Part shown: positions 1 to 64,000 of the stretch, in pieces
How the letters are laid out: every line of letters begins with the position of its first letter
Numbering within the stretch: the first letter of the stretch is position 1
DNA from: Mobula hypostoma
Lineage: Eukaryota
Direction of reading: 5' to 3'
NCBI RefSeq assembly: GCF_963921235.1
Contig: NC_086128.1
Coordinates: 15,562,001 to 15,626,000, forward strand
DNA: 64,000 nt
Position numbers and translations under genes: made by a program
Notes under the pieces: model-generated
Told to the model about the DNA's origin: nothing
What the model saw: the letters and a program-made list of their open reading frames with translations, nothing else
The model's database searches: none

Positions 1-597
1 TGTTTTTTTTTTCATTCATTTACAGAAAGTGAACATCCTACAGGAAATAAATATATTTTCAGAACAGCATTTATTCTTTTGAATTATTTAGATGCCTAAC
101 TACCACCAATATCTGAAAGTTTTAAGGGCCCTTGAAAACATCAGTAGCCAAAACGCCATCAGGGTGGTTCTCTGGCAGGGCCTTTGTTTCCACTGTCTAC
201 ATCCTGTGGCCTGCTCCATCTTACGTAACAGCTACAAAAGGGAGACTGCCAGGACTAGTGAGCTGCGTGGTACGTAGACACTGCGCAAGAGATGAATGTG
301 AAGTGCAGACCAGCTCCAGCATCCACTGACTCGGTCAAACATATGGGATGGGAAGAGGATGAGAAAGTGGAGCTGAGGCCAAGATCAGGCAGCCATGATA
401 CTGTAGAATTGTGACCCTGTAGTGACAGAGACTGGGAGGAGACATGTGGACATGACAGAGGGTTGCAGATGGTGGGATCTGATAGGAGATGAAGGTGAAA
501 CATGGAACCGAATAAGGGAGGTGGGGAGGGCAGTATGGTGGAAGTTCCAGGTGTCAGGGAGCATGAAATGTGTGAAGTTTTGAGGAAGTAGAGAGGC

Positions 598-1460
598 TAC
601 AGAAGGACAGACAGATTAGGAGAATAGACAAAGAAATGGCAGATGGAACACAGTTTGGGGAAGTGTATGGTCATGCACTTTGGCAGGAAAAAATGAAAGG
701 GTTGACTATTTTCTAAATGGGGAGAAAATAGAAAAAACTGAGATGCAAAGGGACTTGGGAGTCCTTGTGCAGGATTCCCTGAGGGGTAACTGGCAGGCTG
801 AGTCTGTGGTGAGGAAGGCAAATGCAATGTTGGCATTCATTTCAAGAGGACGAGATTATAAAAGCAAGGTTGTAATATTGAGACCTTATAAAGCACTGGT
901 GATGCCTCACTTGGAATATTGCGAGCAGTTTTGGGCCCCTTATCTTAGAAAGGAAGTGCGGAAACTTGAGAGGATGCAAAGATCGCTCACACAAAAGATT
1001 TCAGGATTAAACGCTTGTCATATGAAGAATGTTTGATGGCCTGGGCCTGTATTCACTGGAATTCAGAAGAACGAGGAGTCACCTCATTGAAACCTATCAA
1101 ATGGCGAAAGACCTTGATAGAGTGGACGTGGAGAGTATGTTTCCTATGATGGGAGAGTCTAAGACCAGAGGACACAGCCTCAGAATAGAGGGGTGTCCTT
1201 TTAGAATGGAGGTGAGGAGGAATTTCTTTAACTAGAGTGGTGTATCTGTGGAATTCTTTCCCACAGACAGCTGTAGAGGCCAAGAGTTTACGTATATTTA
1301 AGGCAGAGGTTGATAGATTCTTGATTGGTCAGAGCATGAAGGGATTTGGGGGCAGATGGGCAGGAGACTGGGGCTGAGAGGAAAATTGGATCAGCCATGA
1401 TGACATGGCGGAGCAGACTCGATGGGCCAAATTCCCTAATTCTGCTGCTATATCTTATGG
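598..1460 (+). mobile_element. 5'-truncated CR1 LINE (RT C-terminus and 3' UTR)
   Basis: RDLGVLV...KANAMLAFISRG...[21 protein letters not shown]. It interrupts a degenerate Penelope remnant (about 420-597 and 1465-1590). Confidence 0.88.
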
Positions 1461-1950
1461 TTTTAAACTACCCATAGGGAATATGAGGTGCTGTTCCTCT
1501 AGCATGATCCTAGCAATTCAGGAGTCCAGGGCAGTCAGGTCGGTATGGGAATTCGGAGGGCAAGTAAAATGACCGGGAACCGGGAGCTGCTTCCAAAATG
1601 TCCCAGCATGCCTTGCAATGCTGGAGATACTCTGAATCTACCACCTACCTGTACAATGTATCTCAACCACCGTGGGTCAGGTGGGTTGGGCAGTCAAACT
1701 GACACTTAATGGTCGTTTCTCCGCTCTTGATCGGCGTTGCTTGAGCAACTGGAGGGAGCTCTTCTTGTTTCCCGGACTCGCTCATTCTTGCTGACGCCAG
1801 TTTGGCCCGAGGCACCGAGAGCGGTTACCGTGCACAAGCGGACAGGTTGGAACCCATGGGAGAGGGTGTGCCGAGCTCCTCCTCTATCTCGATGTCACCA
1901 TGCCCATTTCTGTCAGCTGACACCCCGACCAAGCCCAGATCCGCACTGCT

Positions 1951-1957
1951 CATAAAA
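1951..1957 (+). promoter_or_regulatory. TATA-like box (CATAAAA) of gene A
   Basis: About 100 nt upstream of the ATG (Kozak-like CACCATGA) in a CpG-rich region, with CACCC-type boxes upstream. Confidence 0.6.
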
Positions 1958-2052
1958 GCAGCTCAAAGCCGCTCTCACCTGCGCCAGCAGTTCAGATCGG
2001 GACTGATCGCTCCAGCAAACTCGTAACCAGAGAACAAAACTCTAATTTCACC

Positions 2053-5000
2053 ATGAGCGTCCCTTACACCCAAAGGTCCTTTAGACAGACCACGCAGCTT
2101 TCAGGCGGCCCATCGATGCGGTCTAGTGTTGCCGGCTCCGTGGGGTCGTCGCGAAGAATTAGTAGCAGAAAGGCGATGAGTGTGTCTGGAGCTGGAATTG
2201 GAACAGGTATCGGAGGGTCAAGACGTATGCTTTCTGGCTCATCGATCAAGCTTAGTTCAGGCTACAATTCAGGTTACGGTTCAGGTTTAAGGTCAAATTT
2301 CAGTTCTAGTTCGATGATGCCGGCCCTTGATCTAAGCGCCCCACTACCACAAAATGACACCAGTCTGCAACAAGTTCGTATGCAGGAAACGAGGGAGCTG
2401 ACTACGCTCAACAACCAGTTCGCAAGTTTCATAAACCAGGTACCGTACCGTATCCAGCTCTGTCTGTAACCCGCTGCTGCGCCTGTCTTGGCAGCATTGT
2501 GCAAATGTCTCTTTTCACTTCCTCGCCAGCTCAATGCAAAAATCTAAGCGTGTGTTCATTCCTCACCCGCAGGTTCGCCTTCTCGAACAGCAAAATGCTC
2601 AGCTGAAGGTCAAACTGGAGCTTCTGAAGAGGCAGGGGACCTACACCTCCAACATCGATAACATGTTCCAAACTTACATTGACAACCTCAAGAGGCAACT
2701 GGAAACTCTTGGGCAGGAGAAGCTGAAGTTCGAATCGGACCTTGTGCAGATGCAAGGTCTAGTTGAGGACTTTAAGGGCAAGTAAGTGTACTGTCTCCCA
2801 CCAGGATTTCCCAACTCGTCCCGTATCTGTTCACTGGTTCAGAGAAAAAAAAAGAGCGGAATCGGGCAAATCGTGGGCGGGGTAAACGTTCGAACAATTC
2901 CCGGTTACAATCAGCTATTTTCCATTGGGTTTCTTTGTAACCTAACAGCAGCTAGTGGAGGTCTGGAAGCTGGGTCGGGCAAGTGCCCGTCGGGGAGAGC
3001 TCCGTTAAGACTGAGGTCTGGATAGAGAGGTGTCACTCAGAGCTCAGGGAGTCACCGAAATAGCCGTCAGTTCAGGGACGGCAGCGTATGTTGTTTCATT
3101 CCGTCGAGGCGCGGCACGGTCGACCTGTCTGGCGTAGCGGGATGCTGTGTCTTGCGGAATCAAATGTCAGGAAGAGCGGTGCACACACGGGGATAAATAG
3201 AAGTGTGAGGAAATCATGGCTAAGCAGCAGGGAGCAGGGAGTTCCGACAACCAGCATGGCCCTGTCGAAGAAATGGGACAGAAATGTTGATTTCCAAGGG
3301 ATTGCCAGTAACGTCAGTGGTTCATTTCAGATACGAAGATGAAATTAACAAGAGAACTGAAATGGAAAACGAGTTTGTCATGGTGAAGAAGGTGAGCACT
3401 ATTTTCTAGCTCTCTGCAGGACCATATCAGTGGTCTTCAATAGATTTACAAACCTTGTGCCCTACTCTCTCCAGGATGTTGATGAATCCTACATGAACAA
3501 GGTGGAATTGGAAGCAAAACTAGAAAGCCTGACTGATGAAATTGAATTCCTGAAGACAATCTTCCAAGAGGTAAATATGCTACATGGTGCAAGAGCCTTC
3601 TGGTCCTTTTGCTGTTCAATTCCATCTCCTTACACTAGTTTTGCTCTGCCCATCTTTAGGAAATCCGTGAGCTGGAGTCACAGATTCAGAACACTGCTGT
3701 CAGCGTGCAGGTGGACACTAGCCGCAACCTGAACATAGACCAGATCATCAGTGAAGTCAAGGCCCAATACCAAAGTATGGCAGATAAATGCCGTGATGAT
3801 GCCGAGAACTGGAAAAAGGCGAAGGTGAGCTCCAGCTCCAGCCCCACGTAGAAGTGCATTGATAGCTCTGACCTCTGTGCTGGGAGGAGAAACCCTTACT
3901 GACGTCTACCAGTGTCTCCTTGCAGATGGTGGAACTCAGCACAATGCCTGGAGGTCATGCGGAAGAAGTGCGAGTGATCAAATCGGAGTGTAATGATCTG
4001 CAGAATCGCATCCGTAAGCTGACTGGGGACATCGAGTATCTGAAGCAGCAGGTAAGTCAGGAAGTGAAAGCAAACAAGAGATCTTGGTTGCGGCCTAACG
4101 ACGGTAGCAAAATGTCTTTCCTCTCAAGTCCCGAGTTCTAATGCAGCGACACGACCCAAATGGTCAATAATTCTTTTTGCCTTCACGGATGCTACTTCAC
4201 CCGCTGATCTTCTGCAGTAGTTCTGCTATTTTCTTACTCCAGACTGCAGCATCTGCCGTCTCTTGCATCTGCACTTTTCTCTTCCCAGCCCAAAGCAAAT
4301 GACCAAGAGACAGCTGAAACACAGGTCAATCTGAGCTAAATCATACACTGGGGAACTTTCAGTAGTAACAACCTGGCTGGTTCCTTCCACTGTAACCCTG
4401 GTGAACTCGATTACTCCTAAGCCAATCTGCAATACTCTACTCTCAGTATGGCTCTTTCCGATAGCAGGGTGGGGATGTTGGCAAGGCTTCATGTTATAAT
4501 CTGCAAAAATGTCCACACTAACCTCTGTGTGACTCAGCGTTTGAAACTGGAGGCTGCGATCGCTGAAGCAGAGGAACGTGGCGAGATGTCTCTCAAAGAC
4601 AGTAAACAAAATATCGTTGATCTGCAAGAAGCCATCAGGAAAGCAAAACAGGAGATTGCCAAGCAAACTCGTGAAATCGACGAGCTGATAAATGTCAAGC
4701 TGGCTCTGGATATCGAAATTAACACCTACAGTAAACTACTGGCGCAAGAGGAAATCAGGTAGGGCTTTGGTCTTTTCCAAGTTGCAGATATCACACTGGG
4801 TTGATGCCACAGTCCTGCGTACTTGCAGATTACAATCTGTACAGGCTCTTTATTGCACTCTTCATTCCTAGAGTCTTTGTCTTTAATGGGGCATTTGGTC
4901 CAGGGAGCGGCACTTACTTTTGTTTAAAGGCTGGTTTTCATCTGACCCCAGAAATACATCAGACTCACTCTCCGAATGAACATCTAGTCAGTGATTCAGT

Positions 5001-8000
5001 CACCACTAGGTGAACTCTCCCCTGATGCTGCAGTGGATGAAGCATTGTACAACATAAGCAGGCTGACGAATAGCTCCCTGCGCACACTGACGAGGCTACT
5101 GCTGTTCACCAGCAGCACTGGAACTTACAGAATCAGTGTCTCGGGCAAGGCTCGACAGAGTCAATGTGCCCATCAACTTCACCCATGCAGCTCATTGCTG
5201 CTTTCAGAAGGAAACCCTTGGTAACTTGAAAAAGATATATTTCTGAACATCCTAGAAATGGCTGTTGTTACACAAGTGTTTCCTTTATCAACAGGATGGT
5301 AGAAGGCGTCAAAACCCTCAGCGTCCAACAAGTTTCACAGCAAGGTAAGAGAACGTATAATCCTTGCTTGAGATTTTAACTACTGACCAAAACACAAAAC
5401 GCAAAATGAAAAATGGAATATTCTGGAAATATTCTTCGTTCTTCTCCAAGTCTTGATACCTCATTGTTCTGTTTACAAATCATTCTGTTGTACATTTTCA
5501 GAGCAGTGGTACTCATTTCTGTGATTGTATTTCTTATGAATGTTTTCCAAATGATTTTCCTGAATTGATATCATCAATGGTTCACTGTCCTTTGTTGCTC
5601 TCTTCTCCCTTTCACATGCTCTAAAATTACTCTTCCCAAAAAAGGCTCACATTTAACATTTCCTTCTTATAAATCAACACCCTCTTTGACATCTTTCTGT
5701 TGCCTTCAGTCCTCAAATGTCCCGTTGCGTCCTAAATTGGGGTTGAATGACACCCTGACACCCCATACGATTGTGACCATGGTCAGCAATGCCTCTTTGT
5801 CCTTTCTTTACCTGTCTGCAACAAAAGATGCCATTGCTTGTTTAATCATCGTCCAATGATAGGAAACAGCTTCTTACCCCAGGCCATAAGACGAATGAAT
5901 TCCCTGCCACCTCTCAGGTCTCATCACACATGAAGCACCAGTAGCGTTATACTGTTTACTTTTTAACTTGTGTTGTCAATGCACCCTTATTATTTGTTAA
6001 TTTATTTGTGGCTATATTACTTTATGTGTTCTGTGCCAGTTGTATATACCATGTTGTGCACTTTGGTAGGAGTACTGTTTCGTTTGGCGGTATACATGTG
6101 TACGATTGAATGACAATAACCTTGAACTTGAACAATGCTTCACCTTTGAATAGTCCTTCCCTGTTCTCATTTGGTAGGCAGATTATTTCCTATAATCCAA
6201 AGTCTGCAAAGGCCTATTTCTCACCTATGATCATGATCTCAGTGATAGCATCCAAAACCGAGCATCGCATTCCTCTGATACTGTGAAAAAATGCAGATGC
6301 TACAAATATGAAATTTAAAAATTACACTGGAAATACGCAGCAGGCCAGGTAGCATCCAAGGGAAGAGCAATAGAGTCAATGTTTCATGTCAAAAGTCGCT
6401 CATCAGAACTGAGAAAGAAAGAAAGTAAGAGTTTTAAGTTGCCAGGAAGGTGGGGGACAGGTCAATAGGACCAAGGGAGTATCTCAGATAGGGGGAAGCC
6501 AAGATTGCTATTTAGATAAGTTGTTGGCGTCACCCAGTCGACGGGTTAATCGGGGCAGTTAGAGAGTGAGAATACAAAGAGAGGAGCTTGACAAGGTGTG
6601 AAATGTCAGGCTGTCTGACGTGTCCAGTCGGCCAGGCCTACTTTTAAAGTGAGGTAAATCAGTGTGCAAATAGAGGAATTAAGTTCCCTTATGTCGCCGT
6701 ACTCAGTTTCAAGTGGAGAAGGCAGCAACATGGCCCAGACAGAAAATGAGTTGCAAAGCGCATGTTGGTCCTCCTTATATCAGCATATTATAAATTGAAT
6801 ATTAGAAATTGAAGCCACAGACAGAGGTCAGAGTGGGAGATGGATGGAGAGTTAAATAGGCAACAAAAGGGAGCTTTGGTCACTCCTGGTGCTCTGCAAT
6901 GTTGTCACTCCGTCTGCAGCTGGTGGAGGAAACCACACTGTGAACACTGAGTGCAAGACACTAGATTGAAAGAAGTGCAAGTGAATTGTTGCTCCAACTT
7001 GAGGGACTGTTTGCATCCCCAGACACTGGGAAGGAAAGAGGTGAACGGACAGGTGTAGCATCTCCTGTAATTTCACAAAACACGCAGTGACATTGGGATA
7101 GAAGACAGTTGCCCAGGGAATCACAAAGGGAACAGTCTCGTTTACATGATGAAAGGCAGGGAAGGTATGGACGTATCCAGTTGTGGAATATTGTGGAAGC
7201 TGGTGCAAATTGTAAAGGATGAGCTGTTAAACACTGAGCTGGTGAGGTGGAAGATAATGACTAGAGGATCTCTGTCCTTGCTCTGTCTGACAGGTGAGGG
7301 ATGGAGAGCAGAGATGCAGGAAATAGATGAACTACGGCCAAAAACTCCATTGACTGTGGTAGAGGAGAAAGTACAGGTCATGGTAGAAGTCATTTTAGAA
7401 ACACATGAAAGTCTTTAACAATTCCTGCAATAAGTTTATTTTCAATCAAAGCTACCGTAGTCTTAGTGGCCACTCTTATTAGGTACCTGCTCATGGTCTT
7501 CTGTTGCTGTAGCACATCCACTTCAAGGTTTAACCATTATGTGCCTTTCAGATGCTCTTCTGCACACCACTGTTGTGACACGTAGTAATTTGAGTTACTG
7601 TCGTCTTCCTGTCAGCTTCAACCAGTCTGGCCTTTCTCCTCTGACTTCTCTCATCAACAAGGCTTTTTCACTCACAGAACTTCCACTCACTGATTGTCCT
7701 TGTTTTGTGTACCATTCTCTGTAAACTCTAGAGACTGTTGTGCACGAAAATCCCAGGAGACCAGCAGTTCTTGAGATACTCAAATTATCCCGTCTGACAC
7801 CAACAATCATTTGGGTCAACGTCACTTCGGTTACATTTCTTCCCCCATCTGATGTTTGATCTGAACAACTGAACCTCTTGAACATGTCTGCATGCCTTTG
7901 TGCACTGAGTTGCTGCCACATAATTGACTGATTAGATATTTGCATGAGCCAGCAGGTGTACAAGGTGTGCCTAATAAAGAGGCCACTGAATGTATGTTGT

Positions 8001-9263
8001 CCATTTTATAAATTATTCTACCCCCCATCATCTTTTGTGCTCACTGACTTATAGAAACATAGAAAATAGGTGCAGGAGTAGGCCATTCGGCCCTTCGAGC
8101 CTGCACCACCATTTATTATGATCATGGCTGATCATCCAACTCAGAACCCCGCCACAGCCTTCCCTCCATACCCCCTGACCCCCGTAGCCACAAGGGCCAT
8201 ATCTAACTCCCTCTTAAATATAGCCAATGAACTGGCCTCAACTGTTTCCTGTGGCAGAGAATTCCACAGATTCACCACTCTCTGTGTGAAGAAGTTTTTC
8301 CTAATCTCGGTCCTAAAAGGCTTCCCATCTATCCTCAAACTGTGACCCCTCGTTTTGGACTTCCCCAACATCGGGAACGATCTTCCTGCATCTAGCCTGT
8401 CCAATCCCTTTAGGATCTTATACGTTTCAATCAGATCCCCCCGTCAATCTTCTAAATTCCAACGAGTACAAGCCCAGTTCATCCAGTCTTTCTTCATATG
8501 AAAGTCCTGCCATCCCAGGAATCGATCTGGTGAACCTTCGTTGTACTCCCTCTATGGCAAGGATGTTTTCCTCAGATTAGGGGACCAAAACTGCACGCAA
8601 TACTCCAGGTGTGGTCTCACCAAGGCCTTGTACAACTGCAGTCGTACCTCCCTGCTCCTGTACTCGAATCCTGTCGCTATAAATGCCAGATAAATGCTAT
8701 AAATATTGGCTCCTAAACTGATATACCTCAGTTTTAGGATCTGAGTCTTCAAATCTTTCCATAGCATTGATCTTCCCTATCTCTGTAAACGACTCTGCAC
8801 ACCCTGAGCCATGACTGATGGGATGCCACTCATGGATAAGTAGTTCCTACATTTCAGTGATTTCTTTCTCAAAATTTCATTTCCACCTTTTTTCTCTTTC
8901 CTGTAAAATTTATCATTTCAAAATGCTTTGATATATCTGTATACATAAAATCTTAGAGTCAAGCATTTGCTTACTAAAAGTTACCTGAAGCACTTGGGGC
9001 TGTCTTTCTCTGTTAAGATTGCGACCTGCTTGATGTCATTGCAATTGTTTTCTCAATTTCAGGATCCATATTCTAAAGTGTCTTTTTCCTTTCCTCTCCC
9101 TTTTACAGGAAGTTTTGGGGATTTCAGCAGCGCAAGTAGTGGTATGTCTGGCTACCTCAAAGGGGGCAGTGAGATGGAAACTGGTGGAAAAAGAGCAGTA
9201 ATTCTGAGCTCAGTGCAGCAGACCTCTACAAGCAGAAGTGGATCTTCAATCAATCAGTTATAA
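2053..9263 (+). CDS. Type II keratin (K8-like), gene A; 9 exons, 489 aa
   Basis: Exons 2053-2439, 2573-2781, 3331-3391, 3475-3570, 3660-3824, 3926-4051, 4538-4758, 5295-5344, 9109-9263. All introns are GT-AG and the joined frame is open (1470 nt). Exons 2-7 are 209/61/96/165/126/221 nt as in type II keratins. Motifs [67 protein letters not shown]. Confidence 0.92.
5865..6133 (+). mobile_element. Rex1/Babar-type LINE 3' tail
   Basis: Encodes the ORF end [12 protein letters not shown], then a 3' UTR ending in (cttgaa)n. Confidence 0.5.
6280..7400 (-). mobile_element. Degenerate Penelope-like element in gene A intron 8
   Basis: [29 protein letters not shown] aligns with ISRTSALTPSSRHPTRNRVPLVLTYHPTS of the younger copies. 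Decayed hammerhead at about 6373-6410. Confidence 0.7.
7460..7992 (-). mobile_element. Non-autonomous Tc1 derivative
   Basis: TA-flanked TIRs (agtggccactcttattaggtac / cctaataaagaggccactga). Transposase HTH remnant [33 protein letters not shown]. Confidence 0.85.
8052..8692 (-). mobile_element. Young 5'-truncated CR1 LINE
   Basis: [27 protein letters not shown], (ttctatgt) tail. Very similar to 52035-52698. Confidence 0.9.
9109..9263 (+). CDS. Gene A terminal exon 9 (tail [15 protein letters not shown]...[24 protein letters not shown])
   Basis: Long polypyrimidine tract plus CAG acceptor at 9106-9108. Phase fits exon 8. Gly/Ser-rich tail, AATAAA at 9605. Confidence 0.85.
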
Positions 9264-9604
9264 ACTACTGTCAGTTATGTCTCTGGTGACTCTCTTGCCA
9301 GTTTTTATACTTCATTCACATAGCCTGTTCAGTGAAGTGGTTAACTTGTTTAGATTAACTTTCTGCCTGATCTTGGAATTCTACTCAATTTTACATCGTT
9401 AAGCAACATGAAATTAACTGATACACAGCAAACGTCAAGTTAGTCTGTAACTTGGGTTTGTGGGAAAAGTGGAAAGTTCATCCTTTACTTCTTGGGCCTT
9501 TGAATATAGGAAATTAATCAAAGTTTTAGATGTGGTGCTCTGATTTGTGATTTTGACTCACTTTATGTTGGGGATTTATCTTTTGTGGCATTTCTGTAAT
9601 ACTG

Positions 9605-9610
9605 AATAAA
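9605..9610 (+). terminator. Poly(A) signal of gene A
   Basis: AATAAA about 340 nt after the stop codon, followed by T-rich sequence. Confidence 0.6.
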
Positions 9611-9865
9611 CTGAAATTTTTGAATCTGCCAATCTGGACTCTTTCTTTCCTTAAGCACATTATTCAAGTACTGAAAAGAGAAACCATCATACCTTTGTCA
9701 GAAATTCAAGAACTTTGAAATAATTTGTAAGTTAGAGGAAGGTTACTGAAAAAAACATAAAATATGTCTAAAACTATCACACAAGTCCAAGCATAGCAGC
9801 CAGCTAGCTCCTCCTTCACCAAAGAAGTTACTTTTACATTGTCTTAGAGAACATATTTATCGACT

Positions 9866-10132
9866 TATTGAGATACAGCGCGGAACAGGCCCTTTGAGCC
9901 CTTCAAGCCATATTGCCCAATTTTTAACACTAGCCTAATCATGGGACAATTTACAATGACCAATTAACCTACCGACCTGTACGTCTTTGGACTGTGGGAG
10001 GAAACTGGAGCACCCGGAGGAAACCCACGCGGTCACAGTGAGAACATACAAACTCCTTACAGGCAGTGGCGGGAACTGAACCTCAGTTGTCTACACTGTA
10101 AAGCATTGTGCTAACAACTGCACTACAGTGCC
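9866..10132 (-). mobile_element. tRNA-derived V-SINE (HE1-like)
   Basis: Minus strand has a tRNA-like head, the V-domain gcgtgggtttcctccgggtgctccagtttcctcccacagtccaaagacgt, and a CR1-like tail. Confidence 0.8.
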
Positions 10133-10444
10133 ATTGGAATCTGATAAAAAAATTTTAATCGCATGAATATTCTCCTTTCTCTCAAGAGTTCTGAGCATCG
10201 TAAAGGCTGCCCAGTTGAAAGGTATAGTGAGAGACACAAAGGATCAGAACAATCCCATGGGAAACAGTCCAAGTTGAATGAGGAAAGTAACCTTCATCTA
10301 TGGGCAGTGAGCGTCCTGGATGAAACAGTCTCTCACCTGTTTCAAGTTAGTATAGGCCTGCAATTTCCAATCTCCAGTTTACAAGAAGAACTACAAAGCA
10401 TATCCATAGAAAGTGATAGTACAAGAGATTAGGGTAATAAAATA

Positions 10445-11870
10445 GGTGTAGGTTATGCTTGCCTTCATTGGTCAGGGTATTGAGTTAAAGTTGGCAAATC
10501 AGTTGTAGCTACACAAAACTTTGGCTAGGCCACATTTGGAGTATTTTGTCCCATTCTGGTTTCTGCACTGCAGGAAGAATGGAAGGACTTTGGACCGAGA
10601 ATGTATAAGAGATTCGCCAGGATGCTGTATGGATTGGAGAGTATTCGATGTGTTGGTGGCTGAGGGGGCGACATGATAAAGAGTATATAAAATTATGAGA
10701 GGTAAAGATCGGGTAACTAATCAGAGTTTTTTACCAGGTGGAAATGTCAAATATTGGAGGACATACGTAGATTTAAGGTGAAAGTAGGAAAGTTTAAAGA
10801 AAATGTACAAGTCAGGTTCTTTATACAGAGAGTGGTGGATGCCTAGAATGTGCTGAAACACTGGTTGTTGGAAGTAGACAGGATATGAACATTTTAGAAC
10901 CACTTATGCAGCCACGTGAACAGGCAGGGAATGTAGACAATTTGCAGGAAGATAGGATGAATTGAAAATTGGAAATCACTAACAAAACAAATTACAACGG
11001 GAGATAAACAAGGCATCTCAAAGGGCAAAGTGACAATAGTCAGATTTCAATATGCAGATAGATTGGGAAAATCAAGTTGATGCTGGATTCCAAGAGAGGA
11101 TTTGTAGATTGCGGACAAGATGGCCCTTTTAAAGAATGTGGTGCTTGAGCCCACTAGGGAAAAAGGCTATTCTGGAATGGGTTTTGTGTAATGAACCAGA
11201 TTTGATGAGGAAGCTTAAAGTAAAGGAACCCTTATGAGACAGTGATCATAATATGATAGAATTCACCCTGCAATTTGAGAGGGAGAAGCTAAAGTCAGAT
11301 GTATCAGTATTCCAGTGGAGTAAAGGGAATTACAGAGGCATGAGAGGGGTGCTGGCCAAAGCTGATCGGAAGGAAACATTAGCAGGGATGACGGCAGAGC
11401 AACAATGGTTAGAGCCTCTGGGAGCAATTTGGAAGATACAGGACAGATACATCCCAAAGAAGAAATATTCTAAAGGCAAGTGGCTGACAAGAGAAGTCAA
11501 GGCCGACATAAGAGCAAAACACAGGGCATATAATAGAAGGAAAATTAGTGGGAAACTTGAGGAGTGGGAAGCTTTCAGAAATCAACAGAAGGCAACTAAA
11601 ATAGCCATAAGGAGCTAAAAAATGAGCTACAAAGGTAAGCTAGCCAACAATATCAAAAACGATATCAAAAGTAGCCTCCCATAGTGCGTGAGTCTCAGAG
11701 CAGAGGGTATACACTCAGGATAGAGGGACGTCCATTTAGAATGAAGATTAGGAGAGATTTCTATAGCCAGGGGGTGGTGAATCTGTGGAATTTGTTGCCA
11801 TAATTGGCTGTGGAGGCCAGGTCATCAGGTGTATTTAAGGTGGGGGTTCATAGATTCTTGATAACTCAGA
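10445..11870 (+). mobile_element. Cluster of degenerate CR1 fragments
   Basis: SDHNMIEFTLQFERE...WLTREVKA (EN-RT linker) plus two 3' RT remnants. Confidence 0.75.
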
Positions 11871-11893
11871 GCATCCAGATAGTATGTTTTATA

Positions 11894-12598
11894 TGTAAGG
11901 GGTTTCTTCTTTTATGTCTTCTTTTATGGCTTCTTTGTTATGTTATAATTAAAATGGCTTCTTTGTTATGTTAAATGCTGAGAAAGTTCTCTCGCTCACA
12001 GCTTGTTTGGGTTATCATGTTGATAAGAGAACAAATGAACCAGTGGGCATCCACGTTATTCTTTCTAGTGTGTCTGTAAGTTATTATGATGCGTGGGTTT
12101 TTGGGGAGAAGGCGCGATGGACACAGAGAGGATGGACAATCTGCTGTGAGCTGGCTAACGGGGTCGGACCCGAGCAGGAGTCCAAGGTCGGGGGTCTTCG
12201 GTGAGGAGAGGAGACGGCGACAGACTCGTGTGGAGCGTCTGGTCGACCACCGTGGTTGGTCCCAGGCGGCACGTCGGAGTGGTCAGAGGGGAACGAATGG
12301 TGAAGAGAGGATCGTTACTAGAGCTCCAACTGTTTGTGCATGAAGAGATTGAACTTTGATAAGTGTGGCGCCTTTTATTTCCTTTTTATATTTTATGTCT
12401 ATTCATTATATAGTTCCAGTAATCTCTATAAACTGTCATTCATTTTATCATATATGGTGTATTGTCTGTTATTTGGCGGGGTGGGGTACATCACACAGCA
12501 TCCACGAAAACTTAATTACCCAGTTTGGCGGGGCCGAGGGCTGTTTCCCGAGATGACAGAAAGTTGAGCGACCCTAAGGCTTGCCAGGGGGGCTTACA
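11894..12598. mobile_element. Solo LTR (probably Gypsy)
   Basis: Ends TGTAAG...CTTACA, 705 bp, flanked by TATA/TACA (4-bp TSD with 1 mismatch), no internal coding sequence. Confidence 0.72.
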
Positions 12599-13906
12599 TA
12601 CAGAATCTGTGCAAATTGGTGAGGGTCATCAGGGACATGCTGAGGTTCCTTAGAATTCTGAGGAAGTAGAGGCACTAATGTGCTTTCTTGGCTGTATCAT
12701 CCACGTAGCTGAGCCAAGACAAATTGTCGGTGATAAGAACACCTGGTCATTTGAAACTCCCAACCATCTCCACTACAGCACCATTGATAGACATGGGTGT
12801 GTTCTCCACCCCACTTCTTGAAGTCATTGAAAGATCAAACACATTATTGGGATGTGACTGCAGCATTATCAAAGGTTCCAGTGCCCTAAATTTAGTAAAG
12901 TACACAGAGTGGAAGTTGCATACGATTGCTTTTAACTGGAGTAGCTATTGCACATCTAACTCTGCTCCAGCTTGCACATTTGGTGCCTCTCTGAGTCATA
13001 CCTCAGCCATATTTATAAACTCGATTCTGGCCAGGTGCTTAATCATACCCCATTCACCCATTTACCTCCCGGCCATTTTCTGACTGCACGTTGCAGGACC
13101 ATGTTCATATCGATGTTTCCTGCCCACATCCAGCTGCATACATGGCCCAGTTCCCAGCTTTGTCCTTGGGCGTGAAGGAGGGAGTCAATATCCCTGCTGT
13201 CATTAATGTAAGGTTCTGTTCTCAGCAATTTGCTGAGGATCGATGGCTAAGCCAGAAGTAGGTGAGCTTGGCAAGTTAGTAGTTGCCATCTTGAGCATGG
13301 TTAAAGCTATATATGCAGCTGATCGTCCCCCACCATCAGCTTCTCTGTGATCTTCTCTGCCAATAATTCACTAATGGCAGTGTAAGTGGCTTTTTGAGGG
13401 CAAACAGATCATCTGTTGGAATCTCACCATGGATTATGCAACTTGACAGCAAGAGATGAAATACTGCAGATCATGAAGTAACGTGCATAATCCTGAGCAC
13501 AAATAAAGCTGATGCCTTGAGAAAACCAGGATAGTGATTCTAGGGCCTTGTACCAAAATCTCCAACTACACACTACTGATTTCCCAACAATATCCTAAGC
13601 CTGGTTTCATCTTCTGAATTAAGCATAGAAAATAAAGTGCCACTGCTATCTAAATGTCAACAACAATACTTTCATTATTGAGATTGGCAAAATACATACA
13701 ATAAATGTGTACAAATTCCATGTGTTTGCTAGGTGAAAATGTATTGTCAACCTTGAACCTGATTTGTCAACCTGTATTGCACTTGCTCTGTAATATTCAT
13801 GTCACGGTCCCGGCCGTCCCTTCTATTTATTCCTGATGTTCTCCAAATTCCCTTTTCCCGCGTGTTTCTCCAGCTCCCCGTCTGTGTGTGTGTGTTTGTG
13901 TGTGTG

Positions 13907-14970
13907 CAACACACATCAAAGTTGCTGGTGAACGCAGCAGGCCAGGCAGCATCTCTAGGAAGGGGTGCAGTCGACATTTCAGGCCGAGACCCTTCGTCAG
14001 GACTAACTGAAGGAAGAGTTAGTAAGAGATTTGAAAGTGGGAGGGGGAGGGATGGAGCCAAGAGCTGCACAGTTGATTGGCAAAATGGATATGAGAGGAT
14101 CATGGGACAGGAGGTCCGGGGAGAAAGACAAGGGGTGGGGGAAACCAGAGGATGGGCAAGGAGTATAGTGAGAGGGACAGAGGGAGAAAAAGGAGCATGC
14201 GAGAAAGAATGTGCGTATAAAAATAAATAACAGATGGGGTACGAGGGGGAGTTGGGGCATTAGCGGAAGTTAGAGAAGTCGATGTTCATGCCATCAGGTT
14301 GGAGGCTGCCCAGACGGAATGTAAGGTGTTGTTCCTCCAACCTGAGTGTGGCTTCATCTTTACAGTAGAGGAGGCCGTGGATAGACATGTCAGAATGGGA
14401 ATGGGATGTGGAATTAAAATGTGTGGCCACTGGGAGATCCTGCTTTCTCTGGCAGACAGAGCGTAGGTGTTCAGCAAAGCGGTGTCCCAGTCTGCGTCGG
14501 GTCTGGCCAATATATAGAAGGCCACATCGGGAGCACTGGATGCAGTATATCACCCCAGCCGACTCACAGGTGAAGTGTCACCTCACCTGAAAGGACTGTC
14601 TGTGGCCCTGAATGGTGGTAAGGGAGGAAGTGTAAGGACACGTGTAGCACCTGTTCCGCTTACAAGGATAAGTGCCAGGAGGGAGATCAGTGGGGAAGGA
14701 TGGGGGGGACGAATGGACAAGGGAGTCACGAAGGGAGCGATCTCTGCAGAAAGCAGAGAGGCCGGGGAGGGAAAGATGTGCTTAGTGGTGGGATCCTGTT
14801 CGAGTTGGCGGAAGTTACGGAGAATAATATGTTGGACCTGGAGGCTGGCGGGGTGGTAGGTGAGGACCAGGGGAACGCTATTCCTAGTGGGGTAGCGGGA
14901 GGATGGAGTAAGAGCAGATGTACGTGAAATGGGGGAGATGCGTTTGAGAGCAGAGTTGATAGTGGAGGAA
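13907..14970 (-). mobile_element. Penelope-like element, 3' part (GIY-YIG endonuclease and pLTR)
   Basis: IYCIQCSRCGLLYIGQTRRRLGHRFAEHLRSV...[23 protein letters not shown]. Confidence 0.93.
13969..14004 (-). ncRNA. Minimal type I hammerhead ribozyme motif (Penelope)
   Basis: Minus strand reads AGUC-CUGACGA-AGGGUCUCGGCCU-GAAAU-GUC-GACU. Confidence 0.7.
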
Positions 14971-14998
14971 ATAAGTAAATGTTCTTGGCGTTTGTGTA

Positions 14999-15002
<4 letters not shown>

Positions 15003-15030
<28 letters not shown>
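15003..15030. repeat. (TG)n microsatellite
   Basis: Read directly from the sequence. Confidence 0.9.
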
Positions 15031-15464
15031 AGATTGTGTGTCGGCACGGTGGGCGTGGCGTTCCTTTTGTTCTCCCGGGCTTCCTGATTGCGGCGTACCT
15101 GAATCTCATCTAACCTGCAGAATAAGTACCCCGGCTTTCCATCCACTCATCGCCAGATCGTTGCTTCAGCCAGTGTGCTAGTTCACGTCCTAGGCCGCTT
15201 CCAATTGTGTATTCTAGATTTTCTTTCCACGCTGTTGTCTGCCGGTGTCAACTCTGTCTCTCTGTGTCAGTGCCTTGAATTTGGGTTCACCCGTTCGCCT
15301 CAACAATTCTGTATTCCTTTTGTACTACCTCGAAATTATTACGTTTGGATACCCTGTCTGGATGGCGTGCAAAGCAAAAGCATTTCTCTATATCTTCTCA
15401 GTACATGTGACAATATCAAACCAATAACTTGCACGTGTACTACCATCAGCTCATATTGGAAGCT

Positions 15465-15632
15465 ACTGAGCCAATAGGCTGGTCCTGGACTTATTTCATA
15501 ATTTACTGGCATAATTTACATATTACTATTTAAATATTTATGGTTCTATTACTATTTATTATTTATGGTCCAACTGTAACAAAAACCAATTTCCCCTGCG
15601 ATCAATAAAGTATGACTATGCCTATGACTATT
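15465..15632 (+). mobile_element. Rex1/Babar 3' UTR fragment with (tatgac)n tail
   Basis: Homologous to 38888-39047, 41228-41418 and 26383-26560 (minus). Confidence 0.7.
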
Positions 15633-17939
15633 ATTAGCTTCCAAATGAGACCAAATTGGAGAGGACCTGCTGCATTGTGCATCTGAAGAGAATTTGACGC
15701 CAAGCAGCTCAGCATGGTTGGAGAAAACACAGACACCCAGACATTGTCTTTACTTCCCACAAAGAAAGTGGCATTGTGATCGCACAAAAAGAAAATCACA
15801 CTTTCGGAATTCTCCAAGATCTGTTGTTAGATCTATTGGACATCAGGTGCCCTTGATCAAATCCAAGCAGAAATGTCATTGGAGGCATATTAGACAGTTT
15901 TGCAACACATATAGAGGCAAATATGAAGCATGTTCAACTTGTGACCTCAGTCAACTGCTTCGCCAAATCGGTAATTAAAGCACAGGGAAAGCTTGTGAGG
16001 GAAGATATATGCTACATTAGCCAATTGGCATAGCTTTTCCAAATTGTAGCAAGAGGGTAATAAAAGGCAACAATTCTGATGGACACAGAGAGACAAAGAC
16101 AATAACATATAATAGGCAAGAATTGTGAACATCTTTGTGCGGTATCATGAATAATGCACTAACCTGGAAGACCTCTGTCCTGGTAGAAAACTCCAAACAT
16201 TTCTTTGGAACCCGAGATACTTTGTAAACATGGGTTGCAATGTTTTTTACAGTTTCAAATATATTTATACAAACAATGTTGATTAACAACTTAAAAAAAA
16301 TGTATTGACCTTCTAGGGTATGTGCTTTCTGTTTAGAAATCTTTATATCTCCTTGATGTGTCAATCATGGTGCATAATAACAAATTGCACCATTTCAAGT
16401 TCAAGTTAATGGAATTCACACAGCCATCTCCATTTATGAAATGTTGCTTGAAAAAATGCTTTTCAGGGTCAAATCCCTTTCATTAGACAATCACTACCTA
16501 TATTCTGACACATAAATTGATGCGATTAAGCATTAACACTGATCAGTCGTATTGGAGTATTTCAGCATAAATTTACAGCAAATGAAGCATTTGTAGTGTT
16601 GCACCCGTCAGGAGAAACAATTTTTTTTCTGTAGTTAGCAATTTTCATCACACGCAGCTGAGTTCTTGCACCAACGAGTGGGTTCCTCTGAAACCCAGGT
16701 TTCAGACCGACCTGAATGAGGACATGAAGTCCAGGAGGTTTCTCACATTCTTTCCGACCCCTGTGCCACAAAACCATCAAGTACGGTAAATATATGATGG
16801 TATTGCATCAGTTAACAAGATAATCCTTTTGAGACAGCAGAAAATAATGTTTGCTGAAAATTCTATACATCTAAGAGAATTACCGCATAATGGTCTTTGG
16901 GCCCTTAGCATTTCTCCGGAATAATGATGCAACCAGTTACTCTCTGTCAACGTGAGAAAATCTGCAGATGCTGGAAATCCTGAAGAAGGGTTTCAGCTTG
17001 AAATATCAACTGTTTACTCCTTTCCGCAGATGCTGCCTGCTGAGTTCCTCCAGCATTTTGTGTGTGCAGTCCTCTGTCAACACTGTTCCTCTGCCTGGCA
17101 GAGCATGTCCTTACCCTTAATAACTTCTCTTTTGATTCCTCCCACTTTCCACAAGCAAAGGTGTAGTCAAGGGCACACTCATAGGCCCCAGCTAAGGCTA
17201 CATGCACCAGTCCTTACTCCAAAGCTACTCTGGCCTTTCAGCCTACACGAGCATAGAGGTTTCACCTAGCAGGACCGCAGTCATTTTAATTGTGCTGCTT
17301 CCCTTCATTAAAATGACAACTTTGCTTACTTTAGTGAATATTTGTATTTTTTTTCATTCATTTACAGAAAGTGAACATCCTACAGGAAATAAATATATTT
17401 TCAGAACAGCATTTATTCTTTTGAATTATTTAGATGCCTAACTACCACCAATATCTGAAAGTTTTAAGGGCCCTTGGAAACATCAGTAGCCAAAACGCCA
17501 TCAGGGTGGTTCTCTGGCAGGGCCTTTGTTTCCACTGTCTACATCCTGTGGCCTGCTCCATCTTACGTAACAGCTACAAAAGGGAGACTGCCAGGACTAG
17601 TGAGCTGCGTGGTACGTAGACACTGCGCAAGAGATGAATGTGAAGTGCAGACCAGCTCCAGCATCCACTGACTCGGTCAAACATATGGGATGGGAAGAGG
17701 ATGAGAAAGTGGAGCTGAGGCCAAGATCAGGCAGCCATGATACTGTAGAATTGTGACCCTGTAGTGACAGAGACTGGGAGGAGACATGTGGACATGACAG
17801 AGGGTTGCAGATGGTGGGATCTGATAGGAGATGAAGGTGAAACATGGAACCGAATAAGGGAGGTGGGGAGGGCAGTATGGTGGAAGTTCCAGGTGTCAGG
17901 GAGCATGAAATGTGTGAAGTTTTGAGGAAGTAGAGAGGC

Positions 17940-18802
17940 TACAGAAGGACAGACAGATTAGGAGAATAGACAAAGAAATGGCAGATGGAACACAGTTTGG
18001 GGAAGTGTATGGTCATGCACTTTGGCAGGAAAAAATGAAAGGGTTGACTATTTTCTAAATGGGGAGAAAATAGAAAAAACTGAGATGCAAAGGGACTTGG
18101 GAGTCCTTGTGCAGGATTCCCTGAGGGGTAACTGGCAGGCTGAGTCTGTGGTGAGGAAGGCAAATGCAATGTTGGCATTCATTTCAAGAGGACGAGATTA
18201 TAAAAGCAAGGTTGTAATATTGAGACCTTATAAAGCACTGGTGATGCCTCACTTGGAATATTGCGAGCAGTTTTGGGCCCCTTATCTTAGAAAGGAAGTG
18301 CGGAAACTTGAGAGGATGCAAAGATCGCTCACACAAAAGATTTCAGGATTAAACGCTTGTCATATGAAGAATGTTTGATGGCCTGGGCCTGTATTCACTG
18401 GAATTCAGAAGAACGAGGAGTCACCTCATTGAAACCTATCAAATGGCGAAAGACCTTGATAGAGTGGACGTGGAGAGTATGTTTCCTATGATGGGAGAGT
18501 CTAAGACCAGAGGACACAGCCTCAGAATAGAGGGGTGTCCTTTTAGAATGGAGGTGAGGAGGAATTTCTTTAACTAGAGTGGTGTATCTGTGGAATTCTT
18601 TCCCACAGACAGCTGTAGAGGCCAAGAGTTTACGTATATTTAAGGCAGAGGTTGATAGATTCTTGATTGGTCAGAGCATGAAGGGATTTGGGGGCAGATG
18701 GGCAGGAGACTGGGGCTGAGAGGAAAATTGGATCAGCCATGATGACATGGCGGAGCAGACTCGATGGGCCAAATTCCCTAATTCTGCTGCTATATCTTAT
18801 GG
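17940..18802 (+). mobile_element. CR1 LINE fragment (duplicate of 598-1460)
   Basis: Identical translation. Confidence 0.88.
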
Positions 18803-19292
18803 TTTTAAACTACCCATAGGGAATATGAGGTGCTGTTCCTCTAGCATGATCCTAGCAATTCAGGAGTCCAGGGCAGTCAGGTCGGTATGGGAATTCGGAG
18901 GGCAAGTAAAATGACCGGGAACCGGGAGCTGCTTCCAAAATGTCCCAGCATGCCTTGCAATGCTGGAGATACTCTGAATCTACCACCTACCTGTACAATG
19001 TATCTCAACCACCGTGGGTCAGGTGGGTTGGGCAGTCAAACTGACACTTAATGGTCGTTTCTCCGCTCTTGATCGGCGTTGCTTGAGCAACTGGAGGGAG
19101 CTCTTCTTGTTTCCCGGACTCGCTCATTCTTGCTGACGCCAGTTTGGCCCGAGGCACCGAGAGCGGTTACCGTGCACAAGCGGACAGGTTGGAACCCATG
19201 GGAGAGGGTGTGCCGAGCTCCTCCTCTATCTCGATGTCACCATGCCCATTTCTGTCAGCTGACACCCCGACCAAGCCCAGATCCGCACTGCT

Positions 19293-19299
19293 CATAAAA
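19293..19299 (+). promoter_or_regulatory. TATA-like box (CATAAAA) of gene B
   Basis: Identical copy of 1951-1957. Confidence 0.6.
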
Positions 19300-19394
19300 G
19301 CAGCTCAAAGCCGCTCTCACCTGCGCCAGCAGTTCAGATCGGGACTGATCGCTCCAGCAAACTCGTAACCAGAGAACAAAACTCTAATTTCACC

Positions 19395-22300
19395 ATGAGC
19401 GTCCCTTACACCCAAAGGTCCTTTAGACAGACCACGCAGCTTTCAGGCGGCCCATCGATGCGGTCTAGTGTTGCCGGCTCCGTGGGGTCGTCGCGAAGAA
19501 TTAGTAGCAGAAAGGCGATGAGTGTGTCTGGAGCTGGAATTGGAACAGGTATCGGAGGGTCAAGACGTATGCTTTCTGGCTCATCGATCAAGCTTAGTTC
19601 AGGCTACAATTCAGGTTACGGTTCAGGTTACGGTTCAGGTTTAAGGTCAAATTTCAGTTCTAGTTCGATGATGCCGGCCCTTGATCTAAGCGCCCCACTA
19701 CCACAAAATGACACCAGTCTGCAACAAGTTCGTATGCAGGAAACGAGGGAGCTGACTACGCTCAACAACCAGTTCGCAAGTTTCATAAACCAGGTACCGT
19801 ACCGTATCCAGCTCTGTCTGTAACCCGCTGCTGCGCCTGTCTTGGCAGCATTGTGCAAATGTCTCTTTTCACTTCCTCGCCAGCTCAATGCAAAAATCTA
19901 AGCGTGTGTTCATTCCTCACCCGCAGGTTCGCCTTCTCGAACAGCAAAATGCTCAGCTGAAGGTCAAACTGGAGCTTCTGAAGAGGCAGGGGACCTACAC
20001 CTCCAACATCGATAACATGTTCCAAACTTACATTGACAACCTCAAGAGGCAACTGGAAACTCTTGGGCAGGAGAAGCTGAAGTTCGAATCGGACCTTGTG
20101 CAGATGCAAGGTCTAGTTGAGGACTTTAAGGGCAAGTAAGTGTACTGTCTCCCACCAGGATTTCCCAACTCGTCCCGTATCTGTTCACTGGTTCAGAGAA
20201 AAAAAAAGAGCGGAATCGGGCAAATCGTGGGCGGGGTAAACGTTCGAACAATTCCCGGTTACAATCAGCTATTTTCCATTGGGTTTCTTTGTAACCTAAC
20301 AGCAGCTAGTGGAGGTCTGGAAGCTGGGTCGGGCAAGTGCCCGTCGGGGAGAGCTCCGTTAAGACTGAGGTCTGGATAGAGAGGTGTCACTCAGAGCTCA
20401 GGGAGTCACCGAAATAGCCGTCAGTTCAGGGACGGCAGCGTATGTTGTTTCATTCCGTCGAGGCGCGGCACGGTCGACCTGTCTGGCGTAGCGGGATGCT
20501 GTGTCTTGCGGAATCAAATGTCAGGAAGAGCGGTGCACACACGGGGATAAATAGAAGTGTGAGGAAATCATGGCTAAGCAGCAGGGAGCAGGGAGTTCCG
20601 ACAACCAGCATGGCCCTGTCGAAGAAATGGGACAGAAATGTTGATTTCCAAGGGATTGCCAGTAACGTCAGTGGTTCATTTCAGATACGAAGATGAAATT
20701 AACAAGAGAACTGAAATGGAAAACGAGTTTGTCATGGTGAAGAAGGTGAGCACTATTTTCTAGCTCTCTGCAGGACCATATCAGTGGTCTTCAATAGATT
20801 TACAAACCTTGTGCCCTACTCTCTCCAGGATGTTGATGAATCCTACATGAACAAGGTGGAATTGGAAGCAAAACTAGAAAGCCTGACTGATGAAATTGAA
20901 TTCCTGAAGACAATCTTCCAAGAGGTAAATATGCTACATGGTGCAAGAGCCTTCTGGTCCTTTTGCTGTTCAATTCCATCTCCTTACACTAGTTTTGCTC
21001 TGCCCATCTTTAGGAAATCCGTGAGCTGGAGTCACAGATTCAGAACACTGCTGTCAGCGTGCAGGTGGACACTAGCCGCAACCTGAACATAGACCAGATC
21101 ATCAGTGAAGTCAAGGCCCAATACCAAAGTATGGCAGATAAATGCCGTGATGATGCCGAGAACTGGAAAAAGGCGAAGGTGAGCTCCAGCTCCAGCCCCA
21201 CGTAGAAGTGCATTGATAGCTCTGACCTCTGTGCTGGGAGGAGAAACCCTTACTGACGTCTACCAGTGTCTCCTTGCAGATGGTGGAACTCAGCACAATG
21301 CCTGGAGGTCATGCGGAAGAAGTGCGAGTGATCAAATCGGAGTGTAATGATCTGCAGAATCGCATCCGTAAGCTGACTGGGGACATCGAGTATCTGAAGC
21401 AGCAGGTAAGTCAGGAAGTGAAAGCAAACAAGAGATCTTGGTTGCGGCCTAACGACGGTAGCAAAATGTCTTTCCTCTCAAGTCCCGAGTTCTAATGCAG
21501 CGACACGACCCAAATGGTCAATAATTCTTTTTGCCTTCACGGATGCTACTTCACCCGCTGATCTTCTGCAGTAGTTCTGCTATTTTCTTACTCCAGACTG
21601 CAGCATCTGCCGTCTCTTGCATCTGCACTTTTCTCTTCCCAGCCCAAAGCAAATGACCAAGAGACAGCTGAAACACAGGTCAATCTGAGCTAAATCATAC
21701 ACTGGGGAACTTTCAGTAGTAACAACCTGGCTGGTTCCTTCCACTGTAACCCTGGTGAACTCGATTACTCCTAAGCCAATCTGCAATACTCTACTCTCAG
21801 TATGGCTCTTTCCGATAGCAGGGTGGGGATGTTGGCAAGGCTTCATGTTATAATCTGCAAAAATGTCCACACTAACCTCTGTGTGACTCAGCGTTTGAAA
21901 CTGGAGGCTGCGATCGCTGAAGCAGAGGAACGTGGCGAGATGTCTCTCAAAGACAGTAAACAAAATATCGTTGATCTGCAAGAAGCCATCAGGAAAGCAA
22001 AACAGGAGATTGCCAAGCAAACTCGTGAAATCGACGAGCTGATAAATGTCAAGCTGGCTCTGGATATCGAAATTAACACCTACAGTAAACTACTGGCGCA
22101 AGAGGAAATCAGGTAGGGCTTTGGTCTTTTCCAAGTTGCAGATATCACACTGGGTTGATGCCACAGTCCTGCGTACTTGCAGATTACAATCTGTACAGGC
22201 TCTTTATTGCACTCTTCATTCCTAGAGTCTTTGTCTTTAATGGGGCATTTGGTCCAGGGAGCGGCACTTACTTTTGTTTAAAGGCTGGTTTTCATCTGAC

Positions 22301-23715
22301 CCCAGAAATACATCAGACTCACTCTCCGAATGAACATCTAGTCAGTGATTCAGTCACCACTAGGTGAACTCTCCCCTGATGCTGCAGTGGATGAAGCATT
22401 GTACAACATAAGCAGGCTGACGAATAGCTCCCTGCGCACACTGACGAGGCTACTGCTGTTCACCAGCAGCACTGGAACTTACAGAATCAGTGTCTCGGGC
22501 AAGGCTCGACAGAGTCAATGTGCCCATCAACTTCACCCATGCAGCTCATTGCTGCTTTCAGAAGGAAACCCTTGGTAACTTGAAAAAGATATATTTCTGA
22601 ACATCCTAGAAATGGCTGTTGTTACACAAGTGTTTCCTTTATCAACAGGATGGTAGAAGGCGTCAAAACCCTCAGCGTCCAACAAGTTTCACAGCAAGGT
22701 AAGAGAACGTATAATCCTTGCTTGAGATTTTAACTACTGACCAAAACACAAAACGCAAAATAAAAATGGCAATTTTTGGTTGGACTTTGATCACTCCTCA
22801 GTTGTAATGAGAAAAGAAAGGCTGGCATTTCACATTCTCACCTTTCCATTAGTTGTGAATACTGATTGATTGTTTTTCAATCTTGAACTCATTATGTTCT
22901 ATTTTTCAGAGGTTTCTGGTTCTGATCAGTATTTCCAGCATTGTCTGGCTTCTTTTATCAATTATTATTAAAACAGATAAAAATTCTGTACATACAGCAG
23001 TCTGAAATTTTAATTCAGCACCCTTGAAGGAAATATCACGTAAACCTTTGAATCTTAAAAATAAGCTGTATTTGTCACATATACATCAAAACAGAGAGAG
23101 AGATGCATCGTTTGTGTCAAATCACATCAGTAAGGATTGTGCTGAGGGCACAAGTTTTGCCATGGTTGTGGCGCCCACATGCCACGCCAACAACTTACTA
23201 ACTCCAACTGTAATGTGTTTGGAGTGTGGGAGAAACCCAGGATACCAGATGAAAAGCCATCAGCATCACAGAGAGAACGTACAAACTCCTTACAGCAATG
23301 GGAATTGAGCCCCGATCAGTGAGAGCTGGCACTGATTGCGCTAACTGCTAGACTACTGTGCTACCCTATTATTAAGGCAGTTATACTTAATGACAAGATC
23401 AACAACTGTTTAGCGATGGCTGAAGAAGCCATTTCTTCTCATACTGTTTTGGATAAGTTCTTTGCAGTTTTCAAAGTGCTGTTGCAAATGTATGAAGGAT
23501 ATTGAATAATTTTCATGAAAGAATCATAAGTGTTAAATTTGAATATTTAAAATATAGGTAACTATGGCAACTCCGCTTATCAGAGTGGTCTGGGTGCAAT
23601 GGAAACGTCTCGCATCGCAGGACAACGAACAGAATCCTCTAAGAACATACTGGTGAAAACAGTGGAGCAGTTGGATGGTGTTACAGTTTCATCAACAATA
23701 AGTGCTTTGCAATAA
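19395..23715 (+). CDS. Type II keratin (K8-like), gene B; 9 exons, 494 aa
   Basis: Exons 19395-19793, 19927-20135, 20685-20745, 20829-20924, 21014-21178, 21280-21405, 21892-22112, 22649-22698, 23558-23715. Exons 1-8 match gene A apart from a 12-nt insertion in the head; exon 9 is its own. Confidence 0.9.
23045..23363 (-). mobile_element. Degenerate V-SINE in gene B intron 8
   Basis: Head and V-domain align with 9960-10132; the 3' tail differs. Confidence 0.6.
23558..23715 (+). CDS. Gene B terminal exon 9 (tail [15 protein letters not shown]...[24 protein letters not shown])
   Basis: TAG acceptor at 23555-23557 with a weak pyrimidine tract and correct phase. [11 protein letters not shown] resembles the K8 C-terminal VVVKKIETRDG motif. 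AATAAA at 24146. Not in the ORF track. Confidence 0.82.
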
Positions 23716-24145
23716 TGAATTATGAGTCTTGAGCAACTAAACCATTTTATTTCCTTCTCTTGTTCATTTGCCATCTTTATTTGAGAGTTCAGTTCTGTTA
23801 ATTCTAGCTTTGCAAATTTAGAGAATTGTTCATTTTTTAAATGCTGGCACTGTAAAATCCCTTGCATATGTCTTGAGATCTCTGTTAGGGAGTGACTGGT
23901 CCAATATGCTGATATTCTTCATTATTGATCAATCTATTAGATAAACACAGGCTATACAAACCAATAGATTCACATGAATTGTGCAATGTAATTTCAGTAA
24001 CAATATATTGGATGAAATTTTGAATAGCTAAGAAGCGGTATATTATAGTGTTAAGATGTGAATGATTTAGTAAATGCTTGACTTGCTGTCACTTTGGTTC
24101 TGAGAGATTGACAACAAGATGCAAATGTGTAGAGGTAGGTTTCAG

Positions 24146-24151
24146 AATAAA
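24146..24151 (+). terminator. Poly(A) signal of gene B
   Basis: AATAAA about 430 nt after the stop codon, with GT/T-rich sequence downstream. Confidence 0.55.
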
Positions 24152-27100
24152 CTTTTCAATATGTTATCACTTGAATTGTTGGTTGCTTTAAAATAAGAAA
24201 TAAACAAGACTACCTTCAAATGGATCTGTTTCATGATTCTTTATCTCCTTATTGCTCACATCATTTTCAATCAAACATGAAAGATGTCTTTTCTTCCATC
24301 AAAATTTGTTGTTTTTTATTTACCACATTTCCTGAACTGAAAATCATGCAGAGCAAAATTTTTTTTTCCCTGTTTTTTTCAGCTCCCATTTTAGATTGTA
24401 GCTTACCTTTAACATGTGTCACAATTTCTGATTTTTCACCTCATAATTAGTATATACATATATTTCTTTTATTCAATGATTCCTGGAATGTTCTTTATAT
24501 GGCTGTCATTATGTAAGAAACCAAACAGTAAAGGGTTTGAGGGTTCTTAGTTTACTTGAAGAAACAAGGTTAAAGCCATACTGTAAACACCCATGAACAT
24601 CAATATCACTCTCAGATTACAGTTCATAGAAAGCAAAGCTACCTGGTTCCTTCTCCTCAAGAAAAATACATGGAATGTGGTAGTAAAGTTTGAATAGAAA
24701 ATATGAGTGGGATTGGGTTCTTTAGTTTCTCACACTTGTTCCATCACTCAGTAACATGATGGTCAATCATATACCTCTGTACCACATCTCTGCACGGTAA
24801 TCCTAGATTCTTTAACATCCAAAAATGAATGGACCTTTGTCTTGAATATAATCATTAACTAAACTTCCATAGGCCTTGCGGAAGAAGATGTGACTTGTAT
24901 TGATAACACTTTTGATAATATTTTAAAGATTTTGGTGTTCAATTATATTTAAAGAAACCTCAAAGCATCTCTCTCTAACAATTAAAGGTTTCTCATTCAG
25001 ACAGGAACAGGTGCAGCACATGGAAAATGCTGGAGGAACTCAGCAGGTCAGGTTGTATCCATGGAGGGAAATGATGTTCCGGGCTAACTGGGGACAATAG
25101 ACAATAGGTGCAGGAGTAGGCCATTCGGCCCTTTGAGCCAGCACTGACATTCACTGTGATCATGGCTGATCATCCGCAATTAGTACCTTGTTCCTGCCTT
25201 TTCCCCATATCCCTTGACTCCACTATCATTAAGAGCTCTATCTAAATCTTTCTTGAAAGCATCCAGAGAATTGGCCTCCACTGCCTTCTGAGGCAGAGCA
25301 TTCCACAGATCCACAACTCTCGGTGAAAAAGTTTTTCCTCAACTCCGTTCCAAATGGCCTACCCCCATTCTCAAATTATGGCCTCTGGTTCTGGACTCCC
25401 CCAACATTGGGAACATGATTCCTGCCTCTAGCGTGCCCAATCCCTTAATAATCTTATATGTTTCAATCAGATCCCCTCTCGTCCTTCTAAATTCCAGAGT
25501 ATACAAGCCCAGTCGCTCCAATCTTTCAACATATGACAGTCCTGCCATCCCGGGAATTAACCTTGTGAACCTACGCTGCACTCCCTCAATAGCAAGAATA
25601 TCCTTCCTCAAATTTATAGACCAAAACTGTACACAATACTCCAGGTGTGGTCTCACTAGGGCCCTGTACAACTGCAGAAGGACCTCTTTGCTCCTATACT
25701 CAACTCCCCTTGTTATGAAGGCCAACATGCCATTAGCTTTCTTCACTGCCTGCTGTACTTGCATGCATACTTTCAATGACTGATGAACAAGGACACCAAG
25801 ATCTCGTTGTACTTCCCCTTTTCCTAACTTGACATCATTCAAATAGTAATCTGCCTTCCTGTTCTTGCCACCAAAGTGGATAACCTCACATTTATCCACA
25901 TTAAACTGCATCTGCCATGCATCTGCCCACTCACCCAGCCTGTCCAAGTCACCCTGCATTCTCATAACATCCTCCTCACATTTCACACTGCCACCCAGCT
26001 TTGTGTCATCTGCAAATTTGCTAATGTTACTTTTAATCCCTTCATCTAAATCATTAATATATATTGTAAACAGCTGTGGTCCCAGCACTGAACCCTGCGG
26101 TACCCCACTAGTCACCGCCTGCCATCCTGAAAGGGACCCGTTAATCCCTACTCTTTGTTTCCTGTCTGCCAACCAATTTTCTATCCATGTCAGTACCCAT
26201 GTGGGACCTTATCAAAGGCTTTCTGAAAGTCCAGGTACACTACATCCACTGGCTCTCCCTTGTCCATTTTCATAGTTACATCCTCAAAAAATTCCAGAAG
26301 ATTAGTCAAGCATGATTACCCCTTCGTAGATCCATGCTGACTCTGACCAATCCTGTTACTGCCATCCAAATGTGCTGCTATTTAGACATAGACATAGACA
26401 TACTTTATTGATCCCGAGGGAAATTGGGTTTCATTACAGCTGCGCCAACCAAGAATAGAGCATAAATATAGCAATACAAAACCACAAACAATCAAACAAC
26501 AATATGCAAACTATGCCAGATGGAAATAAGTCCAGGACCAGCCCATTGGCTCAGGGTGTCTGACCCTCCACGGGAGGAGCTGCAAAGTCCGATGGCCAGA
26601 GGCAGGAACAACCAGTGTTGCATCTCGGTGGAATATGGCCGGAGTCCAACAGCAAAAAGTTCAATATCCGGGCTACAAACACGTTCCTTGATTGTAATAT
26701 GACCAGGATTGCACCATCTGTTGTTAACCAGAACAGCAAGCCCCCCTTCCTTTATGCTTACCGCTCTCAGTGCACCTCCGGTCAGCCCAAACGGTCTGGA
26801 AGCCCTCCATGGAAAGGTTTTGGTCGGGTATGTCCATGTGCAGCCACGTTTCAGTAAAACACATAACACTGCACTCCCGAAATGTTCTCTGACTCCTGGC
26901 TAGTGCCGTGAACTCGTCCATTTTATTACCCAGCAATCCCACATTGCCCATAATGAGAAAGAGAAGACACGGCTTATAACTCCTCTTCTCCATAAGTCTC
27001 TGTTGTCTCGACCTGGTCCTCTTTCCTCGCCTTTGTGATCCCCCTCTGCATCCTCTGTGTGTTTTCCTCCAGATTTCAGCAGGGGTGTCCGCCGCTCTGT

Positions 27101-27227
27101 TCACTAAACCGGCCGGCATAAACTCAATCAGCTGGTCCCTAGAATAAACAATGTGAACATACTAACAACACACATCAAAGTTGCTGGTGAACGCAGCAGG
27201 CCAAGCAGCATCTGTAGGAAGAGGTGC

Positions 27228-27263
27228 AGTCGATGTTTCAGGCTGAGACCCTTCGTCAGGACT
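27228..27263 (-). ncRNA. Minimal hammerhead ribozyme motif (Penelope), GAAACAUC variant
   Basis: Minus strand reads AGUC-CUGACGA-AGGGUCUCAGCCU-GAAAC-AUC-GACU. Confidence 0.65.
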
Positions 27264-29189
27264 AACTGAAGGAAGAGTGAGTAAGGGATTTGAAAGTTGG
27301 AGGGAGAGGGGGAGATCCAAAATGATAGGAGAAGACAGGAGGGGGAGGGATGGAGCCAAGAGCTGGACAGGTGATAGGCAAAAGGGATATGAGAGGATCA
27401 TGGGACAGGAGGTCCGGGAAGAAAGACAAGGGGGGGGTACCCAGAGGATGGGCAAGAGGTATATTCAGAGGGACAGAGGGAGAAAAAGGAGAGTGAGAGA
27501 AAGAATGTGTGCATAAAAATAAGTAACAGATGGGGTACGAGGGGGAGGTGGGGCCTTAGCGGAAGTTAGAGAAGTCGATGTTCATGCCATCAGGTTGGAG
27601 GCTACCCAGACGGAATATAAGGTGTTGTTCCTCCAACCTGAGTGTGGCTTCATCTTTACAGTAGAGGAGGCCATGGATAGACATGTCAGAATGGGAATGA
27701 GATGTGGAATTAAAATGTGTGGCCACTGGGAGATCCTGCTTTCTCTGACGGACAGAGCGTAGATGTTCAGCAAAGCGGTCTCCCAGTCTGCGTCGGGTCT
27801 CGCCAATATATAAAAGGCCACATCGGGAGCACCGGACGTAGTATATCACCCCAGTCGACTCACAGGTGAAGTGTTGCCTCACCTGGAAGGACTGTTTGGG
27901 GCCCTGAATGGTGGTAAGGGAGGAAGTGTAAGGGCATGTGTAGCACTTGTTCCGCTTACACGGATAAGTGCCAGGAGGGAGATTAGTGGGGAGGGATGGG
28001 GGGGACGAATGGACAAGGGAGTTGCGTAGGGAGCGATCCCTGCAGAATGCAGTGGGGGGGGGAGGGAAAGATGTGCTTAGTGGTGGGATCCCGTTGGAGG
28101 TGGCGGAAGTTGCGGAGAATAATATGTTGGACTCGGAGGCTGGTGGGGTGGTAGGTGAGGACCAGGGGAACCCTATTCCTAGTGGGGTGGCGGGAGGATG
28201 GAGTGAGAGCAGATGTACGTGAAATGGGGGAGATGCGTTTAAGAGCAGAGTTGATAGTGGAGGAAGGGAAGCCCCTTTCTTTAAAAAAGGAAGACATCTC
28301 CCTCGTCCAAGAATGAAAAGCCTCATCCTGAGAGCAGATGCGGCGGAGACGGAGGAATTGCGAGAAGGGGATGGCATTTTTGCAAGAGACAGGGTGAGAA
28401 GAGGAATAGTCCAGATAGCTGTGAGAGTCAGTAGGCTTATAGTAACTGTGAGAGTCAGTAGGCTTATAGTATGGGTCCTAGCTATGCCTGCCTTTTTGTT
28501 GGGTTTGTGGAACAATCTATGTTCCGTGCCTATTCTGGTATCTGTCCCCCACTTTTCCTTCGCTACATCAACGACTGCATTGGCGCTGCTTCCTGCACGC
28601 ATGCAGAACTCGTTGACTTTATTAACTTTGCCTCCAACTTTCACCCTGCCCTCAAGTTTACCTGGTCCATTTCCGACACCTCCCTCCCCTTTCTAGATCT
28701 TTCTGTCTCTGTCTCTGGAGACAGTTTATCCACTGATGTCCACATCCCATTCCCATTCTGACATGTCTATCCACGGCCTCCTCTATTATAAAGATGAAGC
28801 CACACTCAGGTTGGAGGAACAACACGTTATATTCCGTCTGGGTAGCCTCCAACCTGATGGCATGAACATCGACTTCTCTAATTTCCGCTAAGGCCCCACC
28901 TCCCCCTCGTACCCCATCTGTTACTTATTTTTATGCACACATTCTTTCTCTCACTCTCCTTTTTCTCCCTCTGTCCCTCTGACTATACCCCTTGCCCATC
29001 GTCTGGGTTTCCCCCCTCCCCCTTTTCCTTCTCCCTGGGCCTCCTGTCCCATGATCCTCTCATATCCCTTTTGCCAATCACCTGTCCAGCTCTTGGCTCC
29101 ATCCCTCCCCCTCCTGTCTTCTCCTATCATTTCAGATCTCCCCCTCCCCCTCCCACTTTCAAATCTCTTACTAACTCTTCCTTCAGTTC

Positions 29190-29223
29190 GTCCTGACGAA
29201 GGGTCTGGGCCTGAAACGTCGAC
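29190..29223 (+). ncRNA. Minimal type I hammerhead ribozyme motif with intact core
   Basis: GUC-CUGACGA-AGGGUCUGGGCCU-GAAAC-GUC-GAC; predicted cleavage after C29220. Confidence 0.75.
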
Positions 29224-31102
29224 TGTACCTCTTCCTAGAGATGCTGCCTGGCCTGCTGCGTTCACCAGCAACTTTGATGTGTGTTGCTTGAATTTCCAGC
29301 ATCTGCAGAATTCCTGTTGTTTGAATGTGACCATACTGCTGCTCCGCTAATGAAACGTGTCCGAATGTAACTATTTCCAGCGCTAAAAACCCAAATAAAA
29401 CTCTCTCCACCAGCATGTTAGAGAGGGTGAGGCTTCAACGCATTACCGTGAAAAAAAAACAGCAAATAAGTTAAGAAAGTAAGAAGAAAAAAGTAAGAAA
29501 ACTAGTTGGAGCAGCTGTAACAGGCTGCATGCACGACCTGCATCCTTTACAATTGACTCCAGCATCTTCCCCACTACTGATGTCAGGCTAGTTGGTCTAT
29601 AATTCCCTGTTTTCTCTCCCTCCTTTCTTAAAAAGTGGAATAACATTAGCTACCCTGCAGTCCTCAGGAACTGATCCTGAATCTATAGAACATTGGAAAA
29701 TAATTACCAATGTGTCCACGATTTCTAAAGCCACCTCCTTAAGGACCCTGGGGTGCAGACCATCAGGTCCTGGGGATTTATCAGCCTTCAGTCCCATCAG
29801 TCTATCCAACACCATTTTCTTCCTAATGTGAATCTCCTTCAGTTCCTCCGTTACCCTAGGTCCTTTGGCCACTATTACATCTGGGAGATTGTTTGTGTCT
29901 TCTCTAGTGAAGACAGATCCAAAGTACCTGTTCAACTCGTCTGCTATTTCCTTGTTCCCTATAATAAATTCACCCACTTCTGTCTTCAAGGGCCCAATTT
30001 TGGTCTTAACTATTTTTTTCCTTTTCACTTACCTAAAGAAGCTTTTACTATCCTCCTTTATATTCTTGGCTAGTTTACCTTCGTACCTCATTTTTTCTCC
30101 GCGTATTGCCTTTTTAGTTATCCTCTGTTGCTCCTTAAAAGTTTCCCAATCCTCTGGCTTCCCGCTCATCTTTGCTATGTTATACTTCTTCTCTTATATT
30201 TTTATACTATCCTTGACTTCCCTTGTCAGCCACGGTCGCCCCTTACTCCCCTTAGAATCTTTCTTCCTCTTTGGAATGAACTGATCCTGCACCTTCTGTA
30301 TTATTCCCAGAAATACCTGCCATTGTTGTTCCACTGTCATCCCTGCTCGGGTATCTTTCCAGTCAACTTTGGCCAGCTCCTCCCTCATGGCTCCATAGTC
30401 CCCTTTGTTCAACGGCAATACTGACACTTCCGATTTTCCCTTCTCCCTCTCAAATTGTAGATTAAAACTTATCATATTATGGTCACTACCTCCTAATGGC
30501 TCCTTTACCTCGAGTTCCCTTATCAAATCCAGTTCATTACACAACACTAGATCCAGAATTGCCTTCTCCCTGGTAGGCTCTAATACAAGCTGCTCTAAGA
30601 ATCCATCTCTGAGGCACTCCACAAACTCCCTTTCTTGGGGTCCAGTACCAACCTGATTTTCCCAGTCTACCTGCATGTTAAAATCCCCATAACAACCGTA
30701 GCATTACCTTTGCGACATGCCAATCATAGCTCTTGATTCAACTTGCACCCTATATCCAGGCTATTGTTTGGGGACAATACACTTTAGCATCGATAAAGGA
30801 TTGACTAAATCACAAGGAAAAGAGAGTAAGGATAACTAGGTTGTTTTAAGGTTGACGAAAGAGTGGGGTGCCATAAAAATCAATGCTGGAACTTCAACCA
30901 TTTAAAATTTAAGTCAATAGACGAAGATAACCAAGTATATGATAGCCAAATTTGCTGATGATATAAAGATGAGTGAGAAAACCAGTTGTGAGCAGAGTAC
31001 AAAAGGGTAAGTTGGTAAAATCTTGGCTGACTGAGTATAATGTAGGGAAATGTGAGGCTATCCAAATGGACAGGAAGAGCAGAAAATCAGAATATTGCTT
31101 AA

Positions 31103-31460
31103 ATCACAAGATCACAAGATCACAAGACAAAGGAGCGCCGCAGCTCCCCCATGAGCTAAACTATTCACCCATCCAGTTCCAATTTCCGGCTTTTTCCCCA
31201 TATCCCTTGATACCCTGACTAATTAGATACCTGTCAATCTCCTCCTTAAACACCTTCAATGATTGGGCCTCCACAGCTGTATGTGGCAACGAATTCCACA
31301 AATCCAGGACCCTCTGGCTAAAAAAATTTCTCCTCATCTCTGTTTTAACTGGGTACCCTCTAATTCTAAGACTATGGCCTCTTGTCCTGGACTCACCCAC
31401 CAAGGGAAACAACCTTTCCACATCCACTCTGTCCAACCCTTTCAACATTCGAAATGTTTC
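31103..31460 (-). mobile_element. CR1 3' end with (tcttgtga)n tail, inside an older plus-strand CR1 (about 30790-32390)
   Basis: [35 protein letters not shown]. Confidence 0.85.
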
Positions 31461-31660
31461 TGGAGCAAGATGGAGCAAGAATACAGACTGTTGCTGTATA
31501 ATGAGAATCGTGTGTCCTTGGAGATGAATCACGGAGTTACAAGCGGGCAGGCGGGTACCATAAGTAATTAAAAGAAAACTTGGGGTTTGGTCTGGATTGT
31601 AGACATATAGAAGGATGTACAGAAGTAGAGAAGTCCCGCTACAGCCATAAAGGGCATGTA

Positions 31661-32210
31661 CATTTAGTGGCCACTTTATTAGCTACCGCCTGTACCTGAT
31701 AAAGTGGCCACTGAGTGTACGTTCGTGGCCTTCTGTTGCTGTAGCCCATCCACTTCACTTCGAAGTGTTGTGCATTCAGAGACGCTTTTCTGCATGCCAT
31801 TGTTATAACGTGTGTTTCTTTGAGTTACTGTCGCCTTTCTGTCAGCTTAAACCATTCTCCTCTGACCTCTCTCGTTAACAAGATAATTTTGCCCATAGAA
31901 CTGCCATTCACTGGATGCTTTTGTGTTTTTACACCATTCTCTGCAAACTCTAGAGATTGTCGTTCGTGAAAATCCTGGGAGATCATCAGTTTCTGAGATA
32001 CTCAAACCATCCTGTCTGGCACCAACAATTATTCCATGGTCAAAGATCACATTTCTTCTCTGTTCTGATGTTTGGTCTGAACAACAACAGAACCTCTTGA
32101 CCATATCTATGTGGTTTTATGCATTGAGTTGCTGCCACACGATTGGCTGATTGGATATTTTTATTAACAAGCCGGTGTACAGGTGTACCTAATAAAGGAG
32201 CCACTGAATG
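31661..32210 (-). mobile_element. Non-autonomous Tc1 derivative
   Basis: TA-flanked TIRs, HTH remnant GIIVGARQDGLSISET, extra internal TIR at about 31695-31717. Confidence 0.85.
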
Positions 32211-32394
32211 TAAAAGCAAATGTAGTTTTTGTAAAACTTAGTAAAACATTGGTTAGAAAACAACTCAAGTGGTATGTGCAAATCTGGTCACCACACTATA
32301 GTAAGGATGTGATTGCAGAGGAGAATCACCAGGATGTTGCCTGGAATGAAGCATTTTAGTTATAAAAGAGAGATTGGATAGATTGGGATAGCAC

Positions 32395-32890
32395 ATGGAG
32401 ATGTCCATGGGAGAATGCTGCCGACTGGCACACTCTCGCCTGCAGGAGTACGTGCAGAGGGATGCACTCAAACTTGGTGCGGCCACCGCAAAGGCCCGGT
32501 GGGGAAGGACCACAGTTTAAGGTTCATCACCCGTGGGAGTGGGAGGGGTTGGGTGGGGAGGAGACTAACCCTCATCAGCGGTGTGGACAGATAATCAACA
32601 TGGTGCCCAAGGAGTGGGTGGAATTGTTAATTTGGGAAAGTATTAGAGCCATTGTCTGCCTTTATTGTTGATAATTTGATTGTTAATAAGTCTTAACTCT
32701 TGACTAAGGGTTGAGACTAAATGCATGGTTTATTGTAAACATCTTTCATTTGTAAATGAACAGAGAGTCAACGCAAAATTTTTATTGTTAATAACTTTAT
32801 TGAATTAGGACTCACAGTCAACGACTGTTTTTTTTCTTGTATGTAATTATTTTTATTTTGTAATATTTCTGAATATTTTTGGAAAAAAAA
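32395..32890 (+). mobile_element. Tx1/L1-type LINE 3' end
   Basis: Reads EMSMGECCRLAHSRLQEYVQRDALKLGAATAKARWGRTTV*, then a T-rich 3' UTR and an A-tail. Confidence 0.6.
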
Positions 32891-33059
32891 ATTTTCTTGG
32901 AGCAGAGGTGGCTGAGGGACATATGTACAACTAAAATTATAGATGGGGTGAATAGAAGGAAACTTTTACCTATTTCTAAGGTAGTATTTATGTAGAGGTT
33001 GCATGTTGTCTGTGTGATGATGCAGGTTGCGGCTGTGTGGCCTGGCTTCCCCCACAGAC

Positions 33060-34790
33060 ATAGATGTACCAGAGGGTGGGGACCAGGGCTCTGGCACCGA
33101 CTCTGGTGCTGTGGCTCAGAAGGCAAGGGGGGAGAAGAGGACCGTAGTAGTGATTGGGTATTCCATAGTTAGAGCAGTAGATATCAAAACGTTCGGATAT
33201 GGCCCAAGTGTAGGGAAAGAGAAACTGAAGCGGGTTGATAGTTCACAGACTTTAAAGCAAGCAGGATCTTAAAGGGAAAGAAAGCAATAAACGCTGGGCC
33301 AAACAGGGCCATTTACTAGAACTCTCAAATGGAAAACGAGATGCTAACTCTGTGGCTGAAAGGAATATCTAAATATAAAACGAGTAGCGCCAGTCTCCAG
33401 AGTCAATCGAATCGATAGCCCACTTTCTCAGGCCAGGCCAAATGTAAGCAGACAGTATAACGTTGCTGTGCTTTGCTCAAGTCTCGACAAAACTACAACA
33501 AAAAGAAGGGAGTTAAGTACCACCATAATGAAATAGTAATTAACTGACACGTGCATATTCATGAGTGCCATTGTGAAATTTGCTGCGGCTGCCTGCGGGG
33601 GCGCGTAGACCCTACAGCAGAGTCCATGGTTGTGACAGTAGCTACAAGATTCTGTGGATGCAATAGAGATGCCCAAATGGTAAATTGCCTCCCTGGTGCC
33701 AGGGTCAGGGATGTATAATATCGGGTCAACAGCATTCTAAATGGGGAGTGTGAGCAGTCAGAGATCTTGGTACATATTGGCACTATTGACTTTGGAAGGA
33801 AAAGTGAGGAGATTCTCAAGAGAGAATATAGTGAGCTAGCTAGAAAGCTGAAAAGCAGGACTTCAAGGGTAGTGGTCTCTAGATTGCTGCCCCAGTGAGG
33901 GTAAGAATTGGATAATTTGGAAGATGAATGCATTGCTGAGAAACTGGTGCAGGGGGCATGGCTTCAAATTTTTGGATCATTGAGATCTCTTCTGGGGAAA
34001 GTATGACTTGTACAAAAGGGACCATTACACTTGAACTGTTTGGGGACCGATATCCTTACAGGCAGGTTTGCCAGAGCTATTGGCGACTTTTTAAACTAAT
34101 TGGGCAGGGGTATGGGAACCGGAGTGATAGGGCTGAGCGTGGGGGCTGTTGGTATACAAGCAGAGGCAGTGTGTGGTGAGACTGTCAGAGAGAACAGGCA
34201 GATGATAGGGCAAAATTGCAGTCAGTGGAATGAGTTGGAGTGTAACAATGGAGCAAAATTGAAAAGGGTGATGAATACAGGACTGAAGATGTTATATTTG
34301 AATGCACGCAGTGCACAGAGAAAGGTCAATGATCTTGTAGTGCGGTTAGAGATTGGCAGGTACGACATTGTGGGCATCGCTGAGTGGTGGCTGTAAGAAG
34401 ATTATAAGAACTTAACATTCAAGGATACACATTGTATCGAATGGACAGACAGGTAGGGAGGCAGAGGGGTGGTGTGGCTCTTCATGAAAAATGAAATCAA
34501 ATCTTTAGAAAGATGTGACATAGGATCAGAAAATGTAGAATCCTTGTGGGTTGAGTTAAGAAACTGCAAGGATAAAAAGATCCTGATGGGAGTTTAATAC
34601 AGGTTTCCAAACAGTAGCCAGGATGTAAGCTACAAGTTACAACGGAAGGCAGAAAATGCATGGATTTCAATATGCAGGTAGATTGGGAAAATCAGTTGGT
34701 ACTGGATCCCAAGAGAGATCATTTGTAGAATACCTAAAATATTGCTTTTTAGAGCAGTTCGTGGTTGAGCCCACAAGGGGATCAGCTATT
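33060..34790 (+). mobile_element. Degenerate CR1 5' region: ORF1 SGNH esterase and ORF2 APE start
   Basis: VVVIGYSIVR, CLPGARVRDV, LVHIGTIDFG (SGNH blocks), then LYLNARS..YDIVGIAEWWL. The RT part resumes at 35360-35860. Confidence 0.8.
33182..33637. mobile_element. Solo LTR inserted in CR1 ORF1
   Basis: TATCA (decayed TGTCA)...TGACA ends, flanks GTAGA/GTAGC; CR1 ORF1 resumes afterwards. Confidence 0.6.
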
Positions 34791-34794
34791 CTGC

Positions 34795-35360
34795 ATCTGA
34801 CCAGAAATGCAAAGAATAGTGTTACTTACAAAATAACTGCGAATAAAAAGCAAGTGCTACAGCACACAAATATGAAAGTACTGAGACAGTACACTATGGG
34901 TGCAATACTGCTTAGCGCTGTGATGTGAGGTTCCGCAGGGTCACAGCTTCAAGGAAGAAGCTCTTCCTGTGCCTGCTGGTGCGGGAGCGGAGGCTCCTGT
35001 AGCACCTACCGGATGGGAGGAGAGTAAAAAGTCCATGGTTATGCTGAGATGCATCCCTGATAATGCTCTTCACCCTGCCCAGGCAGCGTTTATGGTAGAT
35101 GTTCTCAATGGTGGGCAATTGGGTGCTGATAATCCGCTGGACTGCTTTGCGGTCTGATACGGGACAATTGCCATACCACACTGAGATGCAGTTGGTGAGT
35201 ATGCTCTGAATGGTACAGCGGTAAAAGTCCTTCAGTATCCTGGGACAGAGGTGAGCTTTCTTGATGCTTCGCAGGAAATAAAGGCGCTGTTGCACCTTTT
35301 AGATCAAGATGGAGGGGTTCAGGGACCAGGTGAGATCCTCGGAAATGTGGATACCAAGGA
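34795..35360 (-). mobile_element. Rex1/Babar RT 3' fragment
   Basis: QQRLYFLRSIKK..FYRCTIQSILTNCISVWYGNC..LFTLLPSGRCYRSLRSRTSRHRKSFF. Confidence 0.85.
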
Positions 35361-37029
35361 AGTCAATTATTAAGGATGAGGTTTCTGGATACTTGGAGGC
35401 ACATGATAAAATAGGCCATAGTCAGCATGGTTTCCTTAAGAGGAAATCTTGCCTGACAAATCTGTTGGAATTCTTTGAGGAAGTAACAAGCAGGATAGAC
35501 AAAGGAGAATCAGTGGATGTTGTGTACTTGGATTTTCTGTAGGCCTTTAACATGGTGCCAAACTTAAGGCTGCTTAACAAGATAAGAGCCCATGGTATTA
35601 CAGGAAAGATACTTGCACGGAGAGAGCATTGGCTAATTGGCAGGAGGCAAAGGGAGCCTTTTCTGATTAGCTCCCAATGACTGCTGGTGTTCCACAGGTG
35701 GCTGTGGAGGCCAAGCAGAGGTTGATTGGTTCATGATTAGTCAGGGCATGAAAGGTTACAGGAGAATGGGGTCGAGAGGGAAGTACATCAGCCATGATGA
35801 AATGGTGGAGCAGATTTCATGGGCCAAATGGCCTAACTCTGCTCTTTTGTCTTATGTCTTATTGACATAGAGGCTGATAGGTTTGTTGGCTACTGCAAAT
35901 TGCTCCTAGAGTTTAGGTGAGTTGTAGACTCTGGGGAGTGTTGTTGGGAAAATAAAACAAGTTAGGATAGGATTAATGATTGGAATGATTGGCCTAGACT
36001 TGATCAACTGAGCTGCACCTCCCCAGTTCTACACTGAAGGCTAAGATAGGGTTATAGGGGATTCAAAGATTTTGAGGATTGGGCAGCAAAGCAGATTAGG
36101 GGCAAAGATCAGATCGGTCACAATTTTATTGAACGAAAGAGTTGTATGATAACAGTCATGGTCCTACTTCTCACATTCTTGTGTTTTTTTTGACAATACT
36201 TATTAAAACTTATTGTTTGCAGCTTCCTTTTAGTCAGTGGAAAAAAATTAAGTGGATTTTGATTTGTTTTGCTAAATGCATCCACCTGGTTATCTGATTT
36301 ATTTGATTTGAATTTATGAGTTCCTCTCGATTGATTGCTACTTACATGAAATTACCCCTTCGTGTAGGTTAATGGCAAAAAGAATCAAAGGGGAATGGAT
36401 GGACACAACTGAGAGAGAGGAGTATGAAGAAATAATGAAAAGAAAGCTGAAGGTAATAGGATTGCTTCCATGGTAGCTGTTAGACCTGATGGAACGAGTG
36501 GCACCATTCTGTGTCATTATAAGTAGAAAACTAAATACATTCATAATCAAGCTTGGCTCTAATCATAAGCAACAGTTGCCATTTACAATCCATATTTGAG
36601 ACACATCCTGCAGATTTGAAACTGGTTTTGAATACGTTGCAATGTGTACCAAGACACAAGTCAAGATCAAGATGATCCCAGGAATTAATAACTAGATATT
36701 GAGAAGGGATTAGCATATGCCTATAAAATGAATTTGGTAGTTTCAGTTCTGGTTATTGTAGTGACCCCATCTGGAAGGCGCACAACTGCAGATGATCACC
36801 ATCCACTCACCATACACTTGACTGATGTGACTCAAATGCATGACTGTGCAGAAATGCAACTGACTTTAAACAAAATCTCAAAAATCACAGCTATCTTCAA
36901 GAGGCAAAATAGAAACCCAAAGCAATATTAGGATGCTCAAATATACAGAATCAGTTGAAGTCAAGAACTTGCATATACACTCGGTGGCCTCTGTATTAGA
37001 TACCTTCATATTGTTGTAGGTCAGATCAA

Positions 37030-37580
37030 AGGTGGTGATGAATCAGGGAGATTGAAAACCTGTCTGAGTGGAGTCATCTCAACAACCTCTTACTCAATGT
37101 CAGCAAGACCAAGGAGCTGATTATTGACTTCAGGAGGAGGAAACCAGAGGTCCATTAGCCGGTCCTCAACAGATGACCTGTCCTGGGCCCAGCACATAAG
37201 TGCAATGAGGAAGAAAGCACATCAGCACCTCTACTTCCTTAGGACTTTGCAAAGATTCGGCATGACATCTAAAACTTTGACAAACTTCTATAGATGTGTA
37301 GAGGAGAGTATATTGACTGGCTGCTTTACAGACTGGAATGTATACACCAATGTTCTCAATATATATTGGTTATTTATTATTATTATTTCTTTATTTTTGT
37401 ATTTGTACAGTTTGCTGTCTTTTGCACAGTGGTTGTATGTCCAAGTTGGTGTGGTCTTCCATTGATTCTATTATGGTTATTATTCTATTATGGATTTATT
37501 GAGTATGCCTGCAAGAAAATGAATCTGAGTTGCATATGGTGACATATATGTACTTTGATAATAAATTTACTTTGAACTTT
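37030..37580 (+). mobile_element. Deleted Rex1/Babar RT fragment with 3' tail
   Basis: DDLSWAQHISAMRKKAHQHLYFLRTLQRFGM..FYRCVEESILTGC. Confidence 0.75.
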
Positions 37581-38229
37581 GTACAGTCAGTTTTTTCAGT
37601 GTTGAGGCGAACAAAGTTATCCACACTGGTTTACGAGCTTGTTGGTTGCAGGGTAATAACTCTTCCTGAACCTAGTGGCATGAGATCTAAGGTTCCTGTA
37701 TCTTCTGCCTGATGGTAGTAGTGAGAAGAGAAGGTGGCCTGAATGGTGGGGGTCCCTGGTGATGGACACTACTGCTAGTAGGCACAAAAGCCAATGGTTC
37801 TTCTTTGACTTTTAAGCTCGCCTTTCATTCTCAAAACAAATATCGACAACACAAAACCTCTTCAGTTCGTTTGGGCAACAAATGTATAGTATATTGGCTT
37901 CAGAAAAGGATACAATTGCAAATTTCCTGAATTCGTAAAGTTTTTGGCTCTGCTGAGCTATGTATGAATTTCTTTGATATAGAATCATAGAAATTTATGG
38001 CACATTTGACCCATTATGTCCATGTAAGTCATTTTTTTTCTTTTTGCTTTTGCATGGTTTGATGTCTTTTGCATATTGGTTGTTTGTCCATCTTGTTAGG
38101 TGCAGTTTTTCATTGATTCTATTGTGTTTCTTTGTATTTACTCTGAATGTCTGCAAGAAAATGGATCTCAGGGTTATATATGGTGACATACAGTGCGTGT
38201 ATCTTGATAATAAATTTGAACTTGGAGGT

Positions 38230-39047
38230 TTGAAGTTTTCTGATGACCCTGCCATAGTTGGATGCATCAGTAAGGGAGAGGAGGCTGAGTACAGGGCTAC
38301 AGTGGGAAACTTTGTCACATGGTGTGAGCAGAATTATCTGCAGCTTAATGTGAGAAAGATTAAGGAGCTGGTGGTAGACCTGAGGAGAGCTAAGGTACCA
38401 GCGACCCCCGTTTCTATCCAGGGGATCAGTGTGGACATGGTGGAGGATTACAAATACCTGGGGGTATGAATTGACAATAAACTGGACTGGTCAAAGAACA
38501 CTGAGGTCCTTTAACATCTGCCGGACGATGCTGAGGATGTTCTACGAGTCTGTGGTGGCCAGTGCGATCATGTTTTTTTGTTGTGTGCTGGGGCAACAGG
38601 CTGAGGGTAGCAAACACCAACAGAATCAACAAACTCATTCCTAAGGCCAGAGATGTTGTGGGGATGGAACTGGACTCTCTGACGGTGGTGTCTGAAAAGA
38701 GGATGCTGTCCAAGTTGCATGCCATCTTGGACAATGTCTCCCATCCACTACATAATGTACTGGTTGGGCACAGGAGTACATTTAGCCAGAGACTCATTCC
38801 ACCGAGATGCAACACAGAGCGTCATAGAAAGTCATTTCTGCCTGTGGCCATCAAACTTTACAACTCCTCCCTTGGAGGGTCAGACACCCTGAACCAGTAG
38901 GCTGGTCCTGGACTTATTTCCTGGCATAATTTACATATTACTATTTAACTATTTATGTTTTTATTACTATTTAATTATTTATGGTGCAACTGTAACGAAA
39001 ACCAATTTCCCCCGGGATCAATAAAGTATGACTATGACTATGACTAT
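38230..39047 (+). mobile_element. Rex1/Babar RT 3' part with (tatgac)n tail
   Basis: KFSDDPAIVGCI..WCEQNYLQLNVRKIKELVVD..YKYLG; TERHRKSFLPVAIKLYNSS. Confidence 0.88.
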
Positions 39048-39460
39048 ATGTCAGAAAAAAGCTCACAGCTTATTTTTTCTAATTGTGTTTTTTTTACTTG
39101 TATAACCTTTTTTGTAATTTATCTTCTCCATGCACCCTTAACATTTTTTTGTAATTTGCAGTAATTTTATGTCTTTGCATTATGCTACTGTCAGAAAACA
39201 ACAAATTTCACATCATATAAGTAAGTCATGAAAATTGTGATTCTGAATTTTCTTAAGAATGTTGCGTTTCTAGTCCTGTGTGCTCCTGATACTGCTACAA
39301 GTGAGTTTTTCATTGCACCTGTGCACACATGTACTTCTGCGTAGGACAATATATTTGACTTTGATGTTCTACAATAACTAGTGGTCCGAGTGAGTGCATC
39401 ACACGCTTTTCTTGTGTACATTTGTGATGCATTCAACAGAAGTTTGTCATTGGAATGAAG

Positions 39461-39466
39461 TTTATT
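39461..39466 (-). terminator. Poly(A) signal of gene C
   Basis: TTTATT on + (AATAAA on -), about 460 nt after the stop codon. Confidence 0.5.
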
Positions 39467-39928
39467 ATATGAAGCAAAGCTGCAAGTTAATATAACATGA
39501 AGCATCAGTGTTTACATTTAATTGACACTCAGATGCAATCATAAGAATTTCGATCAAAGAATAGCCCAGTGAAAATATAATTATCTTTTCATTCTTCCCT
39601 TGATACAATCACTGTAAGTTTTTTACGATTTAATATTCTATTCAGAGAATTTGATGGTCAATTATTTCGGAACATTTTAATTTTTCTGATTCTGACAAAG
39701 ATTATTAATATCCAGTATTACCATAATGACCTGCAGGATGAAATGGCAATGGAATTGATTTAACAATTTTAGCCCAGGAAGATACTGACCACATGTGTAA
39801 CTTACACTAATGAAATGGAGAGAAGAATGAGTTGTCTTGATTATTATAATTAAAAGGAAGTTTCTTTATGTGTGTTGTTACTTCTTATTTGGTACATTGT
39901 GTTTAAAACTGGTCACCATTTGCTGTTT

Positions 39929-41383
39929 TCAATTTGTTTTTCTTTCAACCGCCTGAACTGTTTTCACCATGACTGCTTTCCTTCCAGTTGAGCCACTGGA
40001 GAAATTTTGCATATTCCCTGCGACTTCCTGGTGCTCAGTTGAATAACTTCTGGAATATGATGAACTGGAACTTCCAAAGTCTAGAGGAAATGAAGTAGAA
40101 AAGGTTAATTCATGAATGTTCACAGAGAAATCAAAAGCTATTATAGCTTTATTTTTGTGTAATTTCTCTTCTGCCTCATGTAACTGAATTCCCTTTTCAC
40201 TTTCTTGGCCTGGTCTGACACTTATAAGATAGCCTCCCAGACTCTCAGCCATGTCCCCGGTGGTTAGACACCAGGAGCCACTGAGGGTTTAGAGACACAC
40301 AGCATAACCCAGGTCCTTAGGCCCAACCCATTCAGGCTGACCAAGTTGTATACTTGAGCTGATCCCGTTTCTCCACATTTGGCCCATACCCCTCTTGAGT
40401 TTCCTGTCTGTTTTTTAAACATTGTAATTTTCTCCACCTCTCTCACTTCCTCTGGCAGCTCCTTCCATACACCCACCACCTGTGTGGAAAAGGTCACCCT
40501 TTGGATCCCTTTTAAGTCATTACCCTCACCTTAAACCTCTGCCCTTGAATTTTAGACTCCCTTACTTTGGGATAAAGGCTATGACCATTCACCTTATCTA
40601 TGCTCTTTGTGATTTTATGAAACTCTGGAAGGTCACCCCTTGGCCTTCTATGCTACAGGGAATAAAGTTACAACTTAGAAGAACATTAAGAACATAAGAA
40701 ATAGGAGCAGGAGTAGACCATCTGGCCCGTTAAGCCTGCTCTGCCATTCAATAAGATCATGGCTGATCTGGCCATGGACTCATCTCCACATACCTGCCTT
40801 TCCCCCATATCCCTTAGTTCCCCTACTATGCAGAAATCTATCCAACCTTGTCTTAAATATACTTACTGAGGTAGCCTCCACTGCTTCATTGGGCAAGTGA
40901 ATTCCACAGATTCACCACTCTCTGGGAAAAACAGTTCATCCTCATCTCCGTCCTAAATCTACTCCCCTGAATCTTGAGACTATGTCCCCTAGTTTTAGTC
41001 TCACCTACCAATGGAAACAACTTTCCTACCTCTATCTTATCTATCCTTTTCATAATTTCATGTTTCTATAAGATCTCCTCTCATTCTTCTAAATTCCAGC
41101 AAGTACAGTCCCAGGCGACTCAATCTCTCCTCATAGTCTAACCTTCTCATTTCTGGAATCAACCTGGTGAACCTCCACTGCACTGCCTCCAAAGCCAGTA
41201 TATCCTTCCTCAATAGACAAGAGCTCAAGAGCCAATAGACTGGTCCTGGACTTATTTTCCATCTGGCATAGTTTGCATTTTGGTGTTTGATTGTTGGGGT
41301 TTTTTATATTGCTATACTTAACGCTCTATTCTTGGTTGGTGCGGCTGTAACGAAACCAAATTTCCCTCGGGATTAATAAAATA

Positions 41384-41419
<36 letters not shown>

Positions 41420-44400
41420 AAGTAAGGAGACCAGAACTGCACGCAGTACTCCAGGTGCAGCCTCACCAGTACCCTGTACAGTTGCAGCATAACCTCCCTG
41501 CTCTTAAATTAAAGCCCTCTAGCAATGAAGGTCGATACTCCATTCGTCTTCTTGATAGCCTGCTGCACCTGCAAACCAACCTTCTGTGATTCATGCAGAA
41601 GCACTCCCAAGTCCTTCTGCACAGCAGCATGTTGCAATCTTTTACCATTGAAATAATTATCCAGTCTCACCTTATAAATCAAGCTCTCCAGCTCTGTTAA
41701 CACCTTTATGAATGTTTTTTGCATCGTTTCCAGCTTAATGACATCCTTTCTGTACCCAGAGAACCACCAAGCATGATGAAAAAGAGCTCAGGAGGGGCAA
41801 ATGTGTGTTGTTTCTTTACCTTGCCACCGCCAAGTCTTGGGGACAATGAGTTCATGACGTTGAATGAGTTCTTCCTTATGGCTCAATCCTATGTTGGGTT
41901 TGGCTTGAGTATGAGCTGAATTTTACTACAAAGCAGAACAACTTACCTGATACCATTGGTGTGGTGTTAAGATGAAGAATTGCCTTTGGTTTCTGACCAA
42001 TCCTGTAAACAAAAGTTTATGATGTAAGTAGAGCTTGAAAAACACTGTACAATGTTTAAGAAGCAACATAGTCTCAAAGAATACCCACAACCAAAATTAA
42101 TGTTCTAAACTTCAGCTCAACAAATATCTGCTTTGCAAACCCTACTTTCACATTTCTACTGTTATTCTCAATGTATCCTATTAACTCATCGGTTTAAATA
42201 ACATGCTTGAAGTCTGTTTGGCAAGAAGAATCTTTGACAAGAAGTAGTAATTTCTCTGAACTCCAGTCTACTGGTTCAGAAGAGTAGAACACAAAATCAC
42301 AAGGAGCATAAAAAAGAGCGAGCAACACAGCTCCTCCTGTCTGCTCGGTTATTCAAGAAGATCATCCTCTACTCAACTCGTCACCCTATGCCATTCCTGT
42401 ATCCCTTAAGAATCCAAAAATCTGTCAATCACAGCAAATGGACAACCATCATTTTCTGAAATAATTTACAAAACAGCTCCATAAAGTATCAGAATTTACA
42501 TTATTAAAAGGCATCGATTTTGCCATTTTACTGACAATGAAACTATCGCATTCATTGTGTTACCCAAGGAAAATAACTACAATTTCTAGACTCCTCATTC
42601 ACACTAAAATGCAGAAATTTAGAAGTTAGAAAAATAGAAACATAGAAAGCCTACAGCACGATACAGGCTCTTCGGCCCAAAGGGTTACCCATAGCCCTCT
42701 ATTTTTCTGAGCTCTATGTACCTGTCCAGGAGTCTCTTAAAAGACCCTATCGTATCCGCCTCCACCACCGTCACCGGCAGCCCAATCCACACACTCACCA
42801 CTCTCCGTGTAAAAAACTTACCCCTGACGTCTCCTCTGTACCTACTTCCAAGCACCTCAAAACTGTGCCCTCTCATGCTAGCCATTTCAGCCCTGGGAAA
42901 AGGCCTCTGACTAACCACACGATCAATGCCTCTCATCATCTTGTACACCTCTATCAGGTCACCTCTCATCCTCTATCACTCCAATGAATAAAGGCCGAGT
43001 TCAATCAACCTATTCTCATAAGGCATGCTCCCCAATCCAGGCAATATCCTTGTAAATCTCCTCTGCACCCTTTCAATGGTTTCCACATCCTTCCTGTAGT
43101 GAGGCGACCAGAATTGAGCACAGTACTCCAAGTGGGGTCTGACCAGGGTCCTATATAGCTGTAACATTACCTCTCAGCTCCTAAACTCAGTCCTACAATT
43201 GATGAAGGCCAATGCACCGTATGCTTTCTTAACCACAGAGTCAACCTGCACAGCAGCTTTTAGTGTCCTATGGACTCGGACCCCAAGATCCCTCTGATTC
43301 TACAAACTGCCAAGAGTCTCACCATTAATACGACATTCTGCCATTATATTTGACCTACCAAAATGAACCACCTCACACTTATCTGGGTTGAACTCCATCT
43401 GCCACCACTCAGCCCGGTTTTGCATCCTATCAATGTCCCACTGTGACCTCTGACAGCCCTCCACACTATCCACAACACCCCCAACCTTTGTGTCATCAGC
43501 AAATTTACTAACCCATCCCTCCACTTCCTCATCCAGGTCATTTATAAAAATCATGAAGAGAAAGGGTCCCAGAACAGATCCCTGAGGCACACCACTGGTG
43601 GCCAACCTCCATGCAGAATATGACCCGTCTACAACCACTCTTTGCCTTCTGTGGGAAAGCCAGTTCTGGATCCACAAAGCAATGTCCCCTTGGATCCCAT
43701 GCCTCCTTACTTTCTCAATAAGCCTTGCATGGGGTACCTTATCAAATGCCTTGCTGAAATCCATATACACTACATCTACTGCTTTTCCTTCTGTTGCTGC
43801 CAGTGATTCCTGCTTTTTCCACAGAGGTCACTATTTTCCAAATGTCATTTTCAGATTAAAATGATTAAAACAGTTGTAACAAAAGCATGAAAATCTTATA
43901 TCTTGTTGAATGAAATACAAATGAGTTTTTGATGGCACAGAAGTCCATAATTACTGTTTAATGACCTTCCTGGTAATTAAATTTAATTATAACTATTTGT
44001 GTGGATGGTCATTCCATAAGACCAACTAACCCATCACACCTACTCTGTCATTCCATCATGGCTGATTTATTTTCCCTCTCAACCTCATTCTCCTGCCTTC
44101 TCCCCATAACCTTTGCACCCCTGCTAATTAAGAACCTATCACCCTCTGCTTTAAATATACCCAATGACATGGCCTCCACAACCATCTGTGGCAACGAATT
44201 CCACAGACTCAGCACCATCTGACTAAAGCAATTCCTCCTTATCTCTGTTCTAAAAGGACATTCTTACAATCCAAGGCTGTGCCCTTTGGTCATAGACCTA
44301 ACCACTATTGGAAACATCCTCTCCACGTTCACTCTGTCTAGGCCTTTCGATATTCAGATGGTTTCAATGAGATCACCCCTCACTCTTCTAAACTCTAGTG

Positions 44401-47400
44401 AATACAGGCCTACAGCCATCAAGTGCTCCTCATACATTAACCCTTTCATTCCCAGGATAATTTTCGTAAACCTCCCCTGGACCTTCTCCAATGCCAGCAC
44501 ATTCTTTCTTCGAAACGATGCCCAAAACAGCTCACAATATTTCAAATGTGGTCTTCCCAATGCCTTAAAAAGCCTCAACATTATATCTTTCCCTTTATAT
44601 TCTAGTCCTCTCAAAATGAACGCCAACATTACATTTGCCTTCCGTACTACCAACTCAATCTGCAAGTTAACATTTAGGGAATTCTGCACTGGTACTTACA
44701 AGTCCCTTTGCACCTCTGATTTATGAATTCGCTCCCCATTTAGAAAATAGTCTATGCCTTTATTCCTTCTACCAAAGTGCATGACCATACACTTCTGGAA
44801 TACATTATATTCCATCTGCCACTTTGCCAATTTTACTAGTCTCTCCAATCCTTATGCAGACTCCCTGCTTTCTCAACACTACCTGTTCCTCCACCTATCT
44901 TGTGCCTCAGTTACTTCAAAATTCTACCTTTTTAAAAAATAATTAAATATGATTTGTATTAAAACCAATAACAGCTCTTCTTTTCTTCTATCTTATGTAT
45001 CTGTTCAAACCTTTATTTTATGCATGTAAAACATTTACAATGTGAGTTTACGAATTGTTTCATTTTTACCTCCTGACTTGTTACCCACAAGAATTTTTAA
45101 ATGATTTCAACTGTTCTCCAACTTAACAACACTACTGCATCCAGGCATTTCACCACTATGATACTTCTCTGCAGCTGTCAATAGGAAAGTGGAAATTCCT
45201 TGCCATAGATATTGCTGCTGTCTGTCTTTCTGGGCAACTTCCTTTGTGAGTCAGTTGTCTACATATAAAGGCAAGGCATTTTGTCTTTGTACTGCATTAA
45301 ACTAAATCATAAATATATTATTTATAAACACACTGTGTTGGTTATATAGTTTCTAACAAGGGAGCAATTTCAACAAGCTTTGTTATTGTTAGTCAACTAG
45401 GTTTTGCAGAACCACACCCCCTCCCACTGAATATAAATATCTTGTACCTGGTCTCCTCTCCCTCCAGCATTTTCCTGTAGGTTTGAATTTCAAAATCCAG
45501 AGCAATTTTGACGTTCATTAGTTCCTGGTATTCATGCATTTTCTTGGCTGCTTCCTGCTTGGCCTTGAATATTTCATTATCTTTTTCAGCAATCTTAGCC
45601 TTGACGCTTCTCAAACTTAGCTCTCCTCGTTCTTCAGCTTCAGTGATTGCTGTTTCTAACACAACCCGCTAAATAGATTTTTGTTTTAAAATGCAAATGT
45701 TAGAAAAAATGTTCTTGATCATAAAATGTTTAGCTTGTTAGCCAAAAAGGCAAAGTATATCATGTTTTAATAAACCTTTTGACTTAAAATAAATCCCCAC
45801 ACTTCCCCACCAGCTCAAAGGGTCAATGGACCAAATAGGATATTACTGTTTGAAACGGAATGTGAAGGTTCAAATATCTGATCCCTCATTGTTATTGAAA
45901 TGCTTCATATAAACTGTCAGTGGTGGAAGCTGACCTCTCAAACTTCTTCACCAAGGACTGAATATAAGGTGTTGTTTCTCCAACCTGAGTGTGGCCTCAT
46001 TGCAGCAGTAGAGGAGACCATGGACTGACATGTCAGAATAGGAATGGGAAGTAGAATGGTTACCAGGAGATCCTGCTTTTTCTAGTGGACAGAGGGTAGG
46101 TGCAATGTTTGGCGAGTGGTAAGGGCAGGATGAACCTGATCTCTCCTGTGGTCCATGATCTGGCCCTTCAATAAATATGACATATGATCTCTTTGTGCAC
46201 AAAAGGCTGCAGTTAGTTGACCATCGGAGTTACCATGGAAACTGTTCGACTGCTAGTCACTATCTCTGTTTAGTACTGAAGTTGTCAGCTTCCATGCTTA
46301 GACCAGTAAGGAATCAATGATGTTGAGTTGCACTGATGAGGAGAGAATGAGGCAGACCTCTCATGGGAGGGGATCCACTCCGTATCCAGCACATCGTTCT
46401 CTATAGCCTCCACCATCTCCAACAGAATCCTACCACTTAGGATCACTCTCTACATGACTCTCGTCCACTTGGCCCTCCCCACTGATCTCCCTCCTGTCAC
46501 TTACCCCTGTAGGCACGACACATGCTACAACTGCCCCTACACCTCCCCCTTCACCACCACTCAGGGCCCCAAACGGTCTTTGCAGGTGAGGCCACAATTC
46601 AACTGTGAGTCTGTCGCGGTCATCTTCTGTATCTGCTGCTCCTAGTGAGGCCTCCTCTGCATTGGTGAGACCAGTGCAGTTTGGAGGACCGCTTTGTTGA
46701 GCACCTTCACTCTATCCGCCACAAAAGGCAGGATCTCCTGTTGGCTAACATTTCAATTTGACTTCCCATTCTCATTCTGACGTCTGCCCATGGTACCCTC
46801 TACTATCATGATGAGGTCAAACTCAAGTTCCGTCATATTCCGTCTGGGTAGCCTCCAACCTGATGGCATGAACACCTTTCTCCCCAGCTTCCAGTGATTT
46901 TGATTCCCCTCCTTCCTTCTCTCTTTTTCCATTCCCCAGTCTAGTTACCCTCTCACCATTTCTCTTCTCATCTGCCCATCACCTCCCTCTGGATCCCCTC
47001 CTCCTTCCCCATCTTCCATGGTCCACAATCGTCTCCTATCAGATTCCTTTTTTTTCAGCCCTTCACCTTTTTTACCTATCACCTCCCAGTTTCTTACTTT
47101 CTTACCCACCTTGTCCTATCTATCACCTGCCAGCTTGTACTACGCTCCCTCCCCTCACTTTTTTATTTTAGATTCTGCTCACTTCCTTTCAAGTCCTGAT
47201 GAAGGGTCTCAGCCTGAAACATCGACTGTTTATTCCCCTCCTTAGCTGGAACCTAACTTGCTGAGTTCCTCTAATACTTCGTATGTGTTGGGTCGGGGTA
47301 GAATCTGGGATTATGTATGGGCATGCTCACAGGTAGCCCAGATAAGAGCAAAGTCTACTCCAATCTCTTAAGAAATGCGTACTGAAAATATAAACTTTCC

Positions 47401-50400
47401 AGTGAATTGAACCTGAAGGCTCCCAGATCATAGAAATTCAATTAATTTACTAAATAGACAAATATTGGACAGAATACTCAACTTTAAAATGAGGACTGAA
47501 TTACTTCCCTGGCCAAGACTGTACCTGAAACTGATCTCAACATCCCACCATAAGTATAATCACAGAGATTCAAATTGTCCAGAATCATCCTCCAGAATTT
47601 ATTATGCCAGTTGGGTTAGAGGTTGGCAACAAAATTTTTCTAGTTCTTAAGAATGTTATTAATGTGGCACCATGGGACAGATTACCTTGCCTTGCCTTAC
47701 TTGGCCTCTGGGGCTTCGGTCAGTAAAGTGGTCACAATGTCCTTTTAGGGCGAGGGGTCGACAAAACTGCTTTTGACACAATGTGCACCAATAGGCAGAG
47801 CTGGCTTTGAATGACTTGTGTTTGCTAAAGGCTGCACATACTATTTGATGCTATTCCCATCTGGAGTGGAAATGATTGGATAATTCCCTGTCAATAAACA
47901 ATCAATCTGCTGGAGGAACAATGAATTGATCAGTGTCTATAGGCAGAAAGGAATTGTCTACATTTAGGGTCAGAACTCTGCATTAGGCCAGACGTCAGAA
48001 ATGTTGAGAATTCCTTTCTCTCCTGCTTCCAGGAGTTGCTCAACCCAGTGAGTTTTTCCAGTAGATTGACTGTTGCTTCAGATTTCAGCATCTGCAGTCT
48101 CTTGTGTCTCTCTGTCGAGCAAGCCTATTGACTGCACAGGCATAAGTGATTTGAGATTAATTTTATACAAATCCAGTACTATTGGTGAACAAGAAGAATG
48201 ATAGACTGGTGGCAGTTCCAGAGGGTATTTACCCTGTCTGGCATTAAGAGGGAGGAAAATCAATTAGAAAAGTAGCAGAAAATGTTTGGTAGTGATCAGT
48301 GTTGATGTCATTACCTGGTTCTTAAGGGTTTCTACTTCAGTATTGATTTTTGTGATTCTCCTGACCGTGTCTGTAATGTCACTCTTGAGGACACGCAGTT
48401 CATCATCATACTTTCCAGCAGACTGGGAGAGTTGATTGTACTGAAATGGAAGCAATATCAGAGAAGGGAAAATTGTGAGACAAGAGGGAATCAGACGGTT
48501 GATTTGACCTGTCAGTTATGGAGCTGCAATCAACAGCAACTACCAAATTAATGAAGGAGTGGAGCAGGAGCATAGGAATGCCACCTCCTCCATGTACACC
48601 TGCCAATCACACACATTCCTAACTAGGAATTTCATTACTGCTCCTTCATGGTCCCTGCACCAAAACCCTAACATCCCTCATACAACAGAACTCCTGAGGA
48701 GGAGGTACCATCCTCACAAGGACTGCAGCAACGTAAAGATTTTTTTTCTCACCACCTTCTCAGGAGGCAATTAGAAATAAATACTATACAACAGCCTTAT
48801 CAATAGTGTCCACATCTTTAGAATGAACCCACTGGAAAATAAAATAAAATAAGCGCAATAATTGAGGAGGTTAAGGCCAATCTCATGAGAGGTAACATCA
48901 CAAAGATCTTTGGATATCAGTTATCCAAAATTGGAGTTAAGAAAAGGTTGGAGATTATGCTTGGAAAATCATCTCCACTAACTTCATACCAGATGTATTT
49001 AGCTATTTTTCTTTGCAAATTTTAAGCTCATTTTATAAACATCCCAATGCAGTGGAACAGAACATTTTCCAGCTAGGGGCCCATAATGCATCCCTTTCTT
49101 TCCTTATAAACTGCATTTATTTGTGAATGATGGGCTAACCTCCCAAGACTATATAAATTCACCTGCTTCCCAATTAACTTCTTAAATTACAAGAGATGTA
49201 TTTCTTTACCTTGGATTTGTACACAGCCTGAACCTCGTTACGACCCTTAGATGCCAACAGTTCGTATTGCTCCTTCATGTTAGCAACAAGTTCCTGAAGG
49301 TCCAGCTCACGGTAGTTATTAAGTTCAACAGTGACAGCAACATCCTTGATTTGTGAATGCAGTTCGTGGATTTCCTTAGGTATCATTGAAAGAAAAATAA
49401 ATTCATTAGGCACTTGAAAATAAACAAAATAACTATAATGCCCGGTTGCTGTGGCCAACATGTATCTAAGTAGACGGGCCTTTACATTTAATTGGACTGA
49501 TCTCATTATTTATTTATTTGGGTCAATGTTTCCTCACTAGGCCTATTCGCTGACCCCCTCAGTGTAAGTGCTGACCTTTCAATATTAGATTAAGTCTGAA
49601 GAGGCCTTCTGTACCAAAAGAAAGCTAGGTGAATCTCATTCCTAGGACACATGGAGGATGACCTCTTACTTGAGCTAGCACCAAGCTGAAAATCCCCTCA
49701 GGAACGAAAACAGAAAAAAGTGGAAAATTATGGGAGATTGAGAATCCAGATCCATTCCATGAAAGGAAGCAATGTGCAAGAGAAAAATAGACTGTGCCAT
49801 GTAAAGAAGGCCTCAGTGAAAGTATTTGGAAAGTATTTGAAAACTGAAGCAAATGTTTTTGATTGGTTATTGAGTGATTTGACAAAAAAAGCCTATATAT
49901 GTTTGGATAACTGTTATTATATCGTTATATTATCACTATTTTATTGTTATATAATGCCAGTAAAAACTCTATAATGTTACCTCTTCATAGACCTGTTTCA
50001 GGAAGTCGAGCTCACTGATAAGTCCATCGAGTGAATCCGCAAGCTGATGTTTTGTCAGATATGAATCATCGACCCTCTGAACAAGGACATATTCAATTTT
50101 AGCACAGGAGTGTAAAGATTATTTTTCATTGTATGAAGACAATCATTGAAGAACATACCTTCTTCAAAGTGACAAAATCATTCTCCATCCCTGCACGATT
50201 ATTCATCTCATCTTCATACCTTTTACAAAAGTAAAAGGAATTTTATTTCCCGGAAAATGTGCTAACATCAATCCTACAATAACATGTATTTGAGACACAC
50301 TCTTTTACAAGTTTCTGCCTTGCCATGGGAACTTGAGCTACCACGATTCAGTAGTGTGAGATAGAAGAAAGGATAGCTTGGGATATACATGATTTCAATT

Positions 50401-53400
50401 TTTATGATAGCAAAATGCGACATATCTTTAGAATGTTTCAGTGAGAAAGTTAATAATATCCTAAAGCAGTATTAATCCATTGCCTGTTTCTTCGTTACAG
50501 AAGAACGAACAGGGTTATGGGAATGCCAAAAGCAGCCCAAGGTCTGTACAATAGACAACAAAAGGAACCCAAACAATCAGATTACCCTCTTATGAACTAG
50601 GATATTAGTTTTGAAAGCAGTGGCTACTGTGCTTTACCCTTTGTGTATGTGGGAAGCAGGATAATTGGGGCTGTTATTGTGCATATGCTGGAGAATAGTT
50701 TGTAGGGGTGTAAATAAATGAACGGAGGTCGCAGGGATGCTCTGTGAACTACATAGACTTAATGTGCTGAATTGTCTCCTTCTATGCTATGAAGAAATAC
50801 ACTCGTTGGCCATTTTATTTGTTATGTCCTGTATCTAATAAAGTGGCCACTGAGTGTACGTTTGTAGGCTTCTGCTGCTGTAGCCCATCCACTTTGGCTC
50901 AACGTATGCTCTTTTGCACACCACTGTTATAATGCATGTTTATTTGAGTTACCGTCGCCATCCCGTCAGCTTGAACCAGTCTGGCCGTTCTCCCCTGTCC
51001 TCTCTCATCAATAAAACATTTTCACCCACAGAACTGCTCCCCACTGGATGTTTTCCAGTTTTTTTGCACCATTCTCTGTAAACTCTAGGGATTGCTCTAT
51101 TTGAAAATTCCAAGAGATCAGCAGTGTCTGAGATAGTCAAACCACCCCGTCTTGTACCAACAAGAATTCCACGGTCAAAGTCACTTAGATCGCATTTCTT
51201 CCCCATTCCGATGTTTGGTCTGAGCAGCAAATGAATCTTTGACCGTGTCTGCATGCTTTTATGCGTTGAGTTGCTGCTGCATGATTGGCTGATTAGATGT
51301 TTGCATTAAAGGGCAGGTGTACAGGTGTACCTAATAAAGTGGTAATCGAGTGTATATAAATGTAAACCATAGATCTTAAAAATGTGCGAATATATGAGGA
51401 AAGCAAGACCTTTTTGGAGCCCTAGTCAAGACAATTTAGAGTCAGAGATGACATAAGTGTTATTAAACTATCAAGCATTTGCAGAAGGCTGATGTAGCAT
51501 TAGCTGTTTGACAGGTTTCTCATTGCCAACTTCTAAGAGATAATATCGAAACAGAAAGATGGATTTTGGGGGCAGCAGTGTCTTGAGCTGTTGTGATACT
51601 AGTACTTGAGACAGGACTTGGTACTGTCTCCTGCTAAACCGTATCCTGGGGTTTCTGATGAAGGGTTTTGGCTTGAAATGTCAACTATGTTCTCTTTTCC
51701 ATAGATGTTGCCTGGCCTGCTCAGTTCCTCTAGCATTTTGAATGTGTTGCTCTGGATTTCCAGCATCTGCAGATTTTCTTGTGCCTGAGGTTTCATATTC
51801 ACTGGTGGGTATTATCCTGTAACATTCCTTTAAAACTGATTCAATTTAGCATCCCATCTAAAAGGCATCCCATTAAAAGTGAAGCAAGACCTCAGGTTAG
51901 ATATGCTGAAACTCCCAGTGTGATGTTTAAATCCATGAGTCAAAGGCAAGAAATGCCCTCAACTAGGCCTCAGTGAAGAGTACCTACATTAAATTATTAT
52001 TTCCTTTGTGGATCAGACAATTGGGAATGAGAAAAAGGCGAATGGCATGCTGGCATTTATAGCGAGAGGATTCGAGTACAGGAGCCAGGGAGGTACTACT
52101 GCAGTTGTACAAGGCCTTGGTGAGACCACACCTGGAGCATTGTGTGCAGTTTTGGTCCCCTAATCTGAGAAAAGACATTCTTGCCATAGAGGGAGTACAA
52201 AGAAGGTTCACCAGATTGATTCCTGGGATGGCAGGACTTTCATATGATGAAAGACTGGATCGACTAGGCTTATACTCTGTGGAATTTAGAAAATTGAGGG
52301 AGGATCTTATTGAAACGTATAAAATCCTAAAGGGATTGGACAGGCTAGATGCAGGAAGATTGTTCCCGATGTTGGGGAAGTCCAGGACGAGGGGTCACAG
52401 TTTGAGGATAAAGGGGAAGCCTTTTAGGACCGAGATGAGGAAAAACTTCTTCACACAGAGAGTGGTGAATGTGTGGAATTCTCTGCCACAGGAAACAGTT
52501 GAGGCCAGTTCATTAGCTATATTTAAGAGGGAGTTAGATATGGCCCTTGTGGCTAAAGGGATCAGGGGGTATGGAGGGAAGGCTGGTACAGGGTTCTGAG
52601 TTGGATGATCAGCCATGATCATACTGAATGGCGGTGCAGGCTCAAAGGACCAAGTGGCCTACTCCTGCACCTATTTTCTATGTTTCTATGTTTCTATGTT
52701 AATATATTGGGAAACACATAAAAAAATTCTCTTTAAACTAGTAAAAACTATTTTCATAAAAGCTTCTCTCTCTGGCTATCCATCCCATAGGATGATGATG
52801 GTTCCTTTCAGTCAGTTAGTGGGGTTTATACCCCACTCCTCAGAAAGGAATAGCGTGCGCATGAATGGATTTTAGGTGAGTAGGGGGTTGCACAGGTCCA
52901 GACCCACCCTCTTGACATCCCCTCCCGGATCCAGCAGCATGGTGGGGTCCAAGACGGCTGGGGGAAGTTCTGTTGCAGTGAATGGCTAGACCAAGATTCG
53001 ATGCAAGGGATGCCCTTTCCGAGCTTCACGGCACGTGTTTGCTCAATGGCCGTTGACCCTACGAGAGGGTTCATCCGCCCTTTAACGGGTCTTGTTTGTC
53101 ATCCTGCAGGTGTCTAGCCACACTCCTCACCAGGCAAGCCTGGTGGGGGAGCCGGTTTAGTCGCCGACCACCCGACCGTGCGACAGGTAGTACTGGGTTA
53201 CATGGTACCAGTAGCACTCAGACGAGTGATCTACACCATTTTACATACCTGCATGTGTGCTAACATGGAGGAGCTTTTAATATGCTTCTTTAACAGCTAT
53301 TACCAATGCTCTAGTCATCAGTTAAGGGGGTTCTGGGCATATCAGCTTGTTGTGTAAGAACCCTGAGAACACAATATCTGTAATGTTTTCTCCAACTAGC

Positions 53401-56400
53401 CTGCATTGTACATTATGCAGCAGCTCTCTCAATATTGTCCATCCCCCCATAAAGGGTCCTAGTTTAAATATAGAAACATGTGAAAAAGAACATTGAATAA
53501 AACCCGGACGTATTTAGTCTGCCAAGTGCAGTCATAAGGGAGGTAGAAAATTCACAACAGATACTTTCTTCCAGAGAACAATGGGAGCAGGGAGTGTACA
53601 TACTGAAAGTACTTGTGTGTTGTGAAACATCTTTTCTTGCTACACCTCACCTTCATATTCCTCCTGTATATTATGTTATTGCCGAAGCAGGAAGGATATT
53701 TTCATATTTCCCTTTAAATGAAGTGTACCTTTTCTTCCAGAAACTATTTTGTAGCCAAAATTATGTTTTAAAGAAGTAGAATAAACCATAATTTAAAATA
53801 ATCTGATGCACTTTTGTGTCTGTCAGCACACTGCAGTTACCACTGCCAAATTTTTAACAGCAATTCTGAATTATAATAATAGCCCCATTTCTATCTACAC
53901 ACAGGAGCAAGAGTATGAATGGACGATTGGTCATTTATTAACATGACAAGCAACAGCTTTCTAAATCTGAATTTTCCACCAGGTTGCATTTATACTGTAG
54001 CAAGTTTGAAACCAAAACTGATAACGCAGAGATGACTTCCAAACCATTGCAATAGCATATTGAGCTTACAGTATGTTGCACAGCTTGCTAAGAAGCACTT
54101 AGAAACCCCTTTCATCACAATACAAACATCAAACTGCATCTGTTGCTTAAAAAAGAGCATGCACCAACTGAGCTGAGCTGATCAGAGAGTAATGTGGGCA
54201 CATCATGTTTCTGAACCTTGAACTTTATAGAAATAACACAGTTGACTACTGGACCATTGGGCTTGGGAAGGAACATAGACATCTACAGCACATTACAGGC
54301 CCTTCAGCCCACAATGTTGTGCTGACCATGTAACCTACTCTAGAAGCTGCCCAGAATATCCCTACCACATAGCCCTCTATTTTCCTAAGCTCCATGTACC
54401 TAAGAGTCTCTTAAAAGACCCTGTTGTATTGGCTTCCACCACCACTGCTGGCAGTACATTCCACGCACCCACCACTCTCTGTGTGAAAAACTTATCCCAG
54501 ACATCCCCTCTGTACCTGCTTCCAAACACCTTAAAACTATGCCCCCTCATGTTAACCATTTCAACCCTGGGGAAAAAGCCTCTGGCTATCCACCTGATCA
54601 ATGTCTCTCATCTTCTTATACACCTCTATCAGGTCACCTCTCATCCTCTATTCATCCAAGGAGAAAAGGCCAAGTTCACTCAACCTATTTTCATAAGGTA
54701 TGCTCTCCAATCCAGGAAACATCCTTGTAAATCTCCTCTGCACTCCTTCTATAGTATCTGCATCCTTCCTGTAGTGAGGTGACCAGAACTGAACACAGTA
54801 CTCCAAGTAGAGTCTGACCAAGGTCTTATATAATTGTAACATTAACTCATGGCTGTTGAATTCAATCCCACGATTGATGAATGTCAACACACCATACGCC
54901 TTCTTAACAACACTGTCAACCTGCACAGCAGCTTTGAGTGTCCTAGGACATGGACCCCAAGATCTCTCTGATCCTCCACACCCTTAACATTATATTCTGC
55001 CTTCAAATTTGATCTTCAAAAATGAACCACTTCACACTTACCTGGGTTGAACTCCATCTGCCACTTCTCAGCCCAGTTCTGCATCCTATCAATGTCCCGC
55101 TGTAACCTTTGACTCTCCTCCAGACTGTCCACAACACCCCCAACTTTGTGTCATCAGCAAACTTACTAACACACCCTTCTACTTCTTCATCCAGGTCATT
55201 TATAAAAATCACAAAGAGGAGGGGTCCCAGAACAGATCCCTGCAGAACACCATTGGTCACCATCCTCCATACAGAATATGACCCATCCACAACCACACTT
55301 TGCCTTCTGTGGGCAAGCCAATTCTTGATCCACAAAGCAATGTCCCCTTGGATCCCATGCCTCCTTACTTTCTGAAGGAGCCTGGCATGGGGAACCTTAT
55401 CAAATGCCTTACTGAGATCCATATACACTACATCTACTGCTCTACCTTCATCAATGTGTTTTGTTACATCCTCAAAGTATTCAATCAGGCTCATAAGGCA
55501 CAACCTGCCCTTGACAAATCCATGCTGACCATCCCTAATCATATTCTGCTTCTTAAGGAGATAAGACTGTAGCTAGAGATACCTTTCAGGGAGTTGGGTG
55601 AATCAGGGGAAAACGTTAGTAAGAGGCATTTCTCTCTGTTTAAGAAAGAGTGGGAAAACAGTGAAAGTAGGTGATATGGGTAGTGAAGAGAGAAACTGGG
55701 ATTGCTTATCAAAGAGCAAATACAACTACGACGGCTGGGTGACCTCTTTCAATGCTGCAAACTGTTTTGATTCCATGGTTTACATCTTTCACGTAATGAG
55801 AGCAGACACTTAAAGATAACTTGATATTTGATACATACTGGATTTTGAGACCAGTCACCGTCTTGTGCATCTGTTCCAACTCACTGTCCAATCGTAACTT
55901 GTCTTGGTTAAAGGTTTCCAGCTGTCGGGTCAGGGCATTGATGTATGCCTTGTACATATCCTCATTGTTGGAACTGTAGCCTCCCTGCTGCTGCAAGAGA
56001 GACCATTTGGTCTCCAAAACTTTGTTTTGTTGCTCAAGGTAACGAACCTGGAAGGATTCAAGGGACAAGTGGGGAGAGGTGGGGGGTTGTTGGAGAATAC
56101 CAAAACAATCAGAAAGCAAAGCTCTGATAACATTAGAAGAAAGAAACAATTCCACATTCCTAACGGATTCAAAGCAGTAAAATCCTTTCACCCGAAAGTA
56201 GCCATTTCTCTAAAAGAAAGTTCATTGTCGGTTTTGGCATCATTACACCTGGCTGTCTGTGTCCTTTAGGATCAATTTTAAAATACTGTTAATCGCTCTG
56301 AATAAACTAGCTCCTCTGTATATTTTGGAGTGTTTATCCCCTTACATCCCCAATTGTAATCTTAGATCCACAAATACTAGCTTGCTTAATGTTCCTAGGG

Positions 56401-57055
56401 CCAAGCATAAAGACATATAAGAACAGGTTATGCAGCCGTTTGCTCTTATGCACCAAAAATCTCGAATACTCTACTGACTGAGGTATTGCCAGTTTAGTTC
56501 TGTGGAGTGTTTCAAAACACTTCTAAAAGCCTACATTTTAATTGGCCTATTATAGGATTACTTAATACCTGCTGATGTTGATTACATTTATATAATTTGG
56601 AATATTTGATTACATTTTATTCGATATAATGTTTTTCTTATGAATTTTAATTTTGTCTCTGGTTTTTATGACTGCATTGATTTATTTTTACAATCTTTGA
56701 ACCTGCATTTTAATGTATGAAAGGTGCTATATAAATAAAGTTAGTATTATTATTATTTTCAGCCATATTTCTGTAAAAGACTTTAATTATTTATTACCTT
56801 GTTAATGAAGCCAGCAAAACGATTGTTGAGTGTCTTAATCTGTTCTTTTTCTTCTCGGCGAATTGCTTGGATAAGCGGGTCGATATCCTGAGTGGAAGTA
56901 GTGGAAGTGCTGATGACAGTTTGGTAAGATGGGGAACTAACTCGCTCCACAGCCTTCATACTTGAAACTGTGGTCCTAGTAGATTCAGAGCTGGAAGAAC
57001 GGCTGTAGCTTGCTCGGCTGCCGATGATGTGTTCAGTCTGCTTTGTGGACAGCAT
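39929..57055 (-). CDS. Type II keratin, gene C; 9 exons, 447 aa
   Basis: Exons (minus strand) 57055-56798, 56047-55839, 50219-50159, 50076-49981, 49374-49210, 48440-48315, 45668-45448, 42002-41947, 40080-39929. GT-AG introns, open frame of 1344 nt. Motifs [33 protein letters not shown] and [27 protein letters not shown]; tail [10 protein letters not shown]. Confidence 0.92.
40290..41655 (-). mobile_element. Two CR1 3' fragments in gene C intron 8; the second contains a Rex1 tail with (TATC)n at 41212-41418
   Basis: [24 protein letters not shown] and CR1 3' UTR motifs. Confidence 0.8.
41385..41418. repeat. (TATC)n microsatellite (retroposon tail)
   Basis: Read directly from the sequence. Confidence 0.9.
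42628..43790 (-). mobile_element. CR1 RT and 3' end
   Basis: [46 protein letters not shown]. Confidence 0.92.
44010..44900 (-). mobile_element. Older CR1 3' fragment
   Basis: [23 protein letters not shown]. Confidence 0.82.
45950..47290. mobile_element. Degenerate Penelope pieces (minus about 45950-46100; plus about 46375-47290)
   Basis: [23 protein letters not shown]; [14 protein letters not shown]. Hammerhead motif at 47192-47227. Confidence 0.8.
47192..47227 (+). ncRNA. Minimal hammerhead ribozyme motif (Penelope)
   Basis: AGUC-CUGAUGA-AGGGUCUCAGCCU-GAAAC-AUC-GACU. Confidence 0.62.
50800..51352 (-). mobile_element. Non-autonomous Tc1 derivative in gene C intron 2
   Basis: [40 protein letters not shown]; TA-flanked TIRs plus an internal TIR. 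Confidence 0.87.
52035..52698 (+). mobile_element. Young CR1 3' fragment
   Basis: Open 164-aa RT C-terminus and (ttctatgt)n tail. Confidence 0.92.
52764..53230 (-). mobile_element. Possible RTE-derived non-autonomous element
   Basis: GC-rich 470-bp island in an AT-rich intron, ending in a hairpin and (ag)n tail. The family is an impression only. Confidence 0.3.
54270..55550 (-). mobile_element. CR1 RT and 3' end
   Basis: [33 protein letters not shown]. Confidence 0.92.
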
Positions 57056-57129
57056 TTTGGCTTTCTCTAGAGGTGCTTGTTCAGGTCAGTTCAAAGCTAC
57101 AAAGTTAAGATTTACAAGTGTGCATGGTG

Positions 57130-57136
57130 TTTTATA
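57130..57136 (-). promoter_or_regulatory. TATA box (TATAAAA) of gene C
   Basis: About 75 nt upstream of the ATG on the minus strand. Confidence 0.65.
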
Positions 57137-57739
57137 GACTGAAAACCTGTCTCAAGTTGCATGGCACGTTTGTCAGGAAGAGCCTTTCTTTTAGAAGTGT
57201 GGAATGTAGTTCTGCCACCAGCATATTTGAAGGCAAGGCCAAATTCTTAGTGGTCACATACCAAAGTTATAATTAAAATCAGTCACCATTCATTGCTTAC
57301 CAAGAATCTATTTTCCAATCATGATAACTCAACTGATTTATTTTGCCACCCACACCAAATATTTAATGCCTTCTATTCCAACAGTTCAGAGGGAAAAAGT
57401 ATCATTCAAGTAGTACTTGTCATTGCAACTGTTAATAGGAAGAAGATGGCCAAAAAGAAACAACTTTGCAGCACTAAAATGTTGCCTGCAAAAACTTGGA
57501 AGTCGAGATTTTCATGTATCCCAAGCAACTATCTAAATCAGACCAAGCACAGCCACTAGGAAAACGGGAATAACCATTTCAAGTCGCAGTCGGAGAAGCA
57601 GCAGCAGCAGTATTCCTGCCAACTCCACGACACTTGCCATGATCAACTCGACCTCCTTCTGGTTTCCCACCGCAGCACTGCCCTCATATACAGTGCATGG
57701 AAAAAGGTCACACTGATCATCAGCCACCTATTTACACTA

Positions 57740-57955
57740 ACTCTACATTAATCCCACTCTCCCTCTGATCTACCAACTCCCCAAATCTACCATTCACCCA
57801 CACACCAGAGGCAATTTGCAGTGGCCAATTAACCTATCAGCCTGGATGACACGAGAGGGAACCAAAACACCCAGGGGAAACCCACATGGCGATAGGTAGA
57901 GCAGGCACCAGTGCTACCACCTACTCCCAACTCATTGCCAGTGTTACACAGCACC
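57740..57955 (-). mobile_element. Degenerate V-SINE
   Basis: ggcaatttgcagtggccaattaaccta and ccaggggaaacccaca match the 9866-10132 copy. Confidence 0.5.
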
Positions 57956-58729
57956 ACTGTCAGTGAGATAAGCAGCTTAAAATTCAATTCTCTTAAAGCG
58001 AATGATGCTGGTTTGGATGAAGCCCAGATTTGGGCCAAGTGTCTTAACTCTAGTGTTCCACAAAAAGTAACAAACAGAAATAGACAAATTTCTACATAAC
58101 TGAAGCAAACATAGAGCAGTGGCTTCAAATGCGATGACCTTACTTTCAAGTACAAAATCAATGCTTTTTATAACATAGCTCTATTAGAAAATGGTGCCTG
58201 TGAGGAAAAGTCAAATAAAATTCTGATTTAATAGTTTACATTCATCTTCAAGGAGCAGCTATGATACTGACGTCAATGGGGGAGGGGAGAATCAAAAAGG
58301 GAATTCAGAAGAGAAAAATTGCATGCAAAACTTTTGGCAGGTAAAGTTGAGAAAATCCCTGAGATGTTTTGTAAATATACAAAAGGAAAGATTGGATCAT
58401 ACTGGTGAGCAAATGGTAGCCTGAATCAGAATCAGAATCAGAATTAATATCACTAGCGTGTGTTATGAAATTTGTTGTTTTGCGGCAGCAGTACAGTGCA
58501 ATACATATCTAAAAAAGAAAAACATAGTTTACAACAATAAATATATATTTAAAAAATTAACTTAAATAAGTAGTGCAAAAGGAGAGCAAATAAAGTAAAA
58601 TAGTGAGACAAAGACAATCAAGTTAGAAAAAAGGCAGAAAATGGATGAAATTCATGGGTTGATAAACAGTGAGTGTTATCGTATATTAAAAAAGGAGCAG
58701 AAATGACTGGGTACATCATGAGGTATTAA

Positions 58730-59570
58730 TTGTGTGGATAGTCAGAGGCTTTTTCCCAGGGCTGAAATGGCTAGCATGAGAGGGCACAGTTTTAAGGTGC
58801 TTGGAAGTAGGTACAGAGGAGATGTCAGGGGTAAGTTTTTTACGCAGAGAGTGCTGAGCGCGTGGAATGGGCTGCCAACAACAGTGGTGGCGGCAGATAC
58901 GATAGGGTCTTTTAAGAAACCCCTGGAGAGGTAAAAATAGAGGTTTTCTATGTTTCTATGTTTCTACATTGAAAAGATAGATGCATATGATTACACAGTG
59001 GATAACTGGTTGATGTATACTGAACATTCAAGATGAGGTAATAAATTGATAAAGTGGTTAACTAGGTCAGCAAATTTGCAGATGACACCAAGATTGGGGA
59101 TGTAGTGGACAGTGAGGAAGACGATCAAAGTTTGCAGTGGGATCTGGACAGCTGGAAAAATGAGCTGAAAAATGGCAAATGCAATTCAATGCAGACAAGT
59201 GCAAGGTGTTGCACTTCAGTAGGACCAGCCAGGGAAGGTCTTACACTGTGAGTGGTAGGGCACTGAGGTGTGCGGTAGAACAAAGTGATCTGGGAATATA
59301 GGTCCATAATTCGTTGAAACTGTCGGCACAGTTTGATAAAGTTGTAAAGAAAGCTTTTGGCACATTGGCCTTAAATAAAAGTTTTGAGTACAGGAGAGTT
59401 CAGTTTCAACATTTAAGAGAGGTTTTTATAGGTACATGGATGATAGAGATATGGAGGGCTATGGTCCGGGTGTGGGGTTGATGGGAATAGGCAATTTAAA
59501 TGGTTCAGCATGGACTAGATGGGCCAAGGGGCCTGTTTCCGTGCTGTACTTTTCTATGACTCTATGACTC
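58730..59570 (+). mobile_element. Two CR1 fragments
   Basis: [26 protein letters not shown]; KFADDTKIG; (tctatgac) tail. Confidence 0.8.
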
Positions 59571-59619
59571 CATTACTCTCCATGTTTTTCTTTGAATTAG
59601 TTTTATGTTTTGGAGTTAC

Positions 59620-60870
59620 ACAGGCGTCACCATCTGAAATTCTGCCAACAGTTGTGTCTATGGCAAGTTTATAGATGGCATTTGAGCTGTGCCTAGCCAC
59701 ACAGTCATGGGTGTAGAGAGAGTAGAGCAGTGGGCTAAGCACACATCCTTGAGGTGCACCAGTGTTGATTGTCAGTGACGAGGAGATGTTATTTCCAATG
59801 CATACAGACTGTGGTCTTCCGGTGAAGAAGTCTAGGATCCAGTTGCAGAGGGAGGTACAGAGTCCCAGGTTTTGGGGATTGTTGATTAGTACTGAGGGTG
59901 CTGATTGTGCTGAACACTGAGCTGTAATCAATAAACAGCATCCTGGCACAAGTATTGCTATTGTCCAGGCGATCCAAGGCCGCGTGGAGAGCCAGTGAGG
60001 TTGCATCTGCTGTAGACCTGTTGTGGCAATAGGTAAATTGCAGTAGGTCCAGGTCCTTGCTTAGGCAGGAGTTGATTCTAGTCACGTTCAACCTCTCAAA
60101 GCACTTCATCACAGCAGACAGCAGAAGTGAGCGCAACTGGGTGATGGTCGTTGAGGCAGCTCACTCTGCTCTTGGGCACTGGTATGATTTTCGCTCTTTT
60201 GGAGCAGGTGAGAATCTCCAACTGCAACAGTGAGAGATTGAAGATGCCCTTGAATGCTCCCGCCAGTTGGTTGGCACAGATGTTCAGTGCCCTCACAGGT
60301 ACACCACCAGGGCCTGGCACCTTGCGAGGGTTCACCCTCATGAAAGATATTCTGATGCCAGCCTCTGAGACAGAAATTACAGGGTCACCAGATGCTGCAG
60401 GGATTTGCACAGGTGTAGTTTTATTCTTCCTTTCAAAGAATGCATAAAAAGTGTTTAACTCATCTAGGAGTGAAGCATCACAGCCACTAATGATGTTAGG
60501 TTTTGCCTTGTAGGTTTGGCCTGGAAACCCTGCAAGAGCCATTGTGCATCTGATTCCATCTCCAACTTCAATCAGAATTGTTTTCTCACTCTTGAGCAAA
60601 CCTTCCATAGGTTGTACCTGGACTTCTTGCTAAGTTCTTGATCACCAGCCTTGAATGCCACAGATCTAGCCCTCAAAAGACTGTGAATCTCCTGGTTCAT
60701 CCTTGGCTTTTTGGTTTAGGTTTGCCTGGCATGTTTTTGAAGGCACCCAGTCATTCACGCAGGTGCCAATATACCCTGGATGTGTAGCTGGAAAATCTGC
60801 ATAGTTTTGAATGTGTACTTGGTACCTGTGTTCATGGAAGTGGGGATGAGGCAACGTTGACATTGTCTGA
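59620..60870 (-). mobile_element. Degenerate Rex1/Babar RT
   Basis: [62 protein letters not shown]. Confidence 0.88.
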
Positions 60871-61307
60871 AGGTTTGGAAATAATCAGCACAGAGACAGT
60901 ACTGGAGTTCACCATCTTTAAAGAGCCAGGGATACATTTCATTCATGATTAACAAACTTATAAAGAGGCAAGGGTGGAGATAGCACAGACTTGATCTACC
61001 GATTTCCAGTGCTCTTTGGCTGCAGGTGTGGTGAGGGAGACTGATGTGGTACCCTAGTTTACAAAGGGAGAAAGGTAGCAAACAGGGAACTACAAGCTGG
61101 TCAAGTGGTGATGGGCAAGTTGCTGGGATGAAAAGGAAGATGACGAGTTGGATGAAGCACTGGTGGAACAGACAGGGACATTGTCGAGTGGAATGTTAGT
61201 GACTGGAGGACTGAATGTACTGGACTTCTGTGCTGCTCTGTATTGGGGCCCTTGTTTTATTGTGGTTTAGATAAATATGTGGGTTTAAATATAGGGGAAA
61301 GGGTGAG

Positions 61308-62383
61308 TAAGGGATAGGTGTGACATGGTCCAGGCAGAGGTACGGAACCACGAGGACGAAAGGTGGGCATCGAAGGCAGTGGAGTTAGGGGTCTCAGGGA
61401 GCCTGCACAAAATGGGATCTCCCCAACCTCAAGATCACTGGGCAGAGCTTTGGAGACTGGAGCCCTTCCGCATTTCCTTCCTCCTGCGGTCCATGTATGA
61501 CACTCTCCCTACACCATCACAGCTGTACACATGGGGGCTGAGAGAGGACCCTAACTACAAGCTTTGTGGTCAGTGGGGTTCACTGGCACACATACTGTCT
61601 GGATGCAAAACAGCTTTAACACAAGGACAGTACAGGTGGCACCACGGCGATGTCCTGCTGTCCCCTGCTGACACATTGGAGCGGGAGAGGTGTAAAAAGA
61701 GACCAGCTGGCAGAGAGGCAAACAGGGCAGCCATTTTCATCAAGAGAGGGCCATGCCAGTCATATCAAAGAGGTCTAAATCCAATCTGCTGCAAACGTCC
61801 AAAATCATGGGAGATGAGGGTCGATGTGGGGAGGAAGCTGCAGTTCCCAGAGGTGGTACAAATCACACTTTAACCAGACATCATACTGTCATCCACCAAA
61901 GACAAGAAAATCACCCTGGTGGAGCTCACAGTACCATGGGAGGAAGGATGTGAAGGGGCTCATGACAAGAAAGTCCTGAAGTACCAGTCCTTAGTCCAGG
62001 AGTGCAGGGACAATGGACGGCAGATGTGGCTATTCCCCGTGGAGATTGGCTGTAGAAGGTTCCCAACAAGGTCAGCAGGGAGGTTGCTGTCTGCGCTGGA
62101 CCTTGATGAAAAGAGCAAGAACCAAGCAGCTTGTGGGGTGGGGGAGGAAGCAGAAAGAGCCTCTTGCTGGATATGGAGCAGGTGAGAGGAGTTGAGCTGG
62201 AAGTCAGGAGCAGATGGGCAGTGACCTGCCCACCACTGCTGACCCGACAACTGGAGAGTGTAGTGGTTAAGGGACGAAGCACTCTATGAAGGTTGGCACC
62301 ACCTGATGACATCTGCTCCTGGCCAAAGGCTACGGTTACCTCATCAGGTAACTGAAGAGAGCACCCCAGTGCATGATACAAAC
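61308..62383 (+). mobile_element. 5'-truncated RLE-endonuclease non-LTR retrotransposon (Hero-like)
   Basis: Zn-knuckle remnant LCGQWGSLAHILSGC, YRWHHGDVL, PDII..LVELTVPWEE, K..KY, PVEIGCR. Perfect 16-bp TSD TAGGGGAAAGGGTGAG at 61292-61307 and 62384-62399. Confidence 0.88.
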
Positions 62384-64000
62384 TAGGGGAAAGGGTGAGC
62401 TGCTTCAAGTGCCTGGGTGTCAACATCTCTGAAGATCTATCCTGGGCCCAACATACTTACGCAGTTACAAAGAAGGCACATCAGCAGCTATATTTCATTA
62501 GCACTACTTATTTAATTTGTTTTTAGTATTTCTTGCAATTTATGGCTTTTTTATGTATTGCACTGTACTGCTTCTGCAAAGCAACAAATTTCACAACATA
62601 TGTTAGTGGTATTCAACCTGATTCTGATTCTGAACAATAATATATTTGCCAAAGTTGTAAGTGTTGTTGATAACGTGGAAAAAAGTTCGAGGCCACAAGA
62701 AGATGTTTCTGGACAGGTTGGCTGGGTAAAAAATGACAAATGGAATTCAGTCTAAATAATCTTTCTGGGAAGGATAAACAGGGAAAAGCAATAGACAATA
62801 AATAGCAGGACATGAAGAAGTAATGTGAGGCACCTTGGAATCCATATCCACAGATCCCTGACGGTAGCAGGACTTGTAATCTCCCAGGTTAGTCCAATAA
62901 CATTTCCCAAACTGGTGACCTGTACCACCAACAGAGCAGCAGGCACATAATGCCAACTCAGAAATATACAGTATAATTGCTTCCTCATTATTGCAGAGTC
63001 CAAATCCTCCACCTTCCCAAGGGCAATTCAGAATGGACAAATAATGATGCCCCAATCCTGAAAAATGAATAAATAAAAACTTCCTTATAAGCCTGTGACT
63101 TGTTTTGGGTTTCTTTACCAGAGGACGAATTTCATGGAAAAGCATACACTTTGAACAAGATCAAAATAGAAATCCATTTTGAACTTTAGCACAGCCATTC
63201 AGCCTTGAATTTCTGCCCTGTGAACAGGTACAGAGGAAGGCTTCACAAATCTGGATGCTTTAAAGGAAGTTTATATTTTCATTCAAATAGCTTAACAGTC
63301 ATTAAAAAGGCAAATTATTCTCAAATGGTTCTACAGGGTGACCACTGACATGCATAAAGTAATTTGGTCAATGTGTACTTCAGCAAATGGGGCTGAATGT
63401 GCTAACTGCCAGGCTCTGAAAATATTGAGAATTTACTTCTACACAAACAGGTCAGATGAGATTTTTTTGCAATGCATAAAACTGGTTGAATTGCATTTTT
63501 ACTTCACAGAATGAACTTAACTTAATTGCATTCAATTGCACATTTCAGAAAACTTGATCATCCTGTTCTGAGGCAGAAAGATCAGCTCTATAAGGGTTTA
63601 AGTTGTTTCATGAGAATCACATGAAATCCATAGGATAAAATCAGGCCCAGGTCATCCTGAAACAAGATTTAATATTCCACTGATGTAAGACTCACAGATC
63701 TGGTAATTAACTAGCATCCCTGCTGCCCTTTGTGAATAAAGCTACTAAATTTGTGGTCCTTCAGTTATCTGGTGTCTCAGCTGTGGTCAATGAAGATTTA
63801 TCTCCATTTGGGTCTCAGGAATCTCCTCAATTACCTACAATAGCAACCTGGAATAAAGTCAACAGGCCTGAGGATTTATCCAACTTCATGCTCAATAATT
63901 CCCCCATTTTAATGCTAACAATCTCCAGACCATCCCCACCCGCTCCCTGAGATATGTACTGTAACTAAAATGCCTCTCTCCTTGGTCATTTAAGACCACA

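Follow-up and report, generated by a model that had tools for sequence, protein, structure and literature searches.

Within the window, the 64,000-nucleotide stretch of DNA of the devil ray Mobula hypostoma analysed here, lie two neighbouring type II keratin genes of skin type, A and B, that have the same promoter, head and rod and end in different tail exons. We consider it probable (at roughly 0.8) that they belong to an ancient array of the form (body–tail A)n followed by body–tail B, in which promoter, head and rod have been homogenised by gene conversion or unequal crossing-over while the tail exons lay outside the tract. The pattern is that of concerted evolution: paralogues are closer to each other than to their orthologues, non-coding sequence is included in the tract, and outside it the genes are orthologous type by type, which makes the duplication older than the species. 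The window holds the last two genes of the M. hypostoma tandem array, whose order is X (tail A), A (tail A), B (tail B). The genes had been described as twins in the initial annotation, but there are at least three of them, the third copy, X, with tail A, lying upstream of the window.

All coordinates refer to the forward (+) strand. The coding span of gene A (2053–9263) comprises nine exons (2053–2439, 2573–2781, 3331–3391, 3475–3570, 3660–3824, 3926–4051, 4538–4758, 5295–5344 and 9109–9263) and predicts a K8-like protein of 489 residues ending in tail A. Gene B (19395–23715), also of nine exons (19395–19793, 19927–20135, 20685–20745, 20829–20924, 21014–21178, 21280–21405, 21892–22112, 22649–22698 and 23558–23715), encodes 494 residues, with the head and rod of A, a 4-residue head repeat in addition, and tail B. 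The frames are open and every intron is GT–AG. The product of A is identical to the M. hypostoma RefSeq protein XP_062892979.1 (P0271), and that of B is 100% identical to XP_062893074.1 (P0159). Exon 9A (9109–9631) carries a tail of 51 residues, the stop codon at 9261–9263 and a 3′ UTR with AATAAA at 9605; exon 9B (23558–24220) carries a K8-like tail of 52 residues, the stop at 23713–23715 and a 3′ UTR whose end is predicted from the poly(A) signals AATAAA at 24146 and 24199. The 3′ UTRs and poly(A) sites thus differ, as had been noted, and the two tail peptides originally quoted were both found, at 9108–9260 (A) and 23557–23712 (B), each as a single copy in the window.

The rod is recognised by the Pfam family PF00038 on exon 2 (E = 5e-13, profile positions 20–88) and on exon 7 (E = 8e-18, profile positions 242–311 of 313). 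The head encoded by exon 1 matched no Pfam family at E <= 1, the type II keratin head PF16208 included, and Pfam gave no match to the tails; for the elasmobranch relatives, too, the precomputed domains are PF00038 alone. The closest full-length relatives are named ‘keratin, type II cytoskeletal 8-like’. The genes resemble keratin 8, the type II keratin of simple epithelia, in their nine-exon structure, PF00038 rod and best database names, and the end of tail B carries a K8-like motif, (I/L)VK(T)VE..DG. They differ from it in the head, unmatched by the Pfam type II head model, and in the helix-termination motif TYRKLLEGEE, which is not kept in A, B, X, M. birostris or Hemitrygon, the rest of the rod being intact; several shark relatives also have an altered motif.

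Self-BLAST aligned 1–5426 with 17343–22779 at 99.67% over 5439 columns. Base-by-base alignment delimits the homogenised block as 1–5407 in copy A, comprising 2 kb or more of upstream sequence, the promoter with its TATA-like CATAAAAG near 1957, exons 1–8, introns 1–7 and the first 63 nt of intron 8, and as 17343–22761 in copy B. Just three differences separate 1–5407 from its counterpart: position 4 (T in copy A, A in copy B), position 135 (A/G) and a 12-nt indel, seen in the alignment as an insertion in exon 1 of B at 19610–19621 that adds one extra SGYG-type unit. From 136 to 5407 there are no mismatches, introns included, and the indel is the sole difference. The original description of a match running from more than 2 kb upstream through exon 8, introns included, and then into different ninth exons is therefore accurate. 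Because the match begins at base 1 of the window, its upstream reach is hidden by the window edge; where the A/B block begins, and how X compares with A, is known from coordinates and proteins only, which place the start of X (P0272) 16,424 nt upstream of that of A and give it a span of 7215 nt against 7211 nt for A.

The end of the block is abrupt. Directly past it, 5408–5426 contains five mismatches between A and B, and past 5426 a sensitive DNA search of 5345–17342 against 22699–30000 detected no homology, the only matches downstream of the boundary being shared repeats, including Penelope-like retroelements. The A-specific part of intron 8 (5408–9108) is 3.7 kb long, contains repeat copies at about 7491–8689 and is without homology to intron 8 of B; an element within it, at 8051–8702, is skipped in a M. 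birostris DNA contig. The B-specific part occupies 22762–23557 of an intron of 859 nt in all. In a four-way alignment of Mobula A and B with Pristis A and B, the paralogues are identical up to the boundary; directly past it, at +63 in Mobula and +85 in Pristis, the relationship changes to one of gene type, the two A sequences pairing with each other and likewise the two B sequences. The A-specific intron 8 is orthologous to Pristis A-type intron 8 (74–77%), and the B-specific intron 8 to Pristis B-type intron 8 (71–81%) and not to A-type sequence.

The tree of the bodies shows strict grouping by species, with 17 label changes, the minimum possible, compared with a mean of 37.5 after shuffling, and this holds for each of the 14 species that have more than one gene. 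Nowhere in the tail tree does an A tail group with a B tail of its own species, and 22 of the 30 A tails fall in one clade (SH-aLRT 93). The tail trees, of 64 columns, are poorly resolved: monophyly of tail B is not rejected (p-AU 0.26), a lamnid clade of A and B tails is rejected (p = 0.0006), and a ray clade of A and B tails is not rejected by the tails alone (AU test, p-AU 0.34). The proposal that the two tails are old homologues gains from this cross-species evidence but not from pairwise alignment alone, which is weak and not significant (Smith–Waterman score 36; shuffled sequences averaged 26.6 ± 5.1, and 121 of 2000 scored as high or higher); and since repeats are the sole matches past the boundary, the DNA lends it no support.

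Proteins with tail A and with tail B are both present in each of Hemitrygon, Pristis, two skates, seven sharks and Callorhinchus, and the arrangement of two tail types on species-specific identical bodies recurs in a further 13 to 15 species (sharks, rays and one chimaera). Within species the A and B bodies are 95.5–100% identical and the A and B tails 26–45% (13 species); between species body identity is 57–79%. For the sharks, Rhinoraja and Callorhinchus these figures come from annotated proteins and not from DNA, and A was seen to precede B only in Mobula, Hemitrygon and Pristis. The Pristis A and B genes begin 23 kb from each other in the DNA; the block common to them is 3911 nt long at 99.4% identity, starting 409 nt before the ATG and stopping 85 nt inside intron 8. 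In Amblyraja DNA the block is 4596 nt at 98.3% and ends about 1.1 kb into intron 8. Introns 1–7 and upstream sequence lie inside the homogenised tract in all three genera, being identical in Mobula and matching at the above percentages in the other two. The tail-A and tail-B proteins of Callorhinchus have bodies at least 99% identical, with a mosaic of shared variants; its sequences are UniProt V9K... entries, taken to be cDNA-derived. No gene with tail A or tail B on a different body was found in any species compared. An arrangement common to so many chondrichthyans indicates long-running homogenisation of the genes, and a recent shuffling of tails is contradicted by it and by the tail-type orthology past the boundary.

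The number of A-type genes varies among species from 1 to at least 5. M. birostris has six tail-A accessions (one sequence, P0158, under four of them; P0157 is another) and one tail-B protein. Eighteen amino-acid differences separate M. hypostoma from M. birostris, each common to all paralogues of its species, and over 962 nt of the shared block 20 substitutions and one indel distinguish the M. birostris orthologue from the window. DNA word depth in M. hypostoma run X15 was 21.2 on the shared block and 17.2–22.8 on A-specific contigs, a ratio of ~1.1 where 1.5 is expected for a block present in three genes (X, A and B) and an A-specific part present in two (X and A); the ratio has no single-copy baseline, because the stretch covered by the comparison (3701–9700) is wholly inside probably multi-copy sequence.

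Both tails are transcribed. An RNA joint from 5342/5344 to 9107/9109 (exon 8 to exon 9A, GT..AG) has a depth of 754 in run X1 and 83 in run X5, and an RNA contig covers exon 9A at 9107–9631. In run X1 a contig passes from exon 8 into letters unique to 23562–23585, in exon 9B. In both Mobula species, M. hypostoma and M. birostris, RNA over tail A is about half as deep as over the shared exons. The two exon 8–9 junctions that the initial annotation proposed as a check are thus both present in RNA contigs, and its view that two tails are made without alternative splicing probably holds: two gene copies with the same body, both junctions transcribed, would give same-body proteins with different tails.

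These observations suggest the following mechanism. The architecture, with one or more body-plus-tail-A genes and one body-plus-tail-B gene, is seen across rays, skates, sharks and a chimaera and is old. Interlocus recombination, probably gene conversion and/or unequal crossing-over, would repeatedly overwrite the members of the array over a tract that may begin a few hundred bases or further before the start codon and run past exon 8 into intron 8, so that all copies in a species would come to have one promoter, head and rod. With homology between A-type and B-type genes ending in intron 8, exons 9A and 9B would never have been homogenised and would form two separate orthologous lineages. The outcome would be the genomic equivalent of an alternative last exon, namely co-regulated transcripts with one head and rod and either tail. 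The two proteins presumably co-assemble, and any tail function is likewise presumed. Of the earlier idea of tail shuffling by recombination, recombination and an ancient relationship between the different ninth exons can be kept; it is the bodies, however, that recombine, whereas each tail is a stable lineage.

An improbable alternative is that the B gene has arisen anew time after time, through Lepore-type deletions fusing the last A-type unit to the old B intron 8 and exon 9, while A units were gained and lost and short-tract conversion played a minor part. The B gene of Amblyraja looks the part: it holds about 1.1 kb of A-type intron 8 and, at +3477, a scar-like relic of the beginning of the B-type intron, from about +18 on, without an exon 8 ahead of it, and the variable number of A-type copies would also fit. 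But the Mobula and Pristis boundaries are clean, with no relic seen; each fusion deletes a unit, so equally frequent duplications would be needed; and the mosaic variants of Callorhinchus look like patchy conversion.

Less probable still is a one-off event of recent date in the Mobula lineage, an unequal crossover or a segmental duplication giving an anti-Lepore-type chimera, which would have placed a copied body before a foreign last exon, the identity of the copies reflecting youth. The absence of mismatches over 5.3 kb and the sharp end 63 nt into intron 8 are what such an event would leave, and the difference in copy number between the two Mobula species shows that unequal exchange does occur. 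As the whole story, however, it is already contradicted: Hemitrygon, Pristis, skates, sharks and Callorhinchus have the A/B architecture too, on bodies that are species-specific and identical, the Pristis boundary lies no more than about 25 nt from the corresponding place in the Mobula intron, with tail-type orthology right after it, and the parent gene expected, with the same tail on a different body, was not found. A version in which gene A itself is the anti-Lepore chimera with a foreign tail was dropped, tail A being the common tail of this keratin lineage across species.

That one copy of exons 1–8 with two alternative terminal exons was doubled by the assembler is scarcely credible: the shared block in run X15 is no deeper than A-specific sequence, and 1:1 tail usage would also fit alternative 3′ exons, but equal depth proves little because X and A probably both carry the A-specific sequence, the window is gap-free, its copies differ in both flanks, in the 12-nt indel and in two substitutions, a run X15 DNA contig spanning 1436–5407 breaks exactly at 5407 with a 30-nt overlap with the next contig, as at a real branch, the independent Pristis and Amblyraja assemblies each have two physical copies, and in Hemitrygon and M. 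birostris gene coordinates give separate genes 8–9 kb apart.

Homogenisation limited to part of a gene is familiar from the globins. The human fetal genes HBG1 and HBG2 have a conversion boundary in intron 2, and the alpha-globin genes HBA1 and HBA2 are identical in their coding and 5′ parts and diverged in the 3′ UTR. Like the ray keratins, these are tandem paralogues with an identical 5′ part, introns included, and a sharp switch in an intron or at the 3′ end, caused by interlocus gene conversion or unequal crossing-over. In the ray keratins, unlike the globins, the unconverted part encodes a distinct protein domain, so that the products differ, and the arrangement, common to chimaera, sharks and rays, is far older than the primate examples. 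The paired primate receptors Siglec-5 and Siglec-14 have one domain kept near-identical in each species through repeated gene conversion and different C-terminal parts; they too are neighbouring genes with the same front end and different tails, but they are cell-surface receptors with known opposite signalling, whereas the ray keratins form a cytoskeletal polymer. Among intermediate filament genes, lamin A/C and GFAP alpha versus delta/epsilon use alternative last exons. They likewise join one head and rod to alternative tails from a different final exon, but by splice or polyadenylation choice within one gene, where each ray tail has its own complete gene copy. Two alternative tail lineages, both conserved, on one homogenised body are not known to us from any other keratin. 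Human KRT6A/B/C and the hair keratins KRT81/83/86 are near-identical type II paralogues in a tandem cluster with signs of homogenisation, as here. Two reports (bioRxiv 10.1101/282418; PMC2528016) concern concerted evolution in keratin-associated protein genes (KRTAP), which are not keratins proper. A description of this ray keratin array was not found in the literature, of which the search coverage was incomplete; the kind of system is already known, and this case appears to be unreported in the literature found.

For chondrichthyan keratin phylogenies the result is a warning, as trees of the rod give species-specific clades that are not recent duplications. As an example of domain-limited concerted evolution the array is unusual in its depth and in the breadth of its sampling, and its boundary lends itself to base-level mapping and to comparison between lineages. 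Provided that the chimaera pair is homologous, both tails predate the split of chimaeras from sharks and rays and have persisted ever since. We would entertain as a rather doubtful extension that the system has been kept for all of that time by selection preserving homogenisation and an approximately 1:1 output of tails A and B whatever the number of A copies (2 in M. hypostoma, up to six accessions in M. birostris); were this true, both tails would be needed together, in fixed proportion, in the same filaments. The tails are the least understood part of keratins, and these genes offer a natural controlled comparison of two tails on an otherwise identical protein, expressed together, by which the role of the keratin tail becomes directly testable.

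The window contains no Ns and has one outstanding repeat in self-comparison, in which positions 1–5426 match 17343–22779 with 99.67% identity. The match starts at the first base of the window and its upstream end therefore lies outside. Aligned base by base, the two copies differ at three places up to 5407 (positions 4 and 135, plus 12 nt that are inserted in copy B, 19610–19621), with no mismatch at all in 136–5407; five mismatches follow in 5408–5426 and beyond this the homology is gone. The end of the identity block is 63 nt past exon 8. A sensitive search of 5345–17342 against 22699–30000 found no downstream homology other than shared repeats, among them open reading frames of the reverse-transcriptase and GIY-YIG (Penelope-like) kinds. 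One retroelement is present in three copies that are 87–94% alike (13907–14970, 27166–28265 and 28739–29287), its longest open reading frame (27559–28644, minus strand) matching GIY-YIG weakly, a domain that Penelope-like elements carry. Fragments of reverse transcriptase occur at 25342–26172, 43303–43770 and 55006–55542.

Gene models built from landmark peptides and splice sites show that gene A (2053–9263, plus strand, 489 aa) and gene B (19395–23715, plus strand, 494 aa) are both complete, with nine exons and all introns GT-AG; intron 8 is 3764 nt in A and 859 nt in B. Exons 2 and 7 have matches to PF00038, the model of the intermediate-filament rod, and a Pfam search gave no family for the head, tail A or tail B. 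The two tail peptides of the initial annotation were both found, each unique within the window. The third type II keratin, gene C (~ 39950–56880, minus strand), has a canonical helix-termination motif and very long introns with LINE fragments. A minus-strand keratin (453 aa) also sits just downstream of the B gene in Pristis, and gene order is thus conserved. In genes A and B, the helix-termination motif (4730–4758 and 22084–22112) departs from TYRKLLEGEE, with the same departure in Hemitrygon and the two Mobula species. The Pristis motif is TYQKLLEGEE, and TYMKLLEGEE, TYGTLLQGEE, TYDSLLQGEE and TYMKILDTEE are found in several sharks; the motif appears to be relaxed across this whole keratin lineage.

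Proteins were searched with exon 7 against cluster representatives, and then with the best full-length match as query. The products of A and B are 100% identical to XP_062892979.1 and XP_062893074.1, respectively, both named "keratin, type II cytoskeletal 8-like" from Mobula hypostoma. M. hypostoma has a third such protein, XP_062892983.1 (P0272), which ends in tail A and departs from the gene A protein at two residues of the head. It is encoded by gene X, whose start lies 16,424 nt upstream of gene A and whose span is 7215 nt, compared with 7211 nt for A. There are therefore at least three copies, X and A with tail A and B with tail B, and the "twins" of the initial annotation are instead at least triplets. 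In M. birostris, one tail-A sequence occurs under four accessions, together with one further tail-A protein and a single tail-B protein, and the B gene lies ~ 8.9 kb after an A-type gene. Of the amino-acid differences between the two Mobula species, 18 are common to all the paralogues of each. Intron 8 of gene A contains a 652-nt copy of a repeat (8051–8702; 93% identity to 52050–52689 on the other strand) that is absent from one M. birostris DNA contig, which joins 8050 to 8703. Gene X probably also carries this repeat because its length is nearly that of A; if so, X and A would have been homogenised or duplicated after the split of the two Mobula species. Two M. hypostoma contigs, one of RNA and one of DNA, have CTGG inserted after 6067; these 4 nt equal the difference in length between X and A, and the insertion may be a marker of intron 8 of X.

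RNA and DNA contigs of M. hypostoma and one relative were placed on 3701–9700. The relative's DNA has about half of its 31-letter words in common with M. hypostoma, and from this degree of likeness we infer that it is M. birostris. In M. hypostoma RNA, one contig joins 5342/5344 to 9107/9109 (GT..AG) at a depth of 754, with ~ 1420–1470 on the shared exons 5–7, and a second passes from exon 8 into 24 letters unique to 23562–23585, the start of exon 9B. Since contigs run from exon 8 into both 9A and 9B, both of the exon 8–9 junctions that the initial annotation proposed to look for are transcribed. The relative's RNA has a depth of 83 at the tail-A junction and 162 on the shared exons. About half of the transcripts in the RNA runs of both species thus end in tail A, contig depth being a rough measure, and by subtraction from the shared-exon depth the other half would carry tail B. 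The RNA contig over exon 9A stops at 9631, 20 nt beyond an AATAAA at 9605.

Read depth, one of the refuting checks named in the initial annotation, was examined in DNA runs. In M. hypostoma DNA, the word depth is 21.2 on the shared block and 17.2–22.8 on A-specific contigs, a ratio of ~ 1.1 in a stretch without a single-copy control. As A-specific sequence is probably two-copy (X and A), the expected ratio is 1.5 rather than 2. In the relative, the shared block (275–286) and the exon 9A contig (246) give a ratio of ~ 1.14, which would fit about six bodies (head and rod, exons 1–8) to five A-type tails, but the depths of other A-specific contigs are lower (121–172). One DNA contig ends precisely at 5407 and overlaps the next by 30 nt, as expected of a true branch. 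This break, and the two physical copies in the independent Pristis and Amblyraja assemblies, are in favour of real separate copies.

The clearest single result comes from aligning exon 8 and a further 220 nt of four genes, Mobula A and B and Pristis A and B. In Pristis, the starts of the two genes are 23 kb apart, and a block of 3911 nt that begins 409 nt before the ATG and ends 85 nt inside intron 8 is common to both at 99.4% identity. As far as the boundary, there is no difference between the two copies of Mobula or between those of Pristis, and the species differ; directly past it, each Mobula gene goes with the Pristis gene of its own tail type, A with A and B with B, a pairing by type that runs through the whole of intron 8 and exon 9 at 74–81%. 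The switch from species to type pairing shows that the duplication and its boundary already existed when these two ray orders separated and that the bodies have been homogenised independently since. In Amblyraja, the common block (4596 nt, 98.3%) reaches ~ 1.1 kb into intron 8, and both genes have A-type proximal intron 8 sequence. The Amblyraja B gene (DNA record L003, ~ 16700–16840) retains a relic of the B-type intron 8 start (from ~ +18) at +3477, 3.5 kb past the working exon 8. The relic has B-type intron and exon 9B behind it and no exon 8 in front, and is likely the scar left when a fusion-type event replaced the B body. The first 60–85 nt of intron 8 (TTTTAAC ... AACAAAAC ... CAAAA; 5345–5407) are kept in rays and skate in both gene types (Pristis L001/L002, Amblyraja L003/L004). 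Such conservation is unusual for intron sequence and may indicate a splicing element.

The same arrangement is found in other cartilaginous fishes. Hemitrygon akajei has an A-type gene with a B-type gene 8.4 kb on, the two differing by one residue before the tail, and the Pristis pectinata pair has two body differences. Clusters at 90% identity contain several tail-A and one or more tail-B proteins per species in the skates Rhinoraja and Amblyraja, the chimaera Callorhinchus and the sharks Stegostoma, Hemiscyllium, Heterodontus, Heptranchias, Cetorhinus, Carcharodon and Pristiophorus; for sharks, Rhinoraja and Callorhinchus, the comparison is of annotated proteins. Over 13 species, A and B bodies are 95.5–100% identical within a species and tails 26–45%, and body identity between species is 57–79%. 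In a maximum-likelihood body tree (454 columns), genes group strictly by species; the tree requires 17 label changes, which is the fewest possible (shuffled mean, 37.5). In the weakly resolved tail tree (64 columns), no A tail pairs with a B tail of its own species and 22 of the 30 A tails form one clade (SH-aLRT 93); the test does not reject monophyly of the B tails (p-AU 0.26). A constraint that unites the lamnid A and B tails is rejected (p = 0.0006); for ray tails, the same constraint is not significant (p = 0.34). Callorhinchus tail-A and tail-B proteins have in common a mosaic of a few variable body positions. In four of them (P0308, P0312, P0309 and P0317), the mosaic covers four or five variable rod positions, and tails A and B each occur with a long and a short N-terminus, the annotated starts differing. 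The chimaera may have several such keratin genes.

The best reading is of an ancient array with a homogenised body and two separate tail lineages, in which interlocus recombination keeps promoter, head and rod identical and the terminal exons 9A and 9B, lying beyond the end of homology, persist. That copy number differs between close relatives is evidence of unequal exchange, and the skate scar is evidence of fusion events; the Callorhinchus mosaic variants suggest conversion, being as expected if it is patchy. The effect is as put forward in the initial annotation, with co-regulated proteins that are alike in body, differ in tail and are made without alternative splicing. The history is one of long-term concerted evolution and not a recent shuffle.

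Partial concerted evolution with a boundary inside the gene is classical in globin genes and paired Siglec receptors, which the ray keratin array resembles in this respect, and other intermediate filament genes obtain alternative tails by alternative last exons. The keratin clusters of early-branching fishes have been studied without mention of gene conversion (bioRxiv 10.1101/2020.05.06.063123), and concerted evolution has been studied in keratin-associated protein genes (bioRxiv 10.1101/282418; PMC2528016). A description of this keratin array was not found in the literature searched, the coverage of which is incomplete. The array stands out for being old and widespread and for providing a clean natural experiment on keratin tails.

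What the first reader, a model, noticed from the sequence alone, without database searches (positions are those of the whole stretch)
5345..5480. Sharp breakpoint ~63 nt into intron 8 predicts an anti-Lepore-type chimeric gene
Seen: identity ends at ...aaacgcaaaat (5407 / 22761). Only weak similarity follows: aaaaatggaatattctgg vs aaaaatggcaatttttgg, and tcttgatacctcattgttctgttt (5451) vs tcttgaactcattatgttctattt (22881). Inference: unequal crossover in intron 8 between gene B and an upstream paralogue Z would duplicate a ~17.3-kb unit. Gene A would then be B exons 1-8 plus Z exon 9, like anti-Lepore globins. The alternative is a >5.4-kb gene-conversion tract between two old paralogues.
Basis: partly seen in the sequence, partly recalled or inferred. 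Interest (0 to 1): 0.75.

Follow-up and report, generated by a model that had tools for sequence, protein, structure and literature searches.

The report
Recombination edge between tandem keratin genes

Summary
Window 1-5416 and 17343-22769 differ by 2 substitutions, a 12-bp indel in exon 1 and a 1-bp indel at 5408. RNA contigs place the exon 8 donor at 5344|5345, so the break lies 63-72 nt into intron 8. Exon 8 is spliced to a private tail exon in each gene: 9A at 9109-9263 and 9B at 23558-23715. The two tails are only weakly homologous.

A hybrid made by recombination between paralogues fits. Read contigs of the source animal indicate a third module copy (Z, left of the window) and roughly 3:2 depth of module to A-type downstream. 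That is the anti-Lepore layout Z-A-B.

Two related species suggest the module belongs with the 9A tail, not with B. One, about 3.5% diverged, has module introns, A-type intron 8 and the 8→9A splice in the same RNA runs, while B-private sequence sits in other runs. The other, about 1.8% diverged, has a single-copy module whose contig stops at the same two edges. So the intron-8 edge is more likely where a module copy overwrote B's own 5' part, ending in a shared 30-nt island.

The left flank could not be read, so crossover versus conversion stays open. Earlier scan notes cover this same locus only, not other DNA.

The parts
1..5416 (+). Copy 1 of the near-identical block (gene A side): at least 2052 nt upstream including a LINE fragment (576-1416), exons 1-8, introns 1-7 and the first 72 nt of intron 8. 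Its left end runs off the window.
   Evidence: Self-BLAST and the difference list.
17343..22769 (+). Copy 2 of the block (gene B side).
   Evidence: 2 substitutions, a 12-bp indel and a 1-bp indel over 5.4 kb.
1726..5407 (+). Core module: proximal promoter from 327 nt before the ATG, exons 1-8 and the start of intron 8. It forms one unbroken k-mer contig in the source animal's reads, with branch points at both ends. A sister species has the same edges (about 1720-5416).
   Evidence: table 8: X1 record 1 (3682 nt, ends at 5407) and X8 record 23 (3698 nt, ends at 5416). The starts are computed from record coordinates and are uncertain by 12 nt because of the exon 1 indel.
5387..5416 (+). The last 30 nt of shared sequence before the break in A (in B: 22741-22769, lacking the G of 5408). 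In the sister species the module contig and the A-type downstream contig overlap by exactly these 30 nt. This is the proposed short island of identity in which the exchange ended.
   Evidence: table 8 (X8 records 23 and 24; X1 records 1 and 2 overlap at 5378-5407).
2053..9263 (+). Gene A, a keratin-8-like type II keratin of 489 aa. Exons: 2053-2439, 2573-2781, 3331-3391, 3475-3570, 3660-3824, 3926-4051, 4538-4758, 5295-5344, 9109-9263.
   Evidence: Introns 4-8 come from RNA joints. Introns 1-3 come from GT-AG sites and the open frame. Pfam Filament matches exons 2 and 7.
5345..9108 (+). Intron 8 of gene A (3764 nt). It is private to the A-type from 5417 onward and carries dispersed repeats at about 5900-6500 and 7491-8702.
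   Evidence: The joint 5342→9107 (cut +2) has depth 754 in X5 and 351 in X13. Repeats are shown by k-mer depth.
9109..9263 (+). Tail exon 9A (51 aa plus stop), with a canonical keratin tail end ([11 protein letters not shown]...). A poly(A) signal lies at 9605 and the RNA contig ends at about 9631.
19395..23715 (+). Gene B, 494 aa. Exons 1-8 are identical to A except for four extra head residues; the tail exon is private.
22699..23557 (+). Intron 8 of gene B (859 nt), private to B from 22770 onward.
   Evidence: acceptor AG at 23556-23557.
23558..23715 (+). Tail exon 9B (52 aa plus stop; ...[13 protein letters not shown]...). An RNA contig that runs off exon 8 continues with 24 nt that match 23562-23585 exactly.
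   Evidence: table 7 (X5 loose end at 5348).
2272..2273 (+). Site where gene A lacks 12 bp (one GYGS-type repeat unit of the head) that are present in B at 19614-19625.

Best explanation
The break is the 3' edge of a recombination module in a tandem cluster of keratin-8-like genes.

Shown:
- Genes A and B carry the same upstream DNA, exons 1-8 and the first 63-72 nt of intron 8.
- Beyond that point each gene has unrelated intron sequence and its own anciently diverged tail exon.
- Exon 8 is spliced to both tails in RNA contigs.

Inferred:
- The module (about 1726-5416) belongs natively with the 9A-type tail.
- In the lineage of this ray, a copy of the module replaced the original 5' part of the downstream paralogue, whose tail is 9B.
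- This was a non-reciprocal, conversion-type or template-switch event. Its right end fell in a roughly 30-nt stretch (5387-5416) that both paralogues already shared. This makes B the gene whose body is foreign to its tail.
- The cluster now holds three module copies: Z (left of the window), A and B. A is identical to B on its left and probably to Z on its right.
- That layout is what an unequal crossover (anti-Lepore type duplication) produces. However, the exchange could lie anywhere inside the identical module or at its 5' edge, not necessarily at this break.
- The functional result is two co-regulated keratins with the same head and rod but different tails.
For: 1. Block identity and a sharp end.

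2. Both splices are seen. Exon 8→9A appears in the same species (X5) and in a species about 3.5% diverged (X13). Exon 8→9B appears as a loose end that maps to 23562-23585. The tails are the same length and phase and weakly homologous (12 of 1000 shuffles reach the score), so they are old paralogous exons.

3. The A/B copies differ by 0.04%, while the module differs by 1.8% (35 of 1917 nt) from the sister species' contig. The identity is therefore younger than the species split.

4. In the sister species (X8) the module contig has depth 29.5 and the A-type downstream contigs have 24.9-29.9. There is no extra module copy, and no parallel contig of 90% or more likeness. Yet its contig ends at about 1720 and at 5416, overlapping the next contig by exactly 30 nt, as expected if another locus shares only that 30-mer. 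B-private sequence is present there (0.40 of words).

5. In the third species, runs X13-X16 hold the A-side stretch (0.28-0.37). X13 also has module introns 6 and 7 together with A-type intron 8. B-private words are held only by other runs, X28-X32.

6. In the source animal's contigs (X1) the module starts at 1726, although A and B are identical across that point. This implies a third left context. Depth is 19.8 for the module against 10.8-15.1 (mean 12.9) for A-type downstream. That fits 3:2 better than 2:1 or 3:1.

7. No remnant of another plus-strand keratin body exists in the window.

8. The only two A/B substitutions lie in the first 135 nt (p about 6e-4 for such clustering). This hints that perfect identity is a younger overlay on slightly older duplicated DNA.
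Against: - The left flank was not readable, so Z's structure rests on unchecked notes of the scan and on contig ends.
- Contig depth is a rough proxy; the tool itself warns it is no copy number. For the long-read source runs the noise allows 2:1.
- k-mer contigs link sequences over only 30 nt. Which body sits on which tail in the other species is therefore inferred from co-occurrence in runs, not seen directly.
- A conversion across bodies that seem more than 10-20% diverged is mechanistically unusual.
- The Z→A spacing derived from note s1-142452 (about 16.42 kb) differs from the A→B spacing (17.35 kb) by about 0.93 kb. A very recent clean tandem duplication would need an extra indel to explain this.
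- One RNA run of the same species (X27) holds B-private sequence (0.72) but not the shared intron 7 region. The assembled gene B does not predict this.
Confidence: 0.5

Rival explanations
1. An unequal crossover occurred exactly in intron 8 between gene B and an upstream paralogue Z. Exons 1-8 are native to B, and gene A equals B exons 1-8 plus Z exon 9. The 17.3-kb unit running from Z intron 8 to B intron 8 is duplicated.
For: - A is identical to B from at least position 1 up to the break, and unrelated after it.
- A lies upstream of B, with a Z-type gene further upstream (notes s1-142452 and s1-143941).
- The 3:2 depth in X1 fits two copies of A-type downstream.
- A shared 30-nt island at the break would be a natural crossover point.
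Against: - In the species about 3.5% diverged, the module's introns and the 9A splice co-occur in runs that lack B-private sequence.
- In the species about 1.8% diverged, the module is single-copy, so B's body there is something else.
- Z is not a 'different body': the X1 module contig has a third left context at 1726 and no internal break.
- Under a clean 17342-nt unit, Z's exon 7 should lie near -12.7 kb. The scan's note puts it at about -11.9 to -11.7 kb.
Confidence: 0.18
2. There was no gain of a gene. Z, A and B are three older paralogues, and two overlapping long gene-conversion tracts made them alike: A/B from left of the window to 5416, and Z/A from 1726 rightward.
For: - The identity edges are abrupt on both sides (note s1-143941).
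- The paralogues are far more alike than the orthologues (0.04% against 1.8%).
- The two substitutions cluster at the left edge.
- The Z→A and A→B spacings are unequal.
Against: - It needs two independent tracts of more than 4-5 kb that together mimic a crossover product.
- The sister species shows a single module copy, so a copy was gained in this lineage.
- X1 depth suggests A-type downstream is present twice at k-mer identity.
Confidence: 0.12
3. This is long-standing concerted evolution. The module has been kept identical between a 9A-type and a 9B-type gene in all these rays, by repeated conversion with fixed boundaries. The break is an old conversion boundary, and gene A arose by a recent crossover inside the module.
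For: The sister species' module contig ends at the same two places, about 1720 and 5416. Both tail contexts exist in three species.
Against: - The module contig in the sister species has the same depth as single-copy flanks (29.5 against 24.9-29.9), where 2:1 is expected.
- RNA runs of the third species that hold B-private intron sequence do not hold module intron 7 words.
Confidence: 0.12
4. This is an assembly artefact. Gene A, or the whole 17.3-kb repeat, is a false duplication of haplotypes, and the few differences are allelic.
For: - Two SNPs and one repeat-unit indel per 5.4 kb is what heterozygosity would give.
- Contig depth cannot rule out two module copies rather than three.
Against: - Contigs built from the raw runs contain both junction types. 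X1 record 2 spans 5378-5891, the module contig branches at 5407, and all sampled words of 4900-5900 and 22770-23770 are present.
- At least two module copies with different downstream DNA are therefore real.
- Both private regions occur in several other individuals and in two other species.
- A 3.7-5.4 kb repeat is shorter than typical long reads.
Confidence: 0.06

Closest known systems
Haemoglobin Lepore / anti-Lepore hybrids and the fixed HBB/HBD fusion genes of mammals (Gaudry et al. 2014, PMC4041002)
   Same: Tandem paralogues recombine out of register. [quoted passage not shown] The same mosaic can come from unequal crossover or from interparalogue conversion, and only copy number tells them apart (PMC4041002).
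   Different: Here the exchanged unit is the promoter plus eight of nine exons, so the hybrids differ only in the tail domain. All three genes carry the same body. Outgroup data indicate that the body is native to the upstream-type tail, so the gene with a foreign body is the downstream one. The crossover point is not shown to be at the visible break.
Concerted evolution by gene conversion in tandem gene families (my own knowledge: human gamma-globin genes, opsin LW/MW arrays, CYP21A2/CYP21A1P, CYP11B1/B2 hybrids; keratin-associated protein genes, PMC2528016)
   Same: Paralogues within a genome are far more alike than orthologues between species. Identity blocks have abrupt edges and include introns and flanking DNA.
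   Different: In the sister species the module appears single-copy. The identity therefore looks like a recent event in one lineage rather than long-term homogenisation.
Keratin 8-type type II keratins
   Same: Filament rod (Pfam PF00038 on exons 2 and 7), nine-exon layout, Gly/Ser-rich head and a short tail ending in a K8-like motif.
   Different: The rod-end motif reads [10 protein letters not shown] (already noted by the scan). Exon 8 is only 50 nt. The two genes differ only in the last exon.

Membership tests
Intermediate filament protein, type II keratin (K8-like) | Central coiled-coil rod matching the Filament profile | tested here: met
   PF00038 matches exon 2 (49.8 bits, profile positions 20-88) and exon 7 (65.5 bits, profile positions 242-311). 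Both exceed the 40-bit cut-off.
Intermediate filament protein, type II keratin (K8-like) | Complete open reading frame across spliced exons, with head, rod and tail | tested here: met
   The ORFs are 489 aa (A) and 494 aa (B). Five of the eight introns are supported by RNA joints.
Anti-Lepore-type hybrid gene (duplication product of unequal crossover) | The hybrid's 5' part is identical to the downstream parent | tested here: met
   Gene A's 1-5416 equals gene B's 17343-22769.
Anti-Lepore-type hybrid gene (duplication product of unequal crossover) | The hybrid's 3' part and the following spacer are identical to those of the upstream parent | tested here: inconclusive
   The left flank is not readable. 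Contig depth in the source runs (module 19.8, A-type downstream about 12.9) fits two copies, but the measure is noisy. The Z→A spacing derived from a scan note is about 0.93 kb shorter than the A→B spacing.
Anti-Lepore-type hybrid gene (duplication product of unequal crossover) | One more gene copy than the ancestral arrangement | tested here: inconclusive
   The sister species has the module at single-copy depth, against an inferred three copies here. There is no assembly of the sister species to count genes.
Anti-Lepore-type hybrid gene (duplication product of unequal crossover) | The visible break is the crossover point, with the body native to the downstream parent | tested here: not met
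   In a related species the module co-occurs with, and is spliced to, the 9A tail, in runs that lack B-private sequence. This evidence is indirect.
Interparalogue gene conversion tract | Paralogues more alike than orthologues over the tract | tested here: met
   0.04% between A and B, against 1.8% to the sister species' module contig.
Interparalogue gene conversion tract | Tract flanked on both sides by diverged but homologous sequence | tested here: inconclusive
   On the right, only the tail exons are still recognisably homologous and the intron sequence is not. On the left, the tract runs off the window. The two substitutions at 4 and 135 hint at an edge.

The most novel reading that the evidence does not exclude
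The body swap may be very recent and still segregating in the species. Some animals would carry gene B with the shared module, and others the original, different body on the 9B tail. One RNA run of the same species holds B-private sequence but not the shared intron 7, and another shows the reverse. The two short identity islands at about 1726 and 5387-5416 would then act as recurrent exchange points that let these rays shuffle keratin tails onto one body.
Probability: 0.12. Interest if true: 0.55.

Novelty: new member of a known kind. Interest (0 to 1): 0.35.

Why it matters
This is a clean natural example of domain shuffling in a structural gene family. One promoter, head and rod is paired with two old, different tail domains, and both versions are expressed. 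It shows how tandem keratin clusters gain isoforms. For annotators, it means the two genes can be told apart only by exon 9 and a 12-bp head indel, so short reads will mis-assign expression between them. Mechanistically it is a known process (non-allelic recombination, Lepore/anti-Lepore or conversion), so its value is as a well-delimited case and a possible copy-number polymorphism, not as new biology.

Tried and rejected
1. The candidate acceptors at about 5502 and 22908 that I first took for exon 9 were dropped once RNA joints showed the real tail exons at 9109 and 23558.

2. I tried to reach full-length proteins, and through them the left flank or other assemblies.
- A search of protein representatives with exon 1 gave only four weak hits: exon 1 fragments of other fishes and one unrelated repeat protein.
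- A homologue search with the 9B open frame found no candidate.
- This genome's proteins seem not to be in those collections, so the look-up of encoding contigs was not tried.

3. The search of earlier findings does not accept places left of the window, and word searches added nothing.

4. A TE insertion as the cause of the break was rejected. Depth right of 5417 is single-copy up to about 5700.

5. The 652-nt repeat at 8051-8702 was rejected as the cause of the unequal spacings. The X1 contig to its right starts inside the repeat (8650), with no alternative left context, so all A-type copies seem to have it.

6. Selection on coding sequence as the reason for identity was rejected. Introns and a LINE fragment are equally identical.

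Full report
**What is in the sequence**

A self-comparison of the window shows one long direct repeat. Positions 1-5416 match 17343-22769. The complete list of differences is:
- T/A at 4/17346
- A/G at 135/17477
- 12 bp present only in the second copy (19614-19625, after 2272 of the first)
- one extra G at 5408 in the first copy

After 5407/22761 eight more bases are shared, then nothing. A word-7 BLAST of 5301-17342 against 22655-36000 returns only dispersed repeats that also occur elsewhere in the window. The best local alignment of the 600 nt after the break scores 19, against 15.4 ± 2.3 for shuffles and up to 24.5 for unrelated window pieces. The sharp break is real. The "weak similarity" after it is not evidence of homology.

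**The genes**

Translated searches show two identical sets of intermediate-filament exons on the plus strand and a third, diverged gene on the minus strand at about 39953-56881. Exons 2 and 7 match Pfam Filament above the curated threshold.

RNA contigs of the same species (X5, another animal) and of a species about 3.5% diverged (X13) give introns 3571-3659, 3825-3925, 4052-4537, 4759-5294 and 5345-9108, all GT..AG. With three further GT-AG introns this gives a 489-aa keratin-8-like protein for gene A.

Exon 9A (9109-9263) encodes a typical keratin tail. The RNA contig ends about 20 nt after the AATAAA at 9605.

For gene B, an RNA contig that leaves exon 8 continues with 24 nt that occur once in the window, at 23562-23585. 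With the acceptor at 23556-23557 this gives exon 9B (23558-23715) and a 494-aa protein. The two tail exons have the same phase and almost the same length, and align weakly (12 of 1000 shuffles reach the score). They are old paralogous exons, not recent copies.

A and B therefore encode the same head and rod, apart from four head residues, with different tails.

**How old is the identity?**

Contigs of a sister species (X8) laid on 3500-9499 differ from the window by 35 substitutions and one indel over 3500-5416 (1.8%), and by 1.2-2.9% in the A-type intron. A and B differ by 0.04%. The identity is therefore much younger than the species split, or is being renewed.

The two substitutions both lie in the first 135 nt of 5407. 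The chance of that under uniformity is about 6e-4, or 1.2e-3 allowing either end. This hints that the perfect tract is a younger overlay and that slightly older duplicated DNA begins near the window's left edge.

**Evidence from read contigs**

These are k-mer contigs (k = 31), so they break wherever a sequence has two continuations, and neighbouring contigs overlap by 30 nt.

*Source animal (X1).* The module contig runs from 1726 to 5407, and the next contig starts at 5378. The right break is the A/B difference at 5408. The left break cannot come from A versus B, which are identical there. A third copy with a different upstream must exist. An unchecked note of this scan on the neighbouring window (s1-143941) describes exactly that: a keratin promoter copy switching abruptly from diverged to perfect homology, within 1641-2000 of my window. 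Because the contig is unbroken, the third copy (Z) must share the whole module.

Mean k-mer depth in X1 is 19.8 for the module and 12, 12.7, 13.8, 10.8 and 15.1 for A-type downstream contigs. The surplus of about 6.9 is what flows to the B-type junction. This fits three modules, two A-type downstreams and one B-type. It fits 2:1 less well and 3:1 poorly. The tool warns that such depths are no copy number, and for long-read runs the noise is large. I treat this as suggestive.

*Sister species (X8).* The module contig again starts at about 1720 (± 12) and ends at 5416. The A-type downstream contig starts at 5387, an overlap of exactly 30 nt. Depths are 29.5 for the module against 28.3, 29.9, 25.8 and 24.9 for the flanks. 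At about 30 checked positions no second contig of 90% or more likeness covers the module.

A branch without extra depth is what a de Bruijn graph shows when another locus shares only the 30-mer itself. B-private sequence is present in that species (0.40 of sampled words, about 2.9% divergence). The simplest reading is this:
- The module is single-copy in the sister species.
- The 9B gene there has a different body.
- The two paralogues share short islands of identity at the very places where the identity block of this ray begins and ends.

*Third species.* Four RNA runs (X13-X16) hold 0.28-0.37 of the words of 4900-5900. That is what full coverage at about 3.5% divergence gives. X13 contains module introns 6 and 7, A-type intron 8 pieces and the exon 8→9A joint. 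None of these runs is among the holders of B-private 22770-23770. Instead that stretch is held by four other runs of the same study (X28-X30 and X32, 0.15-0.24), which are not holders of the A-side stretch.

If the 9B gene of that species had the module, runs covering B's last intron should also hold module intron 7 words. The module therefore appears natively linked to the 9A tail, and the 9B tail to another body.

**Putting it together**

One of A and B must be a recombinant, because they share non-coding upstream DNA, introns and a LINE fragment, yet carry unrelated last introns and old, different tail exons. The outgroup data point to B as the gene whose body is foreign. A module copy replaced its own 5' part and stopped in the 30-nt island.

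With three module copies, A is identical to B on its left and probably to Z on its right. The cluster thus also has the layout of an unequal-crossover (anti-Lepore type) duplication.

Two two-step histories explain everything equally well:
- Conversion of B's body between the two islands, followed by a crossover inside the now identical modules.
- A crossover at the 5' island, followed by conversion of B from A, ending at the intron-8 island.

As Gaudry et al. stress for beta-globin hybrids, the same mosaic can arise by either route and only copy number separates them (PMC4041002).

**What does not fit**

- The scan's note on Z (s1-142452) is 221 letters long, exactly the length of exon 7. It lies 11667 letters before the window, giving a Z→A spacing of about 16.42 kb against 17.35 kb for A→B. 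A clean recent tandem unit would need a 0.93-kb indel.
- One RNA run of this species (X27) holds 0.72 of B-private words but is not a holder of the A-side stretch, and X12 shows the reverse. The first is not expected if B always carries the module. It could mean a separate transcript, preferential retention of B's last intron, or a polymorphic body.
- A conversion between bodies that look more than 10-20% diverged is unusual. A template-switch repair using the islands is an alternative I cannot test.

**Limits**

- Protein-based routes to other assemblies failed.
- Linkage in other species is inferred over 30-nt overlaps and run co-occurrence.
- Copy numbers rest on contig depth.

**Verdict**

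This is a real, well-delimited hybrid-gene junction in a tandem keratin cluster. It is a known kind of event.

Noticed in passing
window 8051-8702: A 652-nt repeat in gene A's intron 8 belongs to an extremely abundant family (summed k-mer depth above one million). It is absent from the sister species, whose contig joins 8050 directly to 8703, so it is a lineage-specific insertion.
   Followed up: partly
window 2272 / 19614-19625: Gene B has one more 12-bp unit (four residues, GYGS-type) in the Gly/Ser/Tyr repeat of the head than gene A. Apart from exon 9, this is the only coding difference between the two genes.
   Followed up: yes
window 39953-56881, minus strand: A third intermediate-filament gene lies here, about 50% identical to A in the rod. 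It has much longer introns and a tail ending in a K8-like [10 protein letters not shown] motif.
   Followed up: partly
window 4900-5900 and 22770-23770 (run lists): RNA runs hold these two stretches in partly exclusive sets. In this species, X12 holds only the A side and X27 only the B-private side. In a related species, four runs hold one stretch and four others hold the other. This suggests tissue-specific use of the two tail types, or a polymorphism.
   Followed up: partly
left of the window (from scan note s1-142452): The upstream copy's exon 7 lies about 16.42 kb before gene A's. A→B is 17.35 kb, so the two repeat units differ by about 0.93 kb.
   Followed up: no
window 9961-10131 and 23191-23361: The same SINE-like element (67% identity) lies downstream of both genes. 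It is the only similarity between the two private regions, and it is a dispersed repeat, not homology.
   Followed up: partly
window 23558-23561 versus 5345-5348: Exon 9B begins with GTAA, the same four bases that begin intron 8. Spliced and unspliced reads therefore look alike for four extra bases at this junction.
   Followed up: yes
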